Origin: a virus | Lineage: Duplodnaviria > Heunggongvirae > Uroviricota > Caudoviricetes | Direction: 5' to 3' (one strand) | Virus record (IMG/VR): IMGVR_UViG_2513237200_000007 | DNA length: 47,685 nucleotides | In this document: piece after piece, positions 1-47,685 of the stretch | Layout of the letters: each line of letters starts with the position of its first letter | Numbering within the stretch: the stretch's first letter is position 1 | The notes under the pieces: model-generated | The model's input: only the letters and a program-made list of their open reading frames with translations | The model's database searches: none | What the model was told of the DNA's origin: nothing | Made by a program: the position numbers and the translations under genes

Positions 1-107
1 CTTGTTGTCTGATTATTGATTTTTCGCGAAACCATTTGATCATATGACAAGATGTGTATCCACCTTAACTTAATGATTTTTACCAAAATCATTAGGGGAT
101 TCATCAG
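1..107 (-). mobile_element. IS10 outside-end fragment; element continues beyond window start
   Basis: Positions 1-107 are identical to 19451-19557, the outside end and transposase 5' leader of the complete IS10 copy in the same orientation; the transposase ATG would lie just outside the window. Confidence 0.9.
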
Positions 108-169
108 CACTGCGCTTGAATTTATGGATTTCAAGAGTCATGCGTGTTAACTATTTGATAAATATTAAA

Positions 170-1465
170 TTAATTTTTCATTGCTTCGTTATGGGGCATG
201 GTTGGGGCAAACTCGCTTAACTGTGTATTTAACAAAGCTACCTGTGCATTATTGTTTTCAGACATCCATTTTCCGTATACCTGAAATACCATTTGCGCAT
301 CTGCATGGCCCATCTGGTTTGCTATAAATGCCGGGTTAGCACCAGCTGTCAGCGACCAGCAGGCATAAGTATGTCTCGACTGATATGATTTTCGATGGCG
401 GAGTCCGGCACGTTTTATCGCTGCGTCCCACATCTGCCTTATTGAGTCAACGGTAAAATGGTCACCATAATTTTTTACTCTCGCTGACACTTCAGGTTGA
501 AAAACAAAGGTGCATTTTTGTTTTTCTGTTCTGCCATACTCTCTGAGGTGAACATCAATGATATGCTCTTTGCTCAGTCTCGTTAATGTCATCTGACTCC
601 GGAGAGCGTCGATTGCTGGCTTAATAAGATGAATGACCCGATTGGTTCCCGCCTGTGTTTTTGGTACCGTGAAACGGTCTTTTGCTAAATTTCTCCTGAT
701 CATCATTGTTCCATTTTTCAGATCTATGTCCTCCCATCCAAGTGCACACAGCTCACCAGGGCGAACTCCAGTATAAACAGAAACACACCATAAATTTTTT
801 GCTTGCTGATTTCTGCACGCATCGATAAGACGGATAAATTCTTCCCGCGAAAGAGGATCCGGAATGGTTCTTGATTCCTTTAATGGCGAGATCCCCTTAA
901 ACGGATTATCTGCCAGGTAACCGTTATCAACACCAAACTGGAACACGGCGTTAAGATTTGTCATGTAATTATTTACAGTTACAGCCGATCTCCCTAGTTG
1001 TGTAACAATATAGTTACTTTTGGGGATCTGGTATCCAGTCAGTAACTCTTTACGAACCTCCAGTAATTTTTCTTTATTAATCGATGAGGCAAGATTTTTT
1101 TCACCGATTATGCTCAGGATATTTTTGATGACGGCACGGTATGTGTTGAGTGATGTTTTGGCGACTTCAGTTTCTTTCAGTGCCAGAAATTTTTCAGCCA
1201 GTTCTTTTATGGTTAAATCTTGTCGGGCCTCACCAAATTTTTCCAGATTGCGTGAGGAGGGAAACTGTTTTGCATAGTCGAAAACACCAGTTTTTATTGC
1301 GTAACAAACAGAGGAGCGTAGTTCACCTGCAACGCGCCTGTTTTTTGCTGTGTCAGGAACCCCCAGATTTTCCCTGACTCTTACGTCTTTATAAACAAAC
1401 CAGATACGTAATTTCCCTCCATGGTTTTCCACGCCTGTCGGATATTTCATTTCAACTTCTCTCAT
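170..1465 (-). CDS. int: phage integrase (tyrosine recombinase family)
   Basis: 431-aa ORF; C-terminal region has integrase-type R...HxxR...Y catalytic context (HADAQMVFQVYGKW, RHTYACW); sits at prophage edge next to an excisionase-like gene. Alternative start at Met6 (MKYPTG) possible. Confidence 0.9.
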   Translation of the reverse strand: MREVEMKYPTGVENHGGKLRIWFVYKDVRVRENLGVPDTAKNRRVAGELRSSVCYAIKTGVFDYAKQFPSSRNLEKFGEARQDLTIKELAEKFLALKETEVAKTSLNTYRAVIKNILSIIGEKNLASSINKEKLLEVRKELLTGYQIPKSNYIVTQLGRSAVTVNNYMTNLNAVFQFGVDNGYLADNPFKGISPLKESRTIPDPLSREEFIRLIDACRNQQAKNLWCVSVYTGVRPGELCALGWEDIDLKNGTMMIRRNLAKDRFTVPKTQAGTNRVIHLIKPAIDALRSQMTLTRLSKEHIIDVHLREYGRTEKQKCTFVFQPEVSARVKNYGDHFTVDSIRQMWDAAIKRAGLRHRKSYQSRHTYACWSLTAGANPAFIANQMGHADAQMVFQVYGKWMSENNNAQVALLNTQLSEFAPTMPHNEAMKN

Positions 1466-1484
1466 TAGTTAGTGTGGCTTTTAG

Positions 1485-1736
1485 TCAAGTAAGATGACGT
1501 CTTGGTCTCGCTGATGCCTGGCGCTCAATCCAGCGATCAATTTCTTCCAGGTTGTAAAAGCATGGACTGTTATCCCATGGCATACCGTCATGAGCGACAT
1601 GCTTATATTCCCTTCCTTCCATAAACGATTTTTCCCGGGCCTTTTTTAACGTACCTTTTTTTATTCCTTTCAGCGCAATTAACTGCTCTTCGGATACCCA
1701 TTTGCCGGGAGAGACAATCATGATTACTTCGCTCAT
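1485..1736 (-). CDS. xis: excisionase-like small DNA-binding protein
   Basis: 83-aa ORF immediately upstream of int on the same strand, 19-nt spacing; size and position typical of Xis. Confidence 0.6.
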   Translation of the reverse strand: MSEVIMIVSPGKWVSEEQLIALKGIKKGTLKKAREKSFMEGREYKHVAHDGMPWDNSPCFYNLEEIDRWIERQASARPRRHLT

Positions 1737-1808
1737 CGATTTCTTTATCTCTTACATCAGACGAGCGCCGGTTGCAGAATACCAGTCACAACCGGCGACA
1801 GTTGAACA

Positions 1809-4286
1809 TTAAGAATCAGCCTGACTCGGGATCAGTTTTTGCCAGATAACTGAAACGTATTTTGCCTGGTAACGGGCGTCATCAAGTGCATTATGGCGCT
1901 CACCTTCGAATGGAATAGCCGTTCTGGCATCGAAGTCTATGGCTTTCCCCAGCTCAACGATTGTGCGTACATCGCGATCGTTGTAGTAACGCCACGGGCA
2001 GGGGATCCCCTGCCGTTCGTATGAACGGCGCAAAATCGTGTTGTCGAAGTTGGCTCCATTTCCCCAAACCTGAACAAAAAATTCACCGGAGTTTTCGTCG
2101 ATAAATTCTCGCAATTGTAACAGTGCATCATCTAACGGGATTTCATCGGTCATAATGGCAGATTGCGCTTCGCGTGATTGCTTAAGCCACCATTTAATGG
2201 TGTCCCGATCAATGACTCCGCCAGCAGTTTCCAGATCGATAGTCTTACTAAATTCCGGTCCCATATCTCCGGTTTGCGGATCGAAAAATATTGCACCTAT
2301 TGAGATGATCGGGGCATCAGGATTTTTTCCCATGGTTTCAAGGTCGATCATTAGATGGTCACACGTCCTGCTGGTGGATGTGATTTCGTGATGACCGTTC
2401 ACCTTAATTGGGTGATCTGCCGTCTCGCCAGTTTCATTATCGCTATTGTGATGCTGATTGCCGCCAGTGTTCTCCTTGTGTGGATGTTCAGCGCCTTCCA
2501 TTTCCTCCGGATCATCTTCCTGAACTTCAACCTGATACTCTTCATCGAATGTTTCTTGGTATGTTGCGTCGCCCATCACCGCGCCACAATCAGGGCAGTT
2601 GCCGCCGCCGGTCTGACCGCAGGCGGTGCAGACTTTTTCCACTTCCTGTTGCGCTACTGGTTCAGGCTGTTTCGTTTCTGGCTCGTTTTGTAACGCATTT
2701 GGACTGTTTTGTTCCGCTTTTTGGTAGTTCCGTTCCGATTCATGCTGGTTCTGGTTCACAGAATCGCGGGTCTGGAGCCCCTTAACCCATTTCGGATCAT
2801 TCGGGTCACTAATCCCTTCAACAAATTCACCACGTGATGCAGCAAGCAACTTATCGGCGTCAGGCTGGCTGATATTGGCTGCCTGCATAATTTTGTTTAC
2901 TTCGTCAGCGGTAACTTTTATCGGCTCTGGTTGTTCTGAATCTTCAGCGGTATCTACATTTTGCGGTAAGCCCGTGTATGTGCCATTTTTTCGGGCAAAA
3001 TATTCTTCTTTTGTGATTTCAGTGGCGCCAGCAGCCAGTGCCTTATCCAGACCAGAGAGTTTGTTTGCGCGACCGTATTTTTCTCCGTCCTTATCTGCGA
3101 AGAGGAAATAGAACGGCCCCTCACGCTCTACAGATGGTTCAGCTTCCGGCGCGGTTTCATTTTTTGGGATATCAGATACCTCAGTTTCCACTGCATCAGT
3201 TTGTGTTTCTGATGACTGGAGAACATCAACAGTGCCCAGGTCTGTTTCTTCATTCTCAAACACGCCCTTTGTCGTCAGGTATTCGCAGATATATTTGTTC
3301 AGTGCTACGGGATCTTTGTGAATGTCGATCGGACGCTCACGGACAAGGCCAAAAATAGTTTGGCGGTCGTAGCGAAGGGCATCAGGCTGTTTGCGCATTG
3401 ATGCCGAGATACGCTTCCAGTCTTCGCGGTCGTTGTCGATAACTTCTTTTTTTGCCCAGCGATGGATGCTGCCGTCAATGTTTCCGGCATCCACATCACT
3501 AGGCCAGAGAGCGTAGGCCAGTTCGTCATCCAGTGTTTTCCATGTCTGCTTGTATTCGCGATGAATGGCAGCAATGACCGGGCTGATTTTTCCTGTTGAA
3601 TTTTCAGTGTACTGTTGATTGGCTCTGGCTCTGGCGCGGGCGAGATCAACAACAGACGTGTATTTTCCGGTTTCCTTGCGTTCACCTTCGCGACGTTTTT
3701 TCCAGATGCGCATCTCTGCCTGAATTTCGGGCCATTTAGCACCAGGAATACATTTATGCTTAACCCACCCAATGGCGTGCAACTTAAGCTCCGGATACAT
3801 GGCGTTAACTTCTGGCATTTTCATCAACGCTTCAACGATATGTCCGTCGAATGTTGCCATGTCTTCCTGCAACAATTCCTGTGCGCTAATAACCATATCA
3901 ACGGTGATGTTTTCACATGTGTCGAACTTAACCATGACAGCGTTCTGTACTTCAGGGGCCAGCTTGTCAAAAGTGACGTTCATCGGATCGGATTCAGTCT
4001 CAACCGGGACAAAAGAAGCAGACTCCTCATCCCAGCGGTTTTCCTGCATATATTCAGCATCCCATGAATCGAGGGCAGGGCGGGGTATGCCAGGTTTATC
4101 CTCGCAGACAATAAATTTATAAGCGCAGTCCTGAGCAGCCGGATAATGTTCCAGGAATTGCCAGTGAAATTTTGCTCGAGCACGGCGTTCGTCGCCAGCT
4201 TCAATGGCTGTGGCTACAGCCACAGCGCCTTCTTCCCTTGTTGCCAGTTCGTCAGGAATAGCGGCGCAAATAAAGACTTTACTCAT
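1809..4286 (-). CDS. RecE-like exonuclease (exodeoxyribonuclease VIII-like) with C-terminal DEDDh 3'-5' exonuclease domain
   Basis: Start taken at MSKVF (ATG 4284-4286) rather than track start 4322. C-terminus has DnaQ-like motifs (MIDLETMG ... WGNGANFD ... HNALDDA); central CxxC...CxxC zinc finger (CTACGQTGGGNCPDCG); acidic linker. Appears to be the intact form of the gene that is fragmentary (ydfE) in K-12 Qin. Confidence 0.8.
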   Translation of the reverse strand: MSKVFICAAIPDELATREEGAVAVATAIEAGDERRARAKFHWQFLEHYPAAQDCAYKFIVCEDKPGIPRPALDSWDAEYMQENRWDEESASFVPVETESDPMNVTFDKLAPEVQNAVMVKFDTCENITVDMVISAQELLQEDMATFDGHIVEALMKMPEVNAMYPELKLHAIGWVKHKCIPGAKWPEIQAEMRIWKKRREGERKETGKYTSVVDLARARARANQQYTENSTGKISPVIAAIHREYKQTWKTLDDELAYALWPSDVDAGNIDGSIHRWAKKEVIDNDREDWKRISASMRKQPDALRYDRQTIFGLVRERPIDIHKDPVALNKYICEYLTTKGVFENEETDLGTVDVLQSSETQTDAVETEVSDIPKNETAPEAEPSVEREGPFYFLFADKDGEKYGRANKLSGLDKALAAGATEITKEEYFARKNGTYTGLPQNVDTAEDSEQPEPIKVTADEVNKIMQAANISQPDADKLLAASRGEFVEGISDPNDPKWVKGLQTRDSVNQNQHESERNYQKAEQNSPNALQNEPETKQPEPVAQQEVEKVCTACGQTGGGNCPDCGAVMGDATYQETFDEEYQVEVQEDDPEEMEGAEHPHKENTGGNQHHNSDNETGETADHPIKVNGHHEITSTSRTCDHLMIDLETMGKNPDAPIISIGAIFFDPQTGDMGPEFSKTIDLETAGGVIDRDTIKWWLKQSREAQSAIMTDEIPLDDALLQLREFIDENSGEFFVQVWGNGANFDNTILRRSYERQGIPCPWRYYNDRDVRTIVELGKAIDFDARTAIPFEGERHNALDDARYQAKYVSVIWQKLIPSQADS

Positions 4287-4378
4287 TTGTTTTAACCTCA
4301 TGACAGATTTAAGGATGAACAAATCCCTGCCATTGCTGGCATATAAGAATGAAACCGGATATTTATTACGGAACTGTT

Positions 4379-4570
4379 TTAAAGACCTGCCGGGATTTCG
4401 ATATTATCCTGGTGAATAACTTTATCGACCGGGTAACAGTTACCGGGAATTTTCTGTTCGGTTGCTGCAGTCATACACTCCTGCATTGTCCTGTGAACAC
4501 TGACTGCAATATCAACTGGCTCTCCGGAAACAAGAAAAACTGTCAGAACAAGCACAAATGCTGAATTCAT
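4379..4570 (-). CDS. ydfD: YdfD-like small protein with N-terminal hydrophobic segment (lysis-associated in Qin)
   Basis: 63 aa from MNSAFVLVLTVFLVSG; its ATG (4568-4570) overlaps the dicB stop (4567-4569), the ATGA coupling seen in the Qin dicB operon. Confidence 0.75.
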   Translation of the reverse strand: MNSAFVLVLTVFLVSGEPVDIAVSVHRTMQECMTAATEQKIPGNCYPVDKVIHQDNIEIPAGL

Positions 4571-4755
4571 TGTGCACATCCTTTTGGCATCAGACGTAAA
4601 CGAGCCAGCATTGAAACAATGCATATTTTATTTAATAGCTCCCGTTCTTGTTTTCTCTTGTTAATGGCATCTTCAGTAAATACTGGGTTACTGATAGTGA
4701 CACCAATTTCAAAACAACCTTCAGACGTATTAACGTTTGGTAATAACGTTTTCAT
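4567..4755 (-). CDS. dicB: cell division inhibitor DicB
   Basis: 62 aa, MKTLLPNVNTSEGCFEIGVTISNPVFTEDAINKRKQERELL..., recognised as DicB from memory; SD GAGGA upstream; located immediately 3' of DicF on same strand. Confidence 0.8.
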   Translation of the reverse strand: MKTLLPNVNTSEGCFEIGVTISNPVFTEDAINKRKQERELLNKICIVSMLARLRLMPKGCAQ

Positions 4756-4924
4756 TATCGCGTCCTCAACAATGAATTTTGTGATGCAGTGCCTGGTGCC
4801 TCCAGGTGACGTTAACCAGTTAACAATTAACGCCGGATACAGAGAATCCACCCATAACACTGTTTTTGGTTTTAACTGTTCCGCGTGCGCTCAGCCGCAT
4901 TCACCACATCACAAAATTCACTTT

Positions 4925-4982
4925 AAAAAGGGCGGCAGAGCAGTCACGGAGTAAAACTGATACCGCCAAACGTCACCAGAAA
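4925..4982 (-). ncRNA. dicF: DicF small regulatory RNA (ftsZ-targeting sRNA) with intrinsic terminator hairpin
   Basis: Reverse complement of 4930-4982 reads TTTCTGGTGACGTTTGGCGGTATCAGTTTTACTCCGTGACTGCTCTGCCGCCC, matching DicF as I recall it; followed by a T-run; sits between ydfC and dicB as in Qin. Confidence 0.85.
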
Positions 4983-5322
4983 ATTGATAACAGAGGGCGT
5001 TGCAGCGGGGTTGTCACTTAAGCGTATGATCAACCTGACAACCCGGTGTCCTCAACGGGGAAGGAATAACCCCGCCATACTTACCGCCGCGCCATTTCGC
5101 GGGTTGCCACAACCGGAAGCGCACGGTCGACGAAAATTTAACGACAGGCTATCTATGAACCAGCTACCTCGCCGTGCGCTTTCGCGTTATGGTCTGACTT
5201 TTCAGGGAAATATCCTTTCAGTAAACTGTCAGTTCCGGATGCGCACCCGTGTCCGGCGCACGCACTCCACCTCACCCGTGGAGAACTCCTTAATTACTAA
5301 CCTTAGCTTTGTTGATTAGCTA

Positions 5323-5541
5323 CTAACGCGGGTATGTAATCATTCTGGCAATGCTTAATGCCGCTGCTTTTTCCAGATTGGTGATATCCTGCTCCAGAGC
5401 GGACAGATTTTCAGCCTGCTTAGCCCTGGCTTCATTAGCCCATTTCAGATCCTGCGCTGCATTAATTTTCTGGCGCATCCACTCATAAAGTTCATCATCG
5501 GTATAGTCTGGCGCGATGATGACGGGTTCTCGTTTCTGCAT
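5323..5541 (-). CDS. ydfC: YdfC-like protein
   Basis: 72-aa ORF in the dicA-distal operon, order and size matching ydfC of Qin. Confidence 0.7.
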   Translation of the reverse strand: MQKREPVIIAPDYTDDELYEWMRQKINAAQDLKWANEARAKQAENLSALEQDITNLEKAAALSIARMITYPR

Positions 5542-5570
5542 ACTGATTCCTCGCGGTGCTGTTTCGCTTA

Positions 5571-5699
5571 TCAGCCGTTAGATTTTGCCGAACTGGAAAG
5601 CGCCTGTTTAAACTCACTGAAGCTGAGAGCTTCTTCGCCTTCGGCAAGGCCTTCGAAGTATTCTTCGTAAGCCTTTTCCATGATTGTGTCGAAATCCAT
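5571..5699 (-). CDS. ydfB: YdfB-like small protein (42 aa; below ORF-track size cutoff)
   Basis: Hand translation of minus strand from ATG 5697-5699: MDFDTIMEKAYEEYFEGLAEGEEALSFSEFKQALSSSAKSNG, stop at 5571-5573; start is 2 nt after the ydfA stop, implying translational coupling. Confidence 0.6.
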   Translation of the reverse strand: MDFDTIMEKAYEEYFEGLAEGEEALSFSEFKQALSSSAKSNG

Positions 5700-5700
5700 A

Positions 5701-5856
5701 TCACTCACCTGAGTTTCTTTCCAGCCAGCGACGGGCACCATTTTCGGTTTTAAACGTTTTGCTTTTGGTATACGTCATTGCGGTGAACGTGCCGTCCTGG
5801 TTTGGAAACACGCCGTACACCAGAGATTCGTTGTTGCCAAGATCGATAGTATCCAT
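5701..5856 (-). CDS. ydfA: YdfA-like small protein
   Basis: 51 aa from MDTIDLGNNESLVYGVFPNQDGTF... (ATG 5854-5856); first gene downstream of dicA on the same strand. Confidence 0.7.
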   Translation of the reverse strand: MDTIDLGNNESLVYGVFPNQDGTFTAMTYTKSKTFKTENGARRWLERNSGE

Positions 5857-6022
5857 GCTGACCTCATTTCCCCTTAACGCTGGGGTAGCGGAACTGTTTG
5901 CTGAGAACACCGTGCGGTGTGTTGATGCAAACAAGATTAGCCATGACTAACATATCGGTCAAGTGATTTTGTATGCTATAGCTAACATAATTGATGTGGT
6001 AAAAGATAACTCATTGATGATG

Positions 6023-6430
6023 TTATCTTTTATTTGTCCGCTGACGGGCTTTTAGTAATTCTTCAAAGAGTTTATTGAAGTTTTTTACTCGAGCTCGCAT
6101 TTCGGCGAGCTGGGTATCCTGTTCTGATTCTGGCAGTGCATTAAACAGCTCAAGGAGCTCTAGTTCTTTGGGGGATAAGGCAACTGGCTTCTCAACAGGT
6201 GGTGTTGGTTGCTTGTCTTCATCGCCAAATAGAATCCATGTTGGTGAGCATTGCAATACTTTGCTGAGGGCAAAAAGGTTCTTCCCTGTAGGTTCACTAT
6301 CACCCCGTTCCCATTGTGATACAGACACATGGGAGATTTTCAGGGCTTTAGCAAGAGACCTTTGGGTGTGTTTGAGGTTTTTCCGACGATACCTGATGCG
6401 TTCGCCGATAGTTAAATTTTTTGTTTCCAT
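6023..6430 (-). CDS. dicA: HTH (XRE/cI-like) repressor DicA
   Basis: 135 aa, METKNLTIGERIRYRRKNLKHTQRSLAKALKISHVSVSQWERGDSEPTGKNLFALSKVL... with clear HTH_XRE motif; divergent from dicC. Confidence 0.85.
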   Translation of the reverse strand: METKNLTIGERIRYRRKNLKHTQRSLAKALKISHVSVSQWERGDSEPTGKNLFALSKVLQCSPTWILFGDEDKQPTPPVEKPVALSPKELELLELFNALPESEQDTQLAEMRARVKNFNKLFEELLKARQRTNKR

Positions 6431-6513
6431 AGTTAGCTAATGCTAAATCGTATTGACTATGTTTTTGTTAACATCTATCTTGTTAGTTATGACTAACAAT
6501 AAAGGTGTTTTAA
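6431..6513. promoter_or_regulatory. divergent dicA/dicC promoter-operator region
   Basis: 83-bp intergenic between divergently transcribed repressor genes; contains palindromes TTAGCTAA, GTTAAC and GTTAGTTATGACTAAC typical of repressor operators. Confidence 0.5.
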
Positions 6514-6744
6514 ATGCTTAAAACTGACGCTCTTTTGTATTTCGGTTCAAAAACAAAACTTGCACAAGCAGCAGGTATTCGTTTGGCTTCGCTTTATAGC
6601 TGGAAAGGGGATTTAGTTCCCGAAGGTCGCGCGATGCGTCTACAGGAGGCATCTGGCGGGGAGCTTCAGTATGATCCCAAAGTTTATGATGAATATCGTA
6701 AGACGAAGCGGGCGGGGCGGTTGAACAATGAAAATCACTCCTGA
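6514..6744 (+). CDS. dicC: Cro-like regulator DicC
   Basis: 76 aa, MLKTDALLYFGSKTKLAQAAGIRLASLYSWKGDLVPEGRAMRLQEASGG...; divergent partner of dicA. Confidence 0.8.
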   Translation: MLKTDALLYFGSKTKLAQAAGIRLASLYSWKGDLVPEGRAMRLQEASGGELQYDPKVYDEYRKTKRAGRLNNENHS

Positions 6745-7249
6745 ACAGGCTCGTGAGGCTCTGGATGCCTGGATATGTCGACCAGGAATGACACAGGAGC
6801 AGGCGACGATATTAATCACTGAAGCATTCTGGGCTTTGAAAGAGCGCCCGAACATCGATGTTCAGCGTGTCACATATGAAGGTGGCGCGATTGATCAGCG
6901 AGCGCTTGGCGTTAATCGAGTGAAGATATTTGAACGCTGGAAGGCTATCGACACCAGGGATAAGCGTGAAAAGTTCACGGCGCTAGTGCCTGCAATTATG
7001 GAGGCTATCCGGATTAATGATTTCAGGTTGTATCGTGAAATTACTGACGGAAAAAGCATCACGTGCATGATCGCCGGGTTAAACAAAGAATATGGCGATG
7101 TGGTGGAGTCCGGACTGCTTTTTGCTGATCCTGCCGTAGTGGATCGTGAAACTGACGAACTTATAGAAAAAGCAATTGCTTTCAAACTTGCGTATCGACA
7201 GCAATACCAACAAAAAGCTGGATGGAATTATGAGCCTTCTTTTTGCTGA
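6728..7249 (+). CDS. YdfX-like protein (intact form; CII-position regulatory or YdaT-like protein)
   Basis: 173-aa ORF overlapping dicC end by 17 nt; N-terminus MKITPEQAREALDAWICRPGMTQEQ... resembles the ydfX fragment of K-12 Qin as I recall it; function not established. Confidence 0.55.
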   Translation: MKITPEQAREALDAWICRPGMTQEQATILITEAFWALKERPNIDVQRVTYEGGAIDQRALGVNRVKIFERWKAIDTRDKREKFTALVPAIMEAIRINDFRLYREITDGKSITCMIAGLNKEYGDVVESGLLFADPAVVDRETDELIEKAIAFKLAYRQQYQQKAGWNYEPSFC

Positions 7250-8195
7250 ACGCCCACTGGTTATAAACACGCAGCTGGCAATGAAAATTGGCTTAAACGA
7301 AGCCATTGTTTTGCAACAACTGCACTACTGGTTGAGAGATACCAACTCCGGCATGGAATGTGATGGTGTTCGCTGGATTTATAACACAACGGAACAATGG
7401 CTGGAACAGTTCCCATTCTGGTCAGAGTCAACGTTAAAGCGCGCGTTTGCAAGTCTGAAAACGCTGGGGCTTTTGCGTTGTGAAAAGCTCAATAAATCAA
7501 AGCGCGATATGACCAATTTCTACACGATCAACTATGGGAGCGAGCTTTTAGATGGTGGCAAATTGAGCGAATCCATCGGTTCAAAATGCGCCGCTCCATC
7601 AGGTCAAAATGACACGATGGAAGAGGTCAAAATGAAACGCTCCATTGGTTCAAAACGACCCAATGTCATCGGGTCAAAATGGCCTGATGATCTTACAGAG
7701 AATACAACAGAGATTACTACAGAGAATAAAAACACTTTTCGTCCGGAAGCTTCGCAACCGGACCCGCAGACGACTGAACAGGATTTTTTAACCCGGAACT
7801 CCGACGCGGTTGTGTTTAGTGCGAAAAAACGCCAGTGGGGTAGCAGGGAGGATTTGGCGTGTGCGCAGTGGATCTGGGGGCGGATCGTGGGTCTCTACGA
7901 ACAGGCAGCCAGTGATGATGGCGAGATCATGCGACCAAAAGAGCCTAACTGGACTGCCTGGGCCAATGACGTGCGCACAATGCGGATGCTGGATGGCAGA
8001 AGCCACAGACAAATTTGCGAAATGTTTGGTCGGGTTCAGCGAGATCCATTCTGGGTAAAAAACATCATGAGCCCGTCAAAGCTCCGCGAAAAATGGGACG
8101 AACTGGTCATCCGCCTGGGACGTTCACCTGTACAGCGTTGTGTTAATCATATTTCTGAACCGGATACAGAAATTCCGCCTGGTTTCAGAGGATAA
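7230..8195 (+). CDS. phage replication initiation protein (O-like, N-terminal DNA-binding domain)
   Basis: Start at MSLLFAERPLVINTQLAMKIGLNEAIVLQQLHYWL (ATG 7230); contains an internal iteron array at the DNA level, as lambda O contains ori. Confidence 0.65.
   Translation: MSLLFAERPLVINTQLAMKIGLNEAIVLQQLHYWLRDTNSGMECDGVRWIYNTTEQWLEQFPFWSESTLKRAFASLKTLGLLRCEKLNKSKRDMTNFYTINYGSELLDGGKLSESIGSKCAAPSGQNDTMEEVKMKRSIGSKRPNVIGSKWPDDLTENTTEITTENKNTFRPEASQPDPQTTEQDFLTRNSDAVVFSAKKRQWGSREDLACAQWIWGRIVGLYEQAASDDGEIMRPKEPNWTAWANDVRTMRMLDGRSHRQICEMFGRVQRDPFWVKNIMSPSKLREKWDELVIRLGRSPVQRCVNHISEPDTEIPPGFRG
7571..7681 (+). repeat. five direct iterons with about 23-bp periodicity inside the replication gene, followed by an AT-rich stretch (putative ori)
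   Basis: Cores GGTTCAAAATG (7578), GGTCAAAATG (7602), GGTCAAAATG (7625), GGTTCAAAACG (7648), GGGTCAAAATG (7671); followed by AT-rich 7683-7745. Confidence 0.6.
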
Positions 8196-8235
8196 GTGTT
8201 GATTTCAGGTCATGAGGTAATTTTAAGGGGGACTT

Positions 8236-8658
8236 GTGGCAAAAGTTTTTACACAAGAAGAGCGGGAAAAAATTAAATGGCAGGTGGTGGAACTCGTGCG
8301 CCAGAGCGGCCGTGAGACGTTACGGCAACTGGAAGCTAAAACAGGTGCGACTAGATATCTGATGAGCGTTCTTGCCAGAGAGCTGGTAGCCAGTGGCGAT
8401 GTATACAACTCCGGCTACGGGTTATTCCCCTCTGAACAGGCGCGTAAGGACTGGCAAAACGCCCGCAAAAAACTCTCGAGGGCAAAGGTGAAGAAACCTG
8501 CTGTGGTTGATCCGGACCTTATCTGGTCATCACCTGACGGAGAAATACGTCGCTACGACAGTCGCCTAAACATAATCTGTCGCGAGTGCCGGAAGAGCGA
8601 AGTTATGCAGCGCATACTGGCTTTCTATCAGGGTAATTTTCAGGACGTGGCGCAGTGA
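8236..8658 (+). CDS. hypothetical protein (GTG start), translationally coupled to the downstream methyltransferase remnant
   Basis: 140-aa ORF with strong SD AAGGGGG 4-5 nt upstream of GTG 8236; stop overlaps the GTG of the next ORF (GTGA). No recognisable motif beyond a C-terminal CxxC. Confidence 0.5.
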   Translation: MAKVFTQEEREKIKWQVVELVRQSGRETLRQLEAKTGATRYLMSVLARELVASGDVYNSGYGLFPSEQARKDWQNARKKLSRAKVKKPAVVDPDLIWSSPDGEIRRYDSRLNIICRECRKSEVMQRILAFYQGNFQDVAQ

Positions 8659-9101
8659 GTGCACCGGCAACCATTCTTGATATGTGCTGTGGCAGCCGCA
8701 TGTTCTGGTTCGATAAGTCTGACGAACGGGCGATATTCAGCGATATCAGAAAAGAAGGATACACATTACGCAATGGGAGACGCTTGATTATCAGCCCTGA
8801 CATTATCGCAGATTTTCGTGCATTATCATTTGCAGACGCATCTTTTTCGATGGTTGTATTAGACCCTCCGCATCTTGAGAGTGTTGGTGATAACGCCTGG
8901 ATGGGAAAGAAATATGGACGGCTGAATAAAGATGCCTGGCGTGATGATTCGCGACAGAGATTTAAAGAAGCCTTTCGGGTGTTGAGGCCGCACGGCGTTC
9001 TGATTTTTTAATGGAATGAAACGCAAATACCGGTAAGCCAGATTCTGGCACTGACAGACAGAAAACCTGTTATCTGTCAACGAACAGGGAAAAAACGATA
9101 A
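8655..9101 (+). pseudogene. DNA methyltransferase remnant, truncated by in-frame TAA at 9009-9011
   Basis: N-terminal SAM-binding-like LDMCCGSR and catalytic-like VLDPPH motifs within 118 aa, then TAA; frame stays open a further 29 codons to the stop at 9099-9101; too short for a functional MTase. Confidence 0.45.
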
Positions 9102-9621
9102 AACCCACTGGATTATTTTTATGAAAGAGGCATCCAGTGAGTAGATTCGTAAGGCTACAGATACGTATATCTGAATAATTAAATTCAGTTCTGTAAATAA
9201 AATTTAATCCTTAACCGGATGGATTTCTGCACCCTCAGAACATCAGGAGGCCGCCCGAAAGGGCGGTAGTGAAATGCGAAAGTTCAAAATTATTATTGAA
9301 ACGGGAATAGCTGGTGGAGATTTTGAGGATGTATTCGAAGTGGACGATGACGCAACACCTGAGGAAATTCATGACGGAGCATAAGAAATTTTCTTTAACT
9401 ACTGCAATTACTCATACCACGAAATAAAAGACGATGAGGAAGAACAAAGTGGCTGATTTTTGTTCAGCTAAATATAACATCAGTTTTGAAGAGCGGGATG
9501 AACTATTAATGGACTATGGTGAGTTACGCGGTGGAAGTGCTGCTGATGTCGAATCCTAGCGTGATGACTATGAAGCGGGAAAAACTCCGGTCGAAGCATA
9601 TTGTGATGAGTGGGGCGATGA

Positions 9622-9909
9622 ATGAGCGAGATTAATTATCAGGAAGGGCATGAAACGGCGGGGCAAGCAAAACCAGTGGCATGGCGATATCGCTACGTGA
9701 AAAAAGGCGTTACGGACTTTCAGGGGAAGTAGTGGTCTGGTGACTGGAAATATGTACCGAAAAAAGAGGATTGTAACGACAGGCCGAACTATCAAATTCA
9801 GGCCTTATTCACTGCCTCACCAGTCCCAGTTACATCAGAAGAACTGGTTAAAGCTGTGCACTTTTATGAACAACTAAAACGCGAAAATCCACCAACATCC
9901 GGCAACTAG
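9622..9909 (+). pseudogene. small ORF interrupted by a single in-frame amber codon (TAG 9730-9732)
   Basis: MSEINYQEGHETAGQAKPVAWRYRYVKKGVTDFQGK-TAG-WSGDWKYVPKKEDCNDRPNYQIQALFTASPVPVTSEELVKAVHFYEQLKRENPPTSGN; 36 codons, stop, then 58 open codons in the same frame. Confidence 0.3.
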
Positions 9910-10163
9910 ATTAATGGATTAACTATGTCGGTTAAACGACCAGCCAACTGAAAAAGCGGAAACCTGATTACAGGTTGCCAGATAAGGCAATGAGCTACCT
10001 GGCGCGGAACGGACTGATAAGTATGGGGAATGTTTTACGATGAACCTTTAGACTAAAGAGTTTGTAACGCTATGTAAGTGATTTTTTCTGGTTTAGATAT
10101 TTATATGTCCGGCCAAATTGAGGTGTGTTTAAATGTAATTGCACATTGATTGTAGGAGGAATA

Positions 10164-10343
10164 ATGAAAAACGCATTGCAGTTTTTGTTTGTTGCGTTCT
10201 GGTTGTTCGCATCATGTATGCCCATCATCTTCACAGCAAGGTATATGGAAAAAGTTGATGTTTTGATATTAATATTTGGATATATAAATGCCCTTTTTTT
10301 AGGGGTGTTCATGGCGGTCATGTGCATTGAATACTGGCGGTAA
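10164..10343 (+). CDS. small predicted membrane protein (59 aa, two hydrophobic segments)
   Basis: MKNALQFLFVAFWLFASCMPIIFTARYMEKVDVLILIFGYINALFLGVFMAVMCIEYWR; strong SD AGGAGGA 4 nt upstream of ATG 10164. Confidence 0.45.
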   Translation: MKNALQFLFVAFWLFASCMPIIFTARYMEKVDVLILIFGYINALFLGVFMAVMCIEYWR

Positions 10344-10599
10344 ATACAGCGAACTCCATTGGTTTAGTTGGATATTTACTGTGCTGGACAAAAACGGTTT
10401 GCGGGGAAATCTTAGTTAAGTAGAATGACTGCGGGTGCTTGAGGCTATCTGCCTCGGGCATGGACACCAACGGCAGATAGAGAAAAGCCCCAGTTAACAT
10501 TACGCGTCCTGCAAGACGCTTAACATTAATCTGAGGCCAATTTCATGCTAGACACATGTAGGTTAGCCTCTTACGTGCCGAAAGGCACGGAGAAGCAGG

Positions 10600-12050
10600 C
10601 TATTGTTAACACCAAGCTGTAATGTCCCCTTTGAACCATTCTAAAATGTCCCCAGACAATTCTCTCGTGGATTTTTCATGATCAAAGAGACTGTTACGAT
10701 GAGTCATAAGGAACTCCACCGACTTCAGATTATTCAGGAACAAGCTGCGGCACGCATTGGCATTTCTATTCGGCAGGTTAAACGTCTGGTGCAACGGTAT
10801 AGAAATGAAGGGCCTTCTGGTCTGGTTTCCCACCGACGTGGAAAGCGTCCTAATAATTCCTTTTCTACTGAATTCAGAGCAACAGTAATTTCACTCCTCA
10901 AAGGCCGTTACGCTGATTTTGGACCTACGTTTGCGTGCGAAAAATTGCGCGAGATACACGGTTTATCTTTATCCGTTGAAACTCTCAGAAAGTGGATGAT
11001 AGAAGAGGGGTTATGGCGTGAACGCCGTCGTAAAATTGCCCGTATATATCAACGCCGCATGCGACGACCATCTTACGGTGAACTGATCCAGATTGATGGC
11101 TCACCTCATGACTGGTTTGAAAATCGAGGCCCCAGATGTACACTGATCGTTTTCATTGATGATGCCACCAGTGCGTTGATGGCGTTGCGTTTTGTGCCTG
11201 CTGAAACAACCCGGGCTTACATGGAAACCCTCCGGGGTTACCTTAATGATCATGGCGTACCGCTCGCTCTCTACTCTGATAGACACAGTATATTCAGGGT
11301 AAATAACCCAGAGCGGGAAGGTGAGCTGACCCAGTTCACTCGTGCGATAAAGACACTGGGCATCGAGCCAATCCATGCCAACAGCCCGCAGGCAAAAGGG
11401 CGGGTAGAGCGCGCCAATCAGACACTACAGGACAGGCTGGTCAAAGAAATGCGGCTTCAGAATATCAGTGATATTGAAACAGCAAATGCATGGTTGCCGA
11501 CCTTTATTGAAGCCTATAACAACCGGTTCGCTACGTCGCCTCGTACTACTGATAATGCTCATCTTGATGTGCACCATTCTGAAGAGGAACTGGGTTATAT
11601 CTTCAGCCTACAGGCGAAGCGCGTTCTGTCTAAAAATCTCACTTTCCAGTACAAAAGCAGTGCGTTTCAGGTACGCAGTGAGGGCCGGGGATATCGACTT
11701 AGGCATTCGGTTGTTACTGTATGCGAGAACTTTGACGGTGAAATTAACGTTCTGTATGACGGGAAAGCGCTGGGCTGGGAAAAGTATGTTGATGGCCCGG
11801 AGCCTATACCACTGGATGATGAAAAGAGTGTCCATGAACGAGTGGATAATGCCCGTATTGATTTACGCTCAAAATACTATGTTAAACCTAAAGCTGACCA
11901 TCCCTGGCTTACGCGCCGAACGCAAAGTCATCAGCAAGTTAAGCCCCCGAAGTTACCTAAAAAGAAGCCTGATCCCGATAAAAAAGATTGAAACCAAGAT
12001 CGATTCGGTTGAGTGCATATCCATTCATAGGGTAGATTCTTAAGTCGCGT
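10600..12050 (+). mobile_element. insertion sequence carrying an rve-type DDE transposase (IS481/ISNCY-like); ends not resolved
   Basis: Single transposase ORF with flanking non-coding sequence, lying where K-12 Qin has only pseudogenes; I could not identify terminal inverted repeats by eye, so coordinates are approximate. Confidence 0.35.
10678..11991 (+). CDS. DDE transposase with N-terminal HTH and retroviral-integrase-like (rve) catalytic core
   Basis: 437 aa; N-terminal HTH (HRLQIIQEQAAARIGISIRQVKRLVQRY), catalytic D (IQIDGSPHDWF), D (YSDRHSIF), E (KGRVERANQTLQDRL). Possible alternative start at MSHKEL (10699). Confidence 0.8.
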   Translation: MIKETVTMSHKELHRLQIIQEQAAARIGISIRQVKRLVQRYRNEGPSGLVSHRRGKRPNNSFSTEFRATVISLLKGRYADFGPTFACEKLREIHGLSLSVETLRKWMIEEGLWRERRRKIARIYQRRMRRPSYGELIQIDGSPHDWFENRGPRCTLIVFIDDATSALMALRFVPAETTRAYMETLRGYLNDHGVPLALYSDRHSIFRVNNPEREGELTQFTRAIKTLGIEPIHANSPQAKGRVERANQTLQDRLVKEMRLQNISDIETANAWLPTFIEAYNNRFATSPRTTDNAHLDVHHSEEELGYIFSLQAKRVLSKNLTFQYKSSAFQVRSEGRGYRLRHSVVTVCENFDGEINVLYDGKALGWEKYVDGPEPIPLDDEKSVHERVDNARIDLRSKYYVKPKADHPWLTRRTQSHQQVKPPKLPKKKPDPDKKD

Positions 12051-12427
12051 TTCTGGTGTTCATTTTCGGGTGGTTTGTTACTTGTTTTACCGGGGATATG
12101 CCAGAAACGCGCTGAGTCAGTCTGGGCGGTGCGCGTAATGAGGCGTTATGGTAAATAGCCTATGCTAATGTCCGCTAAGAGCAAGAAGCGGAAGTTGGCA
12201 GTTTTGTGGACTGTCCCCACAAAAGTGACTACAGAAATAGTTGCAATTCATAATTGATCATGGGTTGTCAGTTAAACTCGTGGCGATTTAAATAGACTAA
12301 TTGGGAGTGCGTCCATTACTTATATCTTGTAATGTTAACTATCAGAAATGATACAAAGATAATATGTCTTTAAAGAAAAGGCTGATGGCGAAAAGTGGCC
12401 CGATGAGGGCCACAATACGGCTGTCAC

Positions 12428-12760
12428 TTAGACGTAAATATCAATGGTGCCAGCGGTATTTGTATCGTCTTTTTTCTCTTCTTTTTTATCAGGCTGAACT
12501 GTCGCGTCTTCATTCTTTTTCTCTGCCTGCTGCCTTAACAACTGCTCCAGTTGAGCCCAGAGGCTTTCAATTTGCTTCTGTACCAATGCAGCCATTTCTT
12601 TTTTCTGCTGTGTCGTCATCCCCTCTTCCGATGAGATTTTCCCAAGCTTTTCAGTCAGCACCTGAATTTGTCTTGTGATTTTGGCTATTTCTGATGTTCC
12701 TTCCGGGGCGGAGTTGTTTGAAATAACGGTTGAGGTATTTCCCTGAATTGTGACAGACAT
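12428..12760 (-). CDS. flxA: FlxA-like protein (FliA-regulated)
   Basis: 110 aa, MSVTIQGNTSTVISNNSAPEGTSEIAKITRQIQVLTEKLGK..., recognised as FlxA; preceded by a sigma-28 consensus promoter. Confidence 0.85.
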   Translation of the reverse strand: MSVTIQGNTSTVISNNSAPEGTSEIAKITRQIQVLTEKLGKISSEEGMTTQQKKEMAALVQKQIESLWAQLEQLLRQQAEKKNEDATVQPDKKEEKKDDTNTAGTIDIYV

Positions 12761-12783
12761 AGATTTCTCCTTTTAAAAAAGCA

Positions 12784-12810
12784 CTATCGGCATGCACAAA
12801 AAAATCTTTA
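12784..12810 (-). promoter_or_regulatory. sigma-28 (FliA) promoter upstream of flxA
   Basis: Minus strand reads TAAAGATT-N11-GCCGATAG, against consensus TAAAGTTT-N11-GCCGATAA, about 25 nt upstream of the flxA ATG. Confidence 0.7.
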
Positions 12811-12962
12811 ATCGTATTTCTTGTGTCATTAATTGTTTGATGTTCAGATTGTTTTCCTCGCGGGCTGGCGCGCCTCAGAAAGTAAAGCTTGTTGACAGGG
12901 GTAAACGTTCGGCAATAATTTTCTGCCGCATGCGGGTGTTGCATAAAACGTGTTACGTTCCT

Positions 12963-13268
12963 TTATCGACAGGTCAGGTCACCGCTCACCCGCCGACGAG
13001 AAAGCAACACTGACATGCTAAAGCAAAAAATAGATGAATAAGTTGAGTTGTGCATATGTAGCCTGACCGTCACAAAGTATATGGTGTCTGTACCAGTAAG
13101 ATGATGGCCGGACTCTTTAAAAACGAGCTGACCTGCACAATACAGGATGGACTTAGCAATGGCTGCTCCTGGCACAAAGCGGACAGTGATCACCGTTCTT
13201 ACGACTACTTTCTGACTTCCTTCGTGACTTGCCCTAAGCATGTTGTAGTGCGATACTTGTAATGACAT
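12963..13268 (-). CDS. hypothetical ORF (YdfV-like by position and length)
   Basis: 101-aa ORF between relB promoter and flxA; composition is not convincingly protein-like; kept only because position and length match a gene annotated in Qin. Confidence 0.3.
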   Translation of the reverse strand: MSLQVSHYNMLRASHEGSQKVVVRTVITVRFVPGAAIAKSILYCAGQLVFKESGHHLTGTDTIYFVTVRLHMHNSTYSSIFCFSMSVLLSRRRVSGDLTCR

Positions 13269-13283
13269 TTGTAATTACAAGAG
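13229..13283 (+). promoter_or_regulatory. relB promoter with relO-like operator
   Basis: -35 TTGCCC (13229-13234), 17-nt spacer, -10 GATACT (13252-13257); operator-like inverted repeats CTTGTAATGACATTTGTAATTACAAG overlapping -10 and start site. Confidence 0.6.
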
Positions 13284-13292
13284 GTGTAAGAC

Positions 13293-13532
13293 ATGGGTAG
13301 CATTAACCTGCGTATTGACGATGAACTTAAAGCGCGTTCTTACGCCGCGCTTGAAAAAATGGGTGTAACTCCTTCTGAAGCGCTTCGTCTCATGCTCGAG
13401 TATATCGCTGACAATGAACGCTTGCCGTTCAAACAGACACTCCTGAGTGATGAAGATGCTGAACTTGTGGAGATAGTGAAAGAACGGCTTCGTAATCCTA
13501 AGCCAGTACGTGTGACGCTGGATGAACTCTGA
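13293..13532 (+). CDS. relB: RelB antitoxin
   Basis: 79 aa, MGSINLRIDDELKARSYAALEKMGVTPSEALRLMLEYIADNERLPF...; stop overlaps relE start. Confidence 0.9.
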   Translation: MGSINLRIDDELKARSYAALEKMGVTPSEALRLMLEYIADNERLPFKQTLLSDEDAELVEIVKERLRNPKPVRVTLDEL

Positions 13533-13819
13533 TGGCGTATTTTCTGGATTTTGACGAGCGGGCACTAAAGGAATGGCGAAAGCTGGGCTCGACGGTACGT
13601 GAACAGTTGAAAAAGAAGCTGGTTGAAGTACTTGAGTCACCCCGGATTGAAGCAAACAAGCTCCGTGGTATGCCTGATTGTTACAAGATTAAGCTCCGGT
13701 CTTCAGGCTATCGCCTTGTATACCAGGTTATAGACGAGAAAGTTGTCGTTTTCGTGATTTCTGTTGGGAAAAGAGAACGCTCGGAAGTATATAGCGAGGC
13801 GGTCAAACGCATTCTCTGA
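13532..13819 (+). CDS. relE: RelE mRNA interferase toxin
   Basis: 95 aa, MAYFLDFDERALKEWRKLGSTVREQLKKKLVEVLESPRIE...; ATGA overlap with relB. Confidence 0.9.
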   Translation: MAYFLDFDERALKEWRKLGSTVREQLKKKLVEVLESPRIEANKLRGMPDCYKIKLRSSGYRLVYQVIDEKVVVFVISVGKRERSEVYSEAVKRIL

Positions 13820-13890
13820 ACCAAAGCATGACATCTCTGTTTCGCACCGAAGGTGACACTTCTGCTTTGCGTTGACAGGAGAAGCAGGCT

Positions 13891-14046
13891 ATGAAGCAGC
13901 AAAAGGCGATGTTAATCGCCCTGATCGTCATCTGTTTAACCGTCATAGTGACGGCACTGGTAACGAGGAAAGACCTCTGCGAGGTACGAATCCGAACCGG
14001 CCAGACGGAGGTCGCTGTCTTCACAGCTTACGAACCTGAGGAGTAA
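13891..14046 (+). CDS. hokD: HokD (RelF) small membrane toxin, 51 aa (below ORF-track cutoff)
   Basis: Hand translation from ATG 13891: MKQQKAMLIALIVICLTVIVTALVTRKDLCEVRIRTGQTEVAVFTAYEPEE, stop TAA 14044-14046; Hok family features. Confidence 0.8.
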   Translation: MKQQKAMLIALIVICLTVIVTALVTRKDLCEVRIRTGQTEVAVFTAYEPEE

Positions 14047-14114
14047 GAGACCCGGCGGGGGAGAAATCCCTCGCCACCTCTGATGTGGCAGGCATCCTCA
14101 ACGCACCCGCACTT

Positions 14115-14140
14115 AACCCGCTTCGGCGGGTTTTTGTTTT
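14115..14140 (+). terminator. rho-independent terminator after relBE-hokD
   Basis: Hairpin CCCGC-TTCG-GCGGG followed by TTTTTGTTTTT. Confidence 0.6.
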
Positions 14141-14262
14141 TATTTTCAACGCGTTTGAAGTTCTGGACGGTGCCGGAATAGAATCAAAAATACTTAAGTA
14201 GCGCGCAGGGATAAGAGGGATGGTCCCTTAAAGGGGAGAGCTAATTATCCGGAAGGATTCTG

Positions 14263-14514
14263 ATGATGAACATCGAAGAACTGCGTAAAATTTTTTGTGA
14301 AGATGGCCTCTATGCTGTGTGCGTTGAAAATGGAAATCTTGTTAGTCATTACCGCATTATGTGTTTGCGAAAGAATGGGGCTGCGTTAATTAATTTTGTG
14401 GATGCTCGGGTCACGGACGGATTTATCTTGCGCGAAGGTGAGTTTGTCACTTCATTACAGGCATTGAAAGAGATCGGAATAAAAGCTGGCTTTTCTGCTT
14501 TTTCAGGAGAATAA
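14263..14514 (+). CDS. rem: Rem-like protein
   Basis: 83 aa, MMNIEELRKIFCEDGLYAVCVENGNLVSHYRIMCL...; position between hokD and ydfU as in Qin. Confidence 0.7.
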   Translation: MMNIEELRKIFCEDGLYAVCVENGNLVSHYRIMCLRKNGAALINFVDARVTDGFILREGEFVTSLQALKEIGIKAGFSAFSGE

Positions 14515-14580
14515 ACTCATCTACAATCTTGCGCGGGGCTGAACTCCCGCTGAGTAACACCGTGCCACCGGAGAAAACCG

Positions 14581-14859
14581 ATGGCACGCAACGCAAAATA
14601 TTACAATTCTGATAATTCGCCCGTTCTTGCCTGCACGCACGGGCGGTATTCTCACGCATTCAAGTCTGAATGGTTCCAGCACCCTCCATGCACTGCAGAA
14701 CAGGCCGAATGGCTGATTCATTCTTACCGCAGGCGCGGGTTCGAGGTTAAGAAAGCTCTCAGTCTCGACTATCGGCACTGGATAATCTCTGTCAGGCTGC
14801 CTTATTCCGAACGCCCACCACGTGCGTCCCGCACTTTCCAGCAACGGATCTGGAGGTAA
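14581..14859 (+). CDS. hypothetical protein (nin-region-like)
   Basis: 92-aa ORF with SD GGAG; its stop at 14857-14859 immediately precedes the ydfU GTG (14861). Confidence 0.4.
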   Translation: MARNAKYYNSDNSPVLACTHGRYSHAFKSEWFQHPPCTAEQAEWLIHSYRRRGFEVKKALSLDYRHWIISVRLPYSERPPRASRTFQQRIWR

Positions 14860-14860
14860 C

Positions 14861-15910
14861 GTGCGGGTATTACTTAGACCTGTTCTGGTGCCTGAGCTTG
14901 GGCTGGTGGTCCTTAAGCCGGGCCGTGAATCCATACAGATATTTCATAATCCTCGAGTGCTGGTGGAACCGGAACCAAAAAGCATGCGTAATCTGCCATC
15001 CGGAGTCGTTCCTGCCGTTCGCCAGCCGCTGGCGGAAGACAAAACATTGCTGCCGTTTTTTAGTAACGAACGGGTGATTCGTGCTGCTGGCGGCGTTGGC
15101 GCATTGTCCGACTGGCTATTACGTCATGTTACATCCTGCCAGTGGCCTAATGGCGATTACCATCACACTGAAACAGTCATTCACCGTTATGGTACCGGCG
15201 CAATGGTGTTGTGCTGGCACTGCGACAACCAACTGCGTGACCAGACATCGGAATCACTGGAGCTGCTTGCTCAACAAAATCTGACAGCATGGGTGATTGA
15301 CGTCATCCGTCACGCAATAAGCGGTACGCAGGAGCGGGAATTATCTTTGGCTGAATTATCCTGGTGGGCGGTCTGCAATCAGGTGGTGGATGCACTACCT
15401 GAGGCTGTATCGCGTCGTTCGCTGGGATTACCAGCGGAAAAAATCTGCTCGGTGTACCGCGAAAGCGACATCGTACCGGGAGAGCAGACCGCCACCAGCA
15501 TATTGAAACAACGCACAAAAAATCTTGCACCGTTGCCTTACGCCCACCAGCAACAAAAATCACCACAGGAAAAGACGGTGGTAAGCATCACCGTTGATCC
15601 AGAGTCTCCGGAATCTTTCATGAAGCTGCCTAAACGTCGCCGCTGGGTTAAGGAGAAATACACACGTTGGGTTAAGACACAGCCGTGTGCTTGCTGCGGT
15701 ATGCCAGCCGACGATCCGCATCATCTGATTGGTCACGGGCAGGGCGGAATGGGAACAAAAGCACATGATCTCTTTGTGTTGCCTTTGTGCAGAAAGCATC
15801 ACAACGAGCTGCATACGGATACAGTGGCATTTGAAGATAAGTATGGCTCCCAACTGGAGCTGATATTTCGTTTTATCGATCGCGCGCTGACAATTGGCGT
15901 ACTGGCGTAA
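14861..15910 (+). CDS. ydfU: YdfU-like protein (DUF968; HNH-like Cys/His motif)
   Basis: 349 aa from GTG 14861 with SD GGAGG 4 nt upstream; C-terminal CACCGMPADDPHHLIGHG...CRKHHNELH motif. Confidence 0.75.
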   Translation: MRVLLRPVLVPELGLVVLKPGRESIQIFHNPRVLVEPEPKSMRNLPSGVVPAVRQPLAEDKTLLPFFSNERVIRAAGGVGALSDWLLRHVTSCQWPNGDYHHTETVIHRYGTGAMVLCWHCDNQLRDQTSESLELLAQQNLTAWVIDVIRHAISGTQERELSLAELSWWAVCNQVVDALPEAVSRRSLGLPAEKICSVYRESDIVPGEQTATSILKQRTKNLAPLPYAHQQQKSPQEKTVVSITVDPESPESFMKLPKRRRWVKEKYTRWVKTQPCACCGMPADDPHHLIGHGQGGMGTKAHDLFVLPLCRKHHNELHTDTVAFEDKYGSQLELIFRFIDRALTIGVLA

Positions 15911-15923
15911 GTGGAGAACGAGC

Positions 15924-16676
15924 ATGAACCTTGAAGCCTTACCAAAATATTACTCCCCAAAATCTCCAAAATTGAGCGATGACGCTCCAGCGACAGGCAC
16001 CGGTTGTTTAACAATTACGGATGTAATGGCAGCGCAGGGGATGGTGCAGTCGAAAGCACCACTTGGGTTGGCCTTATTTCTGGCAAAAGTTGGTGTTCAG
16101 GACCCTCAGTTTGCGATTGAAGGCCTGCTAAATTACGCGATGGCACTGGATAACCCGACATTGAACAAATTGAGTGAAGAAATCCGGTTACAGATTATTC
16201 CTTACCTCGTGAGTTTTGCCTTTGCTGATTACTCCAGGTCTGCGGCAAGTAAGGCTCGCTGTGAGCATTGTTCAGGTACGGGATTTTATAATGTATTGCG
16301 CGAAGTGGTGAAACACTACAGACGCGGGGAATCTGTAATCAAGGAAGAATGGGTGAAGGAACTATGTCAGCATTGCCATGGTAAGGGCGAAGCCAGCACA
16401 GCGTGCAGAGGGTGTAAGGGTAAAGGGATTGTTCTGGATGAAAAAAGAACCCGGTTTCATGGCGTACCGGTATATAAGATTTGTGGGCGTTGTAATGGAA
16501 ACCGGTTTAGTCGTTTACCGACCACGCTGGCACGACGTCATGTCCAGAAGCTGGTACCAGACCTGACCGATTATCAGTGGTATAAGGGGTATGCGGACGT
16601 CATTGGTAAACTGGTAACAAAGTGCTGGCAGGAAGAAGCATACGCGGAAGCGCAATTGAGGAAGGTGACGAGATAA
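15924..16676 (+). CDS. quuQ: late-gene antiterminator Q-like protein
   Basis: 250 aa from MNLEALPKYYSPKSPK; CxxC...CxxC zinc-binding region (CEHCSGTGFY...CQHCHGKGE...CRGCKGKG); immediately followed by a late-promoter-like element and terminator. Confidence 0.8.
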   Translation: MNLEALPKYYSPKSPKLSDDAPATGTGCLTITDVMAAQGMVQSKAPLGLALFLAKVGVQDPQFAIEGLLNYAMALDNPTLNKLSEEIRLQIIPYLVSFAFADYSRSAASKARCEHCSGTGFYNVLREVVKHYRRGESVIKEEWVKELCQHCHGKGEASTACRGCKGKGIVLDEKRTRFHGVPVYKICGRCNGNRFSRLPTTLARRHVQKLVPDLTDYQWYKGYADVIGKLVTKCWQEEAYAEAQLRKVTR

Positions 16677-16707
16677 ATGATTTTTGCTGAAGATGGCGAC
16701 ATGATGT

Positions 16708-16736
16708 TTGCATTTTTCAAAAAATATGGATAAAAT
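16708..16736 (+). promoter_or_regulatory. pR'-like late promoter downstream of Q
   Basis: -35 TTGCAT (16708-16713), 17-nt spacer, -10 TAAAAT (16731-16736). Confidence 0.5.
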
Positions 16737-16782
16737 TTTTTCAACGATGGGCTTTGTATACCCGACGTTAAGAAAAAGTAGA

Positions 16783-16812
16783 AAACCCGCTGATGAGCGG
16801 GTTTTGTGCTTT
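16783..16812 (+). terminator. tR'-like intrinsic terminator of a short late leader transcript
   Basis: Hairpin AACCCGCT-GATG-AGCGGGTT followed by TTGTGCTTT, about 50 nt downstream of the predicted late-promoter start site. Confidence 0.5.
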
Positions 16813-17097
16813 AAATGGGGCAATGGTAATGTTGAATCTCATCCCGGGACTCATGTCTGTTAACTTATTATTTAGCTGGTGACTTGGTTATTTGCCTGAT
16901 GTTTAAAATGTTTTCTTCCAGTACAATGTCCCTAAACACAATGAGTCTGCTTATTATATTATTAGCAGAGCTATTACGGCCAAAGTACAGCATAAGCTTT
17001 TAAAGCCAATCAACCAGTCATCAAGACAGACGGGGTTATTCATAAAAACTCTCCATGTGTGATCCGATGGGGCCTGAAATTAAAGCTTTAATATAGC

Positions 17098-17310
17098 TCA
17101 TGAAAGGTAAACATTGGCAGCTGAAGGGCCACGCAGACCATTTATCCGGCAAAATTCCACGCGTAATCCGGTGGTAATTTCTTCTGCATCGCGGAGATTG
17201 AGCGCTGAAACATGAAGCTGGACATCGATACGACCATCGGATGGGGTGATAAGACCCTTGCCGCTTTTGCCGTCAAAGGTTTTGACAATTCCTGTCATTT
17301 TACGGGACAA
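17098..17310 (-). CDS. cspF: cold-shock-domain protein CspF-like
   Basis: 70 aa, [38 protein letters not shown]...; CSD fold motifs. Confidence 0.85.
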
Positions 17311-17610
17311 AAAAATTCCTTAATACTGATAACTTGGCGCACTATACACACGTTCCTGAAGAAAGCTATAGTTTTTTGATGGGGTTGAAGATGGCTGGAT
17401 GTCTAAAATAAACATTGCTTCATATGTTCAACTATGCGTTAATGATTGCGTCGGTTTGAAGAACAGACGATATACGAAGTAGTTTACTAAAGCAGTTCTC
17501 ATTTCAGGTGTTATTCACTTATTCCTTCTTTGAGTCTCTCCAATTAAGTACGAAGTCGTTTCTGTTATGCAAACCATTTATGCCGAAAGGCTCAAGTTAA
17601 GGAATGTAGA

Positions 17611-17826
17611 ATGTCAAATAAAATGACTGGTTTAGTAAAATGGTTTAACGCTGATAAAGGTTTCGGCTTTATTTCTCCTGTTGATGGTAGTAAAGATGTG
17701 TTTGTGCATTTTTCTGCGATTCAGAATGATAATTATCGAACCTTATTTGAAGGTCAAAAGGTTACCTTCTCTATAGAGAGTGGTGCTAAAGGTCCTGCAG
17801 CAGCAAATGTCATCATTACTGATTAA
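17611..17826 (+). CDS. cspB: cold-shock protein CspB-like
   Basis: 71 aa, [38 protein letters not shown]...; RNP1/RNP2 motifs; long 5' leader typical of csp genes. Confidence 0.9.
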
Positions 17827-18107
17827 AATTCATCGCTCGTCTGTATACGATAACGAAGAAGGCTGATGCCTGAGTAGAGATACGGACAGAGTAGTGAATA
17901 TTGGATCTCTTTAATAAAAAGTAAGGAGGTCCAATACATGAAACAATGGCTAGCATATTTGGCAAAATCTTAATCAGGAAAAGTATGCTAACCATTGTGG
18001 TGAAGTGCAGGTTTGCTGCATGAATAGTTTTACAGCAGAAGCTAACTGCTGGCATGGCAAAACAAAGTGCGTAAGTGGATGACTCCCACAAAAAGCACCA
18101 CAATCTC

Positions 18108-18131
18108 AAACCCGCTCAGGCGGGTTTTTTA
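18108..18131 (+). terminator. rho-independent terminator after cspB
   Basis: Hairpin AAACCCGC-TCAG-GCGGGTTT followed by T-run. Confidence 0.6.
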
Positions 18132-18219
18132 TTATCTGCTTTAAATATATTATTAAAATATAAAAAATACTTGTTACTAATAAAATCAATCAGGCTACAG
18201 CTTTAAGATTTGTCTGGAA

Positions 18220-18228
18220 TACTTTGTT
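18220..18228. repeat. 9-bp target-site duplication (left copy) of IS10
   Basis: TACTTTGTT immediately flanks both IS10 ends (18220-18228 and 19558-19566). Confidence 0.8.
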
Positions 18229-19557
18229 CTGAGAGATCCCCTCATAATTTCCCCAAAGCGTAACCATGTGTGAATAAATTTTGAGCTAGTAGGGTTGCAG
18301 CCACGAGTAAGTCTTCCCTTGTTATTGTGTAGCCAGAATGCCGCAAAACTTCCATGCCTAAGCGAACTGTTGAGAGTACGTTTCGATTTCTGACTGTGTT
18401 AGCCTGGAAGTGCTTGTCCCAACCTTGTTTCTGAGCATGAACGCCCGCAAGCCAACATGTTAGTTGAAGCATCAGGGCGATTAGCAGCATGATATCAAAA
18501 CGCTCTGAGCTGCTCGTTCGGCTATGGCGTAGGCCTAGTCCGTAGGCAGGACTTTTCAAGTCTCGGAAGGTTTCTTCAATCTGCATTCGCTTCGAATAGA
18601 TATTAACAAGTTGTTTGGGTGTTCGAATTTCAACAGGTAAGTTAGTTGCTAGAACCCATGGCTCCTTTGCCGACGCTGAGTAGATTTTAGGTGACGGGTG
18701 GTGACAATGAGTCCGTGTCGAGCGCTGATTTTTTCGGCCTTTAGAGCGAGATTTATACAATAGAATTTGGCATGAGATTGGATTGCTTTTAGTCAGCCTC
18801 TTATAGCCTAAAGTCTTTGAGTGACTAGATGACATATCATGTAAGTTGCTGATAGGTTTCCAGTTTTCCGCTCCTAGGTCTGCATATTGTACTTTTCCTC
18901 TTACTCGACTTAACCAGTACCAACCCAGCTTCTCAACGGATTTATACCATGGCACTTTAAAGCCAGCATCACTGACAATGAGCGGTGTGGTGTTACTCGG
19001 TAGAATGCTCGCAAGGTCGGCTAGAAATTGGTCATGAGCTTTCTTTGAACATTGCTCTGAAAGCGGGAACGCTTTCTCATAAAGAGTAACAGAACGACCG
19101 TGTAGTGCGACTGAAGCTCGCAATACCATAAGTCGTTTTTGCTCACGAATATCAGACCAGTCAACAAGTACAATGGGCATCGTATTGCCCGAACAGATAA
19201 AGCTAGCATGCCAACGGTATACAGCGAGTCGCTCTTTGTGGAGGTGACGATTACCTAACAATCGGTCGATTCGTTTGATGTTATGTTTTGTTCTCGCTTT
19301 GGTTGGCAGGTTACGGCCAAGTTCGGTAAGAGTGAGAGTTTTACAGTCAAGTAATGCGTGGCAAGCCAACGTTAAGCTGTTGAGTCGTTTTAAGTGTAAT
19401 TCGGGGCAGAATTGGTAAAGAGAGTCGTGTAAAATATCGAGTTCGCACATCTTGTTGTCTGATTATTGATTTTTCGCGAAACCATTTGATCATATGACAA
19501 GATGTGTATCCACCTTAACTTAATGATTTTTACCAAAATCATTAGGGGATTCATCAG
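18229..19557 (-). mobile_element. complete IS10 (1329 bp)
   Basis: Inside end CTGAGAGATCCCCTCATAATTTCCCC at 18229; outside end ...GGGGATTCATCAG ending at 19557; single 402-aa transposase; flanked by 9-bp direct repeat. Confidence 0.95.
18242..19450 (-). CDS. IS10 transposase
   Basis: 402 aa, MCELDILHDSLYQFCPELHLKRLNSLTLACHALLDCKTLTLTELGRNL..., recognised as the IS10/Tn10 transposase. Confidence 0.95.
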   Translation of the reverse strand: MCELDILHDSLYQFCPELHLKRLNSLTLACHALLDCKTLTLTELGRNLPTKARTKHNIKRIDRLLGNRHLHKERLAVYRWHASFICSGNTMPIVLVDWSDIREQKRLMVLRASVALHGRSVTLYEKAFPLSEQCSKKAHDQFLADLASILPSNTTPLIVSDAGFKVPWYKSVEKLGWYWLSRVRGKVQYADLGAENWKPISNLHDMSSSHSKTLGYKRLTKSNPISCQILLYKSRSKGRKNQRSTRTHCHHPSPKIYSASAKEPWVLATNLPVEIRTPKQLVNIYSKRMQIEETFRDLKSPAYGLGLRHSRTSSSERFDIMLLIALMLQLTCWLAGVHAQKQGWDKHFQANTVRNRNVLSTVRLGMEVLRHSGYTITREDLLVAATLLAQNLFTHGYALGKL

Positions 19558-19566
19558 TACTTTGTT
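19558..19566. repeat. 9-bp target-site duplication (right copy) of IS10
   Basis: TACTTTGTT, identical to 18220-18228. Confidence 0.8.
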
Positions 19567-19698
19567 GCAATGAGGGCAGATCAAAAGGGCACCTTTTTGT
19601 ACTCTTGAAAAACTGTGTTCTGACTCTTGGGTGCAGTTTGGGCAGGAACATTTAACGAGATAATTACGGCGTGATTTTGAGTTTTTACGTTCTGACAT
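19558..19698 (-). pseudogene. small zinc-ribbon ORF interrupted by IS10 (originally about 56 aa)
   Basis: From ATG 19696-19698: MSERKNSKSRRNYLVKCSCPNCTQESEHSFSRVQKGALLICPHCNKV, then reads into IS10. Joining across the element using the duplicated 9 bp restores ...CNKVFQTNLKAVA-stop (stop at 18190-18192). Confidence 0.5.
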
Positions 19699-19917
19699 AG
19701 GCTTTTCCTGTATAAATGGCCGTATACAGTACACTAAATATGAAAACATTTCTCGTATTATTATTTTATATATGACTTTCTTTCAAAATAATTACCCACA
19801 TTTTTAATGTGTATGTTTTTTTAGCGCCGTTGAGAACAACGTGTGCTGTCAAAACTACCCCGTAGACTCCGATCTTTTCAAACATATTGCACCATCCGTG
19901 TACATCGGGGTGAGGAT

Positions 19918-20133
19918 ATGAAATCAATGGATAAGTTAACAACAGGTGTTGCCTATGGCACATCGGCGGGTAATGCTGGTTTCTGGGCATTGCAGTTACT
20001 CGATAAAGTAACTCCGTCACAGTGGGCTGCAATCGGTGTGCTGGGTAGCCTGGTTTTTGGCCTGCTGACGTATCTGACAAATCTTTATTTCAAGATTAAA
20101 GAAGACAGGCGTAAGGCTGCGAGAGGAGAGTAA
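19918..20133 (+). CDS. essQ: holin (phage 21 S-like class II holin)
   Basis: 71 aa from [71 protein letters not shown]; two TM segments and charged C-terminus. Confidence 0.85.
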
Positions 20134-20137
20134 TCCA

Positions 20138-20445
20138 ATGACTCAAGACTATGAACTGGTTGTGAAAGGAGTCCGTAATTTTGAGAATAAAGTTACGGTA
20201 ACTGTAGCCTTACAGGACAAAGAACGCTTTGACGGTGAAATTTTTGACCTGGATGTCGCCATGGACCGTGTTGAAGGAGCTGCGCTGGAGTTTTATGAGG
20301 CAGCAGCCAGAAGGAGCGTCCGGCAAGTCTTCCTGGAAGTAGCAGAAAAATTGTCAGAAAAAGTTGAGTCTTATCTGCAGCATCAGTACTCCTTTAAGAT
20401 TGAAAATCCTGCCAATAAGCACGAGCGTCCTCATCATAAATATCT

Positions 20446-20449
<4 letters not shown>
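20138..20449 (+). CDS. ydfR: YdfR-like protein (DUF1327) between holin and endolysin
   Basis: 103-aa ORF, tightly packed in the lysis cassette; stop overlaps the endolysin start. Confidence 0.7.
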
Positions 20450-21473
<1,024 letters not shown>

Positions 21474-21835
21474 GGTAATATTAAATCGGAACATTTACAT
21501 CGCGGAATGTAAAATTTAAATAAAAAGGACTCTTCCATGAGCCAAAATTCCTGAAATCTTAAGGGTAAGATAAAAGGTCTTAATCAGAATGACACGTTTT
21601 ATTAATAAATAAAGCTATTCTTTCATTGCTGTGTTTTTCTTTACAAAAGTAATCCTTGCTATGGGTGGTTAATCATGCGTTAATGGTGTTCTGGTTTGTT
21701 ACAAATTTATCTGAAGCAGTCATTGTTATAATTTTATTATTTGTACCTCTTGAGATTTCCTTGTTGGTTTTTCTCTCTGATATTTTTTTTCGGACCATTC
21801 TGCCCAAGGGCTAATTTCTTCAAAAGGTAATAATT

Positions 21836-22048
21836 ATGTCTAACAAAATGACTGGTTTAGTGAAATGGTTTAACCCTGAAAAAGGTTTTGGTTTCATCAC
21901 GCCGAAAGATGGCAGCAAAGATGTGTTTGTCCATTTCTCAGCAATTCAGAGCAACGATTTCAAAACATTAACTGAGAATCAGGAAGTTGAATTTGGTATT
22001 GAGAACGGACCTAAAGGTCCTGCCGCTGTTCATGTAGTGGCGCTTTGA
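21836..22048 (+). CDS. cspI: cold-shock protein CspI-like
   Basis: 70 aa, [45 protein letters not shown]... Confidence 0.9.
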
Positions 22049-22136
22049 GGTAGACAATATTACAAACCATATTCACTTTAGATGCCCGTGTTGTCATGGT
22101 TCCCAGTATAGAACATCATCTTTTGATGTTTCTGAC

Positions 22137-22247
22137 ATGAATCCTTTCGGGGCAAAATGTATCTTTTGTAAATCAATGATGATTACATTTGATAATATTT
22201 CACAATACTTAAATGCCAGCCGTCTGTCGTTGGATTTAAAAAAGTGA
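22137..22247 (+). CDS. small Cys-rich ORF (YnfN-like position)
   Basis: 36 aa MNPFGAKCIFCKSMMITFDNISQYLNASRLSLDLKK; the same frame is open upstream (…CPCCHGSQYRTSSFDVSD) without an ATG, suggesting a CxxC…CxxC protein with non-canonical start or a lost start. Confidence 0.3.
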   Translation: MNPFGAKCIFCKSMMITFDNISQYLNASRLSLDLKK

Positions 22248-22319
22248 AAATGAAGGCTCCTTCGGGAGCTTTTTTGCTTGGTGTCTATTCGATGGATACT
22301 CACATACTACGGTAACATC

Positions 22320-22550
22320 ATGAAAAAAATCATAGTTTTTTTTAACTCTGAACCAGCAGTGGTAGTGCCAGCGATGACTGGAGTTAACACCATCATGCGT
22401 GAATATCCAAATGGCGAAAAAACACACCTTACTGTAATGGCCGCAGGGTTTCCATCTCTGACCGGAGATCATAAAGTCATTTATGTAGCCGCGGATCGAC
22501 ATGTTACTTCAGAAGAAATTCTGGAAGCAGCAATAAGGCTCTTGAGTTGA
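22320..22550 (+). CDS. hypothetical protein (76 aa)
   Basis: MKKIIVFFNSEPAVVVPAMTGVNTIMREYPNGEKTHLTVMAAGFPSLTGDHKVIYVAADRHVTSEEILEAAIRLLS; protein-like composition; weak SD. Confidence 0.35.
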   Translation: MKKIIVFFNSEPAVVVPAMTGVNTIMREYPNGEKTHLTVMAAGFPSLTGDHKVIYVAADRHVTSEEILEAAIRLLS

Positions 22551-22718
22551 TTTGATGCTATTGCATTGATAATTCAGGAAAATTCTCTTTGTCTGTTTGT
22601 GTAAAATTTAGACTATCGTATGTTGATTATTGCGATGTTTCATCTTATCTTTTACACGTTTGCACCATATAATCGACTTACTGTGTAACTGGAAAGTCAT
22701 AACAGACTAAAAGAGGAA

Positions 22719-22895
22719 ATGATGAATATTGAAAACTTAAAAACAAAAGCAGAAGCAGATATTTCTGAATATATAACAAAAAAAATTATTGAACTTAAGA
22801 AAAAGACCGGGAAAGAAGTTACCAGTATTCAGTTTACCGCACGGGAAAAAATGACGGGTCTTGAAAGCTATGATGTCAAGATTAATTTAATCTGA
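22719..22895 (+). CDS. gnsB: GnsB/GnsA-family small protein (58 aa; below ORF-track cutoff)
   Basis: Hand translation: MMNIENLKTKAEADISEYITKKIIELKKKTGKEVTSIQFTAREKMTGLESYDVKINLI; SD AAGAGGA 3-9 nt upstream; resembles GnsA/GnsB. Confidence 0.7.
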   Translation: MMNIENLKTKAEADISEYITKKIIELKKKTGKEVTSIQFTAREKMTGLESYDVKINLI

Positions 22896-23046
22896 TGTAT
22901 TCAATAATAAAATTTATCCATAAACCTCGTTTTTACGGGGTTTTGTTATATTTGAATGGTTCCGAATATCTAAATCACAATTGTTGATGGTTTTTATTAA
23001 ACCAATGCAGTCCGGCTCAGGAGTGAGAGAAGCCGGACGTTATGGT

Positions 23047-23457
23047 TTAGCGTGGTAAGATCTGTGTAGTTTTCTGGATGCTTTCAGTAAATAGTAATGA
23101 ATTATCAAAGGTATAGTAATATCTTTTTTGTTCGTGGATATTTGTAACCCACCGAAAAACTCCTGCTTTAGCAAGGTTTCTTCTGTATTCCTGAAATGTG
23201 ATCTCTCTGGATTTCAGCTTATTAGAGGTCGTTTCTATAAGATGCCTATCCTTTGAAAATTTGACAGACACAATGTTTTTTAGGCCCTTTAATAACACTG
23301 TATTATCATTTTTTAATACAATATGAACATTCTCTGTGGCTAAATAGTAAATGTAATGTGAGACATTGTGACGTTTTAGCTCAGAATAAAACCATTGATA
23401 GTTTAAATCGTTTCGAACTTTATCAAATATTTGTTTAAAAATGACTACCTGATCCAT
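23047..23457 (-). CDS. ydfO: YdfO-like protein (DUF1398)
   Basis: 136 aa from [31 protein letters not shown]... Confidence 0.75.
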
Positions 23458-23514
23458 AGATAAACCTTCCATGTGATATGAGGGGGCGTAGTCTGCACGA
23501 TTATCTAAATTGCT

Positions 23515-23748
23515 TCAATCTGGTCTGACCTGTTTTCTGAGCAATTCAGTGATGTCACTCTTTTCTTTGTTTGCTTCAGAAGAAACTCTTTTTTCTGAGC
23601 ACAGTCTCCGGCGGCAGGCTTCAATGACCCAGGCTGAGAAATTCCCGGACCCTTTTTGCTCAAGAGCGATGTTAATTTGTTCAATCATTTGGTTAGGAAA
23701 GCGGATGTTGCGGGTTGTTGTTCTGCGGGTTCTGTTCTTCGTTGACAT
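23515..23748 (-). CDS. ynfO: YnfO-like small protein, probable ribbon-helix-helix DNA-binding
   Basis: 77 aa, N-terminal basic region then RFPNQMIEQINIALEQKGSGNFSAWVIEACRRRL suggestive of an RHH fold. Confidence 0.6.
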   Translation of the reverse strand: MSTKNRTRRTTTRNIRFPNQMIEQINIALEQKGSGNFSAWVIEACRRRLCSEKRVSSEANKEKSDITELLRKQVRPD

Positions 23749-23947
23749 GAGGTTGCCCCGTATTCAGTGTCGCTGATTTGTATTGTCTGAAGTTGTTTTT
23801 ACGTTAAGTTGATGCAGATCAATTAATACGATACCTGCGTCATAATTGATTATTTGACGTGGTTTGATGGCCTCCACGCACGTTGTGATATGTAGATGAT
23901 AATCATTATCACTTTACGGGTCCTTTCCGGTGATCCGACAGGTTACG

Positions 23948-23959
23948 GGGCGGCGACCT
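23948..23959 (+). other. cos: cos cohesive-end site (cosN 12-nt overhang GGGCGGCGACCT); cosB lies to the right
   Basis: Sequence ...CCGACAGGTTACG|GGGCGGCGACCT|CGCGGGTTTTCGCTATTTATGAAAATTTTCCGGTTTAAGGC matches the lambda cos junction, directly upstream of nu1. Confidence 0.85.
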
Positions 23960-24136
23960 CGCGGGTTTTCGCTATTTATGAAAATTTTCCGGTTTAAGGC
24001 ATTTCCGTTCTTCTTCGTCGTAACTTAATGTTTTTATTTAAAATACCCCCTGAAAAGAAAGGAAACGACAGGTGCTGAAAACGAGCTTTTGGGCCTCTGT
24101 CGTTTCCTTTCTCTGTTTTTGGCCGTGGAATGAACA

Positions 24137-24656
24137 ATGGAAGTCAACAAAAAGCAGCTGGCTGACATTTTCGGTGCGAGTATCCGTACCATTCAGAACT
24201 GGCAGGAACAGGGAATGCCCGTTCTGCGAGGCGGTGGCAAGGGTAATGAGGTGCTTTATGACTCTGCCGCCGTTATAAGATGGTATGCCGAAAGGGATGC
24301 TGAAATTGAGAACGAAAAGCTGCGCCGGGAAGTTGAAGAACTGCGGCAGGCCAGCGAGACAGATCTCCAGCCAGGGACTATTGAGTACGAACGCCATCGA
24401 CTTACGCGTGCGCAGGCCGACGCACAGGAGCTGAAAAATGCCAGAGACTCCGCTGAAGTGGTGGAAACCGCATTCTGTACTTTCGTGCTGTCGCGGATCG
24501 CAGGTGAAATTGCCAGTATTCTCGACGGGATCCCCCTGTCGGTGCAGCGGCGTTTTCCGGAACTGGAAAACCGACATGTTGATTTCCTGAAACGGGATAT
24601 CATCAAAGCCATGAACAAAGCAGCCGCGCTGGATGAACTGATACCGGGGTTGCTGA

Positions 24657-24682
<26 letters not shown>
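24137..24682 (+). CDS. nu1: terminase small subunit Nu1
   Basis: 181 aa, MEVNKKQLADIFGASIRTIQNWQEQGMPVLRGGGKGNEVLYDSAAV..., near-identical to lambda Nu1 as recalled. Confidence 0.95.
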
Positions 24683-28363
<3,681 letters not shown>

Positions 28364-28383
<20 letters not shown>

Positions 28384-29683
28384 TCTCCCGCATATTGCCA
28401 GCATGGCTTTTAATGAGCCGCTGATGCTTGAACCCGCCTATGCGCGGGTTTTCTTTTGTGCGCTTGCAGGCCAGCTTGGGATCAGCCGCCTGACGGATGC
28501 GGTGTCCGGCGACAGCCTGACTGCCCAGGAGGCACTCGCGACGCTGGCATTATCCGGTGATGATGACGGACCACGACAGGCCCGCAGTTATCAGGTCATG
28601 AACGGCATCGCCGTGCTGCCGGTGTCCGGCACGCTGGTCAGCCGGACGCGGGCGCTGCAGCCGTACTCGGGGATGACCGGTTACAACGGCATTATCGCCC
28701 GTCTGCAACAGGCTGCCAGCGATCCGATGGTGGACGGCATTCTGCTCGATATGGACACGCCCGGCGGGATGGTGGCGGGGGCATTTGACTGCGCTGACAT
28801 CATCGCCCGTGTGCGTGACATAAAACCGGTATGGGCGCTGGCCAACGACATGAACTGCAGTGCAGGTCAGCTGCTTGCCAGTGCCGCCTCCCGGCGTCTG
28901 GTCACGCAGACCGCCCGGACAGGCTCCATCGGCGTCATGATGGCTCACAGTAATTACGGTGCTGCGCTGGAGAAACAGGGTGTGGAAATCACGCTGATTT
29001 ACAGCGGCAGCCATAAGGTGGATGGCAACCCCTACAGCCATCTTCCGGATGACGTCCGGGAGACACTGCAGTCCCGGATGGACGCAACCCGCCAGATGTT
29101 TGCGCAGAAGGTGTCGGCATATACCGGCCTGTCCGTGCAGGCTGTGCTGGATACCGAGGCTGCAGTGTACAGCGGTCAGGAGGCCATTGATGCCGGACTG
29201 GCTGATGAACTTGTTAACAGCACCGATGCGATCACCGTCATGCGTGATGCACTGGATGCACGTAAATCCCGTCTCTCAGGAGGGCGAATGACCAAAGAGA
29301 CTCAATCAACAACTGTTTCAGCCACTGCTTCGCAGGCTGACGTTACTGACGTGGTGCCAGCGACGGAGGGCGAAAACGCCAGCGCGGCGCAGCCGGACGT
29401 GAACGCGCAGATCACCGCAGCGGTTGCGGCAGAAAACAGCCGCATTATGGGGATCCTCAACTGTGAGGAGGCTCACGGACGCGAAGAACAGGCACGCGTG
29501 CTGGCAGAAACCCCCGGTATGACCGTGGAAACGGCCCGCCGCATTCTGGCCGCAGCACCACAGAGTGCACAGGCGCGCAGTGACACTGCGCTGGATCGTC
29601 TGATGCAGGGGGCACCGGCACCGCTGGCTGCAGGTAACCCGGCATCTGATGCCGTTAACGATTTGCTGAACACACCAGTGTAA
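28364..29683 (+). CDS. C: head maturation protease/scaffold C (GTG start)
   Basis: 439 aa from GTG 28364 (VTAELRNLPHIASMAF...), SD GAGGAGGAG upstream; overlaps B 3' end; track ORF starts earlier at a non-physiological upstream codon. Confidence 0.9.
29078..29683 (+). CDS. nu3: scaffold protein Nu3 (in-frame internal start within C)
   Basis: ATG at 29078 in the C frame (MDATRQMFAQKVSAYTG...), as for lambda Nu3 sharing the C stop. Confidence 0.7.
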   Translation: MDATRQMFAQKVSAYTGLSVQAVLDTEAAVYSGQEAIDAGLADELVNSTDAITVMRDALDARKSRLSGGRMTKETQSTTVSATASQADVTDVVPATEGENASAAQPDVNAQITAAVAAENSRIMGILNCEEAHGREEQARVLAETPGMTVETARRILAAAPQSAQARSDTALDRLMQGAPAPLAAGNPASDAVNDLLNTPV

Positions 29684-29692
29684 GGGATGTTT

Positions 29693-30025
29693 ATGACGAG
29701 CAAAGAAACCTTTACCCATTACCAGCCGCTGGGCAACAGTGACCCGGCTCATACCGCAACCGCGCCCGGCGGATTGAGTGCGAAAGCGCCTGCAATGACC
29801 CCGCTGATGCTGGACACCTCCAGCCGTAAGCTGGTTGCGTGGGATGGCACCACCGACGGTGCTGCCGTTGGCATTCTTGCGGTTGCTGCTGACCAGACCA
29901 GCACCACGCTGACGTTCTACAAGTCCGGCACGTTCCGTTATGAGGATGTGCTCTGGCCGGAGGCTGCCAGCGACGAGACGAAAAAACGGACCGCGTTTGC
30001 CGGAACGGCAATCAGCATCGTTTAA
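29693..30025 (+). CDS. D: head decoration protein D
   Basis: 110 aa from [41 protein letters not shown]... Confidence 0.95.
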
Positions 30026-30046
30026 CTTTACCCTTCATCACTAAAG

Positions 30047-30067
30047 GCCGCCTGTGCGGCTTTTTTT
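30047..30067 (+). terminator. hairpin plus T-run between D and E (attenuator-like)
   Basis: GCCGC-CTGT-GCGGC followed by TTTTTTT, just upstream of the E start. Confidence 0.4.
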
Positions 30068-30080
30068 ACGGGATTTTTTT

Positions 30081-31106
30081 ATGTCGATGTACACAACCGC
30101 CCAACTGCTGGCGGCAAATGAGCAGAAATTTAAGTTTGATCCGCTGTTTCTGCGTCTCTTTTTCCGTGAGAGCTATCCCTTCACCACGGAGAAAGTCTAT
30201 CTCTCACAAATTCCGGGACTGGTAAACATGGCGCTGTACGTTTCGCCGATTGTTTCCGGTGAGGTTATCCGTTCCCGTGGCGGCTCCACCTCTGAATTTA
30301 CGCCGGGATATGTCAAGCCGAAGCATGAAGTGAATCCGCAGATGACCCTGCGTCGCCTGCCGGATGAAGATCCGCAGAATCTGGCGGACCCGGCTTACCG
30401 CCGCCGTCGCATCATCATGCAGAACATGCGTGACGAAGAGCTGGCCATTGCTCAGGTCGAAGAGATGCAGGCAGTTTCTGCCGTGCTTAAGGGCAAATAC
30501 ACCATGACCGGTGAAGCCTTCGATCCGGTTGAGGTGGATATGGGCCGCAGTGAGGAGAATAACATCACGCAGTCCGGCGGCACGGAGTGGAGCAAGCGTG
30601 ACAAGTCCACGTATGACCCGACCGACGATATCGAAGCCTACGCGCTGAACGCCAGCGGTGTGGTGAATATCATCGTGTTCGATCCGAAAGGCTGGGCGCT
30701 GTTCCGTTCCTTCAAAGCCGTCAAGGAGAAGCTGGATACCCGTCGTGGCTCTAATTCCGAGCTGGAGACAGCGGTGAAAGACCTGGGCAAAGCGGTGTCC
30801 TATAAGGGGATGTATGGCGATGTGGCCATCGTCGTGTATTCCGGACAGTACGTGGAAAACGGCGTCAAAAAGAACTTCCTGCCGGACAACACGATGGTGC
30901 TGGGGAACACTCAGGCACGCGGTCTGCGCACCTATGGCTGCATTCAGGATGCGGACGCACAGCGCGAAGGCATTAACGCCTCTGCCCGTTACCCGAAAAA
31001 CTGGGTGACCACCGGCGATCCGGCGCGTGAGTTCACCATGATTCAGTCAGCACCGCTGATGCTGCTGGCTGACCCTGATGAGTTCGTGTCCGTACAACTG
31101 GCGTAA
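30081..31106 (+). CDS. E: major capsid protein E
   Basis: 341 aa from MSMYTTAQLLAANEQKFKFDPLFLRLFFRESYPF... Confidence 0.95.
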   Translation: MSMYTTAQLLAANEQKFKFDPLFLRLFFRESYPFTTEKVYLSQIPGLVNMALYVSPIVSGEVIRSRGGSTSEFTPGYVKPKHEVNPQMTLRRLPDEDPQNLADPAYRRRRIIMQNMRDEELAIAQVEEMQAVSAVLKGKYTMTGEAFDPVEVDMGRSEENNITQSGGTEWSKRDKSTYDPTDDIEAYALNASGVVNIIVFDPKGWALFRSFKAVKEKLDTRRGSNSELETAVKDLGKAVSYKGMYGDVAIVVYSGQYVENGVKKNFLPDNTMVLGNTQARGLRTYGCIQDADAQREGINASARYPKNWVTTGDPAREFTMIQSAPLMLLADPDEFVSVQLA

Positions 31107-31147
31107 TCATGGCCCTTCGGGGCCATTGTTTCTCTGTGGAGGAGTCC

Positions 31148-31546
31148 ATGACGAAAGATGAACTGATTGCCCGTCTCCGCTCGCTGGGTGAACAACTGAA
31201 CCGTAATGTCAGCCTGACGGGGACGAAAGAAGAACTGGCGCTCCGTGTGGCAGAGCTGGAAGAGGAGCTTGATGACACGGATGAAACTGCCGGTCAGGAC
31301 ACCCCTCTCAGCCGGGAAAATGTGCTGACCGGACATGAAAATGAGGTGGGATCAGCGCAGCCGGATACCGTGATTCTGGATACGTCTGAACTGGTCACGG
31401 TCGTGGCACTGGTGAAGCTGCATACTGATGCACTTCACGCCACGCGGGATGAACCTGTGGCATTTGTGCTGCCGGGAACGGCGTTTCGTGTCTCTGCCGG
31501 TGTGGCAGCCGAAATGACAGAGCGCGGCCTGGCCAGAATGCAATAA
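31148..31546 (+). CDS. FI: DNA packaging protein FI
   Basis: 132 aa from MTKDELIARLRSLGEQLNRNVSLTGTKEELALRVAELEEEL... Confidence 0.9.
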   Translation: MTKDELIARLRSLGEQLNRNVSLTGTKEELALRVAELEEELDDTDETAGQDTPLSRENVLTGHENEVGSAQPDTVILDTSELVTVVALVKLHTDALHATRDEPVAFVLPGTAFRVSAGVAAEMTERGLARMQ

Positions 31547-31557
31547 CGGGAGGCGCT

Positions 31558-31911
31558 GTGGCTGATTTCGATAACCTGTTCGATGCTGCCATTGCCCGCG
31601 CCGATGAAACGATACGCGGGTACATGGGAACGTCAGCCACCATGACATCCGGTGAGCAGTCAGGTGCGGTGATACGTGGTGTTTTTGATGACCCTGAAAA
31701 TATCAGCTATGCCGGACAGGGCGTGCGCGTTGAAGGCTCCAGCCCGTCCCTGTTTGTCCGGACTGATGAGGTGCGGCAGCTGCGGCGTGGAGACACGCTG
31801 ACCATCGGTGAGGAAAATTTCTGGGTAGATCGGGTTTCGCCGGATGATGGCGGAAGTTGTCATCTCTGGCTTGGACGGGGCGTACCGCCTGCCGTTAACC
31901 GTCGCCGCTGA
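31558..31911 (+). CDS. FII: head completion protein FII (GTG start)
   Basis: 117 aa, (M)ADFDNLFDAAIARADETIRGYMGTSATMTSGEQSG... Confidence 0.9.
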   Translation: MADFDNLFDAAIARADETIRGYMGTSATMTSGEQSGAVIRGVFDDPENISYAGQGVRVEGSSPSLFVRTDEVRQLRRGDTLTIGEENFWVDRVSPDDGGSCHLWLGRGVPPAVNRRR

Positions 31912-31922
31912 AAGGGGGATGT

Positions 31923-32501
31923 ATGGCCATAAAAGGTCTTGAGCAGGCCGTTGAAAACCTCAGCCGTATCAGCAGAACGGCGGTGCCTGGTGCCGCCGCA
32001 ATGGCCATTAACCGCGTTGCTTCATCCGCGATATCGCAGTCGGCGTCACAAGTTGCCCGTGAGACAAAGGTACGCCGGAAACTGGTAAAGGAAAGGGCCA
32101 GGCTGAAAAGGGCCACTGTCAAAAATCCGCAGGCCAGAATCAAAGTTAACCGGGGGGATTTGCCCGTAATCAAGCTGGGTAATGCGCGGGTTGTCCTTTC
32201 GCGCCGCAGGCGTCGTAAAAAGGGGCAGCGTTCATCCCTGAAAGGTGGCGGCAGCGTGCTTGTGGTGGGTAACCGTCGTATTCCCGGCGCGTTTATTCAG
32301 CAACTGAAAAATGGCCGGTGGCATGTCATGCAGCGTGTGGCCGGGAAAAACCGTTACCCCATTGATGTGGTGAAAATCCCGATGGCGGTGCCGCTGACCA
32401 CGGCGTTTAAACAAAATATTGAGCGGATACGGCGTGAACGTCTTCCGAAAGAGCTGGGCTATGCGCTGCAGCATCAACTGAGGATGGTAATAAAGCGATG
32501 A
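31923..32501 (+). CDS. Z: tail completion protein Z
   Basis: 192 aa lambda gpZ-like. Confidence 0.9.
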   Translation: MAIKGLEQAVENLSRISRTAVPGAAAMAINRVASSAISQSASQVARETKVRRKLVKERARLKRATVKNPQARIKVNRGDLPVIKLGNARVVLSRRRRRKKGQRSSLKGGGSVLVVGNRRIPGAFIQQLKNGRWHVMQRVAGKNRYPIDVVKIPMAVPLTTAFKQNIERIRRERLPKELGYALQHQLRMVIKR

Positions 32502-32893
32502 AACATACTGAACTCCGTGCAGCCGTACTGGATGCACTGGAGAAGCATGACACCGGGGCGACGTTTTTTGATGGTCGCCCCGCTGTTTTTGATGAGGCGG
32601 ATTTTCCGGCAGTTGCCGTTTATCTCACCGGCGCTGAATACACGGGCGAAGAGCTGGACAGCGATACCTGGCAGGCGGAGCTGCATATCGAAGTTTTCCT
32701 GCCTGCTCAGGTGCCGGATTCAGAGCTGGATGCGTGGATGGAGTCCCGGATTTATCCGGTGATGAGCGATATCCCGGCACTGTCAGATTTGATCACCAGT
32801 ATGGTGGCCAGCGGCTATGACTACCGGCGCGACGATGATGCGGGCCTGTGGAGTTCAGCCGATCTGACTTATGTCATTACCTATGAAATGTGA
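32498..32893 (+). CDS. U: tail terminator protein U
   Basis: 131 aa lambda gpU-like; overlaps Z stop. Confidence 0.9.
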
Positions 32894-32900
32894 GGACGCT

Positions 32901-33641
32901 ATGCCTGTACCAAATCCTACAATGCCGGTGAAAGGTGCCGGGACCACCCTGTGGGTTTATAAGGGGAGCGGTGACCCTTATGCGAATCCGCTTTCAGACG
33001 TTGACTGGTCGCGTCTGGCAAAAGTTAAAGACCTGACGCCCGGCGAACTGACCGCTGAGTCCTATGACGACAGCTATCTCGATGATGAAGATGCAGACTG
33101 GACTGCGACCGGGCAGGGGCAGAAATCTGCCGGAGATACCAGCTTCACGCTGGCGTGGATGCCCGGAGAGCAGGGGCAGCAGGCGCTGCTGGCGTGGTTT
33201 AATGAAGGCGATACCCGTGCCTATAAAATCCGCTTCCCGAACGGCACGGTCGATGTGTTCCGTGGCTGGGTCAGCAGTATCGGTAAGGCGGTGACGGCGA
33301 AGGAAGTGATCACCCGCACGGTGAAAGTCACCAATGTGGGACGTCCGTCGATGGCAGAAGATCGCAGCACGGTAACAGCGGCAACCGGCATGACCGTGAC
33401 GCCTGCCAGCACCTCGGTGGTGAAAGGGCAGAGCACCACGCTGACCGTGGCCTTCCAGCCGGAGGGCGTAACCGACAAGAGCTTTCGTGCGGTGTCTGCG
33501 GATAAAACAAAAGCCACCGTGTCGGTCAGTGGTATGACCATCACCGTGAACGGCGTTGCTGCAGGCAAGGTCAACATTCCGGTTGTATCCGGTAATGGTG
33601 AGTTTGCTGCGGTTGCAGAAATTACCGTCACCGCCAGTTAA
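32901..33641 (+). CDS. V: major tail tube protein V
   Basis: 246 aa from [30 protein letters not shown]...; C-terminal Ig-like domain. Confidence 0.95.
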
Positions 33642-33656
33642 TCCGGAGAGTCAGCG

Positions 33657-34079
33657 ATGTTCCTGAAAACCGAATCATTTGAACATAACGGTGTGACCGT
33701 CACGCTTTCTGAACTGTCAGCCCTGCAGCGCATTGAGCATCTCGCCCTGATGAAACGGCAGGCAGAACAGGCGGAGTCAGACAGCAACCGGAAGTTTACT
33801 GTGGAAGACGCCATCAGAACCGGCGCGTTTCTGGTGGCGATGTCCCTGTGGCATAACCATCCGCAGAAGACGCAGATGCCGTCCATGAATGAAGCCGTTA
33901 AACAGATTGAGCAGGAAGTGCTTACCACCTGGCCCACGGAGGCAATTTCTCATGCTGAAAACGTGGTGTACCGGCTGTCTGGTATGTATGAGTTTGTGGT
34001 GAATGATGCCCCTGAACAGGCAGAGGACGCCGGGCCTGCAGAGCCTGTTTCTGCGGGAAAGTGTTCGACGGTGAGCTGA
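33657..34079 (+). CDS. G: tail assembly chaperone G
   Basis: 140 aa, MFLKTESFEHNGVTVTLSELSALQRIEHLALMKRQ... Confidence 0.9.
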   Translation: MFLKTESFEHNGVTVTLSELSALQRIEHLALMKRQAEQAESDSNRKFTVEDAIRTGAFLVAMSLWHNHPQKTQMPSMNEAVKQIEQEVLTTWPTEAISHAENVVYRLSGMYEFVVNDAPEQAEDAGPAEPVSAGKCSTVS

Positions 34080-34495
34080 GTTTTGCCCTGAAACTGGCGC
34101 GCGAGATGGGGCGACCCGACTGGCGTGCCATGCTTGCCGGGATGTCATCCACGGAGTATGCCGACTGGCACCGCTTTTACAGTACCCATTATTTTCATGA
34201 TGTTCTGCTGGATATGCACTTTTCCGGGCTGACGTACACCGTGCTCAGCCTGTTTTTCAGCGATCCGGATATGCATCCGCTGGATTTCAGTCTGCTGAAC
34301 CGGCGCGAGGCTGACGAAGAGCCTGAAGATGATGTGCTGATGCAGAAAGCGGCAGGGCTTGCCGGAGGCGTTCGTTTTGGCCCGGACGGGAATGAAGTTA
34401 TCCCCGCTTCCCCGGATGTGGCGGACATGACGGAGGATGACGTAATGCTGATGACAGTATCAGAAGGGATCGCAGGAGGAGTCCGGTATGGCTGA
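33657..34495 (+). CDS. T: tail assembly chaperone G-T fusion via programmed -1 frameshift
   Basis: Slippery heptamer GGGAAAG at 34055-34061 near the end of G; the -1 frame (track ORF 34061-34495) continues to just after the H start. Confidence 0.75.
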
Positions 34496-37049
34496 ACCGG
34501 TAGGCGATCTGGTCGTTGATTTAAGTCTGGATGCGGCCAGATTTGACGAGCAGATGGCCAGAGTCAGGCGTCATTTTTCCGGTACGGAAACTGATGCGAA
34601 AAAAACAGCGGCAGTCGTTGAACAGTCGCTGAGCCGACAGGCGCTGGCTGCACAGAAAGCGGGGATTTCCGTCGGGCAGTATAAAGCCGCCATGCGTATG
34701 CTGCCTGCACAGTTCACCGACGTGGCCACGCAGCTTGCAGGCGGGCAAAGTCCGTGGCTGATCCTGCTGCAACAGGGTGGTCAGGTTAAGGACTCCTTCG
34801 GCGGGATGATCCCCATGTTCAGGGGGCTTGCCGGTGCGATCACCCTGCCGATGGTGGGGGCCACCTCGCTGGCGGTGGCGACCGGTGCGCTGGCGTATGC
34901 CTGGTATCAGGGCAACTCAACCCTGTCCGATTTCAACAAAACGCTGGTCCTTTCCGGCAATCAGGCGGGACTGACGGCAGATCGTATTCTGGCCCTGTCC
35001 AGAGCCGGGCAGGCGGCAGGGCTGACGTTTAACCAGACCAGCGAGTCACTCAGCGCACTGGTTAAGGCGGGGGTAAGCGGTGAGGCTCAGATTGCGTCCA
35101 TCAGCCAGAGTGTGGCGCGTTTCTCCTCTGCATCCGGCGTGGAGGTGGACAAGGTCGCTGAAGCCTTCGGGAAGCTGACCACAGACCCGACGTCGGGGCT
35201 GACGGCGATGGCACGCCAGTTCCATAACGTGACGGCGGAGCAGATTGCGTATGTTGCTCAGTTGCAGCGTTCCGGCGATGAAGCCGGGGCATTGCAGGCG
35301 GCGAACGAGGCCGCAACGAAAGGGTTTGATGACCAGACCCGCCGCCTGAAAGAGAACATGGGCACGCTGGAGACCTGGGCAGACAGGACAGCACGGGCAT
35401 TCAAATCCATGTGGGATGCGGTGCTGGATATTGGTCGTCCTGATACCGCGCAGGAGATGCTGATTAAGGCAGAGGCTGCGTTTAAGAAAGCAGACGACAT
35501 CTGGAATCTGCGCAAGGATGATTATTTTGTTAACGATGAAGCGCGGGCGCGTTACTGGGATGATCGTGAAAAGGCCCGTCTTGCGCTTGAAGCCGCCCGA
35601 AAGAAGGCTGAGCAGCAGACTCAACAGGACAAAAATGCGCAGCAGCAGAGCGATACCGAAGCGTCACGGCTGAAATATACCGAAGAGGCGCAGAAGGCTT
35701 ACGAACGGCTGCAGACGCCGCTGGAGAAATATACCGCCCGTCAGGAAGAACTGAACAAGGCACTGAAAGACGGGAAAATCCTGCAGGCGGATTACAACAC
35801 GCTGATGGCGGCGGCGAAAAAGGATTATGAAGCGACGCTGAAAAAGCCGAAACAGTCCGGCGTGAAGGTGTCTGCGGGCGATCGTCAGGAAGACAGTGCT
35901 CATGCTGCCCTGCTGACGCTTCAGGCAGAACTCCGGACGCTGGAGAAGCATGCCGGAGCAAATGAGAAAATCAGCCAGCAGCGCCGGGATTTGTGGAAGG
36001 CGGAGAGTCAGTTCGCGGTACTGGAGGAGGCGGCGCAACGTCGCCAGCTGTCTGCACAGGAGAAATCCCTGCTGGCGCATAAAGATGAGACGCTGGAGTA
36101 CAAACGCCAGCTGGCTGCACTTGGCGACAAGGTTACGTATCAGGAGCGCCTGAACGCGCTGGCGCAGCAGGCGGATAAATTCGCACAGCAGCAACGGGCA
36201 AAACGGGCCGCCATTGATGCGAAAAGCCGGGGGCTGACTGACCGGCAGGCAGAACGGGAAGCCACGGAACAGCGCCTGAAGGAACAGTATGGCGATAATC
36301 CGCTGGCGCTGAATAACGTCATGTCAGAGCAGAAAAAGACCTGGGCGGCTGAAGACCAGCTTCGCGGGAACTGGATGGCAGGCCTGAAGTCCGGCTGGAG
36401 TGAGTGGGAAGAGAGCGCCACGGACAGTATGTCGCAGGTAAAAAGTGCAGCCACGCAGACCTTTGATGGTATTGCACAGAATATGGCGGCGATGCTGACC
36501 GGCAGTGAGCAGAACTGGCGCAGCTTCACCCGTTCCGTGCTGTCCATGATGACAGAAATTCTGCTTAAGCAGGCAATGGTGGGGATTGTCGGGAGTATCG
36601 GCAGCGCCATTGGCGGGGCTGTTGGTGGCGGCGCATCCGCGTCAGGCGGTACAGCCATTCAGGCCGCTGCGGCGAAATTCCATTTTGCAACCGGAGGATT
36701 TACGGGAACCGGCGGCAAATATGAGCCAGCGGGGATTGTTCACCGTGGTGAGTTTGTCTTCACGAAGGAGGCAACCAGCCGGATTGGCGTGGGGAATCTT
36801 TACCGGCTGATGCGCGGCTATGCCACCGGCGGTTATGTCGGTACACCGGGCAGCATGGCAGACAGCCGGTCGCAGGCGTCCGGGACGTTTGAGCAGAATA
36901 ACCATGTGGTGATTAACAACGACGGCACGAACGGGCAGATAGGTCCGGCTGCTCTGAAGGCGGTGTATGACATGGCCCGCAAGGGTGCCCGTGATGAAAT
37001 TCAGACACAGATGCGTGATGGTGGCCTGTTCTCCGGAGGTGGACGATGA
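34488..37049 (+). CDS. H: tail tape-measure protein H
   Basis: 853 aa lambda gpH-like; extended coiled-coil region. Confidence 0.95.
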   Translation: MAEPVGDLVVDLSLDAARFDEQMARVRRHFSGTETDAKKTAAVVEQSLSRQALAAQKAGISVGQYKAAMRMLPAQFTDVATQLAGGQSPWLILLQQGGQVKDSFGGMIPMFRGLAGAITLPMVGATSLAVATGALAYAWYQGNSTLSDFNKTLVLSGNQAGLTADRILALSRAGQAAGLTFNQTSESLSALVKAGVSGEAQIASISQSVARFSSASGVEVDKVAEAFGKLTTDPTSGLTAMARQFHNVTAEQIAYVAQLQRSGDEAGALQAANEAATKGFDDQTRRLKENMGTLETWADRTARAFKSMWDAVLDIGRPDTAQEMLIKAEAAFKKADDIWNLRKDDYFVNDEARARYWDDREKARLALEAARKKAEQQTQQDKNAQQQSDTEASRLKYTEEAQKAYERLQTPLEKYTARQEELNKALKDGKILQADYNTLMAAAKKDYEATLKKPKQSGVKVSAGDRQEDSAHAALLTLQAELRTLEKHAGANEKISQQRRDLWKAESQFAVLEEAAQRRQLSAQEKSLLAHKDETLEYKRQLAALGDKVTYQERLNALAQQADKFAQQQRAKRAAIDAKSRGLTDRQAEREATEQRLKEQYGDNPLALNNVMSEQKKTWAAEDQLRGNWMAGLKSGWSEWEESATDSMSQVKSAATQTFDGIAQNMAAMLTGSEQNWRSFTRSVLSMMTEILLKQAMVGIVGSIGSAIGGAVGGGASASGGTAIQAAAAKFHFATGGFTGTGGKYEPAGIVHRGEFVFTKEATSRIGVGNLYRLMRGYATGGYVGTPGSMADSRSQASGTFEQNNHVVINNDGTNGQIGPAALKAVYDMARKGARDEIQTQMRDGGLFSGGGR

Positions 37050-37375
37050 AGACCTTCCGCTGGAAAGTGAAACCCGGTATGGATGTGGCTTCGATCCCTT
37101 CTGTAAGAAAGGTGCGCTTTGGTGATGGCTATTCTCAGCGAGCGCCTGCCGGGCTGAATGCCAACCTGAAAACGTACAGCGTGACGCTTTCTGTCCCCCG
37201 TGAGGAGGCCACGGTACTGGAGTCGTTTCTGGAAGAGCACGGGGGCTGGAAATCCTTTCTGTGGACGCCGCCTTATGAGTGGCGGCAGATAAAGGTGACC
37301 TGCGCAAAATGGTCGTCGCGGGTCAGTATGCTGCGTGTTGAGTTCAGCGCAGAGTTTGAACAGGTGGTGAACTGA
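37046..37375 (+). CDS. M: tail tip protein M
   Basis: 109 aa; ATGA overlap with H. Confidence 0.9.
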   Translation: MKTFRWKVKPGMDVASIPSVRKVRFGDGYSQRAPAGLNANLKTYSVTLSVPREEATVLESFLEEHGGWKSFLWTPPYEWRQIKVTCAKWSSRVSMLRVEFSAEFEQVVN

Positions 37376-38073
37376 TGCAGGATATCCGGCAGGAAACACT
37401 GAATGAATGCACCCGTGCGGAGCAGTCGGCCAGCGTGGTGCTCTGGGAAATCGACCTGACAGAGGTCGGTGGAGAACGTTATTTTTTCTGTAATGAGCAG
37501 AACGAAAAAGGTGAGCCGGTCACCTGGCAGGGGCGACAGTATCAGCCGTATCCCATTCAGGGGAGTGGTTTTGAACTGAATGGCAAAGGCACCAGTACGC
37601 GCCCCACACTGACGGTTTCTAACCTGTACGGTATGGTCACCGGGATGGCGGAAGATCTGCAGAGTCTGGTCGGTGGAACGGTGGTCCGGCGTAAGGTTTA
37701 CGCCCGTTTTCTGGATGCGGTGAACTTCGTCAACGGAAACAGTGGCGCCGATCCGGAGCAGGAGGTGATCAGCCGCTGGCGCATTGAGCAGTGCAGCGAA
37801 CTGAGCGCGGTGAGTGCCTCTTTTGTACTGTCCACGCCGACGGAAACGGACGGTGCTGTTTTTCCGGGACGTATCATGCTGGCCAACACCTGCACCTGGA
37901 CCTATCGCGGTGATGAGTGCGGTTATCACGGTCCGGCAGTCGCGGATGAATATGACCAGCCAACGTCCGATATCACGAAGGATAAATGCAGCAAATGCCT
38001 GAGCGGTTGTAAGTTCCGCAATAACGTCGGCAACTTTGGCGGCTTCCTTTCCATTAACAAACTTTCGCAGTAA
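37375..38073 (+). CDS. L: tail tip protein L
   Basis: 232 aa lambda gpL-like with C-terminal Cys cluster. Confidence 0.9.
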   Translation: MQDIRQETLNECTRAEQSASVVLWEIDLTEVGGERYFFCNEQNEKGEPVTWQGRQYQPYPIQGSGFELNGKGTSTRPTLTVSNLYGMVTGMAEDLQSLVGGTVVRRKVYARFLDAVNFVNGNSGADPEQEVISRWRIEQCSELSAVSASFVLSTPTETDGAVFPGRIMLANTCTWTYRGDECGYHGPAVADEYDQPTSDITKDKCSKCLSGCKFRNNVGNFGGFLSINKLSQ

Positions 38074-38078
38074 ATCCC

Positions 38079-38822
38079 ATGACACAGACAGAATCAGCGA
38101 TTCTGGCGCACGCCCGGCGATGTGCGCCAGCGGAGTCGTGCGGCTTCGTGGTAAGCACGCCGGAGGGGGAAAGATATTTTCCCGGCGTGAATATTTCCGG
38201 TGAGCCGGAGGATTATTTCCGGATGGCTCCGGAGGACTGGCTGCAGGCAGAAATGCAGGGTGAGATTGTGGCGCTGGTCCACAGCCACCCCGGTGGTCTG
38301 CCCTGGCTGAGTGAGGCTGACCGGCGGCTGCAGGTGCAGAGTGATTTGCCGTGGTGGCTGGTCTGCCGGGGGGCGATTCATAAGTTCCGCTGTGTGCCGC
38401 ATCTCACCGGGCGGCGCTTTGAGCACGGGGTGACGGACTGTTACACGCTGTTCCGGGATGCTTATCATCTGGCGGGGATTGAGATGCCGGATTTTCATCG
38501 CGGGGATGACTGGTGGCGTCACGGTCAGAATCTCTATCTGGATAATCTGGAGGCCACAGGGCTGTATCAGGTGCCGTTGTCAGCGGCGCAGCCGGGCGAT
38601 GTGCTGCTGTGCTGTTTTGGTTCATCGGTGCCGAATCATGCCGCCATTTACTGTGGTGATGGCGAGCTGCTGCACCATATTCCTGAACAACTGAGCAAAC
38701 GAGAGAGGTACACCGACAAATGGCAGCGACGCACACACTCCCTCTGGCGTCACCGGGCATGGCGCGCATCTGCCTTTACGGGGATTTACAACGATTTGGT
38801 CGCCGCATCGACCTTCGTGTGA
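38079..38822 (+). CDS. K: tail tip assembly protein K (JAB/MPN and NlpC/P60-like motifs)
   Basis: 247-aa ORF; HSHPGG JAMM-like motif and downstream Cys/His peptidase-like region; 3' end overlaps I. The true start could be internal. Confidence 0.85.
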   Translation: MTQTESAILAHARRCAPAESCGFVVSTPEGERYFPGVNISGEPEDYFRMAPEDWLQAEMQGEIVALVHSHPGGLPWLSEADRRLQVQSDLPWWLVCRGAIHKFRCVPHLTGRRFEHGVTDCYTLFRDAYHLAGIEMPDFHRGDDWWRHGQNLYLDNLEATGLYQVPLSAAQPGDVLLCCFGSSVPNHAAIYCGDGELLHHIPEQLSKRERYTDKWQRRTHSLWRHRAWRASAFTGIYNDLVAASTFV

Positions 38823-39391
38823 AAACGGGGGCTGAAGCCATCCGGGCACTGGCCACACAGCTCCCGGCGTTTCGTCAGAAACTGAGCGACGGCTGGTATC
38901 AGGTACGGATTGCCGGGCGGGACGTCAGCACGTCCGGGTTAACGGCGCAGTTACATGAGACTCTGCCTGATGGCGCTGTGATTCATATTGTTCCCAGAGT
39001 CGCCGGGGCCAAGTCAGGTGGCGTATTCCAGATTGTCCTGGGGGCTGCCGCCATTGCCGGATCATTCTTTACCGCCGGAGCCACCCTTGCAGCATGGGGG
39101 GCAGCCATTGGGGCCGGTGGTATGACCGGCATCCTGTTTTCTCTCGGTGCCAGTATGGTGCTCGGTGGTGTGGCGCAGATGCTGGCACCGAAAGCCAGAA
39201 CTCCCCGTACACAGACAACGGATAACGGTAAGCAGAACACCTATTTCTCCTCACTGGATAACATGGTTGCCCAGGGCAATGTTCTGCCTGTTCTGTACGG
39301 GGAAATGCGCGTGGGGTCACGCGTGGTTTCTCAGGAGATCAGCACGGCAGACGAAGGGGACGGTGGTCAGGTTGTGGTGATTGGTCGCTGA
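38720..39391 (+). CDS. I: tail tip assembly protein I
   Basis: 223 aa with ubiquitin-like N-terminus and Gly/Ala-rich hydrophobic C-terminal region; lambda gpI-like. Confidence 0.9.
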   Translation: MAATHTLPLASPGMARICLYGDLQRFGRRIDLRVKTGAEAIRALATQLPAFRQKLSDGWYQVRIAGRDVSTSGLTAQLHETLPDGAVIHIVPRVAGAKSGGVFQIVLGAAAIAGSFFTAGATLAAWGAAIGAGGMTGILFSLGASMVLGGVAQMLAPKARTPRTQTTDNGKQNTYFSSLDNMVAQGNVLPVLYGEMRVGSRVVSQEISTADEGDGGQVVVIGR

Positions 39392-39410
39392 TGCAAAATG
39401 TTTTATGTGA

Positions 39411-39431
39411 AACCGCCTGCGGGCGGTTTTG
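39411..39431 (+). terminator. hairpin plus T-run between I and J
   Basis: AACCGCC-TGCG-GGCGGTT followed by TT. Confidence 0.4.
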
Positions 39432-39451
39432 TCATTTATGGAGCGTGAGGA

Positions 39452-42400
39452 ATGAGTAAAGGAAGCAGTAAGGGGCATACCCCGCGCGAAGCGAAGGACA
39501 ACCTGAAGTCCACGCAGTTGCTGAGTGTGATCGATGCCATCAGCGAAGGGCCGGTTGAAGGTCCGGTGGATGGATTAAAAAGCGTGCTGCTGAACAGTAC
39601 GCCGGTGCTGGACACTGAGGGGAATACCAACATCTCCGGTGTCACGGTGGTGTTCCGTGCCGGTGAGCAGGAGCAGACACCGCCGGAGGGGTTTGAATCC
39701 TCCGGCTCCGAGACGGTGTTGGGTACGGAAGTGAAATACGACACGCCGATCACCCGCGCCATCACGTCGGCAAACATCGACCGACTGCGCTTTACCTTCG
39801 GTGTGCAGGCACTGGTGGAAACCACCTCAAAGGGGGACCGGAATCCGTCGGAAGTTCGCCTGCTGGTTCAGATACAGCGTAATGGTGGCTGGGTGACGGA
39901 AAAAGATATCACCATTAAGGGCAAAACCACCTCGCAGTATCTGGCCTCGGTGGTGGTGGATAACCTGCCGCCGCGCCCGTTTAATATCCGGATGCGCAGA
40001 ATGACGCCGGACAGCACCACAGACCAGCTGCAGAACAAAACGCTCTGGTCGTCATACACCGAAATCATCGATGTGAAACAGTGCTACCCGAACACGGCAC
40101 AGGTCGGCGTGCAGGTGGATTCGGAGCAGTTCGGCAGCCAGCAGGTGAGCCGTAATTATCATCTTCGCGGGCGCATTCTGCAGGTGCCGTCGAATTATAA
40201 CCCGCAGACGCGGCAATACAGCGGTATCTGGGACGGAACGTTAAAACCGGCATACAGCAACAACATGGCCTGGTGTCTGTGGGATATGCTGACCCACCCG
40301 CGCTACGGCATGGGGAAACGTCTTGGTGCGGCAGATGTGGATAAATGGGCGCTGTATGTCATCGGCCAGAATTGCGACCAGTCGGTGCCGGACGGCTTTG
40401 GCGGTACGGAGCCGCGCATCACCTGTAACGCTTACCTGACCACACAACGTAAGGCGTGGGATGTGCTCAGTGATTTCTGCTCGGCGATGCGCTGTATGCC
40501 GGTATGGAACGGGCAGACGCTGACGTTCGTGCAGGACCGACCGTCGGATAAGGTGTGGACCTATAACCGCAGTAATGTGGTGATGCCGGATGATGGCGCG
40601 CCGTTCCGCTACAGCTTCAGCGCCCTGAAAGACCGCCATAATGCCGTTGAGGTGAACTGGATTGACCCGGATAACGGCTGGGAGACGGCAACAGAGCTTG
40701 TGGAGGACTCGCAGGCCATTGCCCGTTACGGTCGTAACGTCACGAAGATGGATGCCTTTGGCTGTACCAGCCGGGGGCAGGCACACCGCGCCGGGCTGTG
40801 GCTGATTAAAACGGAGCTGCTGGAAACGCAGACGGTGGACTTCAGCGTGGGTGCCGAAGGGCTTCGCCATGTGCCGGGCGATGTCATTGAAATCTGTGAT
40901 GATGACTATGCCGGTATCAGCACCGGCGGGCGCGTGCTGGCGGTAAACAGTCAGACCCGGACGCTGACGCTCGACCGTGAAATCACGCTGCCATCCTCCG
41001 GTACCACGCTGATAAGCCTGGTTGACGGAAGTGGCAATCCGGTCAGCGTGGAGGTTCAGTCCGTCACCGACGGCGTGAAGGTGAAAGTGAGCCGGGTTCC
41101 TGACGGCGTTGCTGAATACAGCGTGTGGGGGCTGAAGCTGCCGACGCTGCGCCAGCGCCTGTTCCGCTGCGTGAGTATCCGTGAGAACGACGACGGCACG
41201 TATGCCATCACCGCCGTGCAGCATGTACCGGAAAAAGAAGCCATCGTGGATAACGGGGCGCACTTTGACGGCGACCAGAGCGGCACGGTGAATGGTGTCA
41301 CGCCGCCAGCGGTGCAGCACCTGACTGCCGAAGTCACCGCAGACAGTGGGGAATACCAGGTGCTGGCCCGCTGGGACACGCCGAAGGTGGTGAAGGGCGT
41401 GAGTTTCATGCTTCGCCTGACCGTGGCAGCGGATGACGGCAGTGAGCGGCTGGTCAGCACGGCCCGGACGGCGGAAACCACATACCGCTTCACGCAACTG
41501 GCGCCAGGGAACTACAGGCTGACAGTCCGGGCGGTAAATGCGTGGGGGCAGCAGGGCGATCCGGCGTCGGTATCGTTCCGGATTGCCGCACCGGCAGCAC
41601 CGTCGAGGATTGAGCTGACGCCGGGCTATTTTCAGATAACCGCCACGCCGCATCTTGCCGTTTATGACCCGACGGTACAGTTTGAGTTCTGGTTCTCGGA
41701 AAAGCGGATTACCGATATCAGGCAGGTTGAAACCACAGCCCGCTATCTTGGTACGGCGCTGTACTGGATAGCCGCCAGTATCAATATCAAACCGGGCCAT
41801 GATTATTACTTTTATATCCGCAGTGTGAACACCGTTGGCAAATCGGCATTCGTGGAGGCCGTCGGTCGGGCGAGCGATGATGCGGAAGGTTACCTGGATT
41901 TTTTCAAAGGCAAGATAACCGAATCCCATCTCGGTAAAGAGCTGCTGGAAAAAGTTGATCTGACGGAGGATAACGCCAGCAGACTGGATGAGTTTTCGAA
42001 AGAGTGGAAGGACGCTAACGATAAATGGAATGCCATGTGGGGCGTCAAAATTGAGCAGACCAAAGACGGCAAACATTATGTCGCGGGTATTGGCCTCAGC
42101 ATGGAGGACACGGAGGAAGGCAAGCTGAGCCAGTTTCTGGTTGCCGCTAACCGTATCGCGTTTATTGACCCGGCAAACGGGAATGAAACGCCGATGTTTG
42201 TGGCGCAGGGCAACCAGATATTCATGAACGACGTGTTCCTGAAGCGCCTGACAGCCCCCACCATTACCAGCGGTGGCAGCCCTCCGGTATTTTCCCTGAC
42301 ATCAGACGGAAAGCTGACCGCTAAAAATGCGGATATCAGTGGTAGTGTGAATGCGAACTCAGGAACGCTCAACAATGTCACGATTAACCAGAACTGTACG

Positions 42401-42865
42401 ATTAAGGGCATGCTGGAGGCGACTCAGGTCAGAGGTGACTTCGTTAAAGCTGTATCCAAATCATTTCCGAAACAGGCTGGTACGTGGGGTAACACGGAAA
42501 CACCAAACGGGACGGTTACAGTCACCATCAGCGATGATCATAACTTTGACCGTCAAATCATTATTCCGCCCATTATCTTTAACGGAATAGCGTATAGCGA
42601 TCCGGGAAGTGGTAATAACCCGGGAGGTACAAGATACACGGGTTATGGTTTTGAAGTTCGCAAAAACGGTGTATTAATCGCATCCAGAGAAACTAAAGGG
42701 GCCATTCCCGGTAGCTACAGTGCGGTTATTGATATGCCGAGTGGCAGGGGAAGCGTCACTCTGGAGTTTAAGGTTTTCCATAAAGGCAATCAGCGGGCAG
42801 GTAATATCACCGACTGTACGGTGATTGTGACCAAAAAAGCGGCTTCAGGCATCAGTATTCGTTGA
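39452..42865 (+). CDS. J: central tail fibre / host specificity protein J with divergent C-terminal receptor-binding domain
   Basis: 1137 aa; most of the protein is lambda gpJ-like (fibronectin-III-like repeats), but the last roughly 150 aa differ from lambda J as recalled. Confidence 0.95.
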
Positions 42866-42887
42866 AATATTTATAACCCCAATAAAT

Positions 42888-42912
42888 GGCGTCAGGAATG
42901 ACGCCTTTTTTA
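42888..42912 (+). terminator. rho-independent terminator after J
   Basis: GGCGTCA-GGAA-TGACGCC followed by TTTTTTATT. Confidence 0.6.
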
Positions 42913-42935
42913 TTGCAGAAAAGCGAGAGGTAATT

Positions 42936-43535
42936 ATGCGTAAAGTTTGTGCCGCCATTTTGTCCGCAGCCATTTGTCTGGCCGTATCCGGTGCGCCTGC
43001 ATGGGCGTCTGAACATCAGTCCACGCTGAGCGCGGGGTATCTTCATGCCCGGACCAACGTTCCCGGCAGTGATGATCTGAACGGGATTAACGTGAAATAC
43101 CGTTATGAGTTTACGGATACGCTGGGGCTGGTGACGTCATTCAGCTATGCAGGAGACAAGAATCGCCAGTTGACCCATTACAGCGATACCCGCTGGCATG
43201 AAGATTCCGTTCGTAACCGCTGGTTCAGCGTAATGGCGGGGCCGTCTGTGCGCGTGAATGAATGGTTCAGCGCGTATGCGATGGCGGGTGTGGCTTACAG
43301 CCGTGTGTCGACTTTCTCCGGGGATTATCTCCGCGTAACTGACAACAAGGGGAAAACGCACGACGTGCTGACCGGAAGTGATGACGGTCGCCACAGCAAC
43401 ACGTCTCTGGTGTGGGGAGCTGGCGTGCAGTTTAACCCGACCGAATCCGTGGCCATTGATATTGCTTATGAAGGCTCCGGCAGTGGCGACTGGCGCACTG
43501 ACGGTTTCATCGTGGGTGTCGGTTATAAGTTCTGA
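42936..43535 (+). CDS. lom: Lom/Ail-family outer-membrane beta-barrel protein
   Basis: 199 aa with signal peptide (MRKVCAAILSAAICLAVSGAPAWA), alternating beta-strand pattern and C-terminal aromatic (YKF). Confidence 0.85.
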   Translation: MRKVCAAILSAAICLAVSGAPAWASEHQSTLSAGYLHARTNVPGSDDLNGINVKYRYEFTDTLGLVTSFSYAGDKNRQLTHYSDTRWHEDSVRNRWFSVMAGPSVRVNEWFSAYAMAGVAYSRVSTFSGDYLRVTDNKGKTHDVLTGSDDGRHSNTSLVWGAGVQFNPTESVAIDIAYEGSGSGDWRTDGFIVGVGYKF

Positions 43536-43562
43536 TTAGCCAGGTAACACAGTGTTATGACA

Positions 43563-43588
43563 GCCCGCCGGTTCAGGCGGGCTTTTTT
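43563..43588 (+). terminator. rho-independent terminator after lom
   Basis: GCCCGCC-GGTTCA-GGCGGGC followed by TTTTTT. Confidence 0.6.
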
Positions 43589-43599
43589 GTGGGGTGAAT

Positions 43600-46500
43600 A
43601 TGGCAGTAAAGATTTCAGGTGTACTGAAAGACGGCACAGGAAAACCGGTACAGAACTGCACAATCCAGCTGAAAGCAAAACGTAACAGCACCACGGTGGT
43701 GGTGAACACGCTGGCCTCAGAAAATCCGGATGAAGCCGGGCGTTACAGCATGGACGTTGAGTACGGTCAGTACAGCGTTATTCTGTTGGTGGAAGGATTC
43801 CCGCCGTCACATGCCGGGACCATCACCGTGTATGAAGATTCCCGACCCGGTACGCTGAATGATTTTCTCGGTGCCATGACGGAGGATGATGCCCGTCCGG
43901 AGGCTCTGCGCCGTTTTGAACTGATGGTGGAAGAGGTGGCGCGTAACGCGTCCGCGGTGGCACAGAACACGGCAGCCGCGAAGAAGTCAGCCAGTGATGC
44001 CGGCACATCTGCCAGTGAGGCGGCAACCCATGCGACTGATGCTGCAGGCTCAGCGCGTGCAGCCAGCACGTCAGCCGGACAGGCCGCGACGTCGGCTCAG
44101 GAGGCGTCTTCCAGCGCAGGAACGGCATCAACAAAGGCCACTGAAGCATCAAAAAGTGCTGCCGCTGCAGAGTCCTCAAAAAGCGCGGCGGCCACCAGTG
44201 CCGGTGCCGCGAAAACGTCAGAAACGAATGCTGCAGCGTCACAAAAATCAGCAGCCACTTCTGCATCCACTGCGACGACGAAAGCGTCAGAAGCCGCCAC
44301 TTCAGCCCGGGATGCGGCGGCCTCAAAAGAGGCAGCGAAATCATCAGAAACGAACGCATCATCAAGCGCCAGTAGTGCCGCTTCCTCGGCAACGGCGGCA
44401 GCAAATTCTGCGAAGGCGGCAAAAACGTCCGAGACGAACGCCAGGTCTTCTGAAACGGCAGCGGAACAGAGCGCCTCAGCTGCGGCAGACTCTGAGACAA
44501 CAGCTGCATCATCGGCCCGTGAGGCGTCCATTAAGGCAGAGGAGGCAGCAGTCAGTGCCACCGCCGCCGGAAAATCGGCAGAAAGCGCCGCATCATCCGC
44601 TTCAACAGCCACAACGAAGGCTGGCGAAGCCACTGAACAGGCCAGCGCAGCAGTGAGGTCTGCTTCCGCAGCGAAGACATCCGAAACGAACGCGAAAGCG
44701 TCGGAAACCAGCGCAGAATCCTCAAAAACGGCTGCCGCATCGTCCGCCAGTTCGGCGGCGTCATCGGCATCATCGGCGTCTGCTTCAAAAGATGAGGCGA
44801 CCAGACAGGCGTCAGCAGCGAGGGGCAGCGCCACGACGGCATCCACGAAGGCGACAGAGGCTGCTGGCAGTGCGGCAGCGGCAGCACAGAGCAAAAGTAC
44901 GGCAGAATCCGCAGCAACGCGCGCCGAGACAGCAGCAAAACGGGCAGAGGATATTGCATCCGCCGTGGCGCTTGAGGATGCGAGCACGACGAAAAAGGGG
45001 ATAGTACAGCTCAGTAGTGCGACTAACAGCACTTCCGAGTCACTGGCGGCAACACCAAAAGCCGTTAAGGCCGCGTATGACCTGGCTAACGGGAAATACA
45101 CCGCACAGGATGCAACGACAGCACAGAAAGGGATAATCCAGCTAAGCAGCGCGACCAACAGCACGTCTGAAACGCTTGCCGCGACACCAAAGGCAGTAAA
45201 AGCAGCCAATGACAATGCTGAGAAACGTCTGCAGAAAGATCAGAACGGTGCGGATATCCCTGGCAAAGATACCTTTACGAAAAATATTGGTGCCTGCCGT
45301 GCCTTCGGTGGGTCAGTAAGCACAACAACAGGAAACTGGACGACTGCACAGTTTATCGAGTGGCTGGATTCTCAGGGAGCATTTAACCATCCATACTGGA
45401 TGTGCAAGGGTTCCTGGTCTTATGGCAATAATAAAATCATTACTGATACTGACTGCGGTAATATTCATCTCGCCGGAGCTGTCATTGAAGTAATGGGGAT
45501 AAAGTCAGCGATGACGATCCGCATTACCACACCGACCACCTCCACTGGTGGTGGAACAACTAACGCCCAGTTTACCTATATTAATCACGGAACAGATTAT
45601 TCACCTGGCTGGCGAAGGGACTATAACTCCAGAAATAAGCCAACGGCATCAGAGATCGGGGCGTTACCGTCAGGTGGAACAGCAGTATCATCAGTTAATC
45701 TGGCTTCAAAAGGTCGGGTAACCGCGCTGACAGACAATACGCAGGGGGCAGCAGGTCTTGAGTTATACGAGGTGTATAACAACGGATATCCAACAGCGTA
45801 TGGAAATATCATTCACCTGAAAGGGATGACAGCCGTTGGCGAAGGTGAGTTACTCATCGGCTGGAGTGGTACAAGCGGTGCTCATGCTCCGGCATTTATT
45901 CGTTCACGACGGGATACGACCGACGCAAACTGGTCGCCGTGGGCGCAGCTTTACACCTCGGCTCATCCTCCTGCAGAGTTTTATCCAGTCGGTGCACCAA
46001 TCCCGTGGCCATCAGATACCGTTCCGTCTGGTTATGCCCTGATGCAGGGGCAGACTTTTGACAAATCTGCATACCCGAAACTTGCAGTTGCTTATCCGTC
46101 AGGCGTGATCCCTGATATGCGTGGCTGGACGATTAAGGGCAAGCCCGCCAGTGGTCGGGCCGTATTATCTCAGGAACAGGACGGCATTAAATCGCACACC
46201 CACAGCGCCAGCGCATCCAGTACGGATTTGGGGACGAAAACCACATCGTCGTTTGATTACGGAACCAAATCCACGAATAACACCGGGGCGCATACCCATA
46301 GTATTAGCGGGACCGCAAATAGTGCCGGTGCGCACCAACACAAGAGTTCCGGTGCATTTGGTGGCACGAACACGAGCATTTTCCCTAATGGTTATACCGC
46401 GATTTCAAATCTAAGCGCGGGGATTATGAGCACAACAAGCGGTAGTGGCCAGACTCGTAATGCAGGGAAGACATCATCAGATGGTGCTCATACCCACTCG

Positions 46501-46674
46501 CTGTCCGGCACTGCTGCAAGCGCAGGCGCGCATGCACATACTGTCGGTATTGGTGCTCATACGCACTCCGTTGCGATTGGTTCACATGGACACACCATCA
46601 CCGTTAACGCTGCTGGTAACGCGGAAAACACCGTCAAAAACATCGCATTTAACTATATTGTGAGGCTTGCATAA
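43600..46674 (+). CDS. stf: side tail fibre protein Stf
   Basis: About 1024 aa from [26 protein letters not shown] (lambda stf-like N-terminus); long Ala/Ser/Thr-rich repetitive shaft; two tandem copies of KKGI(V/I)[11 protein letters not shown](S/T)[11 protein letters not shown]; His-rich C-terminal region. Confidence 0.9.
43970..44990 (+). repeat. low-complexity Ala/Ser/Thr/Lys/Glu-rich repetitive coding region within stf
   Basis: Recurrent motifs ([21 protein letters not shown]) at protein and DNA level; long spurious antisense ORFs arise here. Confidence 0.6.
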
Positions 46675-47249
46675 TGGCATTCAGAATGAGTGAACAACCA
46701 CGGACCATAAAAATTTATAATCTGCTGGCCGGAACTAATGAATTTATTGGTGAAGGTGATGCATATATTCCGCCTCATACAGGTCTGCCAGCAAACAGTA
46801 CCGATATTGCACCGCCAGATATTCCGGCTGGCTTCGTGGCTGTTTTCAACAGTGATGAGTCATCGTGGCATCTCGTTGAAGATCATCGGGGTAAAACGGT
46901 TTATGACGTGGCTTCCGGCGACGCGTTATTTATTTCTGAACTCGGTCCGTTACCGGAAAATGTTACCTGGTTATCGCCGGAAGGGGAGTTTCAGAAGTGG
47001 AACGGCACAGCCTGGGTGAAGGATACGGAAGCAGAAAAACTGTTCCGGATCCGGGAGGCGGAAGAAACAAAAAACAACCTGATGCAGGTAGCCAGTGAGC
47101 ATATTGCGCCGCTTCAGGATGCTGCAGATCTGGAAATTGCAACGGAGGAAGAAATCTCGTTGCTGGAAGCATGGAAAAAGTATCGGGTATTGCTGAACCG
47201 TGTTGATACGTCAACTGCACAGGATATTGAATGGCCAGCACTGCCGTAG
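46674..47249 (+). CDS. tfa: tail fibre assembly protein Tfa
   Basis: 191 aa, [78 protein letters not shown]...; start overlaps stf stop (TAATG). Confidence 0.9.
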
Positions 47250-47346
47250 GGTAAAACATATAAATTCTATAATTAGATGTATCTTTCCATTTACGGCAAG
47301 GAAGGGGGCTTGGAAGACGTAAAGCATCTCACACCGAGATTATTTT

Positions 47347-47685
47347 TTATATGTCAGGTGTCTGAAGTTTTGCTTTGGCTCTTAAAATGGTTTGCCGCGA
47401 GGTTTTGAATTCCCGGGCAATGGCACTTATACTTACACCTGACTTAATTCGTTCGAATACCGCCTGTTTCTGTTCTTCATTTAACACAGGTGGTCGACCA
47501 AAACGTTTCCCTGCGCCGCGGGCTCTTACTATCCCGGAATGAGTGCGTTCAAGTAAAAGGTCTCGTTCAAATTCAGCGACTGCTGAAATTACTTGCATCA
47601 TCATTTTTCCTGTTGGACTGGTCAGGTCAATGCCCCCCAATGCTAAGCAATGCACTCTGATACCTGTTTCGGTCAGTTGTTCCAC
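47347..47685 (-). CDS. pin: Pin/Gin/Hin-family serine DNA invertase, C-terminal part (N-terminus beyond window end)
   Basis: C-terminal HTH region [44 protein letters not shown] and resolvase-domain residues ([35 protein letters not shown]); ORF runs to the window edge. Confidence 0.8.

Follow-up and report, generated by a model that had tools for sequence, protein, structure and literature searches.

Two direct IS10 copies flanking the early region of a Qin-type prophage in the Escherichia coli W–KO11–LY180 lineage are very probably separate insertions

Introduction

When two copies of one insertion sequence flank a segment in direct orientation, the question arises whether the segment and its flanking copies form a mobile unit or whether each copy inserted independently into DNA that was already in place. 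We examined this question in a 47,685-nt stretch of Caudoviricetes DNA (IMG/VR record IMGVR_UViG_2513237200_000007; hereafter, the window), in which the first 107 nt repeat the outside end of a complete downstream IS10 in the same orientation. The initial annotation noted this pair and proposed that it might behave as a composite transposon-like unit and that homologous recombination between the copies would delete the immunity and replication region. The 100% match was reproduced by the repeat-family search and by blastn; the 111-nt repeat at 99% identity reported by the repeat finder is the same 107-nt repeat plus four flank bases, one of which is mismatched. An exact repeat of 107 nt cannot arise by chance. 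Here, we argue that the two copies are very probably separate simple insertions of one active IS10, dating from an IS10 burst in the W lineage, that they do not constitute a mobile unit, and that their main consequence is structural instability.

Results and discussion

The downstream element (copy B; Table 1) corresponds in all respects to IS10 as known (IS10-Right of Tn10; ISVsa5 family in RefSeq): it is 1329 bp long, encodes a 402-aa DDE transposase, has a 9-bp target duplication, and carries the known inverted repeats, RNA-OUT and GATC sites. The terminal inverted repeats are imperfect, with 17 of 23 positions matching when counted by eye (ends CTGAGAGATCCCCTCATAATTTC and CTGATGAATCCCCTAATGATTTT), and of the GATC (Dam) sites, at IS10 positions 7 and 1260, one is within the inside end and one is close to the promoter of the transposase gene. 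The transposase scored 404 bits with the IS4-family transposase model NF033591 (cut-off, 152) and is identical to WP_001339197.1, which RefSeq names 'IS4-like element ISVsa5 family transposase'. The body of copy B thus shows no differences from the known element; only its insertion site in ynfU, TACTTTGTT, is absent from complete RefSeq E. coli genomes. In LY180, TACTTTGTT is single-copy and appears as a 9-bp overlap between two blast blocks.

The window starts exactly one base past the transposase ATG of the upstream element (copy A), and the remainder of this element is located to its left. In LY180, an engineered ethanol strain of the lineage leading from W through KO11, the leftward extension contains a complete 1329-bp copy (L001, 18779–20107), identical to copy B and directly oriented, with CACTGCGCT also at its left end; since the window does not include the body of copy A, that this copy is complete in the window's strain is taken from LY180. 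In LY180, it is therefore neither a solo end fragment nor inverted, and the int-to-cspB segment does lie between direct IS10 copies, as had been proposed. The two copies are identical over 1329/1329 bp, directly oriented on the same replicon and spaced 19,450 bp start to start. The dissimilar flanks quoted for the two ends in the initial annotation were correct, and they are in fact 9-bp target duplications, CACTGCGCT for copy A and TACTTTGTT for copy B. CACTGCGCT is single-copy in E. coli W. Because the attL core TTGAATTTATGGATTTC begins inward of copy A, this copy lies immediately beyond the prophage boundary, in the adjoining host DNA, and its RNA-OUT is directed to the outside end, i.e., toward int. 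We also considered damage to attL by copy A as an excision block; the duplication keeps nine native bp beside the core and leaves approximately 26 bp of native host-side sequence, so no such block is indicated.

Table 1. Features of the two IS10 copies, the intervening segment and the adjoining genes (window coordinates)
Feature	Position	Strand	Remarks
IS10 copy A, outside-end 107 bp	1..107	-	100% identical to 19451-19557
RNA-OUT, copy A	1..62	+	Rfam RF00240, 79.1 bits, model positions 9-70, 5' cut
Segment between IS10 copies, 18,121 bp	108..18228		100% identical to LY180
9-bp target duplication CACTGCGCT, right, copy A	108..116		host ydfJ 5' sequence
attL common core TTGAATTTATGGATTTC, Qin-type prophage	117..133		attL vs LY180 attR vs prophage-free attB (Br_112_kylling)
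Prophage integrase, first gene of segment	170..1450	-	RefSeq CDS WP_000876956.1 in LY180
9-bp target duplication TACTTTGTT, left, copy B	18220..18228		
Complete IS10 copy B	18229..19557	-	1329 bp; inside end 18229, outside end 19557
IS10 transposase gene, copy B	18242..19450	-	intact ORF, 402 aa
RNA-OUT, copy B	19443..19512	+	Rfam RF00240, 98.8 bits, full length; points outward to essD
9-bp target duplication TACTTTGTT, right, copy B	19558..19566		
ynfU 5' part, 47 codons	19558..19698	-	now fused to frame running into IS10 outside end
essD, holin, first lysis-cassette gene	19918..20133	+	LY180 coordinates; ORF 19843-20133

The gene content between the copies was as previously described. According to the LY180 annotation, the segment contains attL, int, xis, exo, ydfD, dicB, DicF, ydfABC and dicA/dicC; ydaT-like and replication-region genes, an ISNCY remnant, flxA, relBE, hokD and rem; and ydfU, ydfT (Q antiterminator), ydfQ, cspF, cspB and the 3' end of ynfU. 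Rfam matches in the segment were DicF, sok and the cspA thermoregulator. The integrase gave weak tyrosine-recombinase matches, all far under the NCBIfam cut-offs (best, 82 vs 220 bits). The prophage is named Qin in the W genome paper (PMC3032704). It resembles the defective Qin of K-12 in its ydfJ integration site and in dicB, DicF, relBE, hokD, cspB/F/I and essQ/rrrQ, whereas in W/LY180 the prophage is full length and retains int, xis and the complete morphogenesis region.

We compared the locus among E. coli genomes. Apart from copy B, the window is the Qin-type prophage of LY180, with 100% identity by blastn over 18,228 + 28,128 bp (46,356 positions), and its strain may descend from LY180 or from a sister. 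Copy A was common to LY180, AQ15, SL112, HBUT-L and hubt-sl, and its empty site was seen in wild-type E. coli W. Copy B was not found in LY180, these four relatives or other complete RefSeq E. coli genomes, where no place covered at least 80% of an insertion-spanning query; its empty site was seen in LY180, the sole genome in which the site was read. A 3-kb query that included 107 nt of IS10 matched 29–38 places per LY180-lineage genome, compared with 2 in W. Turner et al. in 2012 are said to have found IS10 absent from W, at approximately 30 copies in KO11FL and at one copy in an early KO11 stock. IS10-promoted rearrangements in KO11 are mentioned in a passage of a later paper that cites Turner 2012 (PMC4126452), three independent focA::IS10 insertions arose among evolved derivatives of a strain, XW043, to which LY180 is the closest sequenced relative (bioRxiv 10.1101/100602), and yqhC::IS10 was described in EMFR9 (PMC9118994). 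Because both active IS10 and IS10-promoted rearrangements have already been reported for this lineage, the finding is ordinary: the observation is real, and it is already explained by the IS10 burst documented in the KO11/LY180 lineage.

A further copy in LY180 (copy C, pin::IS10) is just outside the window, with its own 9-bp duplication GGCTCAGCA; all 1329 bp are the same in copies A, B and C (A and C being read in LY180). For the presence of the three within 50 kb, a rough scan-statistic estimate that assumes approximately 28 IS10 copies on 4.8 Mb gave about one such triple by chance, and we therefore make no claim of non-random IS10 clustering.

The approximately 30 identical IS10 copies in the lineage complicate assembly, and the insertion of copy B was seen in no other complete RefSeq E. 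coli genome; both points favour a repeat misplaced by the assembler. However, copy B is exactly 1329 bp long, and the 9-bp duplication at its borders is perfect and derives from a sequence that LY180 has only once. This is the signature of real transposition rather than of a mis-join, and we give an assembly artefact almost no credence.

The anatomy of the pair is also at odds with the composite transposon-like unit proposed in the initial annotation, since each copy has its own 9-bp duplication, the outer flanks differ, and empty sites exist in LY180 (for B) and in W (for A). In its strongest form, this explanation holds that the A–segment–B array forms a composite transposon or can behave as one, the inside end of A and the outside end of B together moving a 20.8-kb unit. 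In favour of this view, neither copy is damaged in its transposase gene or at its ends, the combination of one inside and one outside end is what a single IS10 uses, and composite transposons with direct IS copies exist (Tn9, with IS1). As in Tn10 and Tn9, two copies of one IS flank a segment here. In Tn10, however, the IS10 copies are inverted, the outside ends are outermost, and one duplication surrounds the unit, whereas copies A and B are direct with separate duplications, and the DNA between them is prophage DNA that was resident beforehand. No duplication is shared between the outer-left (CACTGCGCT) and outer-right (TACTTTGTT) borders, the DNA between the copies is the early region of the resident Qin prophage, still at its native position in ydfJ and present without copy B in LY180, and no second location was found in 5,426 genomes. 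Furthermore, Tn10 transposition frequency reportedly drops steeply with element length, by roughly 40% per kb, which would leave a 20.8-kb unit with a mobility several orders of magnitude below that of a single IS10. Because the duplications are separate, sites A and B each occur empty, and none of these genomes has the unit, we conclude that the segment never moved as a unit, and we regard a composite transposon as extremely unlikely.

We then considered the target sites themselves. Against the IS10 target consensus NGCTNAGCN, copies C, A and B match 6, 4 and 3 of the six specified positions, respectively; this consensus reportedly originates from the work of Halling and Kleckner in 1982. Weak target sites are also used by IS10, less often. 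In ydfJ, CACTGCGCT was also an independent IS10 target in TL-14/800, MB53 and Br_112_kylling, amounting to at least four independent insertions, in both orientations and with the prophage present or absent. We considered whether CACTGCGCT is an unrecognised strong IS10 hotspot despite its 4/6 agreement with the consensus, with IS10 there acting as a recurrent natural switch on the mobility of Qin-type prophages, and we find this very unlikely. If true, antisense transcription from pOUT into int might measurably alter the excision or integration of Qin-type phages.

The position of copy B raises the possibility that it was selected, whether through disruption of ynfU, through separation of the lysis genes from the Q/late-promoter region by an extra 1.3 kb, which would cripple a prophage that carries a cost under industrial stress, or through pOUT-driven expression of essD–rrrQ. 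Copy B is indeed located between ydfT (Q), which ends at 16676, and essD, which begins 360 bp downstream of its outward-facing end, with RNA-OUT/pOUT directed toward essD; in addition, adaptive IS10 insertions are known in this lineage (focA, yqhC). On the other hand, the insertion occurred once, with no parallel insertion at the site in any complete RefSeq E. coli genome, and its target fits the Tn10 consensus poorly. The insertion point is after codon 47 of the 56-codon ynfU, so that just the last nine residues are replaced; the resulting ynfU'–IS10 fusion ORF has 102-aa and 119-aa versions. Neither version matched a protein of any indexed assembly, and a search of IMG/VR with the left junction of copy B gave no hit. 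Moreover, Q-modified polymerase normally reads through terminators. Promoter and terminator scans around both IS10 copies, run to locate the late promoter with respect to this insertion, gave chance-level counts, and therefore only gene order serves as evidence in this region. Selection of copy B thus appears very unlikely. The outward promoter pOUT may act on int (antisense) at copy A or on essD (sense) at copy B.

Two separate insertions remain the explanation that best fits these observations. Both copies would be cut-and-paste insertions of the same active IS10 in the lineage from W through KO11 to LY180 and its derivatives, in which IS10 has multiplied to roughly 27–40 copies. The Qin-type prophage was already resident when copy A entered the host ydfJ 5' fragment, at a distance of 1–2 bp from the core of attL; this insertion probably predates the ancestor that LY180 shares with AQ15, SL112, HBUT-L and hubt-sl. 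The insertion of copy B would have followed later, in the 3' end of ynfU, a small prophage gene with cspB on one side and the lysis cassette on the other, and this copy is presumably private to the window's strain. The direct orientation of the two copies and their spacing would be accidental.

The remaining proposal, deletion of the early region by recombination between the two copies, was partly supported. A perfect direct repeat of 1.3 kb is a standard substrate for RecA-dependent deletion, and a precedent exists at the other end of this prophage. LY180 has two direct copies there, D and C, 19,683 bp apart start to start; copy D has unmatched flanks and marks a deletion, standing in place of 23,966 bp present in W. 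In HBUT-L and hubt-sl, these two copies are replaced by one hybrid IS10 with the left flank of D and the right flank of C, and 19.7 kb, including attR, has been lost. Conversely, a chimeric query composed of the left flank of A, IS10 and the right flank of B detected no A × B deletion joint in 5,426 complete E. coli genomes (no genome above 85% coverage). The deletion is thus reasonable on precedent, whereas its product was not found in these genomes.

IS10-associated deletions and inversions are reportedly described by Turner et al. in 2012 and by Raleigh and Kleckner in 1984. Those of the KO11/LY180 lineage and of K-12 strains, the latter including the ER2796 and DH10B genomes (PMC4444293), are comparable to the A/B pair in element, lineage and type of substrate; the A/B pair differs from these known cases in that its deletion product was not found among the 5,426 genomes. 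We infer that recombination between A and B will happen. Such an event would remove 19,450 bp, comprising one IS10, attL, int/xis and the immunity and replication genes, along with relBE, hokD, Q and cspF/cspB. It would leave a remnant carrying the late genes, predicted to be neither excisable nor inducible, with a hybrid IS10 whose left border is CACTGCGCT and whose right border is TACTTTGTT. If it occurs, this deletion would push the prophage toward a K-12-like remnant.

The significance of the pair is largely a matter of strain bookkeeping, in that it flags a genetically unstable prophage region for LY180-derived production strains. Loss of the 19.5-kb segment would deprive a strain of int/xis, immunity, relBE, hokD and two cold-shock genes, with the late genes locked in. 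The locus also illustrates, cleanly and on a small scale, how a burst of IS activity can set up the stepwise decay of an intact prophage to a Qin-like remnant, a course on which HBUT-L has already embarked. In addition, ynfU::IS10 provides a further marker for lineage tracing. The prophage itself measures approximately 47.8 kb in W and 49.1 kb with copy B alone, and approximately 50.5 kb with two internal IS10 copies, if pin::IS10 (C) is present as in LY180.

Results and Discussion

We searched 5,426 complete E. coli genomes by megablast with window positions 1-3000. The only full-length matches at 100% were LY180, AQ15, HBUT-L, and hubt-sl; SL112 matched at 99.2%, and in wild-type W the match began at position 107, with none to the left. 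LY180 is an engineered derivative of W (via KO11), and we refer to LY180 as the parent and W as the grandparent. Since the IS10 copies of LY180 are also present, with identical junctions, in AQ15, SL112, HBUT-L, and hubt-sl, these strains were taken as members of the LY180 lineage. The whole window aligned to LY180 (NC_022364.1) in two blocks (1-18228 and 19558-47685) with 0 mismatches and 0 gaps, overlapping in LY180 by exactly 9 bp; the window is thus the LY180 prophage plus one additional IS10. This prophage is a lambdoid element in ydfJ, between rspB and ydfI, and is named Qin in the W genome paper (PMC3032704). In contrast to K-12 Qin, the W/LY180 prophage has its full length and includes int and xis as well as an entire head and tail region. 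The window starts exactly one base past the transposase ATG position and its right end falls on a GTG in pin, read as the reverse complement, so both ends look like gene-boundary cuts, not biological ends.

The additional element (copy B) is IS10 by each feature tested (see table). It lies past codon 47 of ynfU (56 codons), exchanging the last nine residues for an IS-encoded tail; the neighbors of the site are cspB with its terminator and, in the other direction, the lysis cassette essD-ydfR-rrrQ-rzpQ. The insertion was absent from complete RefSeq E. coli genomes, where a spanning 2-kb query never reached 80% coverage; its junction was not found in IMG/VR, nor was the ynfU-IS10 fusion ORF found in indexed assemblies. 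This makes copy B a recent insertion, private to some LY180 relative that is unsequenced or un-indexed.

IS10 features of the window and its relatives (window positions unless stated; L004, LY180 locus)
Feature	Position	Strand or orientation	Details
RNA-OUT of copy A	1-62		Rfam RF00240; 5' end cut
IS10 copy B	18229-19557		complete, 1329 bp; outside end matches 1-107
Copy B ends			CTGAGAGATCC... and ...GGGGATTCATCAG
Copy B transposase ORF	18242-19450	minus	402 aa; NF033591 (IS4-family transposase model), 404 bits
RNA-OUT of copy B	19443-19512		Rfam RF00240
GATC sites	IS10 element positions 7 and 1260
Copy B target duplication	18220-18228 and 19558-19566		TACTTTGTT; 9 bp, perfect
LY180 copy C	L004 949-2277	inverted relative to A and B	in pin, ~127 bp past window right end (47685); duplication GGCTCAGCA
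CACTGCGCT context 1			LY180 lineage
CACTGCGCT context 2		as in LY180	bovine isolates TL-14 and 800; divergent IS10 allele
CACTGCGCT context 3		opposite	poultry isolate MB53
CACTGCGCT context 4		opposite	Brazilian isolate Br_112_kylling; ydfJ intact, prophage-free

The upstream copy (copy A) is represented in the window by its outside end only. As the initial annotation had observed, positions 1-107 are identical to 19451-19557 (100% identity by repeat search and alignment). The body of copy A was read from the genome of the parent LY180 rather than that of the source strain: beyond the left end of the window, LY180 carries a complete IS10 (locus L001, 18779-20107), identical to copy B at 1329/1329 positions and in the same orientation. 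It is neither a solo end fragment nor an inverted copy, and the proposed direct arrangement bracketing int to cspB holds. CACTGCGCT is present on both sides of copy A in LY180 and once, without IS10, at the same site in W. Comparison of attL of the window, attR of LY180, and the unoccupied attB of Br_112_kylling placed the att common core at ~117-133 (TTGAATTTATGGATTTC), so copy A lies in host DNA, in the ydfJ 5' stub, 1-2 bp outside the prophage.

Copies A and B carry separate duplications, and the empty sites of B and A are kept in the parent and grandparent, respectively: one active element inserted twice, each time independently and as a simple insertion. The annotation had further suggested that the pair could behave as a composite transposon-like unit. 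The unmatched flanks, the resident nature of the cargo DNA, and the lack of a second location in the 5,426 genomes argue against a composite transposon that has moved. In principle, the inside end of A and the outside end of B could define a 20.8-kb unit, but Tn10 transposition drops steeply with element length, making such transposition negligible. Judging from RNA-OUT orientation, pOUT of copy A would transcribe antisense into int, and that of copy B in the sense direction toward essD.

The background of these insertions is an IS10 burst. A 3-kb query containing the 107 nt of IS10 matched 2 places in W versus 29-38 in LY180-lineage genomes. The abstract of Turner 2012 is said to report no IS10 in W and ~30 sites in KO11FL. 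The expansion in this lineage is already published, and copy A is already in the public LY180 genome; the novelty is confined to the ynfU insertion site. PMC4126452, citing Turner 2012, describes IS10-promoted rearrangements in KO11, EMFR9 carries yqhC::IS10 (PMC9118994), and focA::IS10 arose three independent times in clones evolved from XW043, to which LY180 is the closest sequenced relative (bioRxiv 10.1101/100602). Separately, two RefSeq genomes under the label 'DH5alpha' (NZ_CP026085.1 and NZ_CM135829.1; 4.83 Mb) have the full-length Qin region of W type (100% identity) without copy A, with 18-19 matching places for the IS10-containing query (raw place counts); they look like W/KO11-lineage strains rather than K-12 DH5alpha.

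The sole mildly unexpected point concerns the target of copy A (window 108-116; ydfJ 5' end, beside the Qin att core). IS10 is found there, bounded by precisely this duplication, in four or more independent contexts and in both orientations, so that CACTGCGCT looks like a genuine IS10 hotspot despite matching the Tn10 consensus NGCTNAGCN at only 4/6 positions. In strain 55989 (L007 1487-3844), IS10 lies in rspB, ~1 kb from this site, another independent hit in the neighborhood.

Recombination between A and B, which are identical and directly repeated, would remove 19,450 bp, and with them attL, int, xis, exo, dicB/DicF, dicA/dicC, replication-region genes, relBE, hokD, Q, cspF, and cspB. The array has the structure of a deletion substrate, and this part of the earlier proposal is reasonable, but the A-B deletion joint was not found among the 5,426 complete E. 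coli genomes. Two further LY180 copies lie toward the opposite side of the prophage, copy C in pin, whose duplication GGCTCAGCA is a perfect consensus match, and copy D, 19,683 bp farther on and direct with C. HBUT-L and hubt-sl have instead one hybrid IS10 (HBUT-L, L010 7001-8329) joining the left flank of D (TATTGAGTG) to the right flank of C, and the 19.7-kb interval is missing, a deletion between direct IS10 copies. Lost with it are attR, the ydfJ remainder, ydfI, ydfG, dcp, eamA, a PTS/porin cluster, ydfK, and the 5' part of pin, which locks the prophage in place. This deletion is a direct precedent, from the same lineage, for loss between A and B. Copy D itself (L011 25266-26594, LY180) has unmatched flanks and stands in for 23,966 bp of W (L012 6951-30916), running from lsrK past marRAB as far as a 6-phospho-beta-glucosidase gene. 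The genes lost include the lsr autoinducer-2 operon, tam, uxaB, glsB, sad, ydeA, marC, and marRAB, leaving LY180-lineage strains without marRAB and lsr. Together, the D-C deletion and the replacement at copy D demonstrate that IS10-associated deletions of 20-24 kb are a habit of this lineage around the locus.

With copy C opposite in orientation to A and B, its outside end faces that of B across the late region and that of A across the whole prophage; recombination of C with either copy would invert the segment in between. By query coverage, a query spanning copy C was fully covered in K-12 ET12567 and the human isolate NZ_OW849377.1, and the copy C IS10 with its prophage-side flank was covered in the poultry isolate MB50.

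Several other features were observed. In LY180, an IS1 interrupts mlc, the gene of the global sugar regulator (L001 2199-4196); in W mlc is intact (L002 4208-5428), a difference that could bear on sugar uptake in the engineered strain. The annotated hokD is ~3.3 kb distant from a full-length Rfam 'sok' match (hok/sok 5' region) at 10433-10604 (+), whose immediate downstream neighbor is a truncated ISNCY-family transposase gene (10678-11991); this placement suggests a second hok-type locus, broken by the ISNCY remnant. Leaders of the cspA thermoregulator type (17450-17842 and 21690-22000) precede cspB and cspI, and the two genes share a 200-nt direct repeat (17611-17810 and 21836-22035; 73% identical) straddling copy B and the lysis cassette. 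Finally, nohA (terminase small subunit) is closely preceded by an inverted repeat at 24056-24112 (26-nt arms, 85% complementary, 5-nt loop), the expected place for a cos site or terminator.

Follow-up and report, generated by a model that had tools for sequence, protein, structure and literature searches.

The gene directly before xis and int in the prophage of this window (the whole stretch of DNA analyzed, 47,685 nt) raises the question of what a large RecE-related exonuclease does where no annealing partner is encoded with it. The gene (1809..4286, minus strand) is a complete coding sequence of 825 aa in the ORF list and the intact ortholog of the K-12 pseudogene ydfE, in a Qin-type prophage. 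Translation starts at the ATG at 4286, which has a GAGG 9 nt upstream (4299-4296) and is also the start used by the RefSeq pipeline PGAP in E. coli W. The gene showed 100% DNA identity to that of the E. coli W "exonuclease" WP_000048348.1 and was 100% identical in ATCC 8739 as well, and at least 80% of it was found in 3536 of 5426 complete E. coli genomes (~65%). The protein matched the PHROG family phrog_2082 over its full length, the records of phages mEp460 and Evi hold full-length copies (84-89% identical), and PGAP names the gene or its copies "exonuclease", "3'-5' exonuclease", and often "3'-5' exoribonuclease". Being catalogued as a PHROG family, annotated by PGAP, and common in E. coli, the gene and its architecture are already known, and the architecture is not unusual; as a sequence object, the 825-aa gene is ordinary. 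Our literature search found no study of the 825-aa protein or of the N-terminal/middle region of RecE.

We consider the identity and three-part architecture of the protein, a YdfE-type module followed by a RecE-like middle and a DexA-type DEDDh nuclease, to be nearly certain. Its C-terminal part (aa 644-815; 1842..2357, minus strand) matched Pfam PF16473, the DexA/Rv2179c-like DEDDh 3'-5' exonuclease domain, over model positions 2-177 of 177 (E 2.4e-67; 226.5 bits vs a cut-off of 27), and this domain is conserved across Enterobacterales prophages. Residues D648 and E650 (Exo I, DxE), D748 (Exo II), and H798 and D803 (Exo III, H-x4-D) were invariant across 26 homologues and T4 DexA, and the predicted two-metal DEDDh active site is intact. 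An AlphaFold model of the domain (pLDDT 85.6; pTM 0.83) had T4 DexA as its top Foldseek match (8kel, chain A; E 2.4e-11; TM 0.72), with RNase T and Orn/REXO2 next in rank, and a profile of the domain run against PDB sequences found only T4 DexA (8kel/8ken; E 1.4e-15), with no other chain at E <= 0.01. Judged from the model, the domain is a DEDDh/DnaQ-like 3'-5' exonuclease whose fold is closest to T4 DexA, which has the same DEDDh residues and is the closest solved relative by both sequence profile and fold (8KEL/8KEN), although DexA, which comes from a virulent phage, stands alone at 227 aa, has extra loops, and is only ~21-26% identical to the domain. The PD-(D/E)xK domain of RecE (residues ~564/606-866) was absent by BLASTP, and phmmer with RecE 601-866 matched nothing in the window. 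The initial assignment of the C-terminus to the DnaQ-like DEDDh enzymes rather than to the PD-(D/E)xK fold was thus upheld by domain search and structure prediction alike, whereas the substrate (DNA or RNA) and the polarity of the putative nuclease are deduced from homology.

The rest of the protein had been described initially as a RecE-like N-terminal and linker region, which proved correct for the middle and linker but not for the N-terminus. Residues 264-629 (2400..3497, minus strand) aligned to K-12 RecE residues 278-592 (BLASTP; 39% identity; E 2e-61) and were the sole RecE-aligned part; at the DNA level, a block at gene nt 1431-1873 was 78% identical to recE nt 1365-1765. The score against the RecE equivalog model (NCBIfam PRK09709/NF007259) was 281.6 bits, below the cut-off of 1269, and involved only model positions 271-600 of 877. 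Residues 1-263 (3498..4286, minus strand) are not RecE-like and form a YdfE-type module, of which the first 258 aa were 99% identical to K-12 ydfE (b1577); it constitutes a separate PHROG (phrog_5943), has precomputed matches to the newer Pfam ids PF27430 and PF27432, and yielded a poor structure model with no informative fold match. The expected zinc finger was present as a zinc-ribbon-like motif located by a regular expression on the translation (C553-x2-C556-x7-C564-x2-C567, aa 553-567; 2586..2630, minus strand; CTAC-GQTGGGN-CPDC), although the spacing between its CxxC pairs is 7 rather than the 9 residues first given. The motif also occurs in RecE (CNACGQTGGDNCPDC) and in only 1 of 67 long relatives. 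A long acidic linker was found as described, with 14 D/E and 0-1 K/R per 40-residue window over aa 561-620, and acidity around aa 341-400 reached 11 per 40 residues; the linker is most acidic at aa 575-600 (2487..2564, minus strand), a part conserved with RecE 540-575.

The exonuclease gene closes the dicB-ydfD early-left operon, and xis-int comes directly after it. Upstream in the same operon are ydfD (4379-4570) and dicB (4567-4755), both on the minus strand and mapped to the window from the E. coli W PGAP annotation, and a six-frame scan of 4287-9100 recovered the Pfam families DicB and DUF1482. Downstream, and also on the minus strand, are xis (1485-1736; PGAP excisionase in E. coli W) and int (170-1450/1465; PGAP site-specific integrase in E. 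coli W), the immediate succession that had been read from the sequence at the outset. In K-12, the dicB promoter transcribes dicB, ydfD, ydfE, insD7, and intQ under repression by DicA (bioRxiv 10.1101/2024.09.21.614188), and no sigma-70-like promoter belonging to the gene itself was detected on the coding strand between 1400 and 6600.

No annealase appeared when the early region (4287-9100) was scanned with Pfam in six frames, and a phmmer/hmmsearch survey of all stop-to-stop ORFs with 40 aa or more across the window gave no match to RecT, Bet, Erf, a Rad52-like profile, lambda Exo, or Gam even at E <= 10. Nor does PGAP annotate an annealase in the prophage of E. coli W, which is nearly identical. 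Phages mEp460, Evi, and vB_EcoS-640R1 share the order dicB/kil-ydfD-exo-xis-int, again with no annealase, and of 80 related loci only 2 had a RecT, Bet, Erf, or Rad52-like gene within 8 kb, leaving 78 without one. Since the gene abuts xis-int and an annealase is absent from the prophage and its close relatives, a RecET/Red-type exonuclease-annealase pair is not encoded, and the gene falls outside the two-component recombinases, in which a 5'-3' exonuclease is accompanied by an adjacent annealing-protein gene (Red, RecET, SynExo). The initial view that the protein is unlikely to act as a classical Red/RecET pair is supported.

The K-12 ydfE gene occupies the same locus (dicB-ydfD-ydfE...intQ, next to rspB) but is an N-terminal fragment cut by IS2E, whereas the window gene is whole, with all 825 aa including the nuclease. 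RecE (exonuclease VIII of Rac) shares the middle region, the zinc ribbon, and the acidic linker, and both genes are large and situated in an early-left operon upstream of xis-int; in contrast, the N-terminal ~270 aa of RecE differ, its C-terminus is a PD-(D/E)xK 5'-3' nuclease in place of a DEDDh 3'-5' nuclease, and the adjacent recT is missing from the window, where xis comes directly next. Stand-alone DexA-like exonucleases of ~180-190 aa in Enterobacterales prophages are 57-87% identical to aa 646-825 and are also encoded just upstream of xis/int, but they lack the N-terminal and RecE-like regions. Conversely, gp07 of Pectobacterium phage ZF40 and its relatives (phrog_2489, "exonuclease") have the YdfE-type N-terminus and the same position before int, but their C-terminal head is a Rad52-like annealase domain in place of a nuclease.

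The 67 long cluster representatives comprised 12 with a DEDDh head, 12 with the RecE PD-(D/E)xK head, 20 with a Rad52-like head, and 23 in which no head was detected. The Rad52-like assignment derives from homologues named Rad52/Rad22 that carry precomputed PF04098, with weak direct Pfam matches in 5 of 10 members; a PDB sequence-profile search returned no match for this head, and hhalign against human RAD52 aligned the expected motif without significance (E 0.032; probability 1.6%). One N-terminal/middle scaffold thus carries three heads in relatives, namely the RecE nuclease, the DEDDh nuclease, and the Rad52-like annealase, and P0246, whose C-terminus fits none of the three, possibly represents a fourth head type. 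This set of heads on a common scaffold suggests that DNA ends are processed during phage recombination, a likely role which we infer for the protein studied here.

Our preferred explanation, to which we assign a probability of about 50%, is that the product of the gene is an early protein of a Qin/mEp460-type lambdoid prophage, built from three parts, in which a DexA-type DEDDh nuclease has taken the place of the PD-(D/E)xK domain of RecE and serves at DNA ends; considered separately, the DNA-end-processing/recombination role of the 825-aa protein is held tentatively, at slightly below even odds. Upon prophage derepression or infection, the protein would degrade DNA from its 3' ends as a Mg2+-dependent 3'-to-5' exonuclease, trimming 3' tails or flaps or resecting ends, with the RecE-like scaffold bringing the nuclease to the DNA-end/recombination context in which RecE and the Rad52-like fusions operate, and with host recombination functions as its presumed partner instead of a dedicated phage annealase. 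Counting against this role, a 3'-5' exonuclease leaves 5' overhangs, which to our knowledge serve neither known phage annealases nor RecA loading as a substrate. The targeting of the nuclease by the scaffold is speculation because the function of the N-terminal/middle region of RecE is itself unknown (review PMC11611040). Two roles are described for T4 DexA, one in intron homing, which is a form of double-strand-break repair, and one in the scavenging of host DNA (PMC12153337).

Another explanation, unlikely in our estimation, is that the protein is a prophage defence nuclease of the HREX type that, like EcD, degrades the 5hmC DNA of superinfecting T-even phages and spares host DNA. EcD, an E. 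coli DexA homologue with reported conservation of the DEDDh residues, is reported to digest the T4 genome but not unmodified dsDNA and to protect cells when supplied from a plasmid, and more bacterial DexA homologues are reported from Escherichia than from any other source (PMC12153337). This precedent and abundance favor a defence function, as do the standing of DexA as the closest solved relative of the domain and the prophage location of the gene. However, EcD stands alone as a short protein whose termini differ (known here from its primers; it starts MIDTET and ends TIPETYD), whereas the window gene encodes a large fusion protein and belongs to a phage operon that is repressed, and EcD (HAK9828821.1) was absent among the 120 homologues of the domain listed, while its 3' primer sequence had no BLAST match in complete E. 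coli genomes. Because the operon is repressed by DicA and no promoter of its own was detected, the gene should be silent in the lysogen, which is difficult to reconcile with defence. The DexA residues assigned to 5hmC recognition, W152 and D169 (PMC12153337), aligned to Y768 and A782 (MAFFT; ~26% identity) and are not conserved in that alignment, and PADLOC yielded only a generic, weak DEDDh match (E 1.8e-5). The tetramer residue D90 of DexA is replaced in EcD (A78; PMC12153337), and HMMER aligned D90 to a D of L-D-D-A (aa 717-720), in a gapped region where an A follows immediately.

Quite unlikely, in our view, is a 3'-5' exoribonuclease acting on RNA, for example one that trims or breaks down small RNAs or the transcripts of host or phage. 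M. tuberculosis Rv2179c, the founding member of the PF16473 family, acts on RNA, and the Pfam family bears the name "Rv2179c-like 3'-5' exoribonuclease", a naming that also counts against a recombination role. Consistent with an RNA substrate, PGAP names many copies "3'-5' exoribonuclease", and RNase T, oligoribonuclease, and REXO2 are the next structural neighbors after DexA. These fold neighbors cannot discriminate between substrates, since RNase T and Orn-type enzymes cut DNA too. Against RNA as the substrate, the only PDB chains found by the domain profile at E <= 0.01 were those of DexA, a DNA exonuclease, and on the scaffold shared with RecE the domain sits where other members have a DNA exonuclease or an annealase.

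An outside chance is left to bulk DNA degradation during lytic growth, either for nucleotide scavenging or as an attack on host or competitor DNA, with no part in recombination. The description of DexA as a host DNA scavenger (PMC12153337) is compatible with such a function. So is the co-expression of the gene with the host-toxic dicB, dicF, and ydfD functions, but the scaffold common to RecE and the Rad52-like fusions would be left unexplained. In addition, we know of no temperate lambdoid phage that degrades the host chromosome, which also weighs against bulk degradation.

The idea of a classical two-component recombinase with an overlooked annealase, encoded at another place in the prophage or within the N-terminal region, is largely refuted and very improbable. 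The RecE-like middle suggests descent from a RecET-type module, and the N-terminal 350 aa have no assigned function; against this stand the negative results for the window ORFs, the early region, the PGAP annotation, the three related phages, and 78 of the 80 loci. Moreover, RecT partners the C-terminal nuclease domain of RecE, the very domain that is absent from the window protein. A hidden annealase or a lambda-type Exo/Gam in the window was a candidate that we rejected, with no match in the Pfam scan or in phmmer/hmmsearch. That the gene is a decaying, functionless remnant of a defective prophage is the least probable reading, for although its K-12 ortholog is a pseudogene cut by IS2 and Qin is a cryptic prophage, pseudogene status was rejected on the intact ORF, the retention of every catalytic residue, and the wide conservation in E. 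coli genomes, in mEp460 and Evi, and across Enterobacterales prophages.

We also consider a broader proposal, which we regard as doubtful. The YdfE/RecE N-terminal and middle region could be a portable targeting scaffold with interchangeable DNA-end heads in the temperate phages of Enterobacterales, each fusion providing a one-protein recombination function that uses host factors, and the DEDDh version would then be a recombination/repair nuclease with a polarity opposite to that of every known phage recombination exonuclease. A scaffold that carries nucleases of opposite polarity or an annealase offers a testable handle on what the scaffold itself does. The comparison also flags the Rad52-like annealase fusions of the ZF40 gp07 type, labeled "exonuclease" in databases, as probably mis-annotated. 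If the DEDDh version does act in recombination, mEp460-like lambdoid phages would use a function unlike the Red/RecET model.

The exonuclease gene at 1809..4286 (-), the ydfE ortholog, was an intact 825-codon ORF with GAGG 9 nt upstream of its ATG. The start codon used here was also the one assigned in E. coli W by PGAP, the RefSeq annotation pipeline. The feature in the initial annotation was real and correctly placed. According to the ORF list and PGAP, the gene was followed directly by xis (excisionase; 1485-1736) and then int (integrase; 170-1450/1465). An 8-bp inverted repeat (GCCGGTTG ... CAACCGGC; 14-nt loop; 1767-1796, -) between the exonuclease stop and the xis start had no T-run, was not flagged by the terminator scan, and might serve in RNA processing or attenuation. 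The window was collinear, at 99.99-100% identity, with the E. coli W prophage between ydfJ' and rspB, which corresponds to the K-12 cryptic prophage Qin in complete form (dicA, ydfA, ydfB, ydfC, DicF, dicB, ydfD, exonuclease gene, xis, int, rspB). Only an inserted IS10 copy and a second IS10 end departed from this. Comparison with E. coli W placed the insertion, absent from its prophage, at 18229-19557 (402-aa transposase ORF, 18242..19450, -; RNA-OUT, 19443-19512). The second IS10 end (~106 bases, 1-106; RNA-OUT, 1-62) lay just beyond int and formed the window start, so that the int-side prophage junction was unlike that of E. coli W. Other Rfam matches in the prophage (10433-10604, 17450-17842, 21690-22075, and 47017-47215) comprised the sok antitoxin of hokD, two cspA-type thermoregulator leaders (cspB and cspI), and the IS009 small RNA, all ordinary Qin content.

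E. coli W, ATCC 8739, and further strains carry a gene that is 100% identical to this one at the DNA level and is annotated "exonuclease" or "3'-5' exonuclease", and the records of the related phages mEp460 and Evi contain full-length copies with 84-89% identity. K-12 ydfE (b1577) matched the first 258 residues of the protein at 99% but is a pseudogene truncated by IS2E, whereas the window gene is intact. Some match was present in 4799 of the 5426 complete E. coli genomes (median, 2 places per matching genome), and at least 80% of the gene in 3536. Together with a PHROG describing the whole-protein architecture (phrog_2082, "exonuclease"), this distribution indicated that the unusualness of the gene had been overestimated.

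The proposed domain swap was borne out by the C-terminal region, in which aa 644-815 covered the whole Pfam model PF16473 (Rv2179c-like 3'-5' exonuclease; E 2.4e-67). The catalytic residues D648 and E650 (Exo I), D748 (Exo II), and H798-x4-D803 (Exo III) did not vary when the domain was aligned with 25 homologues and T4 DexA. T4 DexA (8KEL/8KEN) was the only hit in PDB sequence searches with the single DEDDh sequence (E 1.6e-6) or its profile (E 1.4e-15). It was also the best Foldseek match (E 2.4e-11; TM, 0.72) of a confident AlphaFold model of aa 631-825 (pLDDT, 85.6), followed by RNase T, oligoribonuclease, and REXO2. The domain is thus DexA-type and, judged by its residues, catalytically complete. 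The middle of the protein (aa 264-629) aligned with residues 278-592 of K-12 RecE with an overall identity of 39%; its second half was much more alike, corresponding to a DNA block of 78% identity that contained both the acidic tract and a zinc-ribbon-like motif (C553-x2-C556-x7-C564-x2-C567) also carried by RecE. The motif spacing was therefore 7 and not 9 as first described. The NCBIfam RecE equivalog matched this middle part only (281 bits; cut-off, 1269). Contrary to the supposed RecE-like N-terminus, aa 1-263 did not resemble RecE and formed a separate PHROG (phrog_5943), with homologues bearing the newer Pfam ids PF27430 and PF27432. Structure prediction for the N-terminal region yielded a poor model, and a fold search with it gave no informative match.

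The absence of an annealase partner also held. A six-frame Pfam scan of 4287-9100 detected no annealase family, only DicB, DUF1482, DUF1391, cI-like HTH, Cro-like, YdaT, and DUF977. Searches of every stop-to-stop ORF of 40 aa or more in the window with RecT, lambda Bet, P22 Erf, and a Rad52-like profile, as well as with the RecE nuclease domain, lambda Exo, and Gam, gave no match at E <= 10, and PGAP listed no annealase in the whole E. coli W prophage. The same order without an annealase (kil/dicB-ydfD-exo-xis-int) was found in mEp460, Evi, and vB_EcoS-640R1. Of 80 loci from different species encoding the DEDDh domain (24 large fusions and 56 stand-alone genes of ~190 aa), two had an Erf gene within 8 kb and none had a RecT, Bet, or Rad52-like gene at that distance, although divergent families could escape these single-seed searches. 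The stand-alone exonuclease was located just upstream of xis/int in other Enterobacterales prophages. As read from their sequences, the genes often conserved upstream of it resemble YfdQ (~275 aa, 25 loci), YfdR (HD domain, ~179 aa, 21 loci), or RdgC (~304 aa, 7 loci), and such a neighbourhood may be a clue to function.

Relatives of the N-terminal 350 aa were few (171 in a set of 1.84 billion cluster representatives). The 67 that were 450 aa or longer had a YdfE-type or RecE-type N-terminus and a shared middle, together a scaffold, followed by one of several C-terminal heads: DEDDh (12), RecE-type PD-(D/E)xK (12), a ~250-aa domain (20), or none detected (23), a group that may include truncated proteins or proteins with other heads. 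The ~250-aa head (phrog_7838, labelled "exonuclease"; motifs TSIN..YM.MRATE.FGP.G.GWG and KKSLTDA.KKALS.LGFSADV) was read as a putative Rad52-like annealase because five of ten members weakly matched Pfam Rad52_Rad22 (best E 0.0096), its stand-alone homologues (E ~1e-67) included proteins named "Rad52/Rad22 family DNA repair protein" or with precomputed PF04098, and a Sipho_Gp157 gene adjoined it in Pectobacterium phage ZF40 and Pseudomonas phage Orisa03. Neither a direct hhalign comparison with human RAD52 nor a search of PDB sequences gave a significant match. ZF40 gp07 ("putative exonuclease"; 3705-5870 of locus L009), which combines a YdfE-type N-terminus with this putative Rad52-like head, precedes int as the window gene does. 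Representatives P0299, P0251, P0259, and others were likewise labelled "exonuclease" while having a YdfE-type N-terminus, an apparent Rad52-like annealase domain, and an adjoining Sipho_Gp157 gene; the function labels of phrog_2489 and phrog_7838 are probably wrong. In P0246 (702 aa), the YdfE-type N-terminus and middle were followed by ~270 aa that matched none of the three heads, only the C-terminal part of phrog_26058, and that may be a fourth head type.

In K-12, transcription of dicB and ydfD and of the pseudogenes ydfE, insD7, and intQ is reported to be driven by the dicB promoter, which DicA represses (bioRxiv 10.1101/2024.09.21.614188). The DicF small RNA (4930-4981, -; Rfam RF00039, 76.7 bits) lay in the ORF-free gap from ydfC to dicB, within the operon that includes the exonuclease gene. 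No sigma-70-like site was found on the coding strand of 1400-6600, which is weak evidence because the scan also missed known early promoters. Most probably, therefore, the lysogen does not express the gene, which would be switched on by derepression or infection. The catalytically complete DexA-type domain, the RecE-like scaffold, the early-operon position, the absence of an annealase, and the exchange of heads with a recombination nuclease and an annealase led us to favor, at a probability of about 0.45, a 3'-to-5' DNA exonuclease that would be targeted by its scaffold to process DNA ends or 3' tails in phage recombination or replication, relying on host functions. A role in intron homing, a break-repair process, is described for T4 DexA and supports such end processing; host DNA scavenging is described for it as well (PMC12153337). 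The same report describes EcD, an E. coli DexA homologue acting as an HREX defence exonuclease against 5hmC DNA, but a comparable defence role is unlikely here, as the gene lies in a repressed operon, Y768 and A782 align with the DexA residues W152 and D169 assigned to 5hmC recognition, and no close match to EcD was among the matches listed; PADLOC reported nothing specific for the exonuclease. An RNA substrate, suggested by the family name, is somewhat less likely still, given that the closest relative acts on DNA and that DNA recombination proteins share the scaffold. Bulk DNA degradation appears slightly more doubtful, a missed annealase is highly improbable, and decay of the intact gene is the least probable of all.

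RefSeq, PHROGs, and Pfam already contain the gene, its family, and its domain architecture, so that none of these is new, and our literature search found no paper on the function of this exonuclease. Nor did it find a description of one scaffold bearing opposite-polarity nucleases or a Rad52-like annealase, and this mosaic pattern is the part that deserves follow-up.

Follow-up and report, generated by a model that had tools for sequence, protein, structure and literature searches.

The dicAC-dicBF control region of a Qin-type lambdoid prophage with an intact left arm, and a conserved RNA element upstream of dicF

Results

A complete DicA/DicC switch and dicB operon

The window analysed here is a 47,685-nucleotide stretch of viral DNA (Caudoviricetes; IMG/VR record IMGVR_UViG_2513237200_000007). 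Its positions 4379-6744, with a GC content of 45.2% (50.3% in the whole window), carry the following genes:

6514-6744, plus strand: dicC, Cro-like repressor, 76 aa (open reading frame; identical to K-12 DicC; Pfam P22_Cro, 1.7e-11)
6023-6430, minus strand: dicA, CI/C2-like repressor, 135 aa (identical to K-12 DicA; synonymous SNP at 6263)
5701-5856, minus strand: ydfA, 51 aa, DUF1391 (open reading frame; Pfam; identical to K-12)
5571-5699, minus strand: ydfB, 42 aa (open reading frame; identical to K-12)
5323-5541, minus strand: ydfC, 72 aa (open reading frame; identical to K-12)
4930-4982, minus strand: dicF sRNA, 53 nt, a seed followed by an intrinsic terminator (Rfam; predicted fold; identity to K-12)
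4567-4755, minus strand: dicB, MinC-dependent division inhibitor, 62 aa (identical to K-12; Pfam DicB)
4379-4570, minus strand: ydfD, 63 aa, DUF1482, annotated lysis protein (open reading frame; Pfam; identical to K-12)

We read this segment, with a probability of about 95%, as the early-left control region of a Qin-type lambdoid prophage, comprising the DicA/DicC switch and the transcript from dicBp. Comparison with the Qin (Kim) prophage of K-12 (b1569-b1576) revealed the same insertion site, with a junction running into the ynfP/rspB side, the same gene order, and the same dicF and operator Oc; all seven translations (DicC, DicA, YdfA, YdfB, YdfC, DicB and YdfD) are exactly those of K-12. 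Over these 2.4 kb MG1655 differs by three SNPs only, two in the spacer between ydfC and dicF (5029 and 5174) and the synonymous one in dicA, and identity to K-12 Qin exceeds 99.7% wherever K-12 retains the sequence (99.7-99.97% in the shared segments). Thus the switch and the ydfA-ydfB-ydfC-dicF-dicB-ydfD operon are as complete as the first-pass annotation had claimed, and nothing that we found contradicts the identification. The DNA itself shows the sequence identity, the integrity of the genes and the identity of the operator.

The tight coupling noted earlier is also present: one nucleotide separates the ydfA stop from the ydfB ATG, and dicB and ydfD share ATGA, in the same layout as K-12. 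DicB matches Pfam PF05358 over residues 1-62 of 62 (1.9e-40), and its gene lies downstream of dicF. The locus is already known as the well-studied cell-division-inhibition region of Qin (DicA/DicC, DicF, DicB), since an intact left arm occurs in 1,597 of 5,426 complete E. coli genomes (about 30%) and in deposited phage genomes. Strain LY180 has the same locus, with an identical record and the same gene names annotated. The phage PhiR42_1 (PV340562; host ECOR13) matches window positions 117-18228 at 99.9% identity and stays collinear as far as the window's end; in its record dicB and dicF are unannotated and spurious opposite-strand ORFs are called instead. Tritos, HannyBb and mEp460_ev081 are further deposited phage genomes close to the window, the last cited as a functional phage with dicB, dicF, dicAC and rem (PMC10448788).

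Operators and candidate promoters of an antirepressor-type switch

The control elements of the switch, and the gene of its antirepressor, are as follows:

6480-6499, minus strand: operator Oc, TTGTTAGTCATAACTAACAA, DicA binding site (exact match to the published 20-nt Oc; palindrome scan)
6453-6481, plus strand: candidate dicC promoter, TTGACT-17-TATCTT, the PR analogue (consensus scan)
6433-6446, plus strand: second TTAG-N6-CTAA palindrome, directly next to the dicA start codon (palindrome scan)
5934-5962, minus strand: candidate dicBp, the PL analogue (-35 TTGACC, 5962-5957; -10 TAATCT, 5939-5934; read from the sequence)
14263-14514, plus strand: rem, antirepressor of DicA, 83 aa (identical to K-12 rem; function from PMC10448788)

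Divergent dicA (minus strand) and dicC (plus strand) are separated by an 83-bp spacer, the layout of a lambdoid CI/Cro-type switch. The 20-nt Oc sequence is bound by DicA in vivo (PMC3441716), and the position of the candidate dicC promoter beside Oc agrees with the promoter described there. The palindrome at 6433-6446 is probably the Oa/Om of the literature; its function is uncertain, as neither Om nor Oa bound DicA in the assay of Yun et al. (PMC3441716). A third operator-like sequence, TTAGTCATGGCTAA, lies at 5950-5937, between the -35 and -10 of the candidate dicBp, and is identical to the Oc core at 12 of 14 positions. Exact TTAG-N6-CTAA palindromes occur in the 47.7 kb at 5937, 6433 and 6483 only. 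It is the clustering of these three in the immunity region that carries meaning, because enrichment across the window is not significant once one mismatch is allowed (6 found, 11 expected). Transcription from dicBp would start near 5927-5932, a position that we infer from the sequence and that is consistent with the numbering (813/814) of the RNase III site in PMC10448788.

The arrangement resembles the immunity regions of lambda and P22 (cI-OR-cro and the PL operon), which likewise have divergent repressor and Cro genes and palindromic operators at PR/PRM and PL. Unlike their repressors, DicA lacks a domain for RecA-dependent cleavage and answers to the Rem antirepressor instead. Its Pfam matches are HTH_3 and Phage_CI_repr only, with no S24 autocleavage domain among them, and the protein is described as lacking the Ala-Gly cleavage site and as controlled by Rem (PMC10448788); together, these two features make the DicA switch antirepressor-type rather than lambda-type.

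DicA repression, Rem action, bistability and the lack of an internal promoter were reported for the identical K-12 sequence (PMC10448788), and activities at the present locus would follow those experiments. DicA bound to Oc would repress dicC and activate dicA, and would also repress the PL-like dicBp through the near-identical palindrome between its -35 and -10. The Cro-like DicC would counteract DicA, yielding a bistable switch, and the prophage-encoded Rem could also relieve DicA repression.

DicF and its precursor

The dicF sequence lies between ydfC and dicB, as originally proposed, and all 53 of its nucleotides match K-12 b1574, leaving zero divergence in the seed or terminator. It matches Rfam RF00039 over the full model (1-52) at 4930-4981 on the minus strand, with 76.7 bits (gathering threshold 48). 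In its predicted fold the 5' seed is single-stranded and precedes the terminator hairpin, which is followed by U5. Three further RNA features flank it:

5107-5192, minus strand: long imperfect hairpin (minimum free energy -37.4 kcal/mol)
4988-5126, minus strand: conserved four-helix RNA element, directly 5' of dicF (covariance model; covariation; alignment)
4723-4932, minus strand: spacer between dicF and dicB, with a predicted long-range duplex of ~21 bp pairing about 4919-4899 with 4793-4773 (predicted fold)

The spacer between ydfC and dicF had been described as about 330 nt of GC-rich untranslated precursor. Its size held up approximately, at 340 nt (4983-5322), and its GC content is only mildly high (52.6%, with a local peak of 56.7%). 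Untranslated it is: a 111-aa plus-strand ORF (4984-5319) and the opposite-strand ORFs called in PhiR42_1 were rejected as coding, because near-identical copies differ by 1-nt indels and conservation tracks base-paired stems. It is not featureless, holding the long RNase III-type hairpin and the conserved structured element.

In K-12, RNase III cleavage of the identical sequence gives a 190-nt species and RNase E cleavage the 53-nt DicF (PMC10448788). The reported 5' end of the 190-nt species maps to about 5119, and the hairpin at 5107-5192 is probably, judging from its predicted fold, the RNase III substrate that yields it; the K-12 SNP at 5174 turns a C-G pair of this hairpin into U-G. Processed 53-nt DicF represses ftsZ in vivo (PMC10448788, PMC5069750), and further targets are documented (PMC5069750), in each case for the identical K-12 sequence. 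A 72-nt DicF species was reported in PMC9438474, and the modelled duplex between 4919-4899 and 4793-4773 is a likely RNase III site for it. The same dicF-dicB spacer gave a sub-threshold match to Rfam STnc100 (34.4 bits; gathering threshold 47).

From these observations a pathway can be proposed. Derepressed dicBp would produce a polycistronic RNA containing ydfA-ydfB-ydfC, the 340-nt structured spacer, dicF, dicB and ydfD. RNase III would cut the long spacer hairpin to give the 190-nt species, and an RNase E cut about 15 nt past the four-helix element would then give 53-nt DicF, its 3' end set by its own intrinsic terminator. DicF would pair with the ftsZ, manX, xylR and pykA mRNAs, and DicB with MinC would block FtsZ rings and ManYZ. 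Polymerases that pass the DicF terminator would go on to transcribe dicB-ydfD and, probably, the exonuclease, xis and int genes beyond. Separately, we were unable to fit the transcript sizes of 1,146 nt and 1,608 nt given in PMC10448788 to a single start site, and we left them out of the mapping.

A conserved four-helix element with variable 3' modules

The element begins at the reported RNase III cut and consists of a closing stem (GUUGUGG/CUGCAAC) and three hairpins, with an invariant block, GGCGCGGCGGUAAG. A search of 4300-6100 against Rfam (E<=5) assigned it to no family, returning DicF, the sub-threshold STnc100 match downstream of dicF, noise and nothing else. A tRNA or tRNA-like gene was also rejected: ARAGORN was empty across the window, and the four-way-junction topology is a mere resemblance. 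As an RNA domain the element would be uncatalogued; Faubladier & Bouché 1994 and Lobocka et al. 2004 may already describe conservation flanking dicF.

We found the element in 140 loci, including the P1 ban leader, other lambdoid phages, and Salmonella, Erwinia and Citrobacter prophages. In each it is closely followed by a seed-plus-terminator module that varies between loci; DicF is one such module. The window's copy carries a unique C-to-U change at position 5029 of an otherwise invariant loop (138 C, 2 U), which could alter DicF biogenesis in this lineage.

The evidence for a conserved fold comes from several sides: firstly, our covariance model R1 scores 161 bits; secondly, 96% of alignment cells are paired, compared with 37-63% in slid controls, and a MAFFT-only alignment gives 94% compared with 37-55%; thirdly, 11 pairs show compensatory change, a number reached in 0 of 500 shuffles. 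The near-identity of most copies (>90%) and the low effective number of sequences in the model (1.45) are what would be expected if the 340-nt spacer were a passive 3'UTR or precursor, its element functionless and conserved through recent kinship of the prophages; current reviews, too, class DicF as an sRNA derived from the ydfC 3'UTR and mention no upstream element. We consider this unlikely. Besides the compensatory pairs and the excess of pairing over controls, the element keeps 76-89% identity between unrelated flanks in P1/P7, in Ayreon-type lambdoids and in prophages of Salmonella, Erwinia, Trabulsiella and Citrobacter; 23 of the 81 well-flanked loci have it without ydfC, dicB or the DicF seed; and the 1-nt indels exclude coding as the cause of its conservation.

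The P1/P7 copy illustrates the point. Within the leader of the C1-controlled ban operon, the 'dicF-like region' holds the same element at 76-81% identity, three of its stems showing compensatory changes, and an intrinsic terminator comes after it. The region lacks the DicF seed and dicB and has tRNAs, tciABC and ban downstream instead, with the element separated from the start site of the promoter by only about 20-30 nt.

What the element might do is suggested by its surroundings. A T-run follows its block 2 by 62-157 nt in all 137 copies whose downstream sequence is long enough, so placing an intrinsic terminator just downstream each time, and its contexts are repressor-controlled early operons (the P1 Pban leader, the Ayreon PL leader, and pPE4 downstream of a DicA-like gene). 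Both features would suit a put-like, factor-independent processive antiterminator that lets polymerase pass the DicF terminator into dicB and on to int, as would the absence of a recognisable N-like protein: among the early-left genes neither PHROGs nor Pfam gave an N-like antiterminator. The putL/putR RNAs of HK022, a phage that lacks N, likewise act in cis from early-operon leaders ahead of terminators. The present element differs from them in its fold, a four-way junction rather than the two stem-loops of put (PMC9378689), and occurs once only, the PR side having no counterpart of putR. Membership of the put family by homology was rejected, as neither blastn-short nor the covariance model matched the HK022 immunity region and no second copy occurs in the window. 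Since the same layout would be expected just as much if the 5' part of an sRNA gene were structured, we regard put-like antitermination as distinctly improbable, with put at most a functional analogy.

Structure-directed processing offers a second parallel. In MicL-type maturation (cited in PMC9438474) a stem-loop likewise sits directly upstream of the RNase E site that makes the sRNA 5' end; here its place would be taken by a large conserved domain of four helices that occurs in phages with different sRNA modules.

The exonuclease-xis-int arm and the reach of the operon

Beyond ydfD the minus strand continues with three genes:

1809-4286, minus strand: exonuclease, 825 aa, full-length form of the K-12 ydfE pseudogene (825 aa from ATG; N-terminus matches K-12 ydfE)
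1485-1736, minus strand: excisionase xis, 83 aa, DUF1233 (Pfam; absent from K-12)
170-1465, minus strand: tyrosine integrase int, intact form of K-12 intQ (Pfam Arm-DNA-bind_2 and Phage_integrase)

The exonuclease matches PHROG 2082 over its full length and carries a C-terminal Rv2179c-like DEDD 3'-5' exonuclease domain (PF16473, 2.4e-67, residues 644-815). Phage records name it RecE or exodeoxyribonuclease VIII, an identity that we rejected: Pfam finds only the Rv2179c-like/RNase_T DEDD domain, and the sole exonuclease VIII PHROG match is weak and partial (phrog_412, 8.7e-16, residues 455-596).

That these three genes are intact, unlike in K-12 Qin, is borne out by the reading frames and Pfam domains, and by LY180, where all are normal CDSs (int annotated 170-1450). 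In K-12, ydfE, insD7 and intQ are pseudogenes, and window positions 1330-3513 are missing through an IS2-associated deletion (IS2E) that removed the exonuclease C-terminus, xis and the int N-terminus; the contrast is correct because K-12 is a deletion derivative of the present arrangement. K-12 Qin has also lost most PR-side replication genes (window 7008-11806) and structural genes, which the window keeps. The locus had been called undecayed. This is accurate for the left arm but not for the prophage as a whole, which has extra IS10 copies not in K-12 Qin, one of them at 18228-19561 between the Q gene and the lysis cassette and absent from PhiR42_1.

Co-orientation and a 92-nt gap are the grounds on which the dicB operon may run on into the exonuclease, xis and int. 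No strong terminator was found between ydfD and the exonuclease gene, and a scan of the minus strand gave no promoter-like site between the genes. The lambda PL operon, in the order N...exo...xis-int, is the standard layout and the natural analogue; in lambda and P22 the leftward early operon likewise ends in xis-int. Here, by contrast with those phages, neither N nor nut is recognisable, and DicF and DicB stand in for kil/cIII-type genes.

It is nevertheless quite possible, if not our favoured view, that the operon stops after ydfD and that the exonuclease, xis and int genes are a unit of their own, transcribed only in particular circumstances or from separate promoters. K-12 Northern blots assigned transcripts to ydfABC-dicF and ydfABC-dicFB-ydfD, with no species beyond ydfD and none containing ydfE (Ragunathan et al., PMC10448788), and the 92-nt gap holds a small hairpin with a short T-containing tail (4341-4328). 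That hairpin is a weak one of 5 bp, and shuffled sequence folds equally well (z-score about 0); truncation of ydfE by IS2 in K-12 may destabilise longer RNAs there.

Discussion

The locus itself brings nothing new, being the textbook dicBF region in a strain that retains the prophage left arm. Its practical use is as a natural intact comparator to K-12, for the reach of dicBp into xis/int and for Rem-induced excision.

For the element, the reading that we put forward, at somewhat less than even odds, is that this ~125-nt four-helix domain is the 5' body of a ~190-nt early-leader RNA family of enterobacterial temperate phages (Qin-type, other lambdoids, P1/P7). Its 3' seed-plus-terminator part would be exchangeable, DicF being one version, and the domain would control either sRNA release by RNase III/E or terminator read-through into early-left genes. 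If this is true, DicF would have to be seen as the 3' module within a larger, modular family of phage RNAs, and the element would offer a handle on how N-less phages pass the first terminator of their early-left operon.

The dicA/dicC-dicBF locus

The first-pass annotation had proposed an intact dicA/dicC switch with a complete ydfA-ydfB-ydfC-dicF-dicB-ydfD operon. The ORF listing and an Rfam scan recovered every feature that it named, each where it had been placed.

Genes and sRNA of the locus (ORF listing, except dicF and rem)
6514-6744, plus strand: dicC
6023-6430, minus strand: dicA
5701-5856, minus strand: ydfA
5571-5699, minus strand: ydfB
5323-5541, minus strand: ydfC
4930-4982, minus strand: dicF (Rfam RF00039, 76.7 bits against a gathering score of 48)
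4567-4755, minus strand: dicB
4379-4570, minus strand: ydfD
1809-4286, minus strand: exonuclease, 825 aa
1485-1736, minus strand: xis
170-1465, minus strand: int
14263-14514, plus strand: rem, antirepressor gene (identical to K-12 rem)

The tight coupling described earlier is present: the ydfA stop lies 1 nt from the ydfB start, and an ATGA overlap joins dicB to ydfD. The DicF fold consists of an unpaired 5' seed, then a terminator hairpin, then a U5 run. The dicF-dicB spacer (4723-4932, minus strand) has a sub-threshold Rfam STnc100 match (34.4 bits against a gathering score of 47) and a predicted long-range duplex of ~21 bp, a plausible place for the RNase III cut that would yield the 72-nt DicF species.

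Megablast of 4379-6744 returned 100% matches in many E. coli genomes (including W/LY180, C and ATCC 8739), all of which annotate dicA, dicC, ydfA-D and dicB; the W-type strain LY180 is 100% identical to the window over 1-12744. The Qin prophage of K-12 MG1655 shows 99.7–99.97% identity across shared segments and differs within 4379-6744 at three positions: two of them (5029 and 5174) fall in the ydfC-dicF spacer, and the third, 6263, is a synonymous change in dicA. The seven encoded proteins, dicF (53 nt) and rem are the same in K-12, with no divergence in the DicF seed or terminator.

Immunity switch and transcription

The mode of action of the locus is read from K-12 experiments on identical sequence. 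There, DicA represses dicBp and dicC, Rem relieves this repression, and DicA/DicC behave as a bistable switch; there is no internal promoter, and the polycistronic RNA from dicBp is cut by RNase III (190-nt species) and by RNase E (53 nt) to give DicF (PMC10448788; PMC5069750). The 20-nt operator Oc, which binds DicA (Yun et al., PMC3441716), has an exact match at 6499-6480, overlapping the -10 end of a candidate dicC promoter (TTGACT-17-TATCTT). Downstream of dicA, a palindrome at 5950-5937 (12/14 identical to the Oc core) lies between a TTGACC -35 and a TAATCT -10, a promoter that we assign from its sequence as the putative PL-like dicBp. Exact TTAG-N6-CTAA palindromes occur three times in the 47.7-kb window, all within one 560-bp region here. 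DicA itself has only HTH domains; no S24 cleavage domain was found in it.

The operon had also been said to continue into the exonuclease, xis and int. These genes are intact, and transcription may extend into them. K-12 Northern blots showed no transcript beyond ydfD (PMC10448788); here the 92-nt ydfD-exonuclease gap contains a weak hairpin only. At its C-terminus the 825-aa protein carries an Rv2179c-like DEDD 3'-5' exo(ribo)nuclease domain, and a RecE-type domain is absent; because of the domain found, the label 'exodeoxyribonuclease VIII' that it carries in several phage records is probably wrong.

State and frequency of the arrangement

K-12 Qin lacks window 1330-3513 (the exonuclease C-terminus, xis and the int N-terminus), where it carries IS2E instead, as well as the PR-side genes of 7008-11806 (YdaT/CII-like, O-like, DUF977, methyltransferase, hok/sok and an ISNCY element) and structural genes that the window has; its ydfE, insD7 and intQ are pseudogenes. 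Since the alignment shows these segments to be missing, K-12 Qin derives by deletion from the window's arrangement, in line with the first-pass reading. Within the segment lost from K-12, a hok/sok-type module (10433-10604; Rfam sok, 104 bits) adjoins a 437-aa ISNCY-family transposase ORF (10678-11991), labelled partial in the LY180 annotation.

The description 'undecayed' holds for the left arm only: an IS10 (18228-19561), flanked by a 9-bp target duplication, interrupts ynfU in the interval from the Q antiterminator gene to the lysis cassette; this insertion is absent from K-12 and from phage PhiR42_1. A second IS10 end (1-106) lies just outside the prophage end, in ynfP, and RNA-OUT matches mark both copies (19443-19512 and 1-62). 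Elsewhere, cspA-type thermoregulator 5'UTR matches on the plus strand (17450-17842, 159 bits; 21690-22075, 113 bits) sit at cold-shock genes of the prophage, which align with the cspB and cspI regions of K-12, and an Rfam IS009 sRNA family match (221 bits) falls at 47017-47215 (plus strand) within the tail-fibre assembly gene region.

The intact left-arm arrangement is not rare: int through dicC is present in one piece at ≥80% in 1,597 of 5,426 complete E. coli genomes. It also occurs in deposited phage genomes. PhiR42_1 shares 99.9% identity with the window over 117-18228 and stays collinear with it through the tail genes, and the functional phage mEp460_ev081 has dicB, dicF, dicAC and rem (Ragunathan et al., 2023; PMC10448788). 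The PhiR42_1 record leaves dicB and dicF unannotated at 5456-6211, places two 'hypothetical proteins' on the opposite strand over dicB-dicF and the spacer, and labels ydfA 'head-DNA stabilization protein D', all apparently errors of annotation. At the end of the 254-kb Aeromonas jumbo-phage record AP1 (MT713136; 249906-250152), 247 bp match the dicF region with 98.8% identity, which looks like assembly contamination.

A conserved RNA element precedes dicF

The ydfC-dicF spacer, earlier described as about 330 nt and GC-rich, measures 340 nt and is only mildly GC-rich (52.6%). It is not featureless. Its fold is much more stable than that of shuffled sequence (z = -4.6), and 5192-5107 forms a long imperfect hairpin (predicted, -37.4 kcal/mol) in which the K-12 SNP at 5174 turns a C-G pair into U-G; the reported 5' end of the 190-nt species (4930+189 = 5119) maps to its 3' strand. 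Part of the spacer matches phages without dicF, which is how we noticed a conserved element at 4988-5126 (minus strand), directly after the long hairpin and immediately 5' of dicF.

An IMG/VR motif scan found this element in at least 120 stretches, and 140 fetched loci carry it, among them Ayreon-type lambdoids, the P1 ban leader and prophages of Salmonella, Erwinia, Trabulsiella and Citrobacter. Phage Ayreon has it in the PL leader; in P1 it is 20–30 nt past the start of Pban, which C1 controls, at a place annotated as a 'dicF-like region'; in a phage record under the name Actinobacillus pPE4 it comes after a gene for a DicA-like repressor. Species-representative genomes, scanned independently for the motif, have it only in Escherichia, Shigella, Citrobacter, Trabulsiella and Erwinia, and in MAG contigs assigned to unrelated taxa (Bacillota, Veillonella, Collinsella), which probably reflect binning contamination. 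Each locus has one copy, with no second copy elsewhere in the window, and the element was not found in HK022.

RNAalifold and a hand-specified structure gave a four-way junction.

Helices of the spacer element
Helix 1: closing stem, 7-8 bp, GUUGUGG/CYRCAAC
Helix 2: hairpin CCGCG-AAAUGG-CGCGG
Helix 3: long arm with variable distal hairpin
Helix 4: arm GGGUUGUCAGG...UGACAACCC

In a MAFFT-only alignment, 94% of cells are paired, against 37–55% in slid controls. The model-fitted alignment of 38 distinct sequences, which leans towards the model, has 96% paired and compensatory change in 11 pairs (32 cells), a number reached by 0/500 shuffles and compared with 0–4 pairs in slid controls. Position 5029, an otherwise invariant loop position of the fourth helix, is U in the window and LY180 and C in the other copies, K-12 included (138 C vs 2 U).

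Three identities were rejected: a coding sequence, as near-identical copies differ by 1-nt indels; a member of the put family (the HK022 antiterminator RNA), as the element lacks similarity to it, folds differently and occurs only once per locus; and a tRNA-like RNA (ARAGORN negative). Rfam has no family for the element, and within the recent literature neither reviews nor the 2023 regulation paper mention it.

Variable 3' modules and possible roles

A short variable stretch, a hairpin and a T-run follow the element in 137/137 copies with enough downstream sequence. Some of these modules are classical DicF; others join the DicF seed to a different hairpin, carry one of several other seeds, or, in Ayreon and P1, are no more than a terminator. 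Among 14 divergent loci, Rfam scored one as DicF. Among 81 loci with ample flanks, ydfC lies upstream as in the window in 19 and dicB downstream in 55, and 23 have neither ydfC, dicB nor a DicF seed. In nine fetched loci (L105, L111, L009, L117, L115, L085, L036, L133 and L147), alternative modules ~40–110 nt 3' of the element take the place of classical DicF, with different single-stranded 'seeds' and hairpins, most unrecognised as DicF by Rfam; they may be uncharacterised DicF-like sRNAs with other targets.

RNase E creates the DicF 5' end ~15 nt beyond the closing stem, RNase III cuts ~6 nt ahead of it, and P1 transcription starts just before it; the 190-nt RNA thus appears to be the basic unit. 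These early-left operons encode no recognisable N-like protein, which leaves room for an RNA-based read-through mechanism as a candidate role. The data fit equally well a processing or stability domain for the sRNA.

Together, these results support the first-pass interpretation with minor corrections: the dicA/dicC-dicBF locus is confirmed, and it is an ordinary one that was known before. The conserved spacer element, uncatalogued in Rfam, is a modestly interesting side lead that recurs across enterobacterial phages and prophages beyond dicF loci.

Follow-up and report, generated by a model that had tools for sequence, protein, structure and literature searches.

The repeats and the AT-rich segment located within the O-like gene at 7230-8195 of the stretch of DNA analysed here (47,685 nucleotides, referred to as the window) very probably represent, judging from sequence comparisons, the origin from which a DicA/Qin-type lambdoid prophage of E. 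coli replicates vegetatively (theta-type), located within the gene that encodes its initiator. An origin within an initiator gene is a well-known layout, of which this element is an uncharacterised example with several unusual features. The product of the gene is a chimera, comprising a predicted winged-helix-like N-terminal domain, a linker encoded by the origin, a lambda-O-type C-terminal domain, and a DnaT-like tail. The features of the region are the following:

6453-6481, plus strand: promoter-like site TTGACT-17-TATCTT, from a consensus scan only, presumed to be of the pR type
7230-8195, plus strand: gene of the O-like replication initiator, 321 aa (phrog_391, 'replication initiation O-like', E 1.1e-91)
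7230-7550, plus strand: region coding for the N-terminal domain (aa 1-107), a presumed iteron-binding winged helix
7551-7573, plus strand: iteron unit 0, degenerate, GGTGGCAAATTGAGC, with the centre CAAATTG at 7559-7565, in 23-bp register with the other units
7574-7596, plus strand: iteron unit 1, CATCGGTTCAAAATGCGCCGCTC
7597-7619, plus strand: iteron unit 2, CATCAGGTCAAAATGACACGATG
7620-7642, plus strand: iteron unit 3, GAAGAGGTCAAAATGAAACGCTC
7643-7665, plus strand: iteron unit 4, CATTGGTTCAAAACGACCCAATG
7667-7689, plus strand: iteron unit 5, CATCGGGTCAAAATGGCCTGATG
7690-7735, plus strand: AT-rich block, a presumed DNA-unwinding element (GC 0.30), encoding TENT-TEIT-TENK
7695-7706, plus strand: 12-mer 1, ACAGAGAATACA
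7707-7718, plus strand: 12-mer 2, ACAGAGATTACT
7719-7730, plus strand: 12-mer 3, ACAGAGAATAAA
7741-7763, plus strand: degenerate palindrome, GTCCGGAAGC-TTC-GCAACCGGAC
7785-8114, plus strand: region coding for aa 186-295, the C-terminal domain, a homologue of that of lambda O
8130-8192, plus strand: region coding for the C-terminal tail (last 21 residues), VQRCVNHISEPDTEIPPGFRG-COOH, which resembles the extreme C-terminus of E. coli DnaT

The array occupies 7551-7689 and consists of six 23-nt iteron units, five of them good and one—the most upstream—degenerate, whose starts are spaced 23, 23, 23, 23, and 24 bp apart. Five direct repeats at a spacing of 23-24 bp had been proposed in the original prediction, and a repeat-family search recovered them as five good copies at 7574-7689, separated by 23, 23, 23, and 24 bp from start to start; Tandem Repeats Finder likewise assigned a period of 23 to the array. 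The core GKTCAAAAYG occurs six times in the window, whereas shuffled sequences give an expectation of 0.73 copies and a maximum of 3; of the six, five lie within 7579-7681, with a single copy elsewhere. A start at 7571 had originally been proposed; however, the counterpart of unit 0 is a good GAGGTCAAAGTGA site in several homologues (L003, L004, and L095-L100), and for this reason the start of the array is set at approximately 7551. The best units are palindromes centred on the A-tract, CATCnGGTCAAAATGnCCnGATG, with self-complementarity at 16 of the 23 positions in units 2, 4, and 5, and unit 5 is the closest of all to the palindromic consensus. A further palindrome, in which 8 of the 10 arm positions pair, was read by eye from the sequence at 7741-7763. 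As a repeat search with a seed of 6 failed to recover it, it is graded as degenerate and the homologues are relied on instead: most of those from Enterobacterales hold a well-formed GTC[AC]GGTTGCnnnGCAACC[AC]GAC 13-22 nt past the last 12-mer.

These repeats are DNA repeats, constrained as DNA rather than as protein. Since 23 is not divisible by 3, all three reading frames of the core are used (the codon phases of units 1-5 are 1, 0, 2, 1, and 1), which results in IGSK in units 1, 4, and 5, SGQN in unit 2, and EVKM in unit 3. The reiterated IGSK motif that the repeats had been predicted to encode is consequently found in three of the five good units but not in the other two, and is a by-product of the DNA repeat falling in one of the three frames. 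Among 10 homologues, identity at third codon positions is 0.80 in the array versus 0.56 in the N-terminal domain, the third positions of the array being no less conserved than the first and second ones, and in the 12-mer block it reaches 0.94 in the homologue alignment. The arms of the units vary across homologues as complementary pairs (ggt..acc, ggg..ccc, gtg..cac, gat..atc, tat..ata, gtt..aac, and gct..agc), and their complementarity equals or exceeds the largest of 2000 shuffles at four of the six arm positions and exceeds the shuffle mean at all six.

It is extremely unlikely, in the light of these data, that the repeats are a mere DNA shadow of a repeated IGSK peptide with no role in cis. 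Such an explanation would account for the three good units that encode IGSK, as well as for the 12-mers, which are always read in a single frame and encode TExT repeats. However, it accounts neither for the 23-bp period with its three different peptides nor for the conserved third positions of the array, and a peptide repeat does not require the palindromy of every good unit. Moreover, the synonymous positions of the 12-mers are fixed, whereas the amino-acid-changing position 8 is variable, and one plasmid lineage holds iterons and 12-mers outside any initiator ORF. The possibility that the repeats merely reflect a protein-level repeat, which had been raised against the origin from the beginning, is thus contradicted by the codon phases and the third-position identities.

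The comparison set was obtained from an alignment scan of the N-terminal domain against genome contigs, which gave the needed diversity, the same alignment against viral contigs returning only near-identical E. coli copies. Phages of Klebsiella, Pantoea, Pseudomonas, Erwinia, and Staphylococcus carry this domain at 50-77% identity, and the order N-terminal domain, iterons (period 21-24), and 12-mers is found in Escherichia, Klebsiella, Pantoea, Erwinia, and Pseudomonas, as well as in Acinetobacter, Staphylococcus, Geobacillus, and Lactobacillaceae. In two phyla, Proteobacteria and Bacillota, the array of phages and prophages co-occurs and co-varies with the N-terminal domain; this, together with the homology of the C-terminal part to lambda O, supports the lambda-style layout initially suggested for this origin. 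Nevertheless, the architecture is not universal in the family: iterons and 12-mers are both absent from the gene in some members, including several Neobacillus prophages. Of 5426 complete E. coli genomes, 411 carry the 3.1-kb region.

Between residue 67 of the N-terminal domain and the base flanking the iteron centre, the mutual information amounts to 1.04 of 1.08 bits; the pairs are S-T 48, D-G 14, K-A 2, and N-C 2, as raw counts in which kinship is ignored. S67 is, consequently, a candidate specificity determinant for iteron recognition. This covariation also bears on whether the repeats are sites for another protein, such as regulators of the DicA/Cro type, the YdaT/CII-like protein, or a host factor, and serve in regulation, partition, or packaging. 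Operators, partition sites, and pac sites can also contain such palindrome arrays, and the binding of the iterons by the O-like protein is itself predicted from the sequence. However, the array tracks residue 67 of the N-terminal domain and follows this domain into phages of Staphylococcus, Geobacillus, and Pseudomonas without this immunity region, its core is found only once elsewhere in the window, and it occupies the place of the lambda origin, within a gene that shows homology to lambda O in its C-terminal half. A role as binding sites for such other proteins is therefore regarded as very improbable.

The proposed initiator of this origin matches none of the Pfam families, including PF04492 (Phage_rep_O) and PF06970 (RepA_N), neither of which was matched at E<=1, while the control lambda O scores E 5.7e-36 for PF04492. 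It has 4280 relatives at E<=1e-5, and nearly all the named ones among the matches listed are called hypothetical protein. The AlphaFold2 model of the whole protein is of low confidence (mean pLDDT 55), with residues 14-100 modelled as H-H-b-b-H-H-b-b (pLDDT 60-77). The best matches of the model found by Foldseek in the PDB are weak (E 0.016-0.03, TM 0.47 relative to the target) and correspond to 4pql and 5kbj, the N-terminal domain of the RepA of a staphylococcal plasmid and its DNA complex. The array and the 12-mers encode aa 108-167, between the N-terminal domain and the C-terminal domain (modelled at 183-295). This origin-encoded stretch is predicted to be a disordered linker, as residues 86-177, in which it is included, are modelled as disordered.

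On the other hand, the C-terminal half was aligned by BLASTP with lambda O (aa 147-294 versus 135-270; 34% identity, E 1e-26). The alignment begins at the last iteron, and no N-terminal similarity to lambda O was found in this search. The description of the gene as O-like is therefore accurate for its C-terminal half but does not extend to the N-terminal domain, given the result for PF04492. The C-terminal domain is helical in the model, with pLDDT values of 70-85.

The AT-rich stretch that had been expected after the repeats was also found. GC content is 0.33 at 7680-7739, and a block of three 12-nt units, ACAGAGAWTACW, was identified at 7695-7730, downstream of the iterons, by both a repeat search and Tandem Repeats Finder. 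This block is the least stable 40-nt duplex of the ORF (-44.3 versus a window mean of -55.6 kcal/mol) and ranks in the top 1.5% of the window for duplex instability. Across 62 genes, synonymous choice in the 12-mers is fixed, with 177 GAG to 1 GAA and 141 ACA to 1 ACT; in a mostly Bacillota subset, GAG prevails 61:1 in the 12-mers, whereas GAA is preferred 2:1 elsewhere in the same genes. In the homologues, the distance between the start of the last iteron centre and that of 12-mer 1 is constant, at either 17 or 20 nt. The block accompanies at least three unrelated groups of initiator N-terminal domains and other types of iterons, and it is found once beside iterons in non-coding plasmid DNA.

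Inspection of the 12-mers by eye for DnaA boxes, DnaA-trios, IHF sites, and primase trinucleotides yielded nothing convincing. String matches in the literature to the iteron, the 12-mer, and the TEITTE/TENTTE peptides were discarded as primer coincidences and noise, and no paper naming these motifs was found in the literature searched, which mostly leaves out subscription journals. The 12-base motif is conserved in phages of very distant bacteria, with no description found in that literature, which likewise yielded no experiments on the prophage element or its protein.

For the 12-mers only, an alternative role has to be considered, in which they would be a shared junction for the recombination of origin-binding and helicase-recruiting modules, or would simply encode a conserved linker peptide. 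The position of the block coincides exactly with the boundary at which domain partners are exchanged among homologues—one N-terminal domain pairs with C-terminal domains of the lambda-O type, Phg_2220_C, or DnaB_2—and identical 12-mers, always in frame, are common to different N-terminal domains. Nevertheless, this explanation is considered unlikely, because the 12-mers are conserved across phyla of very different codon usage, as illustrated by the GAG ratio above, are kept at a fixed distance from the last iteron and beside iterons in the non-coding plasmid context, and coincide with the stability minimum of the gene. A role in unwinding and a role as a junction are mutually compatible.

Regarding the DnaT-like tail, a sequence search of the PDB matched it to the DnaT chains 2ru8, 6aep, and 9zbt (E 0.013-0.044), with their ends aligned. 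The NCBIfam DnaT equivalog was matched at E 0.006, with 16.2 bits versus a cut-off of 201, and this similarity is restricted to positions 160-179 of the 179 of the model rather than covering the full length of DnaT. The label 'Primosomal protein I' carried by phage homologues probably derives from this tail alone. A helicase or helicase loader homologue, identified by BLASTP with helicases and loaders from the loci as references, is encoded within 3 kb downstream in none of the 22 tailed homologues, compared to 30 of the 55 tail-less ones. A Walker-A regular expression was rejected as a proxy for helicase genes for being too crude, as it missed the annotated DnaB-like gene of one locus (L009).

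The next gene downstream of the initiator encodes a DUF977 protein, not a helicase loader, and an exonuclease is the only replication gene annotated in the genome of HannyBb, where no helicase, helicase loader, or primase is annotated. In two relatives with a different C-terminal end (L099 and L101), a lambda P homologue follows. In the absence of a phage-encoded homologue of P, DnaC, or DnaB, the DnaT-like tail is the best candidate for the helicase contact, and it may represent a motif for recruiting host proteins. No statement on the role of the C-terminal tail of DnaT was found in PMC13377028 and PMC4132743.

A broader proposal, put forward here as a tentative possibility, is that wACAGAGAnTACw is a sequence-specific, cis-acting origin module of many unrelated phage initiators from Proteobacteria and Bacillota, and that the initiators with DnaT-like tails plug into the host primosome. 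Under this proposal, the motif may always be placed at a fixed short distance downstream of the iterons of the local initiator. If so, the 12-mer would be more than a generic AT-rich melt site: something shared by all these hosts or replisomes would recognise it, probably in single-stranded form or at the stage of helicase loading or priming. Likewise, initiators with a P-x-G-F-R-G tail would dispense with a phage helicase loader.

The sequence of events expected at the origin would start with derepression and rightward transcription, leading to the synthesis of the 321-aa O-like protein. The promoter-like site at 6453-6481 lies between a dicA-like repressor gene (6023-6430, minus strand) and a cro-like gene (6514-6744), and is presumed, on weak evidence, to be a pR-type promoter whose transcript runs through the origin; the number of sites in the consensus scan equals the shuffle expectation. 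No known RNA families were found in 5900-9100. Dimers of the N-terminal winged-helix domain would then bind the palindromic 23-nt iterons at 7551-7689, and the analogy with lambda suggests that the bound array, with its A-tracts and its 23-bp spacing, would wrap into an O-some-like complex. The strain on the supercoiled DNA would open the 12-mer block at 7690-7735, for which the instability has been computed. Finally, the C-terminal part of the initiator would bring in the host helicase, which is the least certain step.

An IS transposase gene lies downstream in the prophage (10678-11991), and due to this insertion the whole element may be defective even if the origin is intact. The element could consequently be an inactive relic, as would be suggested by the IS, by the truncation of the methyltransferase gene next to the replication module, and by the Shigella flexneri copy (L157), where the reading frame of the homologous gene closes after ~127 codons. 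However, the initiator ORF is intact here, phage PhiR42_1 carries this gene and origin at 100% identity and phage HannyBb at 98%, and a working origin is possible even in a defective prophage, so that a loss of activity seems improbable.

As an origin inside an O-like gene is what phage biologists would expect, its description mainly fills an annotation gap, given that most E. coli records call the initiator gene 'hypothetical protein' and that it has no Pfam family. Beyond this, S67 versus D67 provides a single candidate residue that should switch iteron recognition from GGTCAAAATGACC to GGGCAAATTGCCC. The frozen synonymous positions of the 12-mers offer a handle on the opening or priming of phage origins, and the block itself provides a simple signature with which new genomes can be searched for phage origins. 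Similarly, the DnaT-like tail could reveal the way in which the host helicase is recruited by a replication module of a single gene, and its presence on loader-less initiators may shed light on the C-terminus of DnaT.

Several known systems share some of these features. The unwinding repeats of oriC and RK2 are bound as single strands by their initiators. Like the block in the prophage, the 13-mers of E. coli oriC and the repeats in the unwinding elements of iteron plasmids are low-stability tandem repeats of fixed period beside an initiator array; the prophage block differs in its period of 12 and in that ACAGAGAnTAC is only moderately AT-rich. Known unwinding repeats are generally specific to their own replicon family, unlike the 12-mer of the prophage, which is conserved across phyla and initiator groups. 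With regard to E. coli DnaT, its last 17 residues are near-identical to those of the initiator (VNHISEPDTEIPPGFRG versus VNTVSEPDSQIPPGFRG), both stretches being chain ends, whereas the rest of the initiator has no resemblance to DnaT.

The RepA_N initiators of Bacillota plasmids (pSK41, pTZ2162, and pAD1) and the RepA of the Vibrio PLE are another close parallel, the best, though weak, structural matches of the model being the RepA N-terminal domain and its complex with iteron DNA (4pql and 5kbj). In RepA_N initiators, an N-terminal winged helix of DnaD-like fold binds iteron DNA as a dimer. The iterons of RepA_N plasmids are also located inside the repA coding sequence. These replicons differ from the one described here in being plasmids rather than a temperate phage, and the prophage protein has no PF06970 match. 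PMC8129170 does not state the location of the RepA_N origin. RepA_N iterons have been described as semi-palindromic direct repeats with inverted halves that converge on a poly-A tract (PMC7145576), a description that the iterons of the prophage, CATCnGGTCAAAATGnCCnGATG, fit. Like the prophage initiator, RepA_N proteins combine a conserved DNA-binding N-terminus with a swappable, host-specific C-terminus (PMC7145576).

The origins of lambda and Stx phages contain four to six imperfectly palindromic A-tract iterons (six in the Stx-phage variants), 20-24 bp or roughly two helical turns apart and followed by an AT-rich tract, in the middle of the initiator gene (PMC7466680; PMC3349717). The N-terminal DNA-binding domain of lambda O (PF04492) is unrelated by sequence to that of the prophage initiator, and the iterons differ in sequence (GGTCAAAATGACC in the prophage versus TCCCTCAAAACGAGGGA in lambda), as does the AT-rich part, made of three exact-period 12-mers in the former and of an A-rich tract in the latter. 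In addition, no P gene follows the prophage initiator, and a DnaT-like tail replaces the C-terminus of lambda O. Despite these differences, in both phages the origin lies inside the initiator ORF, between the parts that encode the DNA-binding and the partner-binding domains, with the iterons—at 20, 24, and 23 bp in the lambda sequence—and the AT-rich tract at equivalent places. The inverted repeat to the right of the AT-rich tract of lambda, with 12-nt arms that are 92% complementary, has a degenerate counterpart at 7741-7763, and both phages share the gene order repressor, cro, cII-like gene, initiator, and a gene at the position of ren.

An almost complete lambdoid prophage of E. coli makes up the window and carries from left to right integrase and exonuclease genes, immunity and replication genes, terminase, tape-measure and tail-fibre-sized ORFs. 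Several E. coli chromosomes, such as that of ATCC 8739 (where the repressor gene carries a dicA annotation), match region 6000–9100 at 100% identity, and at least 80% of the region is found in 411 of 5426 complete genomes. The features in and around the replication module are as follows:

6023–6430, minus strand: dicA-like repressor
6514–6744: P22-Cro-like gene
6728–7249: YdaT/CII-like gene
7230–8195: O-like initiator gene
8236–8658: DUF977 gene
8655–9011: methyltransferase ORF, truncated-looking, matching only part of the PHROG profile
10678–11991: IS transposase (rve) of 437 aa, combining HTH and rve (integrase core) domains; an insertion on the downstream side of the replication module

The initiator gene is 100% identical to that of PhiR42_1 ('DNA replication protein O'), 98% to that of HannyBb ('replication initiation O-like protein'), and 97% to that of mEp460_ev081 ('Primosomal protein I'). 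The original prediction placed five direct repeats with a regular 23–24 bp spacing within this gene, and both repeat searches recover them: a repeat finder detects five in-register copies at 7574–7689, spaced by 23, 23, 23, and 24 bp, and Tandem Repeats Finder gives a period of 23. Six copies of the core GKTCAAAAYG are present in the window, where 0.73 would be expected, and five of them fall inside the array. The array is longer than first described, since the register and the homologues reveal a sixth, degenerate unit 23 bp upstream of the five good ones (centre 7559). Units 2, 4, and 5 are self-complementary at 16 of 23 positions, and the window has two matches to the palindromic consensus CATCnGGTCAAAATGnCCnGATG, compared with none in shuffles. 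In the homologous gene of Shigella flexneri CP182557.1 (L157, ~3300–3370), the A-tract of iteron 1 has one extra A (TTCAAAAATG vs TTCAAAATG in the window) and the frame closes after about 127 codons, a probable frameshift leaving a pseudogene.

A peptide repeat as the source of the array is ruled out by the 23-bp period and by the three codon phases of the core (1, 0, 2, 1, and 1 in successive copies). The IGSK motif that the repeats had been said to encode is accordingly present in three of the five copies (first, fourth, and fifth), the second and third being translated as SGQN and EVKM. Mean pairwise identities among ten homologues with N-terminal domains 73–100% identical also point to constraint on the DNA. 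At codon positions 1, 2, and 3, these are 0.88, 0.94, and 0.56 in the N-terminal domain, the usual signature of protein-level selection, but 0.84, 0.87, and 0.80 in the array and 0.96, 0.75, and 0.94 in the 12-nt repeats that follow it. The origin segment is thus constrained at the nucleotide level, and the variable position of the 12-mers is the amino-acid-changing one. AlphaFold2 places residues 86–177 as a disordered stretch between two folded domains (low confidence, mean pLDDT 55), which would fit a linker whose sequence is set by the DNA.

Directly 3' of the array, at 7695–7730, lie three 12-nt repeats ACAGAGAWTACW. The predicted AT-rich stretch corresponds to this segment, whose GC content is 0.30 and which contains the 40-nt duplex of lowest stability within the ORF. 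The first 12-mer begins a constant 17 or 20 nt past the start of the last iteron centre, and 159 units give the consensus w-A-C-A-G-A-G-A-n-T-A-C-w, in which CAGAGA and the T never vary. In runs chosen by peptide pattern only, glutamate is encoded by GAG 177 times and by GAA once, compared to 578 and 816 times, respectively, in the rest of the same genes; the bias is 61:1 in a mostly Bacillota subset. Similarly, the first threonine codon is ACA in 141 cases and ACT in one, ACA representing 21% elsewhere.

An exact-pattern scan of viral contigs yielded more than 120 matches at least. Among the 80 loci examined, each with its own, differing iterons directly upstream, 38 hold the N-terminal type of the window alone, 18 a second type alone (that of the Stx1_14040 phage 'O' gene), two both, and 22 neither. 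Many iteron types accompany the 12-mers, as do no fewer than three unrelated initiator N-domain groups, among them the non-lambda 'O' of some Stx phages. A 42-nt block query retrieved 89 phage records, with Escherichia, Klebsiella, Pantoea, Erwinia, Acinetobacter, Burkholderia, Xanthomonas, Bacillus, Staphylococcus, and Geobacillus as hosts; among the matches listed, the block always falls inside one annotated gene, which mostly has the name of a replication initiator, be it O-like, DnaD-like, or primosomal. The motif wACAGAGAnTACw is conserved as nucleotides in initiator genes of Proteobacteria and Bacillota phages (the window, L010 2507–2552, L172–L251, and database matches H96–H155).

The 8.4-kb Bacillus plasmids of the pBSG3 group hold three CCTACAGGGAAA repeats with 22-bp spacing, followed by three ATTACAGAGATTAC units. 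No initiator ORF surrounds this segment, and stop codons are found 26 codons upstream in the TEIT frame. These plasmids count as one independent case because they are near-identical, and this case does show that the module can be kept where it is not coding. In pBSG3 itself (L292, NC_014104.1, 730–850; B. amyloliquefaciens / B. velezensis plasmids), the segment lies upstream of a gene annotated 'protein rep', and may be either a relic or a piece of an origin on which a prophage initiator acts in trans. Codon bias, spread, and the plasmid case together argue for the 12-mers being a DNA element. A DNA-unwinding element would be the most economical reading, because the stability minimum adjoins the iterons, although it leaves unexplained the exact sequence frozen over phyla and initiator families. 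No description of this module was found in the literature searched, whose coverage was partial.

A degenerate palindrome follows at 7741–7763 (GTCCGGAAGC-TTC-GCAACCGGAC), with 8 of 10 arm positions pairing when read by eye, and was not reported by the repeat finder. Most Enterobacterales homologues hold a well-formed GTC[AC]GGTTGCnnnGCAACC[AC]GAC 13–22 nt past the last 12-mer, as observed with GTCAGGTTGCnnnGCAACCAGAC (e.g., L005 2994–3016), and lambda has an inverted repeat with 12-nt arms at the corresponding place (L171 1263–1290).

The initiator protein matches no Pfam family, even at E≤1, in a search where the control lambda O matches Phage_rep_O at 5.7e-36; in PHROGs it belongs to phrog_391, 'replication initiation O-like' (1.1e-91). 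This family is poorly annotated, lacking a Pfam family, and nearly all relatives bearing a name are called 'hypothetical protein' among the matches listed. BLASTP against lambda O aligns only residues 147–294 (lambda 135–270; 34% identity, E 1e-26), which assigns the C-terminal domain, but not the N-terminal one, to the lambda O type. The N-terminal domain (residues 1–107) shares 50–77% identity with initiator N-termini of Klebsiella, Pantoea, Pseudomonas, Erwinia, and Staphylococcus phages, and, in the same range, with prophages of many Enterobacterales, Pseudomonas, Acinetobacter, Bacillaceae, Staphylococcus, and Lactobacillaceae. In these relatives its C-terminal partner is a different domain, for example DnaB_2 (DnaD-like) in a Staphylococcus phage and Phg_2220_C in a Pantoea phage. 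Its AlphaFold2 model has the order helix-helix-strand-strand-helix-helix-strand-strand, and its best PDB matches are 4pql and 5kbj, the N-terminal domain of a staphylococcal plasmid RepA and its iteron DNA complex; with E values of 0.016–0.03, this is weak structural evidence for the fold.

The order N-terminal domain, array (21–24 bp period), and 12-mers is found in every close homologue and most distant ones. The centre CAAAATG or CAAATTG is kept, while the arms vary as complementary pairs:

ggt..acc: Escherichia, Klebsiella, Xenorhabdus, Staphylococcus
ggg..ccc and gtg..cac: Pantoea, Erwinia, Pseudomonas, Acinetobacter
gat..atc: Limosilactobacillus
tat..ata: locus L166 (contig titled Nocardioides)
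gtt..aac and gct..agc: Geobacillus, Anoxybacillus

At each of the six arm positions tested, complementarity between the arms is higher than the mean of the shuffles, and at four it reaches or surpasses the highest value among 2000 shuffles. A Staphylococcus phage array matches that of the window almost base-for-base over about 45 nt. Across 73 distinct N-terminal domains, the column of residue 67, which opens a predicted helix (66–78), holds 1.04 of 1.08 bits on the centre-flanking base, with S-T in 48 cases, D-G in 14, and K-A and N-C in two each (counts that ignore common descent). Such pairings would be expected if the N-terminal domain reads the iterons. The intragenic array is absent from some family members: seven Neobacillus/Bacillus homologues of this domain (L140, L146, L147, L152, L163, L167, and L170) have neither intragenic array nor 12-mers, and their origins, if any, must lie elsewhere.

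In lambda, P directly follows O, whereas in the window the DUF977 gene is next. As its product has only a 20-residue stretch in common with lambda Ren, this gene is placed at the ren position, with no P position. The initiator looks like a one-gene replication module, because no P, DnaC, or DnaB-type gene is found 3' of it in 8196–9100 and the whole HannyBb genome (L293) has no annotated helicase, loader, or primase. The last 21 residues (301–321; 8130–8192) have an end-to-end alignment with the very C-terminus of E. coli DnaT (VNHISEPDTEIPPGFRG vs VNTVSEPDSQIPPGFRG; PDB sequence search E 0.013; NCBIfam DnaT positions 160–179, E 0.006), the tail ...SEPDTEIPPGFRG-COOH being nearly identical to it. 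Such a tail is also seen at the C-termini of L003, L004, L005, L096, L097, L110, L113, and L117. Its terminal motif P-x-G-F-[RK], which up to four more residues may follow, closes many Enterobacterales homologues, even ones with a different C-terminal domain. Homologues of DnaB, DnaC/IstB-like proteins, primase-helicase, and lambda P were sought within 3 kb downstream of the 77 homologous loci with enough sequence, and were found at none of the 22 with the tail vs 30 of the 55 without it (Fisher 1.5e-6, which ignores ancestry). A lambda P homologue follows in the close relatives L099 and L101, which share the N-terminal domain and have another C-terminal end. From this split, together with the likeness to DnaT, we would propose, at modest confidence, that contact between the tail and a host primosome component takes the place of a loader encoded by the phage. 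The literature searched contains no statement on the role of DnaT's own C-terminal tail. The C-termini of many Bacillota homologues (L133–L170, Bacillaceae) are acidic-aromatic, for example EEDFxLDD or DFRFDDET, mostly, but not always, with a DnaB-like helicase gene next; these tails may be another family of C-terminal partner-binding motifs.

No experimental characterisation of this origin was found in the literature searched. We infer that the array and the 12-mers form an origin variant in which iteron binding, opening, and origin activity would follow the ori-lambda architecture. As originally proposed, the layout mirrors that of lambda, where iterons and an AT-rich tract lie in the middle of O (PMC7466680; PMC3349717; annotated lambda record), and the C-terminal domain is by sequence a member of the lambda O family, but the N-terminal domain is not. 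RepA_N iterons, on the other hand, are semi-palindromic repeats with inverted halves converging on a poly-A tract (PMC7145576), the same look as the units of the window. Although the N-terminal domain is not a RepA_N member by sequence, the RepA_N plasmid initiators are closer in iteron layout and, according to the model, in the probable fold of the DNA-binding domain.

Follow-up and report, generated by a model that had tools for sequence, protein, structure and literature searches.

A probable two-helix membrane-protein gene directly upstream of the hok/sok leader in Qin-type lambdoid prophages of Escherichia coli

The ORF59 locus and its neighbours

The window, the whole 47,685-nucleotide stretch of DNA that was analysed (IMG/VR record IMGVR_UViG_2513237200_000007), had been taken to be prophage-borne in an earlier sequence-only reading, and our comparisons identified it as a Qin-type lambdoid prophage of E. 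coli. In identical DNA from strain ATCC 8739 and other RefSeq records, the 5' part of this region carries dicA, dicC, a YdaT-family gene, a replication-protein-like gene, a DUF977 gene, a methyltransferase gene and two pseudogenes. An unannotated gap follows and, beyond it, an ISNCY-family transposase, ydfW, flxA, ydfV, relB, relE, hokD, rem, ydfU and the antiterminator gene ydfT. The gap holds ORF59, a + strand frame with its ATG at 10164 and a TAA ending at 10343 (coordinates include the stop), and its 59-residue product is exactly the one that the sequence-only reading had given. The strong Shine-Dalgarno (SD) sequence claimed for it is AGGAGG at 10154–10159 (+), read directly 4 nt 5' of the ATG, and AAA is the second codon. 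Across related loci the SD is dimorphic, with AGGAGG in ~135 and AGGGGG in ~106, or ~44% (the counts include loci fetched twice). The variant changes one A-U pair with the anti-SD to a G-U wobble, and pairing is kept.

ORF59 had also been described as unannotated. This holds for RefSeq, in which PGAP places no CDS on it in three records with 100% identical DNA and in which it is unannotated in every record checked, but not for the annotations of GenBank submitters, in whose records it appears under the name “hypothetical protein” or “membrane protein” on contigs that number in the thousands. Three phage records annotate an 84-85-aa frame on the opposite strand: PhiR42_1 calls this frame “hypothetical protein”, and vB_EcoS-640R1 and vB_EcoS-813R8 both call it “hornerin”. 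A literature search with peptide strings found no paper, the ORF59 peptide is not present in the supplements of the Sakai Ribo-seq small-gene paper, and an upstream ORF goes unmentioned in a recent hok survey. ORF59 is missing from K-12 through a deletion, which is probably why it has never been studied.

The placement of ORF59 immediately upstream of an IS is approximately right: the element starts at ~10604, 260 nt past the ORF59 stop, and the hok/sok promoter and leader lie in between. By our own reading, the probable hok promoter (TTGCGG, a 16-nt spacer and TAGAAT; 10399–10426, +) begins 56 nt past the ORF59 stop. The consensus scan did not flag this promoter; its position suits the start of the Rfam model at 10433. 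The hok mRNA 5' leader with the sok antisense region spans 10433–10603 (+; Rfam RF01794, 104 bits, E 1.4e-23) and is cut at the hok start codon, between GGCTAT and TGTTAAC. Nearly all sampled Qin-type copies of ORF59 have this leader downstream. It runs into an intact hok in loci L004 and L007 and, with no IS, in phage vB_EcoS-640R1 and in most IMG/VR relatives; homology to the window stops at ~10600 in 103 loci and goes on through the IS in 37. The sequence-only reading had noticed neither this leader, nor that most related phages are free of an IS here, nor the second subfamily described below.

Within the element, whose left end is at ~10604, lies a 437-aa ORF named by PGAP as an ISNCY-family transposase (10678–11991, +). 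PGAP splits this ORF into a “partial ISNCY family transposase” (10699–11721) and ydfW (11842–11991), and K-12 ydfW appears to be the C-terminal 49 codons of the transposase. An exact 15-mer, GGAGAAGCAGGCTAT, flanks a 3274-bp insert made up of the ISNCY element, ydfW, flxA, ydfV and relBE. Repeat search and alignment place its second copy at 13878–13892 (+), followed by hokD (13891–14046, +). From this arrangement, hokD, ~3.3 kb downstream, appears to be the coding part lost by the orphan leader at 10433–10603, and in Qin the relBE-hokD (relF) order looks like the outcome of an insertion that parted the hok leader from its CDS, which would explain a hokD without its own sok/mok. Just after hokD, at 14055–14136 (+), Rfam gave a hit to isrK that falls below threshold (25 bits, where the gathering score is 50; E 0.025); this hit ends in a GC hairpin and T-run and is probably only a terminator.

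On its upstream side, ORF59 lies in an AT-rich accessory cassette of ~347 bp (10044–10390), delimited by alignment and composition. GC content is 37% for 10044–10443 against 50% for the window, with a local minimum of 0.335 at 10100–10299; the segment 9000–9300 is also AT-rich. In three related loci (L172, L199 and L219) just ~80 bp separate the end of the upstream gene (...TTTTACGATGA) from the hok promoter, both identical to those of the window, where ~347 bp lie between them. The left border of the cassette is the stop of a frameshifted remnant of the last nin-type gene (9622–10043, +), a PGAP pseudogene in identical DNA, and the intact 140-aa form of this gene in L172 matches phrog_660 (unknown function). 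Farther upstream, a DUF7167 gene at 9274–9456 contains an internal stop and is likewise a pseudogene in identical RefSeq DNA. Both the DUF7167 gene and the phrog_660 homolog are intact in phage vB_EcoS-640R1 and L172. Among relatives, upstream homology ends at ~9960, 9880 or 9660, and these breakpoints indicate a conserved unit that extends roughly from 9960 through hok. A minus-strand terminator-like hairpin at 9961–9976 (AACCTGTAATCAGGTT then TCCGCTTTTT) coincides with the mosaic breakpoint at ~9960, which is common to 41 related loci. A seemingly conserved block ~120 nt 5' of the ATG was considered as a regulatory element and rejected, as it is the 3' end of the preceding gene.

Other small ORFs occupy the same slot elsewhere. 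L172 (4466–4549), as well as L199 and L219, has a 27-aa hydrophobic ORF (MTWPEAFTTTGIAMASALVVYSVCRWG) whose start codon shares bases with the stop codon of the gene before it (ATGA). In L204 the ORF in front of that hok promoter starts at a GTG, is ~30 aa long and has AGGAGG as its SD. Family searches gave no significant match for either the 27-aa or the ~30-aa ORF. In seven more loci the upstream gene is unrelated and a 6-codon remnant is all that is left.

The 5' region of ORF59 (10044–10230) showed no unusual fold when compared with shuffled sequences (z = +0.9; its fold was equalled or bettered by 160 of 200 shuffles) and does not sequester the SD. In a consensus scan of 9600–10750, neither strand had a promoter-like site and the + strand had no terminator; hand-read candidates for ORF59's own promoter were poor and were dropped. 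With neither a sigma-70-like promoter nor a terminator detected in the cassette, the Qin-type copy offers no support for expression while the prophage is repressed, as protection of the lysogen would need.

A second subfamily and the coding evidence

A phmmer search of 1.84 billion protein representatives recovered one further group of homologs, P0083/P0088, from E. coli and also 59 aa long. ORF59 and P0088 align end to end without gaps at 41% identity (24 identical positions), with 59% identity at the nucleotide level. A profile search with both subfamilies found no third one. Word-indexed and profile searches retrieved only E. coli and Shigella sequences, at ≥74% identity, and in a scan of one genome per GTDB species ORF59 occurred only in Shigella and E. 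coli. Of 5426 complete E. coli genomes, 1586 (29%) carry the 551-bp region around ORF59, in up to four copies each, and 1045 (19%) carry the paralog region, at ≥99% identity in nearly all. Carriers of one or the other subfamily include the UPEC strains UTI89 and 536 and the reference strain ATCC 8739, and ATCC 25922 is among the names listed.

The paralog resolves which product is conserved and on which strand. Many gene callers give a 72-aa form that starts at a GTG at 10125. This form was rejected: no SD precedes the GTG, and the paralog has an in-frame TAA six codons 5' of its ATG, so that the 59-aa form, not the 72-aa form, is the conserved product. The antisense 85-aa ORF (10070–10327, −) was also rejected as a gene, since its frame is interrupted by stops in the paralog, and the antisense annotations in the three phage genomes therefore look like wrong-strand calls. 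ORF59's + frame is the sole frame open in both subfamilies.

Divergence between the subfamilies has the pattern of a coding sequence. Nucleotide identity is 0.58, 0.71 and 0.47 at the first, second and third codon positions, making the third the most diverged. There are 24.8 synonymous differences on 34.7 sites compared with 48.2 non-synonymous differences on 142.3 sites, that is, pS 0.716 versus pN 0.338 and dN/dS ~0.19 (Fisher p 8.7e-5). By these comparisons, ORF59 is very probably a genuine protein-coding gene that has been under long-term purifying selection, and we hold with the same high confidence that the gene encodes a membrane protein.

The contrary reading takes ORF59 for a frame left open by chance in T-rich DNA, the real feature being antisense or non-existent. 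It draws on the missing PGAP call, on the choice of the antisense frame by phage annotators, on the ease with which hydrophobic frames arise by chance in T-rich DNA and on the lack of any synonymous polymorphism. Yet a stop-free run of this length is more than chance would give, with P = 0.027 in shuffles of the 400 nt at 10044–10443 (37% GC). In addition, start, stop and length are all retained in the paralog, with no gap, at 59% nucleotide identity, pS lies far above pN, the antisense frame is broken and the SD is retained. The paralog comparison thus largely refutes this reading, which we consider highly improbable.

P0088 resides in a decayed prophage islet, flanked by ttcA and uspF, of B2-type strains and some others, among them UTI89 (L162), 536 (L285) and JJ1887; in L155 it is found at 6001–6180. 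PGAP pseudogenes in the islet comprise an integrase fragment, a DUF1627 fragment and a frameshifted sit permease. No RefSeq feature covers P0088 in any record listed, and the region is present in just one IMG/VR contig. An extended −10 element, TGATATAAT, is perfect by our own reading at 5918–5926 of L155, 75 nt 5' of the P0088 ATG, and is not conserved in the window. About 50 nt past the P0088 stop lies a hok remnant (...VTKKDLHQVRI-stop-GGQMEVDIY, compared with ...VTRKDLCEVRIRTGQTEVAVF in HokD) that contains an internal stop. This remnant indicates that the linkage between the ORF and hok is older than the split of the subfamilies and that in the islet the ORF outlived hok.

Intactness, polymorphism and the link to hok

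The sequence-only reading had made conservation in related prophages a touchstone, and ORF59 proved to be conserved there and intact in most copies. Among protein-anchored loci in IMG/VR, 151 of 152 have a gapless, intact 180-nt ORF, with nine alleles in all. When loci were anchored on the hok promoter and leader, the cassette was present in 66 of the 77 informative ones and ORF59 was intact in 65 of these 66. Locus L217 has a frameshift in a T-run of ORF59. Several intact alleles are each found on ≥1000 contigs; truncated, frameshifted or IS-interrupted forms are found on 1–11 contigs each. ORF59 has 0.039 polymorphic sites per base, the lowest value in the module, versus 0.09 and 0.08 in the cassette flanks and ~0.2 farther out (range 0.08–0.21). 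In 14 loci of the paralog islet, 2 of 180 ORF sites vary versus 43 of 1080 flank sites, a comparison biased by the retrieval of eight of these loci through an exact protein match.

Every polymorphic site, eight of eight in the Qin-type copies and two of two in the paralog, is non-synonymous, and just one is at a third codon position. The amino-acid changes are mostly conservative (A/V, V/I, I/M, L/I, Y/H and M/T). The probability of ten non-synonymous sites out of ten is 0.11 under neutrality and 3e-4 at an omega of 0.19, and an MK-like table (8:0 versus 48:25) gave p = 0.054. This pattern fits relaxed constraint better than ongoing purifying selection; its cause may be a loosening of constraint in cryptic prophages, selection for diversity or chance.

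These data bear most directly on the view that ORF59 is a drifting relic, once selected in active phages, with no present role in the cryptic Qin-type prophages or the ttcA islet and still intact for lack of time. The all-non-synonymous polymorphisms and the borderline MK-like result are in keeping with it, as are the very low sequence divergence within each subfamily, the pseudogenes and disrupted genes that surround ORF59 in the window, and the existence of degenerate copies such as those in L007 and L217. Against drift, ORF59 is the least polymorphic segment of the module in both subfamilies, nearly every sampled copy is free of stops and indels (151/152 and 65/66), the AGGGGG variant of the SD preserves anti-SD pairing, and ORF59 is also present in deposited phage genome records with an intact hok following it. 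On balance, we regard the relic view as unlikely.

The AT-rich cassette is a target for IS elements: an IS1 lies between the upstream pseudogene and ORF59 in eight or more complete genomes, for example at ~1350–2120 of L288 (E. coli 25-07338). Several database proteins (P0026, P0035, P0037 and P0038) consist of ORF59 N-termini that run into unrelated sequence, and we read these tails as IS ends.

The constancy of the hok neighbourhood suggests a further possibility, in which ORF59 either protects against Hok or potentiates it in the membrane and the two genes form one module. ORF59 is directly upstream of hok in both subfamilies despite their 41% protein identity, the leader follows nearly every sampled Qin-type copy, and the slot before the same hok promoter in other phages is filled by other small hydrophobic ORFs, of 27 and ~30 aa. 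Common descent of the whole segment can, however, explain the linkage. Moreover, ORF59 is intact whether hok is intact, IS-disrupted (as in the 37 loci that resemble the window) or deleted (as for the paralog), hok loci with the same promoter exist without ORF59, and plasmid hok/sok systems work without such a partner. Coupling to Hok is therefore quite improbable in our estimation. An extended form, in which ORF59 and the small ORFs that replace it would be protein partners of Hok, with the inner-membrane hairpin gating or neutralising it, draws on positional evidence and is, if anything, slightly less probable still. Were this extended form true, it would add a protein-level layer to the RNA-controlled hok/sok of prophages.

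Predicted protein, proposed role and known systems

The product of ORF59 had been called highly hydrophobic, with two helices, and both descriptions agree with our analyses. Its GRAVY is 1.27, and two hydrophobic stretches (TM1, ~ residues 5–24, and TM2, ~34–55) are separated by a polar loop at residues 25–33. AlphaFold2, given a nine-sequence alignment, predicted helices at residues 2–26 and 31–58 with a mean pLDDT of 73. The paralog has a charge of +2 at its N-terminus and −2 in the loop, which favours an N-in orientation, and ORF59 is thus probably a helical hairpin of N-in/C-in topology with a short periplasmic loop.

Conservation between ORF59 and its paralog falls in three blocks, S17-C18-x-P-I-I-x-T24, F38-G-x-x-N-A-L-x-x-G-V-F49 and I55-E-x-W-R59, and the loop is variable (1 of 9 positions identical). 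With N-in/C-in topology, the first two blocks would be placed in the outer-leaflet half of the membrane. A conserved interface on one helical face was considered and dropped, as the identical positions are not clustered (P 0.67 and 0.94).

The sequence-only reading had recognised no family, and our searches agree: ORF59 has no Pfam, PHROG or NCBIfam match. Pfam returned no family at E values up to 10, and hence no hok/gef profile match, and PADLOC-DB 2.0 contained no defence-system profile for either subfamily. When profiles of curated families were compared with both subfamilies nothing was significant, the best being phrog_6298 (E 0.12, paralog only). A sequence profile search of the PDB with ORF59 gave no match, and the best Foldseek hits in the PDB (E 2.9) were generic TM hairpins. 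In these family and structure searches ORF59 had no sequence or fold similarity to known exclusion proteins.

We propose the following model, in which the topology, the mode of transcription and all activity are inferred. The cassette occupies the delayed-early (nin-type) region of Qin-type lambdoid prophages, directly 5' of the hok/sok promoter, and would most likely be transcribed by read-through from the early rightward operon. The product would be inserted in the inner membrane as a helical hairpin, both ends probably cytoplasmic, and would work there via protein-protein contacts made by the three conserved blocks. It would act as a non-lethal accessory factor that most likely either blocks the entry of other phages or modulates a host inner-membrane protein. 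We favour such a role over that of a killer toxin because ORF59 is almost always intact, has no evident need of a partner and is still present next to a decayed hok. The assignment of this activity is nevertheless tentative, a leading candidate to which we give somewhat less than an even chance, and the full explanation, which joins gene, hairpin, cassette, read-through and non-lethal activity, is put forward just as provisionally.

Toxicity, which the sequence-only reading had raised beside superinfection exclusion and abortive infection, would make ORF59 a membrane-damaging protein that oligomerises and dissipates the membrane potential, either as a solo killer of the lytic cycle or as an effector akin to those of Abi or type I toxin-antitoxin systems. 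A small and very hydrophobic product, encoded behind a strong SD with AAA as second codon, would suit this role, and in two diverged lineages it adjoins a true membrane toxin locus, hok/sok. The independent frameshifts and IS insertions in ORF59 are expected if its expression is costly, and the conserved Asn and two conserved Gly of TM2 would be compatible with self-association. However, the only antisense RNA family that Rfam returned was that of the sok/hok leader next door, no promoter-like site and no partner gene turned up, and the unremarkable fold of the 5' region leaves the SD accessible. The great majority of copies are intact, and the paralog has stayed whole in a decayed islet where the hok beside it is destroyed and no antitoxin is evident. 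Type I toxins, furthermore, typically have one TM helix and ORF59 has two. The toxin version of the earlier reading is thus somewhat disfavoured, and we judge it unlikely.

ORF59 is a testable candidate for the growing group of small membrane proteins through which prophages change the physiology of the host or its sensitivity to phages. Should it act on phage entry or on Hok, it would be a new component of Qin-type prophage biology; otherwise it would be an ordinary accessory gene. It also exemplifies the annotation gap for small genes, three phage genomes having been annotated on the wrong strand.

Several known systems resemble ORF59 in part. Class II holins and pinholins, such as S of phage 21, have two TM segments and ~70 aa. 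ORF59 is like them in size (~60–70 residues), in its two TM helices and predicted N-in/C-in hairpin, and in its lambdoid origin. Unlike them, it lies outside the lysis cassette, between replication-side genes and hok; in identical DNA the essD-ydfR-rrrQ-rzpQ lysis cassette is ~9 kb downstream, past the Q-type antiterminator gene ydfT. It also has no charged C-terminal tail, ending in ...IEYWR, and no dual-start motif. With both position and tail wrong, a holin identity was rejected.

With the Hok/Gef type I toxins ORF59 shares the character of a small hydrophobic inner-membrane protein of E. coli prophages, next to hok, and at 59 aa and a GRAVY of 1.27 it has the size and character of the small hydrophobic peptides (< ~60 aa) of type I systems. 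The architecture differs, as Hok/Gef proteins have one TM segment and a periplasmic tail in place of two helices, and the Pfam hok/gef profile does not match. Nor did we find a Sok-like antisense RNA, a mok-type coupling frame or a fold-back mRNA at ORF59.

DicB is a Qin small protein that inhibits inner-membrane phage receptors, according to the account in PMC6832061. Like DicB and the small regulatory membrane proteins of E. coli, ORF59 comes from a cryptic prophage of the Qin kind and could bind a larger host membrane protein. The two are unrelated in sequence, and DicB is encoded elsewhere in Qin, in the dicB operon.

The closest working likeness to ORF59 may be found in moron-encoded small inner-membrane proteins such as HK97 gp15 (YebO-like), which is an exclusion protein (PMC3594210). 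Judged by the Juhala/Hendrix definition of a moron, as that study summarises it, the cassette is extra DNA at the same position relative to related phages and deviates in GC content; unlike a classical moron, it showed no promoter or terminator of its own in the consensus scan. ORF59 differs from HK97 gp15 in having no sequence relationship to it, in its two TM helices, in its location in the early nin-type region rather than the tail operon and in an exclusion activity that is only putative. Like HK97 gp15, it is a small predicted inner-membrane protein, is dispensable for the phage and comes from additional DNA whose GC content stands apart and which related lambdoid phages do not have at that place. 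ORF59 represents a new protein family with a narrow distribution, of a kind that is already familiar.

Follow-up and report, generated by a model that had tools for sequence, protein, structure and literature searches.

A relBE-carrying ISEsa1-type transposon as the probable cause of a disrupted hokD/sok locus in a Qin-type prophage

Introduction

The chromosomal hok loci of Escherichia coli K-12 are reportedly inactivated by IS150 or IS186 or by rearrangement, as Pedersen and Gerdes are said to have described in Mol Microbiol in 1999. The hokD case is presented in the searchable literature, as far as we found, as a rearrangement only. In K-12, relBE is co-transcribed with relF/hokD, which lies behind relBE without upstream regulators (PMC3598666).

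The IS1202 family, formerly the ISNCY/IS1202 group, has been analysed in detail elsewhere (PMC10132070; bioRxiv 10.1101/2022.12.17.520857); by the family criterion, its target duplications measure 5-6, 16-17 or 27-28 bp according to subgroup, and an architecture with subterminal repeats is known for its members (PMC10132070). One of these members, ISEsa1, appears in the published table with a length of 1609 bp, terminal repeats matching at 15/22 positions, no duplication and no known target (PMC10132070).

Here, we describe a window of 47,685 nucleotides from a virus of the Caudoviricetes (IMG/VR record IMGVR_UViG_2513237200_000007), in which an original prediction had placed a DDE transposase gene preceded by a long hairpin-rich leader. 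In our judgement, it is very probable that a relBE-carrying ISEsa1-type transposon, located at 10604-13877, interrupted the hokD/sok locus of a prophage. The families involved are already known; the delimitation of the element, its relBE cargo and its apparent hok targeting constitute the new part, and no prior account of these three was found in the literature outside subscription journals.

Results

Ends of the element and target-site duplication

The mobile element is an IS1202-family transposon of ISEsa1 type that extends over 3274 bp, from 10604 to 13877. Its left terminal inverted repeat (IRL; 10604-10629, plus strand, TGTTAACACCAAGCTGTAATGTCCCC) agrees with the reverse complement of the right one (IRR; 13852-13877, minus strand, ending in ...GGTGACACTTCTGCTTTGCGTTGACA) at 19/26 positions (binomial P ~4e-7), and the tips have the form TGT...ACA. 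Directly outside these repeats lie two exact copies of a 15-bp target-site duplication, GGAGAAGCAGGCTAT, at 10589-10603 and 13878-13892; the length becomes 16 bp if an ambiguous A is included. The duplicated sequence spans the hokD Shine-Dalgarno sequence through the 'AT' of the ATG, and its right copy restores both of these elements at hokD. It is the sole 15-mer repeated with both copies in the region (10589 and 13878), and it occurs as a single copy in the transposon-free locus L001. Homology with transposon-free loci ceases at 10603, and homology with plasmid-borne ISEsa1-type copies begins at 10604.

The inner part of IRL recurs as a subterminal direct repeat (D2) at 10635-10653 (plus strand, ACCATTCTAAAATGTCCCC), which is presumed to be a second transposase-binding site, and a mirrored subterminal repeat is present at about 13828-13846 on the right. 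Measured from the left tip, the motif AATGTCCCC occurs at 18 and 42 nt; measured from the right tip, the ATGTC core occurs at 19-20 and 43 nt. Both ends have a second ATGTC site at a distance of 42-43 nt.

The interval of 10380-12300 initially assigned to the element has to be replaced: the right end lies 1.6 kb further on, and flxA, ydfV and relBE fall within the element. When the left end was aligned, as had been proposed, with the reverse-complemented interval 11990-12430, no match rose above noise, and an ungapped reverse-complement search for the left tip in 12000-12420 reached 13/22 at best, which is noise. A candidate inner right end at about 12320-12342 (GTAATGTTAAC) was rejected, its basis being the palindrome GTTAAC alone. 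The 18-nt sequence of the outer right tip, TTCTGCTTTGCGTTGACA, also terminates simple single-gene relatives of 1.59-1.6 kb in Pseudomonadales and related genomes, which have transposases 55-61% identical to the one in the window, an IRL reading TGTTAGCGCAAAGC.GTAATGTCCCC and eight different 16-bp duplications; judged by this agreement in sequence, the outer right end at 13877 is the family's genuine end.

Transposase and cargo

The transposase open reading frame (10678-11991, plus strand) encodes a 437-aa DDE protein of ISEsa1 type (IS1202 family), as defined by the ORF list and the NCBIfam match. Residues 14-368 match NF033594 (transpos_ISNCY_2) with 456.4 bits, for a cut-off of 250 bits, and Pfam yields HTH_32, HTH_29 and HTH_28 together with an rve_3 match below threshold, so the earlier description as a 437-aa HTH plus DDE transposase holds. 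Two family names had been offered for it. ISNCY-like agrees with the NF033594 match, the group now being named the IS1202 family (ISEsa1 type), whereas IS481-like was rejected because the IS481 model NF033577 scores 125.7 bits, under its cut-off of 224 bits.

An in-frame 27-bp deletion between 10733 and 10734 has removed nine residues (QESINRHIT) from the N-terminal DNA-binding region of the protein, and these residues are retained by every relative examined. Apart from this gap, the window transposase equals the 446-aa plasmid protein WP_004196353, which RefSeq names 'IS1202-like element ISEsa1 family', and RefSeq marks the window gene as a pseudogene or incomplete. With this deletion in its DNA-binding region the window transposase is probably crippled, and the window copy of the element is thus likely to be a relic that became fixed and is passed on with the prophage. 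The RefSeq label, together with K-12 remnants annotated as the pseudogenes ydfW and ydfX, could also be read to mean that the ORF is no IS but an integrase-like gene of the prophage, domesticated or in decay. This reading has next to no probability, given the match to a DDE transposase family, the identical protein-coding copies of the transposase on plasmids of several genera, and the combination of terminal repeats, target duplication and empty site, which also establishes that the transposase is part of a real mobile element. An absence of inverted repeats and of a duplication, with conserved synteny in IS-free relatives, had been named as the outcome that would speak for a domesticated gene; all three points are contradicted.

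Behind the transposase gene, the left (transposase) module closes with conserved non-coding sequence at its 3' end, from 11992 to 12196 (plus strand), as determined by homology to plasmid copies, which ends at 12186 (L006) or 12196 (L005); an 11-bp perfect stem (12046-12056/12101-12111, inverted repeat I12) is located within it. Lineage-specific cargo follows at 12197-13164 (minus strand) and consists of flxA (12428-12760, minus strand; Pfam FlxA, 53.8 bits) and most of ydfV (12963-13268, minus strand). Complete flxA and ydfV were found in Escherichia/Shigella copies only, and other genera have different cargo between the conserved modules. The conserved right module (13165-13851, plus strand) comprises the relB promoter region, relB (13293-13532, plus strand; Pfam RelB PF04221, 112 bits) and relE (13532-13819, plus strand; Pfam ParE_toxin PF05016, 51 bits), the two genes overlapping at 13532 and having the same RefSeq protein accessions as in K-12 MG1655. 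A Klebsiella plasmid has this module at 98.8% identity and the transposase part at only 90% identity, and relE (92-100% identity) adjoins the same right tip in approximately 25 species. Downstream of relBE is the hokD (relF) toxin ORF (13891-14046, plus strand; Pfam HOK_GEF, 82.9 bits). A simple IS has one ORF and 1.3-2.0 kb; with 3274 bp and the four passenger genes flxA, ydfV, relB and relE, the element is a transporter IS or a small transposon and not a simple IS.

The hok/sok leader and the empty site

The region in front of the element, 10433-10603 (plus strand), belongs to a type I toxin-antitoxin locus, hokD/sok, of which it is the 5' regulatory half, now orphaned; it includes the hok mRNA 5' end, the mok start and the Sok-complementary region. 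The Rfam sok/hok family RF01794 matches 10433-10604 over the whole model (positions 1-157) with 104.1 bits (E = 1e-23; gathering score, 59). The same stretch has a predicted folding energy of -64.5 kcal/mol, compared with -46.1 +/- 4.0 for shuffled sequences (z = -4.7), and 0/200 shuffles folded as well. The hairpins and the repeated motif described earlier were all located here: the arms CTATCTGCC at 10445 and GGCAGATAG at 10472, the hairpins GCGTC-CTGCAA-GACGC (10504-10519) and GTGCC-GAAA-GGCAC (10575-10588), and the motif TTAACATTA at 10494 and 10520. Their assignment, however, is a different one; the hairpin region of about 300 bp had been taken as part of the IS or as a transposase leader, but it lies outside the left inverted repeat and corresponds to the hokD/sok 5' half, so that 10433-10603 is target DNA outside the transposon.

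In the transposon-free locus L001, which has the same neighbour genes, a leader 98% identical to that of the window runs straight into the hokD ATG, and the window minus L001 amounts to exactly 3274 bp plus one additional GGAGAAGCAGGCTAT. The comparison with an IS-free homologous locus, recommended with the original prediction, has thus provided an empty site with a single copy of the duplicated sequence. The HOK_GEF ORF of the window is 3.3 kb away from the leader, whereas that of L001 is directly downstream of it; the hok/sok locus of the window is therefore a disrupted member. When 14 related loci were scanned with Rfam at the gathering threshold, only L073 returned a hok leader, and the remaining hok leaders are cut by other IS elements or lie beyond the 8-kb blocks. 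A simple scan for sigma-70 promoters and terminators returned no sites for Sok or hok in the window leader or in the intact locus, and what we say about expression is for this reason inferred.

The structured region is directly upstream of the transposase gene and co-directional with it, and read-through from the hok promoter into that gene is physically possible; this arrangement would fit an RNA of the element that serves the transposase as a true 5' leader or as a regulator, such as an antisense-controlled or guide-type RNA. Yet the region lies beyond IRL and beyond the duplication, it matches the hok/sok family from end to end, at other sites the element is preceded by unrelated sequence, and the same sequence is contiguous with hokD, with no transposon between them, in 4029/5426 E. 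coli genomes. A leader function of this kind is accordingly very improbable, and we retain the assignment to the interrupted hokD/sok locus.

Of 5426 complete E. coli genomes, 1267 have the left module and 1247 have the relBE-IRR module. E. coli chromosomes contain essentially one copy of the element, at one locus (median, one place per genome), and the placement of copies per genome gave no sign of recent movement in these chromosomes. These counts, together with the empty site, bear on a narrower delimitation in which the mobile part would be a 1.6-kb ISEsa1 only (10604 to about 12190) without duplication; flxA, ydfV and relBE would then count as ordinary Qin genes, with both the IRR at 13877 and the 15-bp repeat due to coincidence. 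The ISEsa1 entry of the published table (PMC10132070) has just this length and no duplication, and copies with different cargo diverge at 12186-12196, approximately 1610-1620 bp from IRL when the 27 bp deleted from the transposase gene are restored. However, the right repeat expected for the catalogued ISEsa1 about 1.6 kb from the left end is missing, the 13/22 mentioned above being the best in 12000-12420; the transposon-free locus lacks all 3274 bp and not 1.6 kb; the tip at 13877 is the conserved end of distant simple relatives with 16-bp duplications; the whole unit is bordered by matching duplications in three more contexts; and relBE tracks the transposase module in the E. coli genomes. 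We consider the narrower delimitation very improbable and use the interval 10604-13877 in what follows.

The K-12 locus

The K-12 locus L131 aligns with the window at 4006-7007 (99.9%) and 11807-15400 (100%) and with nothing between; by this alignment, a segment of 4799 bp (7008-11806) is absent from MG1655. The missing DNA comprises the 3' portion of the ydaT-family gene whose 5' remnant is K-12 ydfX, adjacent prophage genes, the hok leader together with IRL, and codons 1-376 of the transposase. The RefSeq coordinates of ydfW in L002 and L131 correspond to 11842-11991 (plus strand), which begins at an in-frame GTG and has the same frame as the transposase. K-12 has the same insertion minus 4.8 kb, and ydfW therefore represents the last 49 codons of the transposase. 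The statement that K-12 has only int-like pseudogenes at this place is correct insofar as only the remnants ydfW and ydfX are left, the sequence being present from 11807 on, but these remnants have no integrase character; no integrase family appeared when the Pfam and NCBIfam hits were inspected for tyrosine or serine recombinase domains.

Copies in other contexts and insertion at hok genes

The element occurs in several further contexts. A 12.8-kb version on a Klebsiella plasmid, with a transposase 98% identical and its own 16-bp duplication GGAGTTGTATGGGTCC, contains nickel-resistance and other genes, relBE and the same IRR; a 6093-bp version flanked by GGAGAAGAAGGCCAT is present in Enterobacter and Superficieibacter; a version whose ends are flanked by GGAGAAAAAGGCTAT is located inside another hok; and a relative of 78% identity, with other cargo and GAAGTAAGCTAT on both flanks, separates a hok leader from its ATG. 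Flanks and duplications differ among L006, L008, L012, L013, L036 and L058, with duplication lengths of 16 bp (L008 and the eight simple relatives), 15 bp (L036/L100 and L013), 14 bp (L058) and 12-13 bp (L012). The element, as these flanking sequences indicate, moves as a whole unit. In L008, the element lies where two tandem ISKpn28 copies meet, with a hok gene 1.1 kb away, and tandem insertions at the same site are found in L118 and L110.

Ends of ISEsa1-type elements abut the start of about 10 different hok genes. This recurrence of relatives at the same position in different hok genes suggests that the hok translation-start region is a preferred target of the ISEsa1 clade; the targeting would be a preference and not a rule, because several right ends lie at non-hok sites, among which no target consensus was found for the enterobacterial clade. 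As relB and relE are 100% identical beside HokD, HokE-like and R1-like hok genes in different genera, the insertions at different hok genes appear to be recent and independent.

A preference need not be involved if a single ancient hok insertion was spread by homologous recombination, or if selection or plasmid spread inflated the number of hok sites. Many hok-site copies share a plasmid-type flank (six species have one in common), hok leaders have also been struck by ISKpn28 and an IS150-like element, which fits selection or site fragility, and many right ends are at non-hok sites; part of the hok excess could indeed be due to plasmid spread or selection. On the other hand, the duplications are particular to each locus and agree exactly between its two sides (GGAGAAGCAGGCTAT, GGAGAAAAAGGCTAT, GGAGAAGAAGGCCAT and GAAGTAAGCTAT), and two of these equal the native unoccupied hok allele (L001 for hokD, and the hok of L008 for the L006 allele). 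The hok genes beside which relE is 100% identical are too divergent for homologous exchange, two element lineages (transposase identity, 78%; different right-end subterminal sequences) occupy the same position, and selection does not explain precision at the level of the base. We regard the absence of any target preference as unlikely and favour preferential insertion at hok start regions.

Discussion

The order of events that we propose starts from a lambdoid (Qin-type) prophage with a complete hokD/sok locus, into which an ISEsa1-type transposon of the IS1202 family inserted at the hokD start codon with a 15-bp duplication. At each end, the DDE transposase would bind both the terminal and the subterminal repeat, and its cuts in the target would lie 15-16 bp apart. 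The inserted element reads IRL, transposase, flxA, ydfV, relB, relE, IRR. The left copy of the duplication has remained with the hok leader, now an orphan, and the right copy rebuilds the ribosome-binding site and ATG, so that hokD is found just downstream of relBE. hokD would have lost its mok/Sok control and be transcribed from the relBE promoter, and the 'relBEF' operon may have originated in this manner. In K-12, a later deletion of window positions 7008-11806 would have left ydfW as the tail of the transposase.

If this history is correct, the relBE locus of E. coli, a textbook case, appears to be transposon cargo and gains a concrete origin; hokD/relF would sit behind relBE because a transposon landed on its start codon, and the ydfW/ydfX 'pseudogenes' of K-12 would be debris of the later deletion. 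Provided that our delimitation is right, it also offers an answer to an open question of the 2023 IS1202-family analysis, namely the duplication and the target of ISEsa1-type elements. On conjugative plasmids of Klebsiella and Enterobacter, nickel-resistance genes and other cargo are borne by the same backbone; correctly placed ends matter for annotating the mobility of resistance genes. By inserting precisely between a toxin gene and its antisense control, the transposon offers a case in which the displacement of one addiction module by another can be tested. It is conceivable, although less likely than not, that ISEsa1-clade elements are toxin-antitoxin-carrying transposons that home to the hok translation start, sever the type I toxin from mok/Sok and place a type II pair of their own directly upstream, thereby taking over an addiction module. 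The type II pairs concerned are relBE here and parDE-like or GNAT/DUF1778 pairs in relatives. Under such a take-over, the host replicon would stay addictive while the resident toxin gene is captured, and the K-12 relBEF operon would be a fossil of the process.

Among described systems, ISEsa1 and the IS1202 family are the closest. The element shares with them a transposase of about 440 aa with an N-terminal HTH and a DDE core (family criterion, 400-500 aa), imperfect TGT...ACA terminal repeats of 24-26 bp with an internal repeat of their inner part and, as in the 16-17-bp subgroup, a long target duplication. It differs from the catalogued ISEsa1 in its length (3274 bp here; 6.1 and 12.8 kb elsewhere), its 19/26 repeats, its 15-16-bp duplication, the position of relBE beside the right end, the variable cargo and the recurrent hok target. 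The catalogued length equals that of the left module, which suggests, in a comparison with the published table and not with the ISfinder sequence, that the right end given in the catalogue marks the onset of divergent cargo. Our delimitation conflicts with the curated ISEsa1 entry of that table (PMC10132070). The ISAjo2/ISAba32 subgroup of the same family inserts 5-6 bp from XerC-binding sites and resembles the present elements in its oriented, position-precise insertion beside a short structured site and in its tandem insertions; the target here, in contrast, is the hok start region and is not absolute, and distant relatives insert 16 bp upstream of TTGAC.

Transporter IS elements of this family, such as tISKpn21, tISKpn65 and tISRel10, likewise accommodate passenger genes downstream of the transposase gene and ahead of the right end, but they carry one unrelated hypothetical ORF, generate 5-bp duplications and lie next to dif-like XerC/D sites, whereas the present element has a functional-looking toxin-antitoxin pair, exchangeable cargo of 1 to 10 kb and duplications of 15-16 bp. 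Toxin-antitoxin-carrying transposons of the Tn3 family also combine a constant type II pair with otherwise variable cargo (PMC7157771); their pair is located by the resolvase/res region, and both the transposase family and the mechanism are different, whereas relBE abuts the right terminal repeat here and the insertion is into another toxin-antitoxin locus. Finally, as in the K-12 hok loci hit by IS150 or IS186, hok has been parted from its regulators by an insertion near but outside the reading frame; in addition to the rearrangement described for hokD, non-K-12 strains show the missing leader at a distance of 3.3 kb upstream, and the cause is identified as a relBE-carrying transposon with defined ends.

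Results

Comparison of the window with a transposon-free E. coli site (L001) delimited an insert of 3274 bp at 10604-13877, whose left junction reads ...GGAGAAGCAGGCTAT|TGTTAACACC... and whose right junction reads ...GCGTTGACA|GGAGAAGCAGGCTATG.... A 15-mer that occurs once in the empty site is duplicated at 10589 and 13878, the tips of the terminal inverted repeats (IRL and IRR) are 19/26 identical and run TGT...ACA, and a second ATGTC site lies 42-43 nt inward at both ends; the published IS1202-family end architecture likewise combines tip repeats with an inner second site (PMC10132070). The mobile element originally predicted at 10380-12300 is real, and its extent had been drawn too small; within 12000-12420, part of the range proposed on the 3' side of the transposase gene, no inverted repeat was found.

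The transposase open reading frame (10678-11991, plus strand) encodes 437 aa, in which a domain search found helix-turn-helix domains at the N-terminus and a weak match to an integrase core. The NCBIfam ISNCY transposase model gave 456 bits against a cut-off of 250, which bears out the ISNCY-like option of the original prediction, and the IS481-like option falls away with a score under that model's cut-off. The only difference from a 446-aa plasmid protein is that, in the window, an in-frame deletion of 27 bp lying between short direct repeats has removed QESINRHIT, kept in all relatives, from the N-terminal DNA-binding region. In E. coli chromosomes, the element occupies one locus, and the window copy probably does not move and is passed on with the prophage. 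RefSeq tags the gene 'incomplete; missing C-terminus' (10699-11721 as annotated in the matching E. coli record L002; L003 and L004 3575-4645); the frame is open to 11991 and, the 9-aa deletion aside, corresponds exactly to a full-length RefSeq protein, and the tag is probably an annotation artefact.

Copies of the element share a left module (10604 to 12186/12196; IRL, transposase gene and ~200 bp of non-coding sequence) and a right module (~13165-13877; relB promoter, relBE and IRR), between which lies exchangeable cargo, in the window flxA and ydfV, a version limited to Escherichia/Shigella. With the 27 bp restored, the left module is ~1610-1620 bp, the listed length of ISEsa1, which is catalogued with 1609 bp, 15/22 repeats and 'no TSD detected' (PMC10132070). 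From this length match, we infer that the catalogued right end of ISEsa1 is the point of cargo divergence, which would explain both why its listed repeats are poor and why a duplication is missing. The conserved non-coding stretch 3' of the transposase gene also holds a perfect 11-bp stem (CGCGTTTCTGG / CCAGAAACGCG, 12046-12056 / 12101-12111) with a 44-nt loop and no Rfam match.

Three lines of sequence evidence indicate that the far right end is genuine. First, its last 18 nt, TTCTGCTTTGCGTTGACA, occur 118 times across 117 sequence stretches of a one-genome-per-species collection. In Pseudomonadales and related genomes, this tip ends simple 1.59-1.6-kb elements; their transposases share 55-61% identity with that of the window, their left tips read TGTTAGCGCAAAGC.GTAATGTCCCC, and eight different duplications of 16 bp lie at their flanks; therefore, the tip is the ancestral right end of the lineage, and this IS lineage makes roughly 16-bp duplications. 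Second, units with the same ends carry other contents: a 12.8-kb unit with nickel-resistance and other genes on a Klebsiella plasmid (own duplication GGAGTTGTATGGGTCC), a 6093-bp unit in Enterobacter and Superficieibacter (GGAGAAGAAGGCCAT), a 9.2-kb unit lacking the transposase gene on another Klebsiella plasmid (likewise GGAGAAGAAGGCCAT) and a copy with ISEc52 inserted on a Klebsiella virulence plasmid (GGAGAAAAAGGCTAT). Third, the transposase module (1267/5426) and the relBE-plus-tip module (1247/5426) occur in nearly equal numbers of complete E. coli genomes. As a separate observation, the right end is represented in E. coli O157:H7 TR01 (NZ_CP033605.1 2607731-2607774, hit H202) by just its terminal 44 nt, without feature annotation; this stretch may be a solo end or the terminus of some related element.

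The hairpins and repeated motif of the original prediction were all found in the window, and the fold of 10433-10604 is far stronger than that of shuffled controls (z = -4.7); the region, taken at first for a transposase leader, is half of the interrupted target, a hok/sok locus. An Rfam scan matched sok/hok RF01794 over the whole model at 10433-10604 (104 bits, E = 1e-23), the last AUG of the model being AUU in the window. Sequence 10300-10603 recurs in E. coli genomes at 86-98% identity upstream of hokD or Hok/Gef-annotated genes, the identity ending at 10603 every time, and in L001, among the same prophage neighbour genes, the leader is directly continuous with the hokD ATG. In the window, the hokD open reading frame (Pfam HOK_GEF, 83 bits) lies 3.3 kb rightward, downstream of relB and relE. 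In a deletion variant from E. coli OkiPb01703 (L004 3480-3525), a DUF977 gene is joined to the terminal bases of the hok leader (...GCCGGAAGGCAAGGAGAAG|TGTTAACATC), and the leader itself is absent together with 8 nt of the left copy of the duplication.

At enterobacterial right ends, the tip is followed by a hok ribosome-binding site and ATG in about ten distinct flank variants, including hokD, at least five R1-like plasmid alleles, one Buttiauxella allele, a HokE-like gene of Kluyvera cryocrescens and Kosakonia alleles. Two element lineages occupy hok starts: one is the relBE type, and the other, 78% identical to it, combines a RelE/ParE-family toxin-antitoxin pair with other cargo. The duplication differs by hok locus and is identical on both sides within each, and two such duplications equal an unoccupied allele found elsewhere. 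RelB and RelE are 100% identical beside very different Hok proteins, and therefore separate recent insertions, not co-divergence, account for the association. Other right ends lie at non-hok sites, among which no recognisable consensus was found. Taken together, we consider it fairly probable that hok start regions are a strong insertion preference.

Some arrangements at these sites are more complex. In Citrobacter portucalensis (L073 2548-2730), the hok leader is complete (Rfam, 94.7 bits) and directly abuts the right tip in inverted orientation, which indicates an opposite-orientation insertion or an inversion between two copies. Tandem copies in Leclercia sp. EMC7 (L118) and a Pseudomonadales MAG (L110) run from a right tip through 10 or 15 nt to a second element's left tip; the L118 spacer, GAAGGCTATG, is a hok start.

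Other IS also adjoin hok leaders. On three plasmids, the end ...CTGTGTGAACTTACACA of the IS481-like ISKpn28 adjoins GGAG of the hok ribosome-binding site (L006 3354-3411; L013 about 14100-14157; L008 on both transposon sides), at the very bond where the duplication of the relBE transposon starts. In L008, two ISKpn28 copies stand in tandem with the transposon in the 5-bp junction between them, and the second of the pair abuts an uninterrupted GGAGAAAAAGGCTATG-hok. In each of two distinct hok loci (L012, reverse strand, about 14540; L036 about 530-555 / L100), an IS150-like end (TGTCCAACTTTTTGGGGTCAGTACA) cuts the leader, at an identical position. Thus, hok leaders have been repeated targets of at least three IS types.

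Among distant simple relatives from Pseudomonadales and Azotimanducaceae genomes, TTGAC stands at offset 15-17 after the right tip, just beyond the 16-bp duplication, in 14 ends (right flanks of L023, L025, L028, L035, L039, L040, L057, L059, L065, L084, L092, L109, L119 and L130), that is, about a third to half of simple-relative ends against a per-end chance of ~0.3%. With GTTGACA as the element's own tip, these distant elements may target sequences like their own ends, or -35 boxes.

Discussion

The duplicated stretch runs from the Shine-Dalgarno sequence of hokD through the 'AT' of its ATG. Its left copy runs as ATT into IRL, and the truncated mok frame, as read from the window, stops within IRL; its right copy rebuilds the ribosome-binding site and ATG before hokD, which is therefore still translatable. 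The insertion would cut hokD off from its promoter, mok coupling and Sok target. In the window, hokD lies 72 bp downstream of relE, and in K-12, relBE and relF (hokD) form a single transcript (PMC3598666). Judging from structure, the simplest origin of the 'relBEF' operon would be transposon insertion.

The K-12 MG1655 locus matches the window at 99.9-100% identity over 4006-7007 and 11807-15400, with no sequence between the two parts; therefore, K-12 shares this insertion but lacks 4799 bp, among which are the hok leader, IRL and 376 transposase codons; ydfW is the remaining 49 codons of the transposase, and ydfX is a 5' stump of a ydaT-family gene. Pedersen and Gerdes (1999) reportedly put the hokD defect down to rearrangement. 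A 4.83-Mb RefSeq record labelled 'DH5alpha' (NZ_CP026085.1, L002) is 100% identical to window 10300-12450; the label looks wrong because K-12 strains lack window 7008-11806.

In the searchable literature, we found no earlier description of how far the ISEsa1-type unit extends, of the 15-16-bp duplication that it makes, of relBE as cargo constantly present at its right end, of its repeated insertion at hok starts or of the transposon explanation for relBEF and ydfW. The transposase family, hok/sok and relBE are already known; moreover, the IS1202 family has passenger-carrying members and members that are site-specific at dif-like sites (PMC10132070), and toxin-antitoxin pairs are known in Tn3-family transposons (PMC7157771).

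Follow-up and report, generated by a model that had tools for sequence, protein, structure and literature searches.

A probable lambda-type late promoter and terminator cassette behind quuQ in the Qin prophage of Escherichia coli K-12

Does the unannotated stretch behind the Q-like gene of the Qin prophage hold the late promoter of that prophage, and if so, can transcription from it still reach the lysis genes? The window analyzed here, a single stretch of 47,685 nt, comes from an E. coli chromosome of the K-12 type, where it covers the region of the cryptic prophage Qin, and the ~1.6 kb surrounding the site in question are 100% identical to many E. coli genomes, DH5alpha among them. Annotation transferred from DH5alpha and MG1655 gives the gene order ydfU, ydfT/quuQ (plus strand), ynfS and cspF (minus), cspB (plus), ynfU (minus), and essQ, ydfR, rrrQ and rzpQ (plus). 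A window position x converts to 1642489 - (x - 16676) in MG1655, where the plus strand of the window is the minus strand. The MG1655 RefSeq record has no annotated feature between ynfS and ydfT, and we found no description of the site in the literature on quuQ, ydfT or a Qin late promoter. Our analysis suggests with high confidence that the site is the late-gene regulatory cassette of Qin, composed of a lambda-type pR', a Q-binding site, a sigma70 pause element and the terminator tR'.

Promoter, pause element and terminator behind quuQ

The gene upstream of the site, quuQ (ydfT; 15924-16676, plus strand), encodes a protein of 250 aa that, as judged from its sequence, is a member of the lambda Q family of antiterminators, carrying a DnaJ-type zinc-finger insertion. 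QuuQ matches Pfam PF03589 (lambda Q family) with E = 3.6e-54 and also PF00684, and its identity amounts to 33% with lambda Q, 94% with the Q of Stx2c phages and 100% with the Q of PhiR42_1. The zinc-finger insertion is large and falls in the arm region, where the alignment places the DNA-contacting arm of lambda Q, and the details of binding may thus differ from those of lambda Q. Cassettes of this kind are generally laid out as a Q gene, PR', a sigma-dependent pause element (SDPE) in the initial transcribed region, a terminator and the late genes (PMC9388147). At the Qin site, a PF03589 gene stands directly upstream of the promoter, a pause element is present at the sequence level, an intrinsic terminator follows, and lysis genes lie downstream on the same strand.

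The stop codon of quuQ ends at 16676, 31 nt ahead of a -35 hexamer TTGCAT (16708-16713, plus strand), which is invariant among 24 aligned variants and identical to the annotated -35 of phi80 pR'. A 17-bp spacer, TTTTCAAAAAATATGGA (16714-16730), separates it from the -10 hexamer TAAAAT (16731-16736), which was read directly and also found by the promoter scan. The first-pass annotation had described precisely this arrangement, together with an intrinsic terminator ~50 nt further on, and every element can be read directly at its coordinates. Consensus scanning favors a neighboring register (TTTGCA, 18 bp, TAAAAT; 9/12 matches), and TTGCAT agrees with the -35 consensus at 3/6 positions. Between 15500 and 22500 (7 kb), 12 promoter-like sites were observed vs 14.8 expected in shuffles, so that the promoter hexamers by themselves are not above chance. 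We therefore discarded the consensus scan as evidence for pR'. Such a chance-level result also suits a different view, which we regard as very improbable, namely that the hairpin is merely a bidirectional terminator shared by the convergent ydfU-quuQ and cspF-ynfS units, with hexamers placed by chance and no transcription start here.

A chance promoter would not be expected to come with the pause hexamer of lambda in precisely its lambda position. The motif AACGATGGG begins 6 nt downstream of the Qin -10, in the same register as the sigma70 pause element of lambda pR', and the window contains a single copy of the composite TTG-N20-TANNNT-N6-AACGATGGG vs 0.02 expected. Lambda reads TTGACT-N17-TAAATT-TGACTC-AACGAT-GGG and Qin reads TTGCAT-N17-TAAAAT-TTTTTC-AACGAT-GGG. 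The predicted pause element of Qin (16743-16748, plus strand) is thus the same hexamer as in lambda and P22, with the same 6-nt gap from the -10 and the same GGG after it. We take AACGAT to be the -10-like element of lambda pR', which makes sigma70 pause the early elongation complex. This pause element had been overlooked in the first-pass annotation.

The spacer and the start point can likewise be placed by homology. The Q-binding element (QBE) is located between the -35 and the -10 (PMC4914094), and TTCAAAAAATATGG in the Qin spacer is a putative QBE, with the spacer element matching lambda TTGAATAAAATTGG at 10/14 positions in an unchanged register. In the phi80 record, TTGCAT is labeled as the -35 of pR', and the annotation continues with a spacer Q site, a -10 hexamer and a terminator. 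In the P22 record, the first A of the pause hexamer is the probable 5' end of late RNA, with t-late 30-58 nt beyond. We infer that the Qin transcript begins at 16743, and the earlier guess of a start near this position agrees, by homology, with the +1 annotated in P22. The supplement of 5' ends mapped by ROSE has no entry for the Qin site, and no Qin-site entry was found among the entries listed in the Cappable-seq supplement.

Downstream, a hairpin AAAACCCGCT-GATG-AGCGGGTTTT occupies 16782-16805 and is followed by GTGCTTT, so that hairpin and T-run together span 16782-16812. The hairpin begins 45 nt past the -10, or 39 nt past the inferred +1. The terminator scan calls it on the minus strand only, because the plus-strand T-run TTTTGTGCTTT is interrupted after four T, and this call too would suit a terminator without a promoter. 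The predicted fold of the leader RNA comprises a 5' hairpin (16743-16769) and the terminator, at -30.4 kcal/mol (z = -6.1 vs shuffles). Searches of 16676-16812 against Rfam returned no family that reaches its gathering threshold; the weak matches (isrK with 16.6 bits vs a cut-off of 50, leader families with 15-18 bits) were set aside as chance, driven by the terminator hairpin.

Published Term-seq data from wild-type MG1655 (Adams et al., 2021; PMC7815308, supplementary file 1) place an RNA 3' end at minus-strand position 1642356, which is window position 16809, the C of GGGTTTTGTGC. The format of this table (50 nt upstream, the 3'-end base, 10 nt downstream) was verified on sgrS, and the flanks given for 1642356 are identical to the Qin sequence. 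Mean reads at this end are 103,591 and 55,368 in two culture conditions, compared to 66,698 for sokC and 6,222 for sgrS in the same file, in which the coordinate prefix is found three times. These counts are comparable to those of well-expressed RNAs in the table, indicating that plus-strand RNA does end at the hairpin despite the interrupted T-run. Given a +1 at 16743, the mapped end implies a transcript of 67 nt. A weaker 3' end lies 168 nt further downstream (window 16977) and suggests leaky termination at tR'. The 16809 end is classed as "orphan" and lies 133 nt past the quuQ stop, which would also fit a long 3' UTR, and a quuQ mRNA extending into the terminator could be its source.

Several features suggest that the terminator acts in both directions. 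The stem is preceded by AAGAAAAAGTAGAAAA, and the minus strand therefore reads the stem and then TTTTCTACTTTTTC, a better T-run than that of the plus strand. This T-run derives from an A-rich linker, AAGAAAAAGTAG (16770-16781), which also lengthens the terminator stem. Two minus-strand genes, ynfS (16954-17043) and cspF (17098-17310), both known from the DH5alpha and MG1655 annotation, converge on the terminator from 150 nt away. Thus, tR' looks bidirectional and may end both the plus-strand RNA from pR' and the minus-strand RNA of cspF-ynfS. Among the relatives described below, each of the 63 loci that have a convergent csp gene carries the A-rich arm, and no such gene accompanies the 21 loci whose arm is of another composition; this linker is confined to the cspF-linked haplotype, a single haplotype, so the association is confounded by descent. 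The Term-seq table lists no 3' end at the terminator on the minus strand of the window (plus strand of MG1655), perhaps because cspF is silent at 37 C. An A-rich arm that accompanies convergent cspF is what a purely shared terminator would predict, but the same cassette also follows Q in the cspF-free phages SfV, Ayreon and F1055 and in Stx2c phages. The first reading of the site as a Q-dependent pR'/tR' unit is, in our assessment, supported by the PF03589 match of QuuQ, by the alignment with pR' of lambda, P22 and phi80, and by the Term-seq end at the hairpin.

Conservation and the 5' hairpin of the leader

Our set of relatives comprises 88 loci at which phages in IMG/VR and GenBank have a QuuQ-like gene, and the 160 nt downstream of that gene come in ~30 distinct versions. 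Little or no variation is seen across these loci in the -35, in the spacer (TTTTCAAAAAAYMTGG), in the -10 region (TAAGAT and TAGGAT occur as -10 variants) and in AACGATGGGCTTTGT, while the remaining leader is variable. Relatives exchange the hairpin for other GC-rich hairpins with T-runs, such as GAACCCGCC..GAGCGGGTTTTTTT, AAACCTCGCTTCGGCGGGGTTTTT and GAAACCGCC..GAGCGGTTTTTT, most of which fold well; the pairing is kept and the sequence changed. Downstream of the hairpin, the sequences of relatives are unrelated. Judging by the alignments, this is the behavior expected of a Q/pR'/tR' module in mosaic lambdoid genomes, and a chance promoter would not stay invariant amid a varying flanking leader. 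A wider sample, consisting of one genome per species and searched with an alignment of seven family proteins, extended the pattern to dozens of enterobacterial genera, in which a promoter is followed after ~6 nt by an AACGAT-like hexamer and then by a leader that is either short and terminated or long as in lambda. AACGAT itself is present in most family members, and the variants AACGCT, AACAAT, AACACT, AATGAT, AATCAT and CATCGT were observed.

The pattern of conservation also bears on a 51-codon open reading frame at 16708-16863, which appears as a hypothetical gene in the records of two phages, PhiR42_1 and HannyBb. We give almost no weight to the view that the site encodes this small protein. 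Its start codon, TTG, is part of the -35 hexamer, indels of 1 and 2 nt fall within the frame in relatives, whose sequences diverge completely past the hairpin, conservation peaks in the promoter part and is not codon-like, and the RNA 3' end at 16809 lies within the frame. On these grounds, the coding interpretation was rejected.

The predicted 5' hairpin of the leader (16743-16769, plus strand) has an outer stem AACG/CGTT and an inner stem TGGG/CCCG, and its 5' arm is the pause hexamer itself. We aligned 47 curated leaders of the family at the hexamer and found that bases +1 to +6 can pair with a stretch within +13 to +33, and that both co-vary. The pairs include AACGA/UCGUU (lambda, P22, and in Qin AACG/CGUU), AACAA/UUGUU, AACAC/UGUU, AAUGA/UCAUU, UCGUG/CACGA, UCAU/AUGA and AUUAU/AUAAU. 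Duplex energy with a leader's own downstream part is -2.57 kcal/mol vs -1.84 +/- 0.14 after shuffling of the downstream parts between leaders, and 0/5000 permutations reach the observed value; for 33 non-redundant leaders, the corresponding values are -2.65 vs -1.75 +/- 0.18 (0/5000). The signal depends on register, with z = -5.2 for six-base windows at +1 and -4.4 at +2, compared to -1.7 to +1.3 in the untranscribed region from -12 to -3. An earlier permutation statistic (longest contiguous helix, G-U allowed) was weakly significant (39/2000), and MAFFT followed by RNAalifold on 40 leaders returned no structure, the loop lengths differing and the 3' arms being unaligned.

These results are suggestive of a co-varying 5' hairpin as a real feature of the leaders. 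We found no mention of it in the papers searched, and it may already be known, for instance from the older lambda literature. A hairpin at this place might plausibly guard the 5' end against decay or form a bulky end behind the Q nozzle. If the hairpin has a function, both the short RNA and the late mRNA may be stabilized by it, or it may act as a stopper behind the nozzle. We offer only as a tentative proposal, and one we think more doubtful than not, that in lambda-family leaders including that of Qin +1 to +6 pairs with ~+19 to +27 under compensatory change, that this hairpin has a function of its own, and that the 67-nt product of Qin is an unannotated small RNA of K-12.

A related but distinct view holds that the cassette is intact and that its sole working output is the short terminated RNA, retained as a host-acting small RNA of the StxS kind, with the lysis genes left undriven. 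The abundant 3' end in uninduced MG1655 is in line with this view, as is the predicted make-up of the RNA: like many Hfq-binding RNAs, it has a hairpin at the 5' end, then an A-rich linker (AAG AAA AAG) and finally a terminator ending in a U tail. There is also precedent in StxS, and antiterminated phage promoters have been proposed as a source of small RNAs (PMC7547250). However, we found no Hfq-binding or target data for the RNA, and bidirectional termination explains the A-rich linker equally well. Furthermore, quuQ is intact and identical to its counterpart in an isolated phage, so the antitermination route is not visibly broken. We consider this view unlikely, and favor a cassette that still serves the late genes.

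From pR' to the lysis genes

In the mechanism we propose for the Qin cassette, RNA polymerase with sigma70 would initiate at ~16743, sigma would re-bind the -10-like AACGAT within the first six transcribed bases, and the enzyme would pause a few bases downstream. When QuuQ is missing, polymerase would escape and stop at the hairpin, at position 16809, yielding the 67-nt RNA. Once available, QuuQ would bind the spacer element and be loaded onto the paused complex, which would then resist tR', the cspB terminator and Rho. Transcription modified in this way would proceed through cspB, and here also through IS10, into essQ-ydfR-rrrQ-rzpQ. These lysis genes (essQ at 19918-20133, the group at 19918-21473, plus strand; open reading frames and annotation) are presumed to be the first late genes.

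The first-pass annotation had placed the lysis genes more than 3 kb away and asked whether Q-modified transcription still reaches them. The distance is correct, with 3,175 nt from +1 to the essQ ATG (19918), but the worry attached to it is mostly unfounded, as the cargo in between is ancestral. A total of 1,338 nt of this interval is IS10 (1,329 bp; 18230-19558, with a 402-aa transposase frame on the minus strand), which sits within ynfU, and its 9-bp target duplication, TACTTTGTT (18221-18229 and 19559-19567), all ends having been read directly. The ancestral gap between pR' and the holin gene would therefore be ~1.84 kb. The remaining cargo includes cspF, which runs on the strand opposite to pR', and cspB (17611-17826, plus strand; transferred annotation), which has its own leader, matched by the Rfam cspA thermoregulator at 17450-17842 (plus strand), and an intrinsic terminator at 18108-18127 found by the terminator scan.

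Isolated phages 2H10 and PhiR42_1 show the same order of Q, pR', cspF (opposite strand), cspB (same strand) and holin, over ~1.8 kb. In SfV, Ayreon and F1055, the same cassette is followed by 1.6-2.3 kb of other cargo with further annotated terminators and then by the holin, and Stx2c phages carry tRNA genes 2.3 kb downstream of the cassette. Given these equal layouts in isolated phages and other carriers, both the distance and the cold-shock genes appear normal for the module. The IS10 junction is absent from 5,426 complete E. coli genomes. Among the intervening segments, comparison of genomes thus marks only IS10 as strain-specific and the cspF-cspB cargo as ancestral.

On the plus strand, polymerase heading for essQ would meet tR', the 16977 end, the cspB terminator and ~1.3 kb of untranslated RNA antisense to IS10, the last of which would invite Rho. 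Obstacles of all these kinds are reportedly disregarded by polymerase loaded with Q, across thousands of bp (PMC9388147; PMC4914094). Overall, we lean toward the conclusion that Q-dependent expression of the lysis genes survives the insertion of IS10. The outside end of IS10 faces essQ, with 360 bp from the end of the element to the essQ ATG, and RNA-OUT/pOUT (19443-19512, plus strand; 98.8 bits) is directed at essQ. The pOUT promoter of Tn10 is able to drive adjacent genes. At the present locus, pOUT may thus add a low, Q-independent input to the lysis genes. An independent promoter downstream had been named at the outset as an observation that would speak against pR'; in our view, pOUT and pR' may simply coexist.

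Comparison with known Q systems

By all the features we compared, the cassette is an unannotated copy of the well-known lambda-family Q system, and as such will not surprise a specialist. Its value is in giving a likely role to an intergenic region without annotation in the most intensively studied of bacterial genomes, in explaining an "orphan" Term-seq 3' end as the Qin counterpart of lambda 6S RNA, and in identifying cspF and cspB as cargo at the position where closely related phages have their Shiga toxin genes. We see modest interest in an abundant unannotated K-12 RNA (probably of 67 nt), in the kinship with Stx2c phages and in the co-varying 5' hairpin, while the IS10 question is of local, strain-level interest.

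Compared to pR'-qut-6S RNA-tR' of lambda, the Qin cassette has the same Q family, the same promoter geometry, AACGAT 6 nt past the -10 and then GGG, and a similar spacer, and Qin, like lambda, probably gives a short terminated RNA in the lysogen. Lambda has TTGACT, a -35-like sequence, 1 bp upstream of the pause hexamer, whereas Qin has TTTTTT. This TTGACT next to the pause element has a role in lambda. Lambda Q also lacks the DnaJ-type zinc-finger insertion. The leaders differ in length as well, with 194 nt in lambda (termination at +193; PMC4914094) vs a predicted 67 nt in Qin.

In this last respect, Qin is closer to P-late/gene 23/t-late of P22 and to pR'/gene 17 of phi80, both of which have short leaders with a hairpin 30-60 nt past +1. 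Phi80 further resembles Qin in its -35, TTGCAT, and in having a long-arm Q, while its pause hexamer is AACGCT rather than AACGAT. The lysis genes of P22 and phi80 are reached within ~300-450 bp, compared to ~1.8 kb of cold-shock cargo in Qin. Cargo between pR'/tR' and the lysis genes is found in Stx phages, where the pR'-tR'/StxS unit (PMC7547250) also produces a short terminated RNA constitutively. The characterization of StxS concerned two phages of strain Sakai, Sp5 (Stx2a) and Sp15 (Stx1), and StxS differs in being processed from a longer RNA. Stx2c phages share the cassette of Qin, with 94% identity between their Q and QuuQ, and QuuQ with the Qin pR' could accordingly serve as a safe K-12 model of late control in Stx2c phages.

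RNA 3' ends downstream of tR' and a site antisense to quuQ

Further plus-strand 3' ends lie downstream of tR' in the Term-seq list for wild-type MG1655 (Adams et al., 2021; PMC7815308). The nearer, at window position 16977 (MG1655 1642188, minus strand), falls 168 nt beyond tR' at a small AT-rich hairpin, antisense to ynfS. The other, at about 17939-17941 (MG1655 1641224/1641226, minus strand), is very abundant, with up to 1.2 million reads, and lies some 113 nt past the cspB stop codon, well upstream of the cspB terminator (18108-18127). These ends suggest either that tR' is leaky or that the cspB 3' UTR is processed. Another supplementary table of the same study places a site antisense to ydfT (quuQ) at MG1655 1643015 on the plus strand, which corresponds to the minus strand inside quuQ at about window position 16150. 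This site possibly reflects transcription from the cspF side crossing the apparently bidirectional terminator into quuQ.

Q proteins and an apparently displaced cassette among relatives

Compared with lambda and P22 Q, whose arms lack it, QuuQ (gene at 15924-16676) carries a CXXCXGXG zinc-finger insertion in the arm at residues ~115-195. An insertion of this kind, 45-80 residues long, is shared with phi80 Q, likewise in the arm, and with most enterobacterial relatives. The lambda Q arm touches the promoter-distal half of the Q-binding element (QBE) and sigma region 4. Because the insertion sits in this very arm, the geometry of Q loading in the larger, insertion-bearing subfamily may differ from that of lambda.

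In phage HannyBb (L008, region 1793-3650), the unit immediately 3' of Q is degenerate (TTGTAT, without a good -10; AATGATGAG), and a well-conserved second pR'-SDPE-tR' copy lies 1.7 kb further downstream, with a vestige of the 3' end of Q (77% identity) just before it. The working late promoter of HannyBb seems to have been displaced away from its Q gene. The hypothetical protein that the records of phages PhiR42_1 and HannyBb assign to a 51-codon plus-strand ORF (16708-16863), which overlaps promoter, leader and terminator in Qin, is very probably a spurious gene call.

Q loci resembling those of Qin or lambda also appeared in assemblies labeled Veillonella, Chryseobacterium, Pseudomonas, Oceanobacillus, Shewanella, Bradyrhizobium, Kitasatospora and others (L099, L118, L131, L164-L175). 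The matches in L164-L175 are near-identical and have the length of lambda Q. Misbinning or contamination with lambda DNA appears a better explanation for these loci than a genuine host range.

IS10 copies and the cargo slot after tR'

The IS10 copy at 18230-19558 (18221-19567 including the target duplication, TACTTTGTT) interrupts ynfU, a minus-strand gene for a small putative zinc-binding protein; all 5,426 complete E. coli genomes searched lack this junction. Another copy in the same orientation occupies 1-107, with its outside end at 107 and RNA-OUT at 1-62, the window starting within the element. Between the copies lie ~18 kb of Qin, including dicF, relBE, hokD, quuQ, pR', cspF and cspB. 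Recombination between them would remove the entire early and Q region and leave the lysis genes adjoining the outward promoter pOUT.

Several relatives carry tRNA genes (Thr; Met and Arg) 3' of tR' (L093, 2546-2621; L094, 2466-2718; L004, 9136-9368), as do Stx phages; in Qin, cold-shock genes occupy the same cargo slot.
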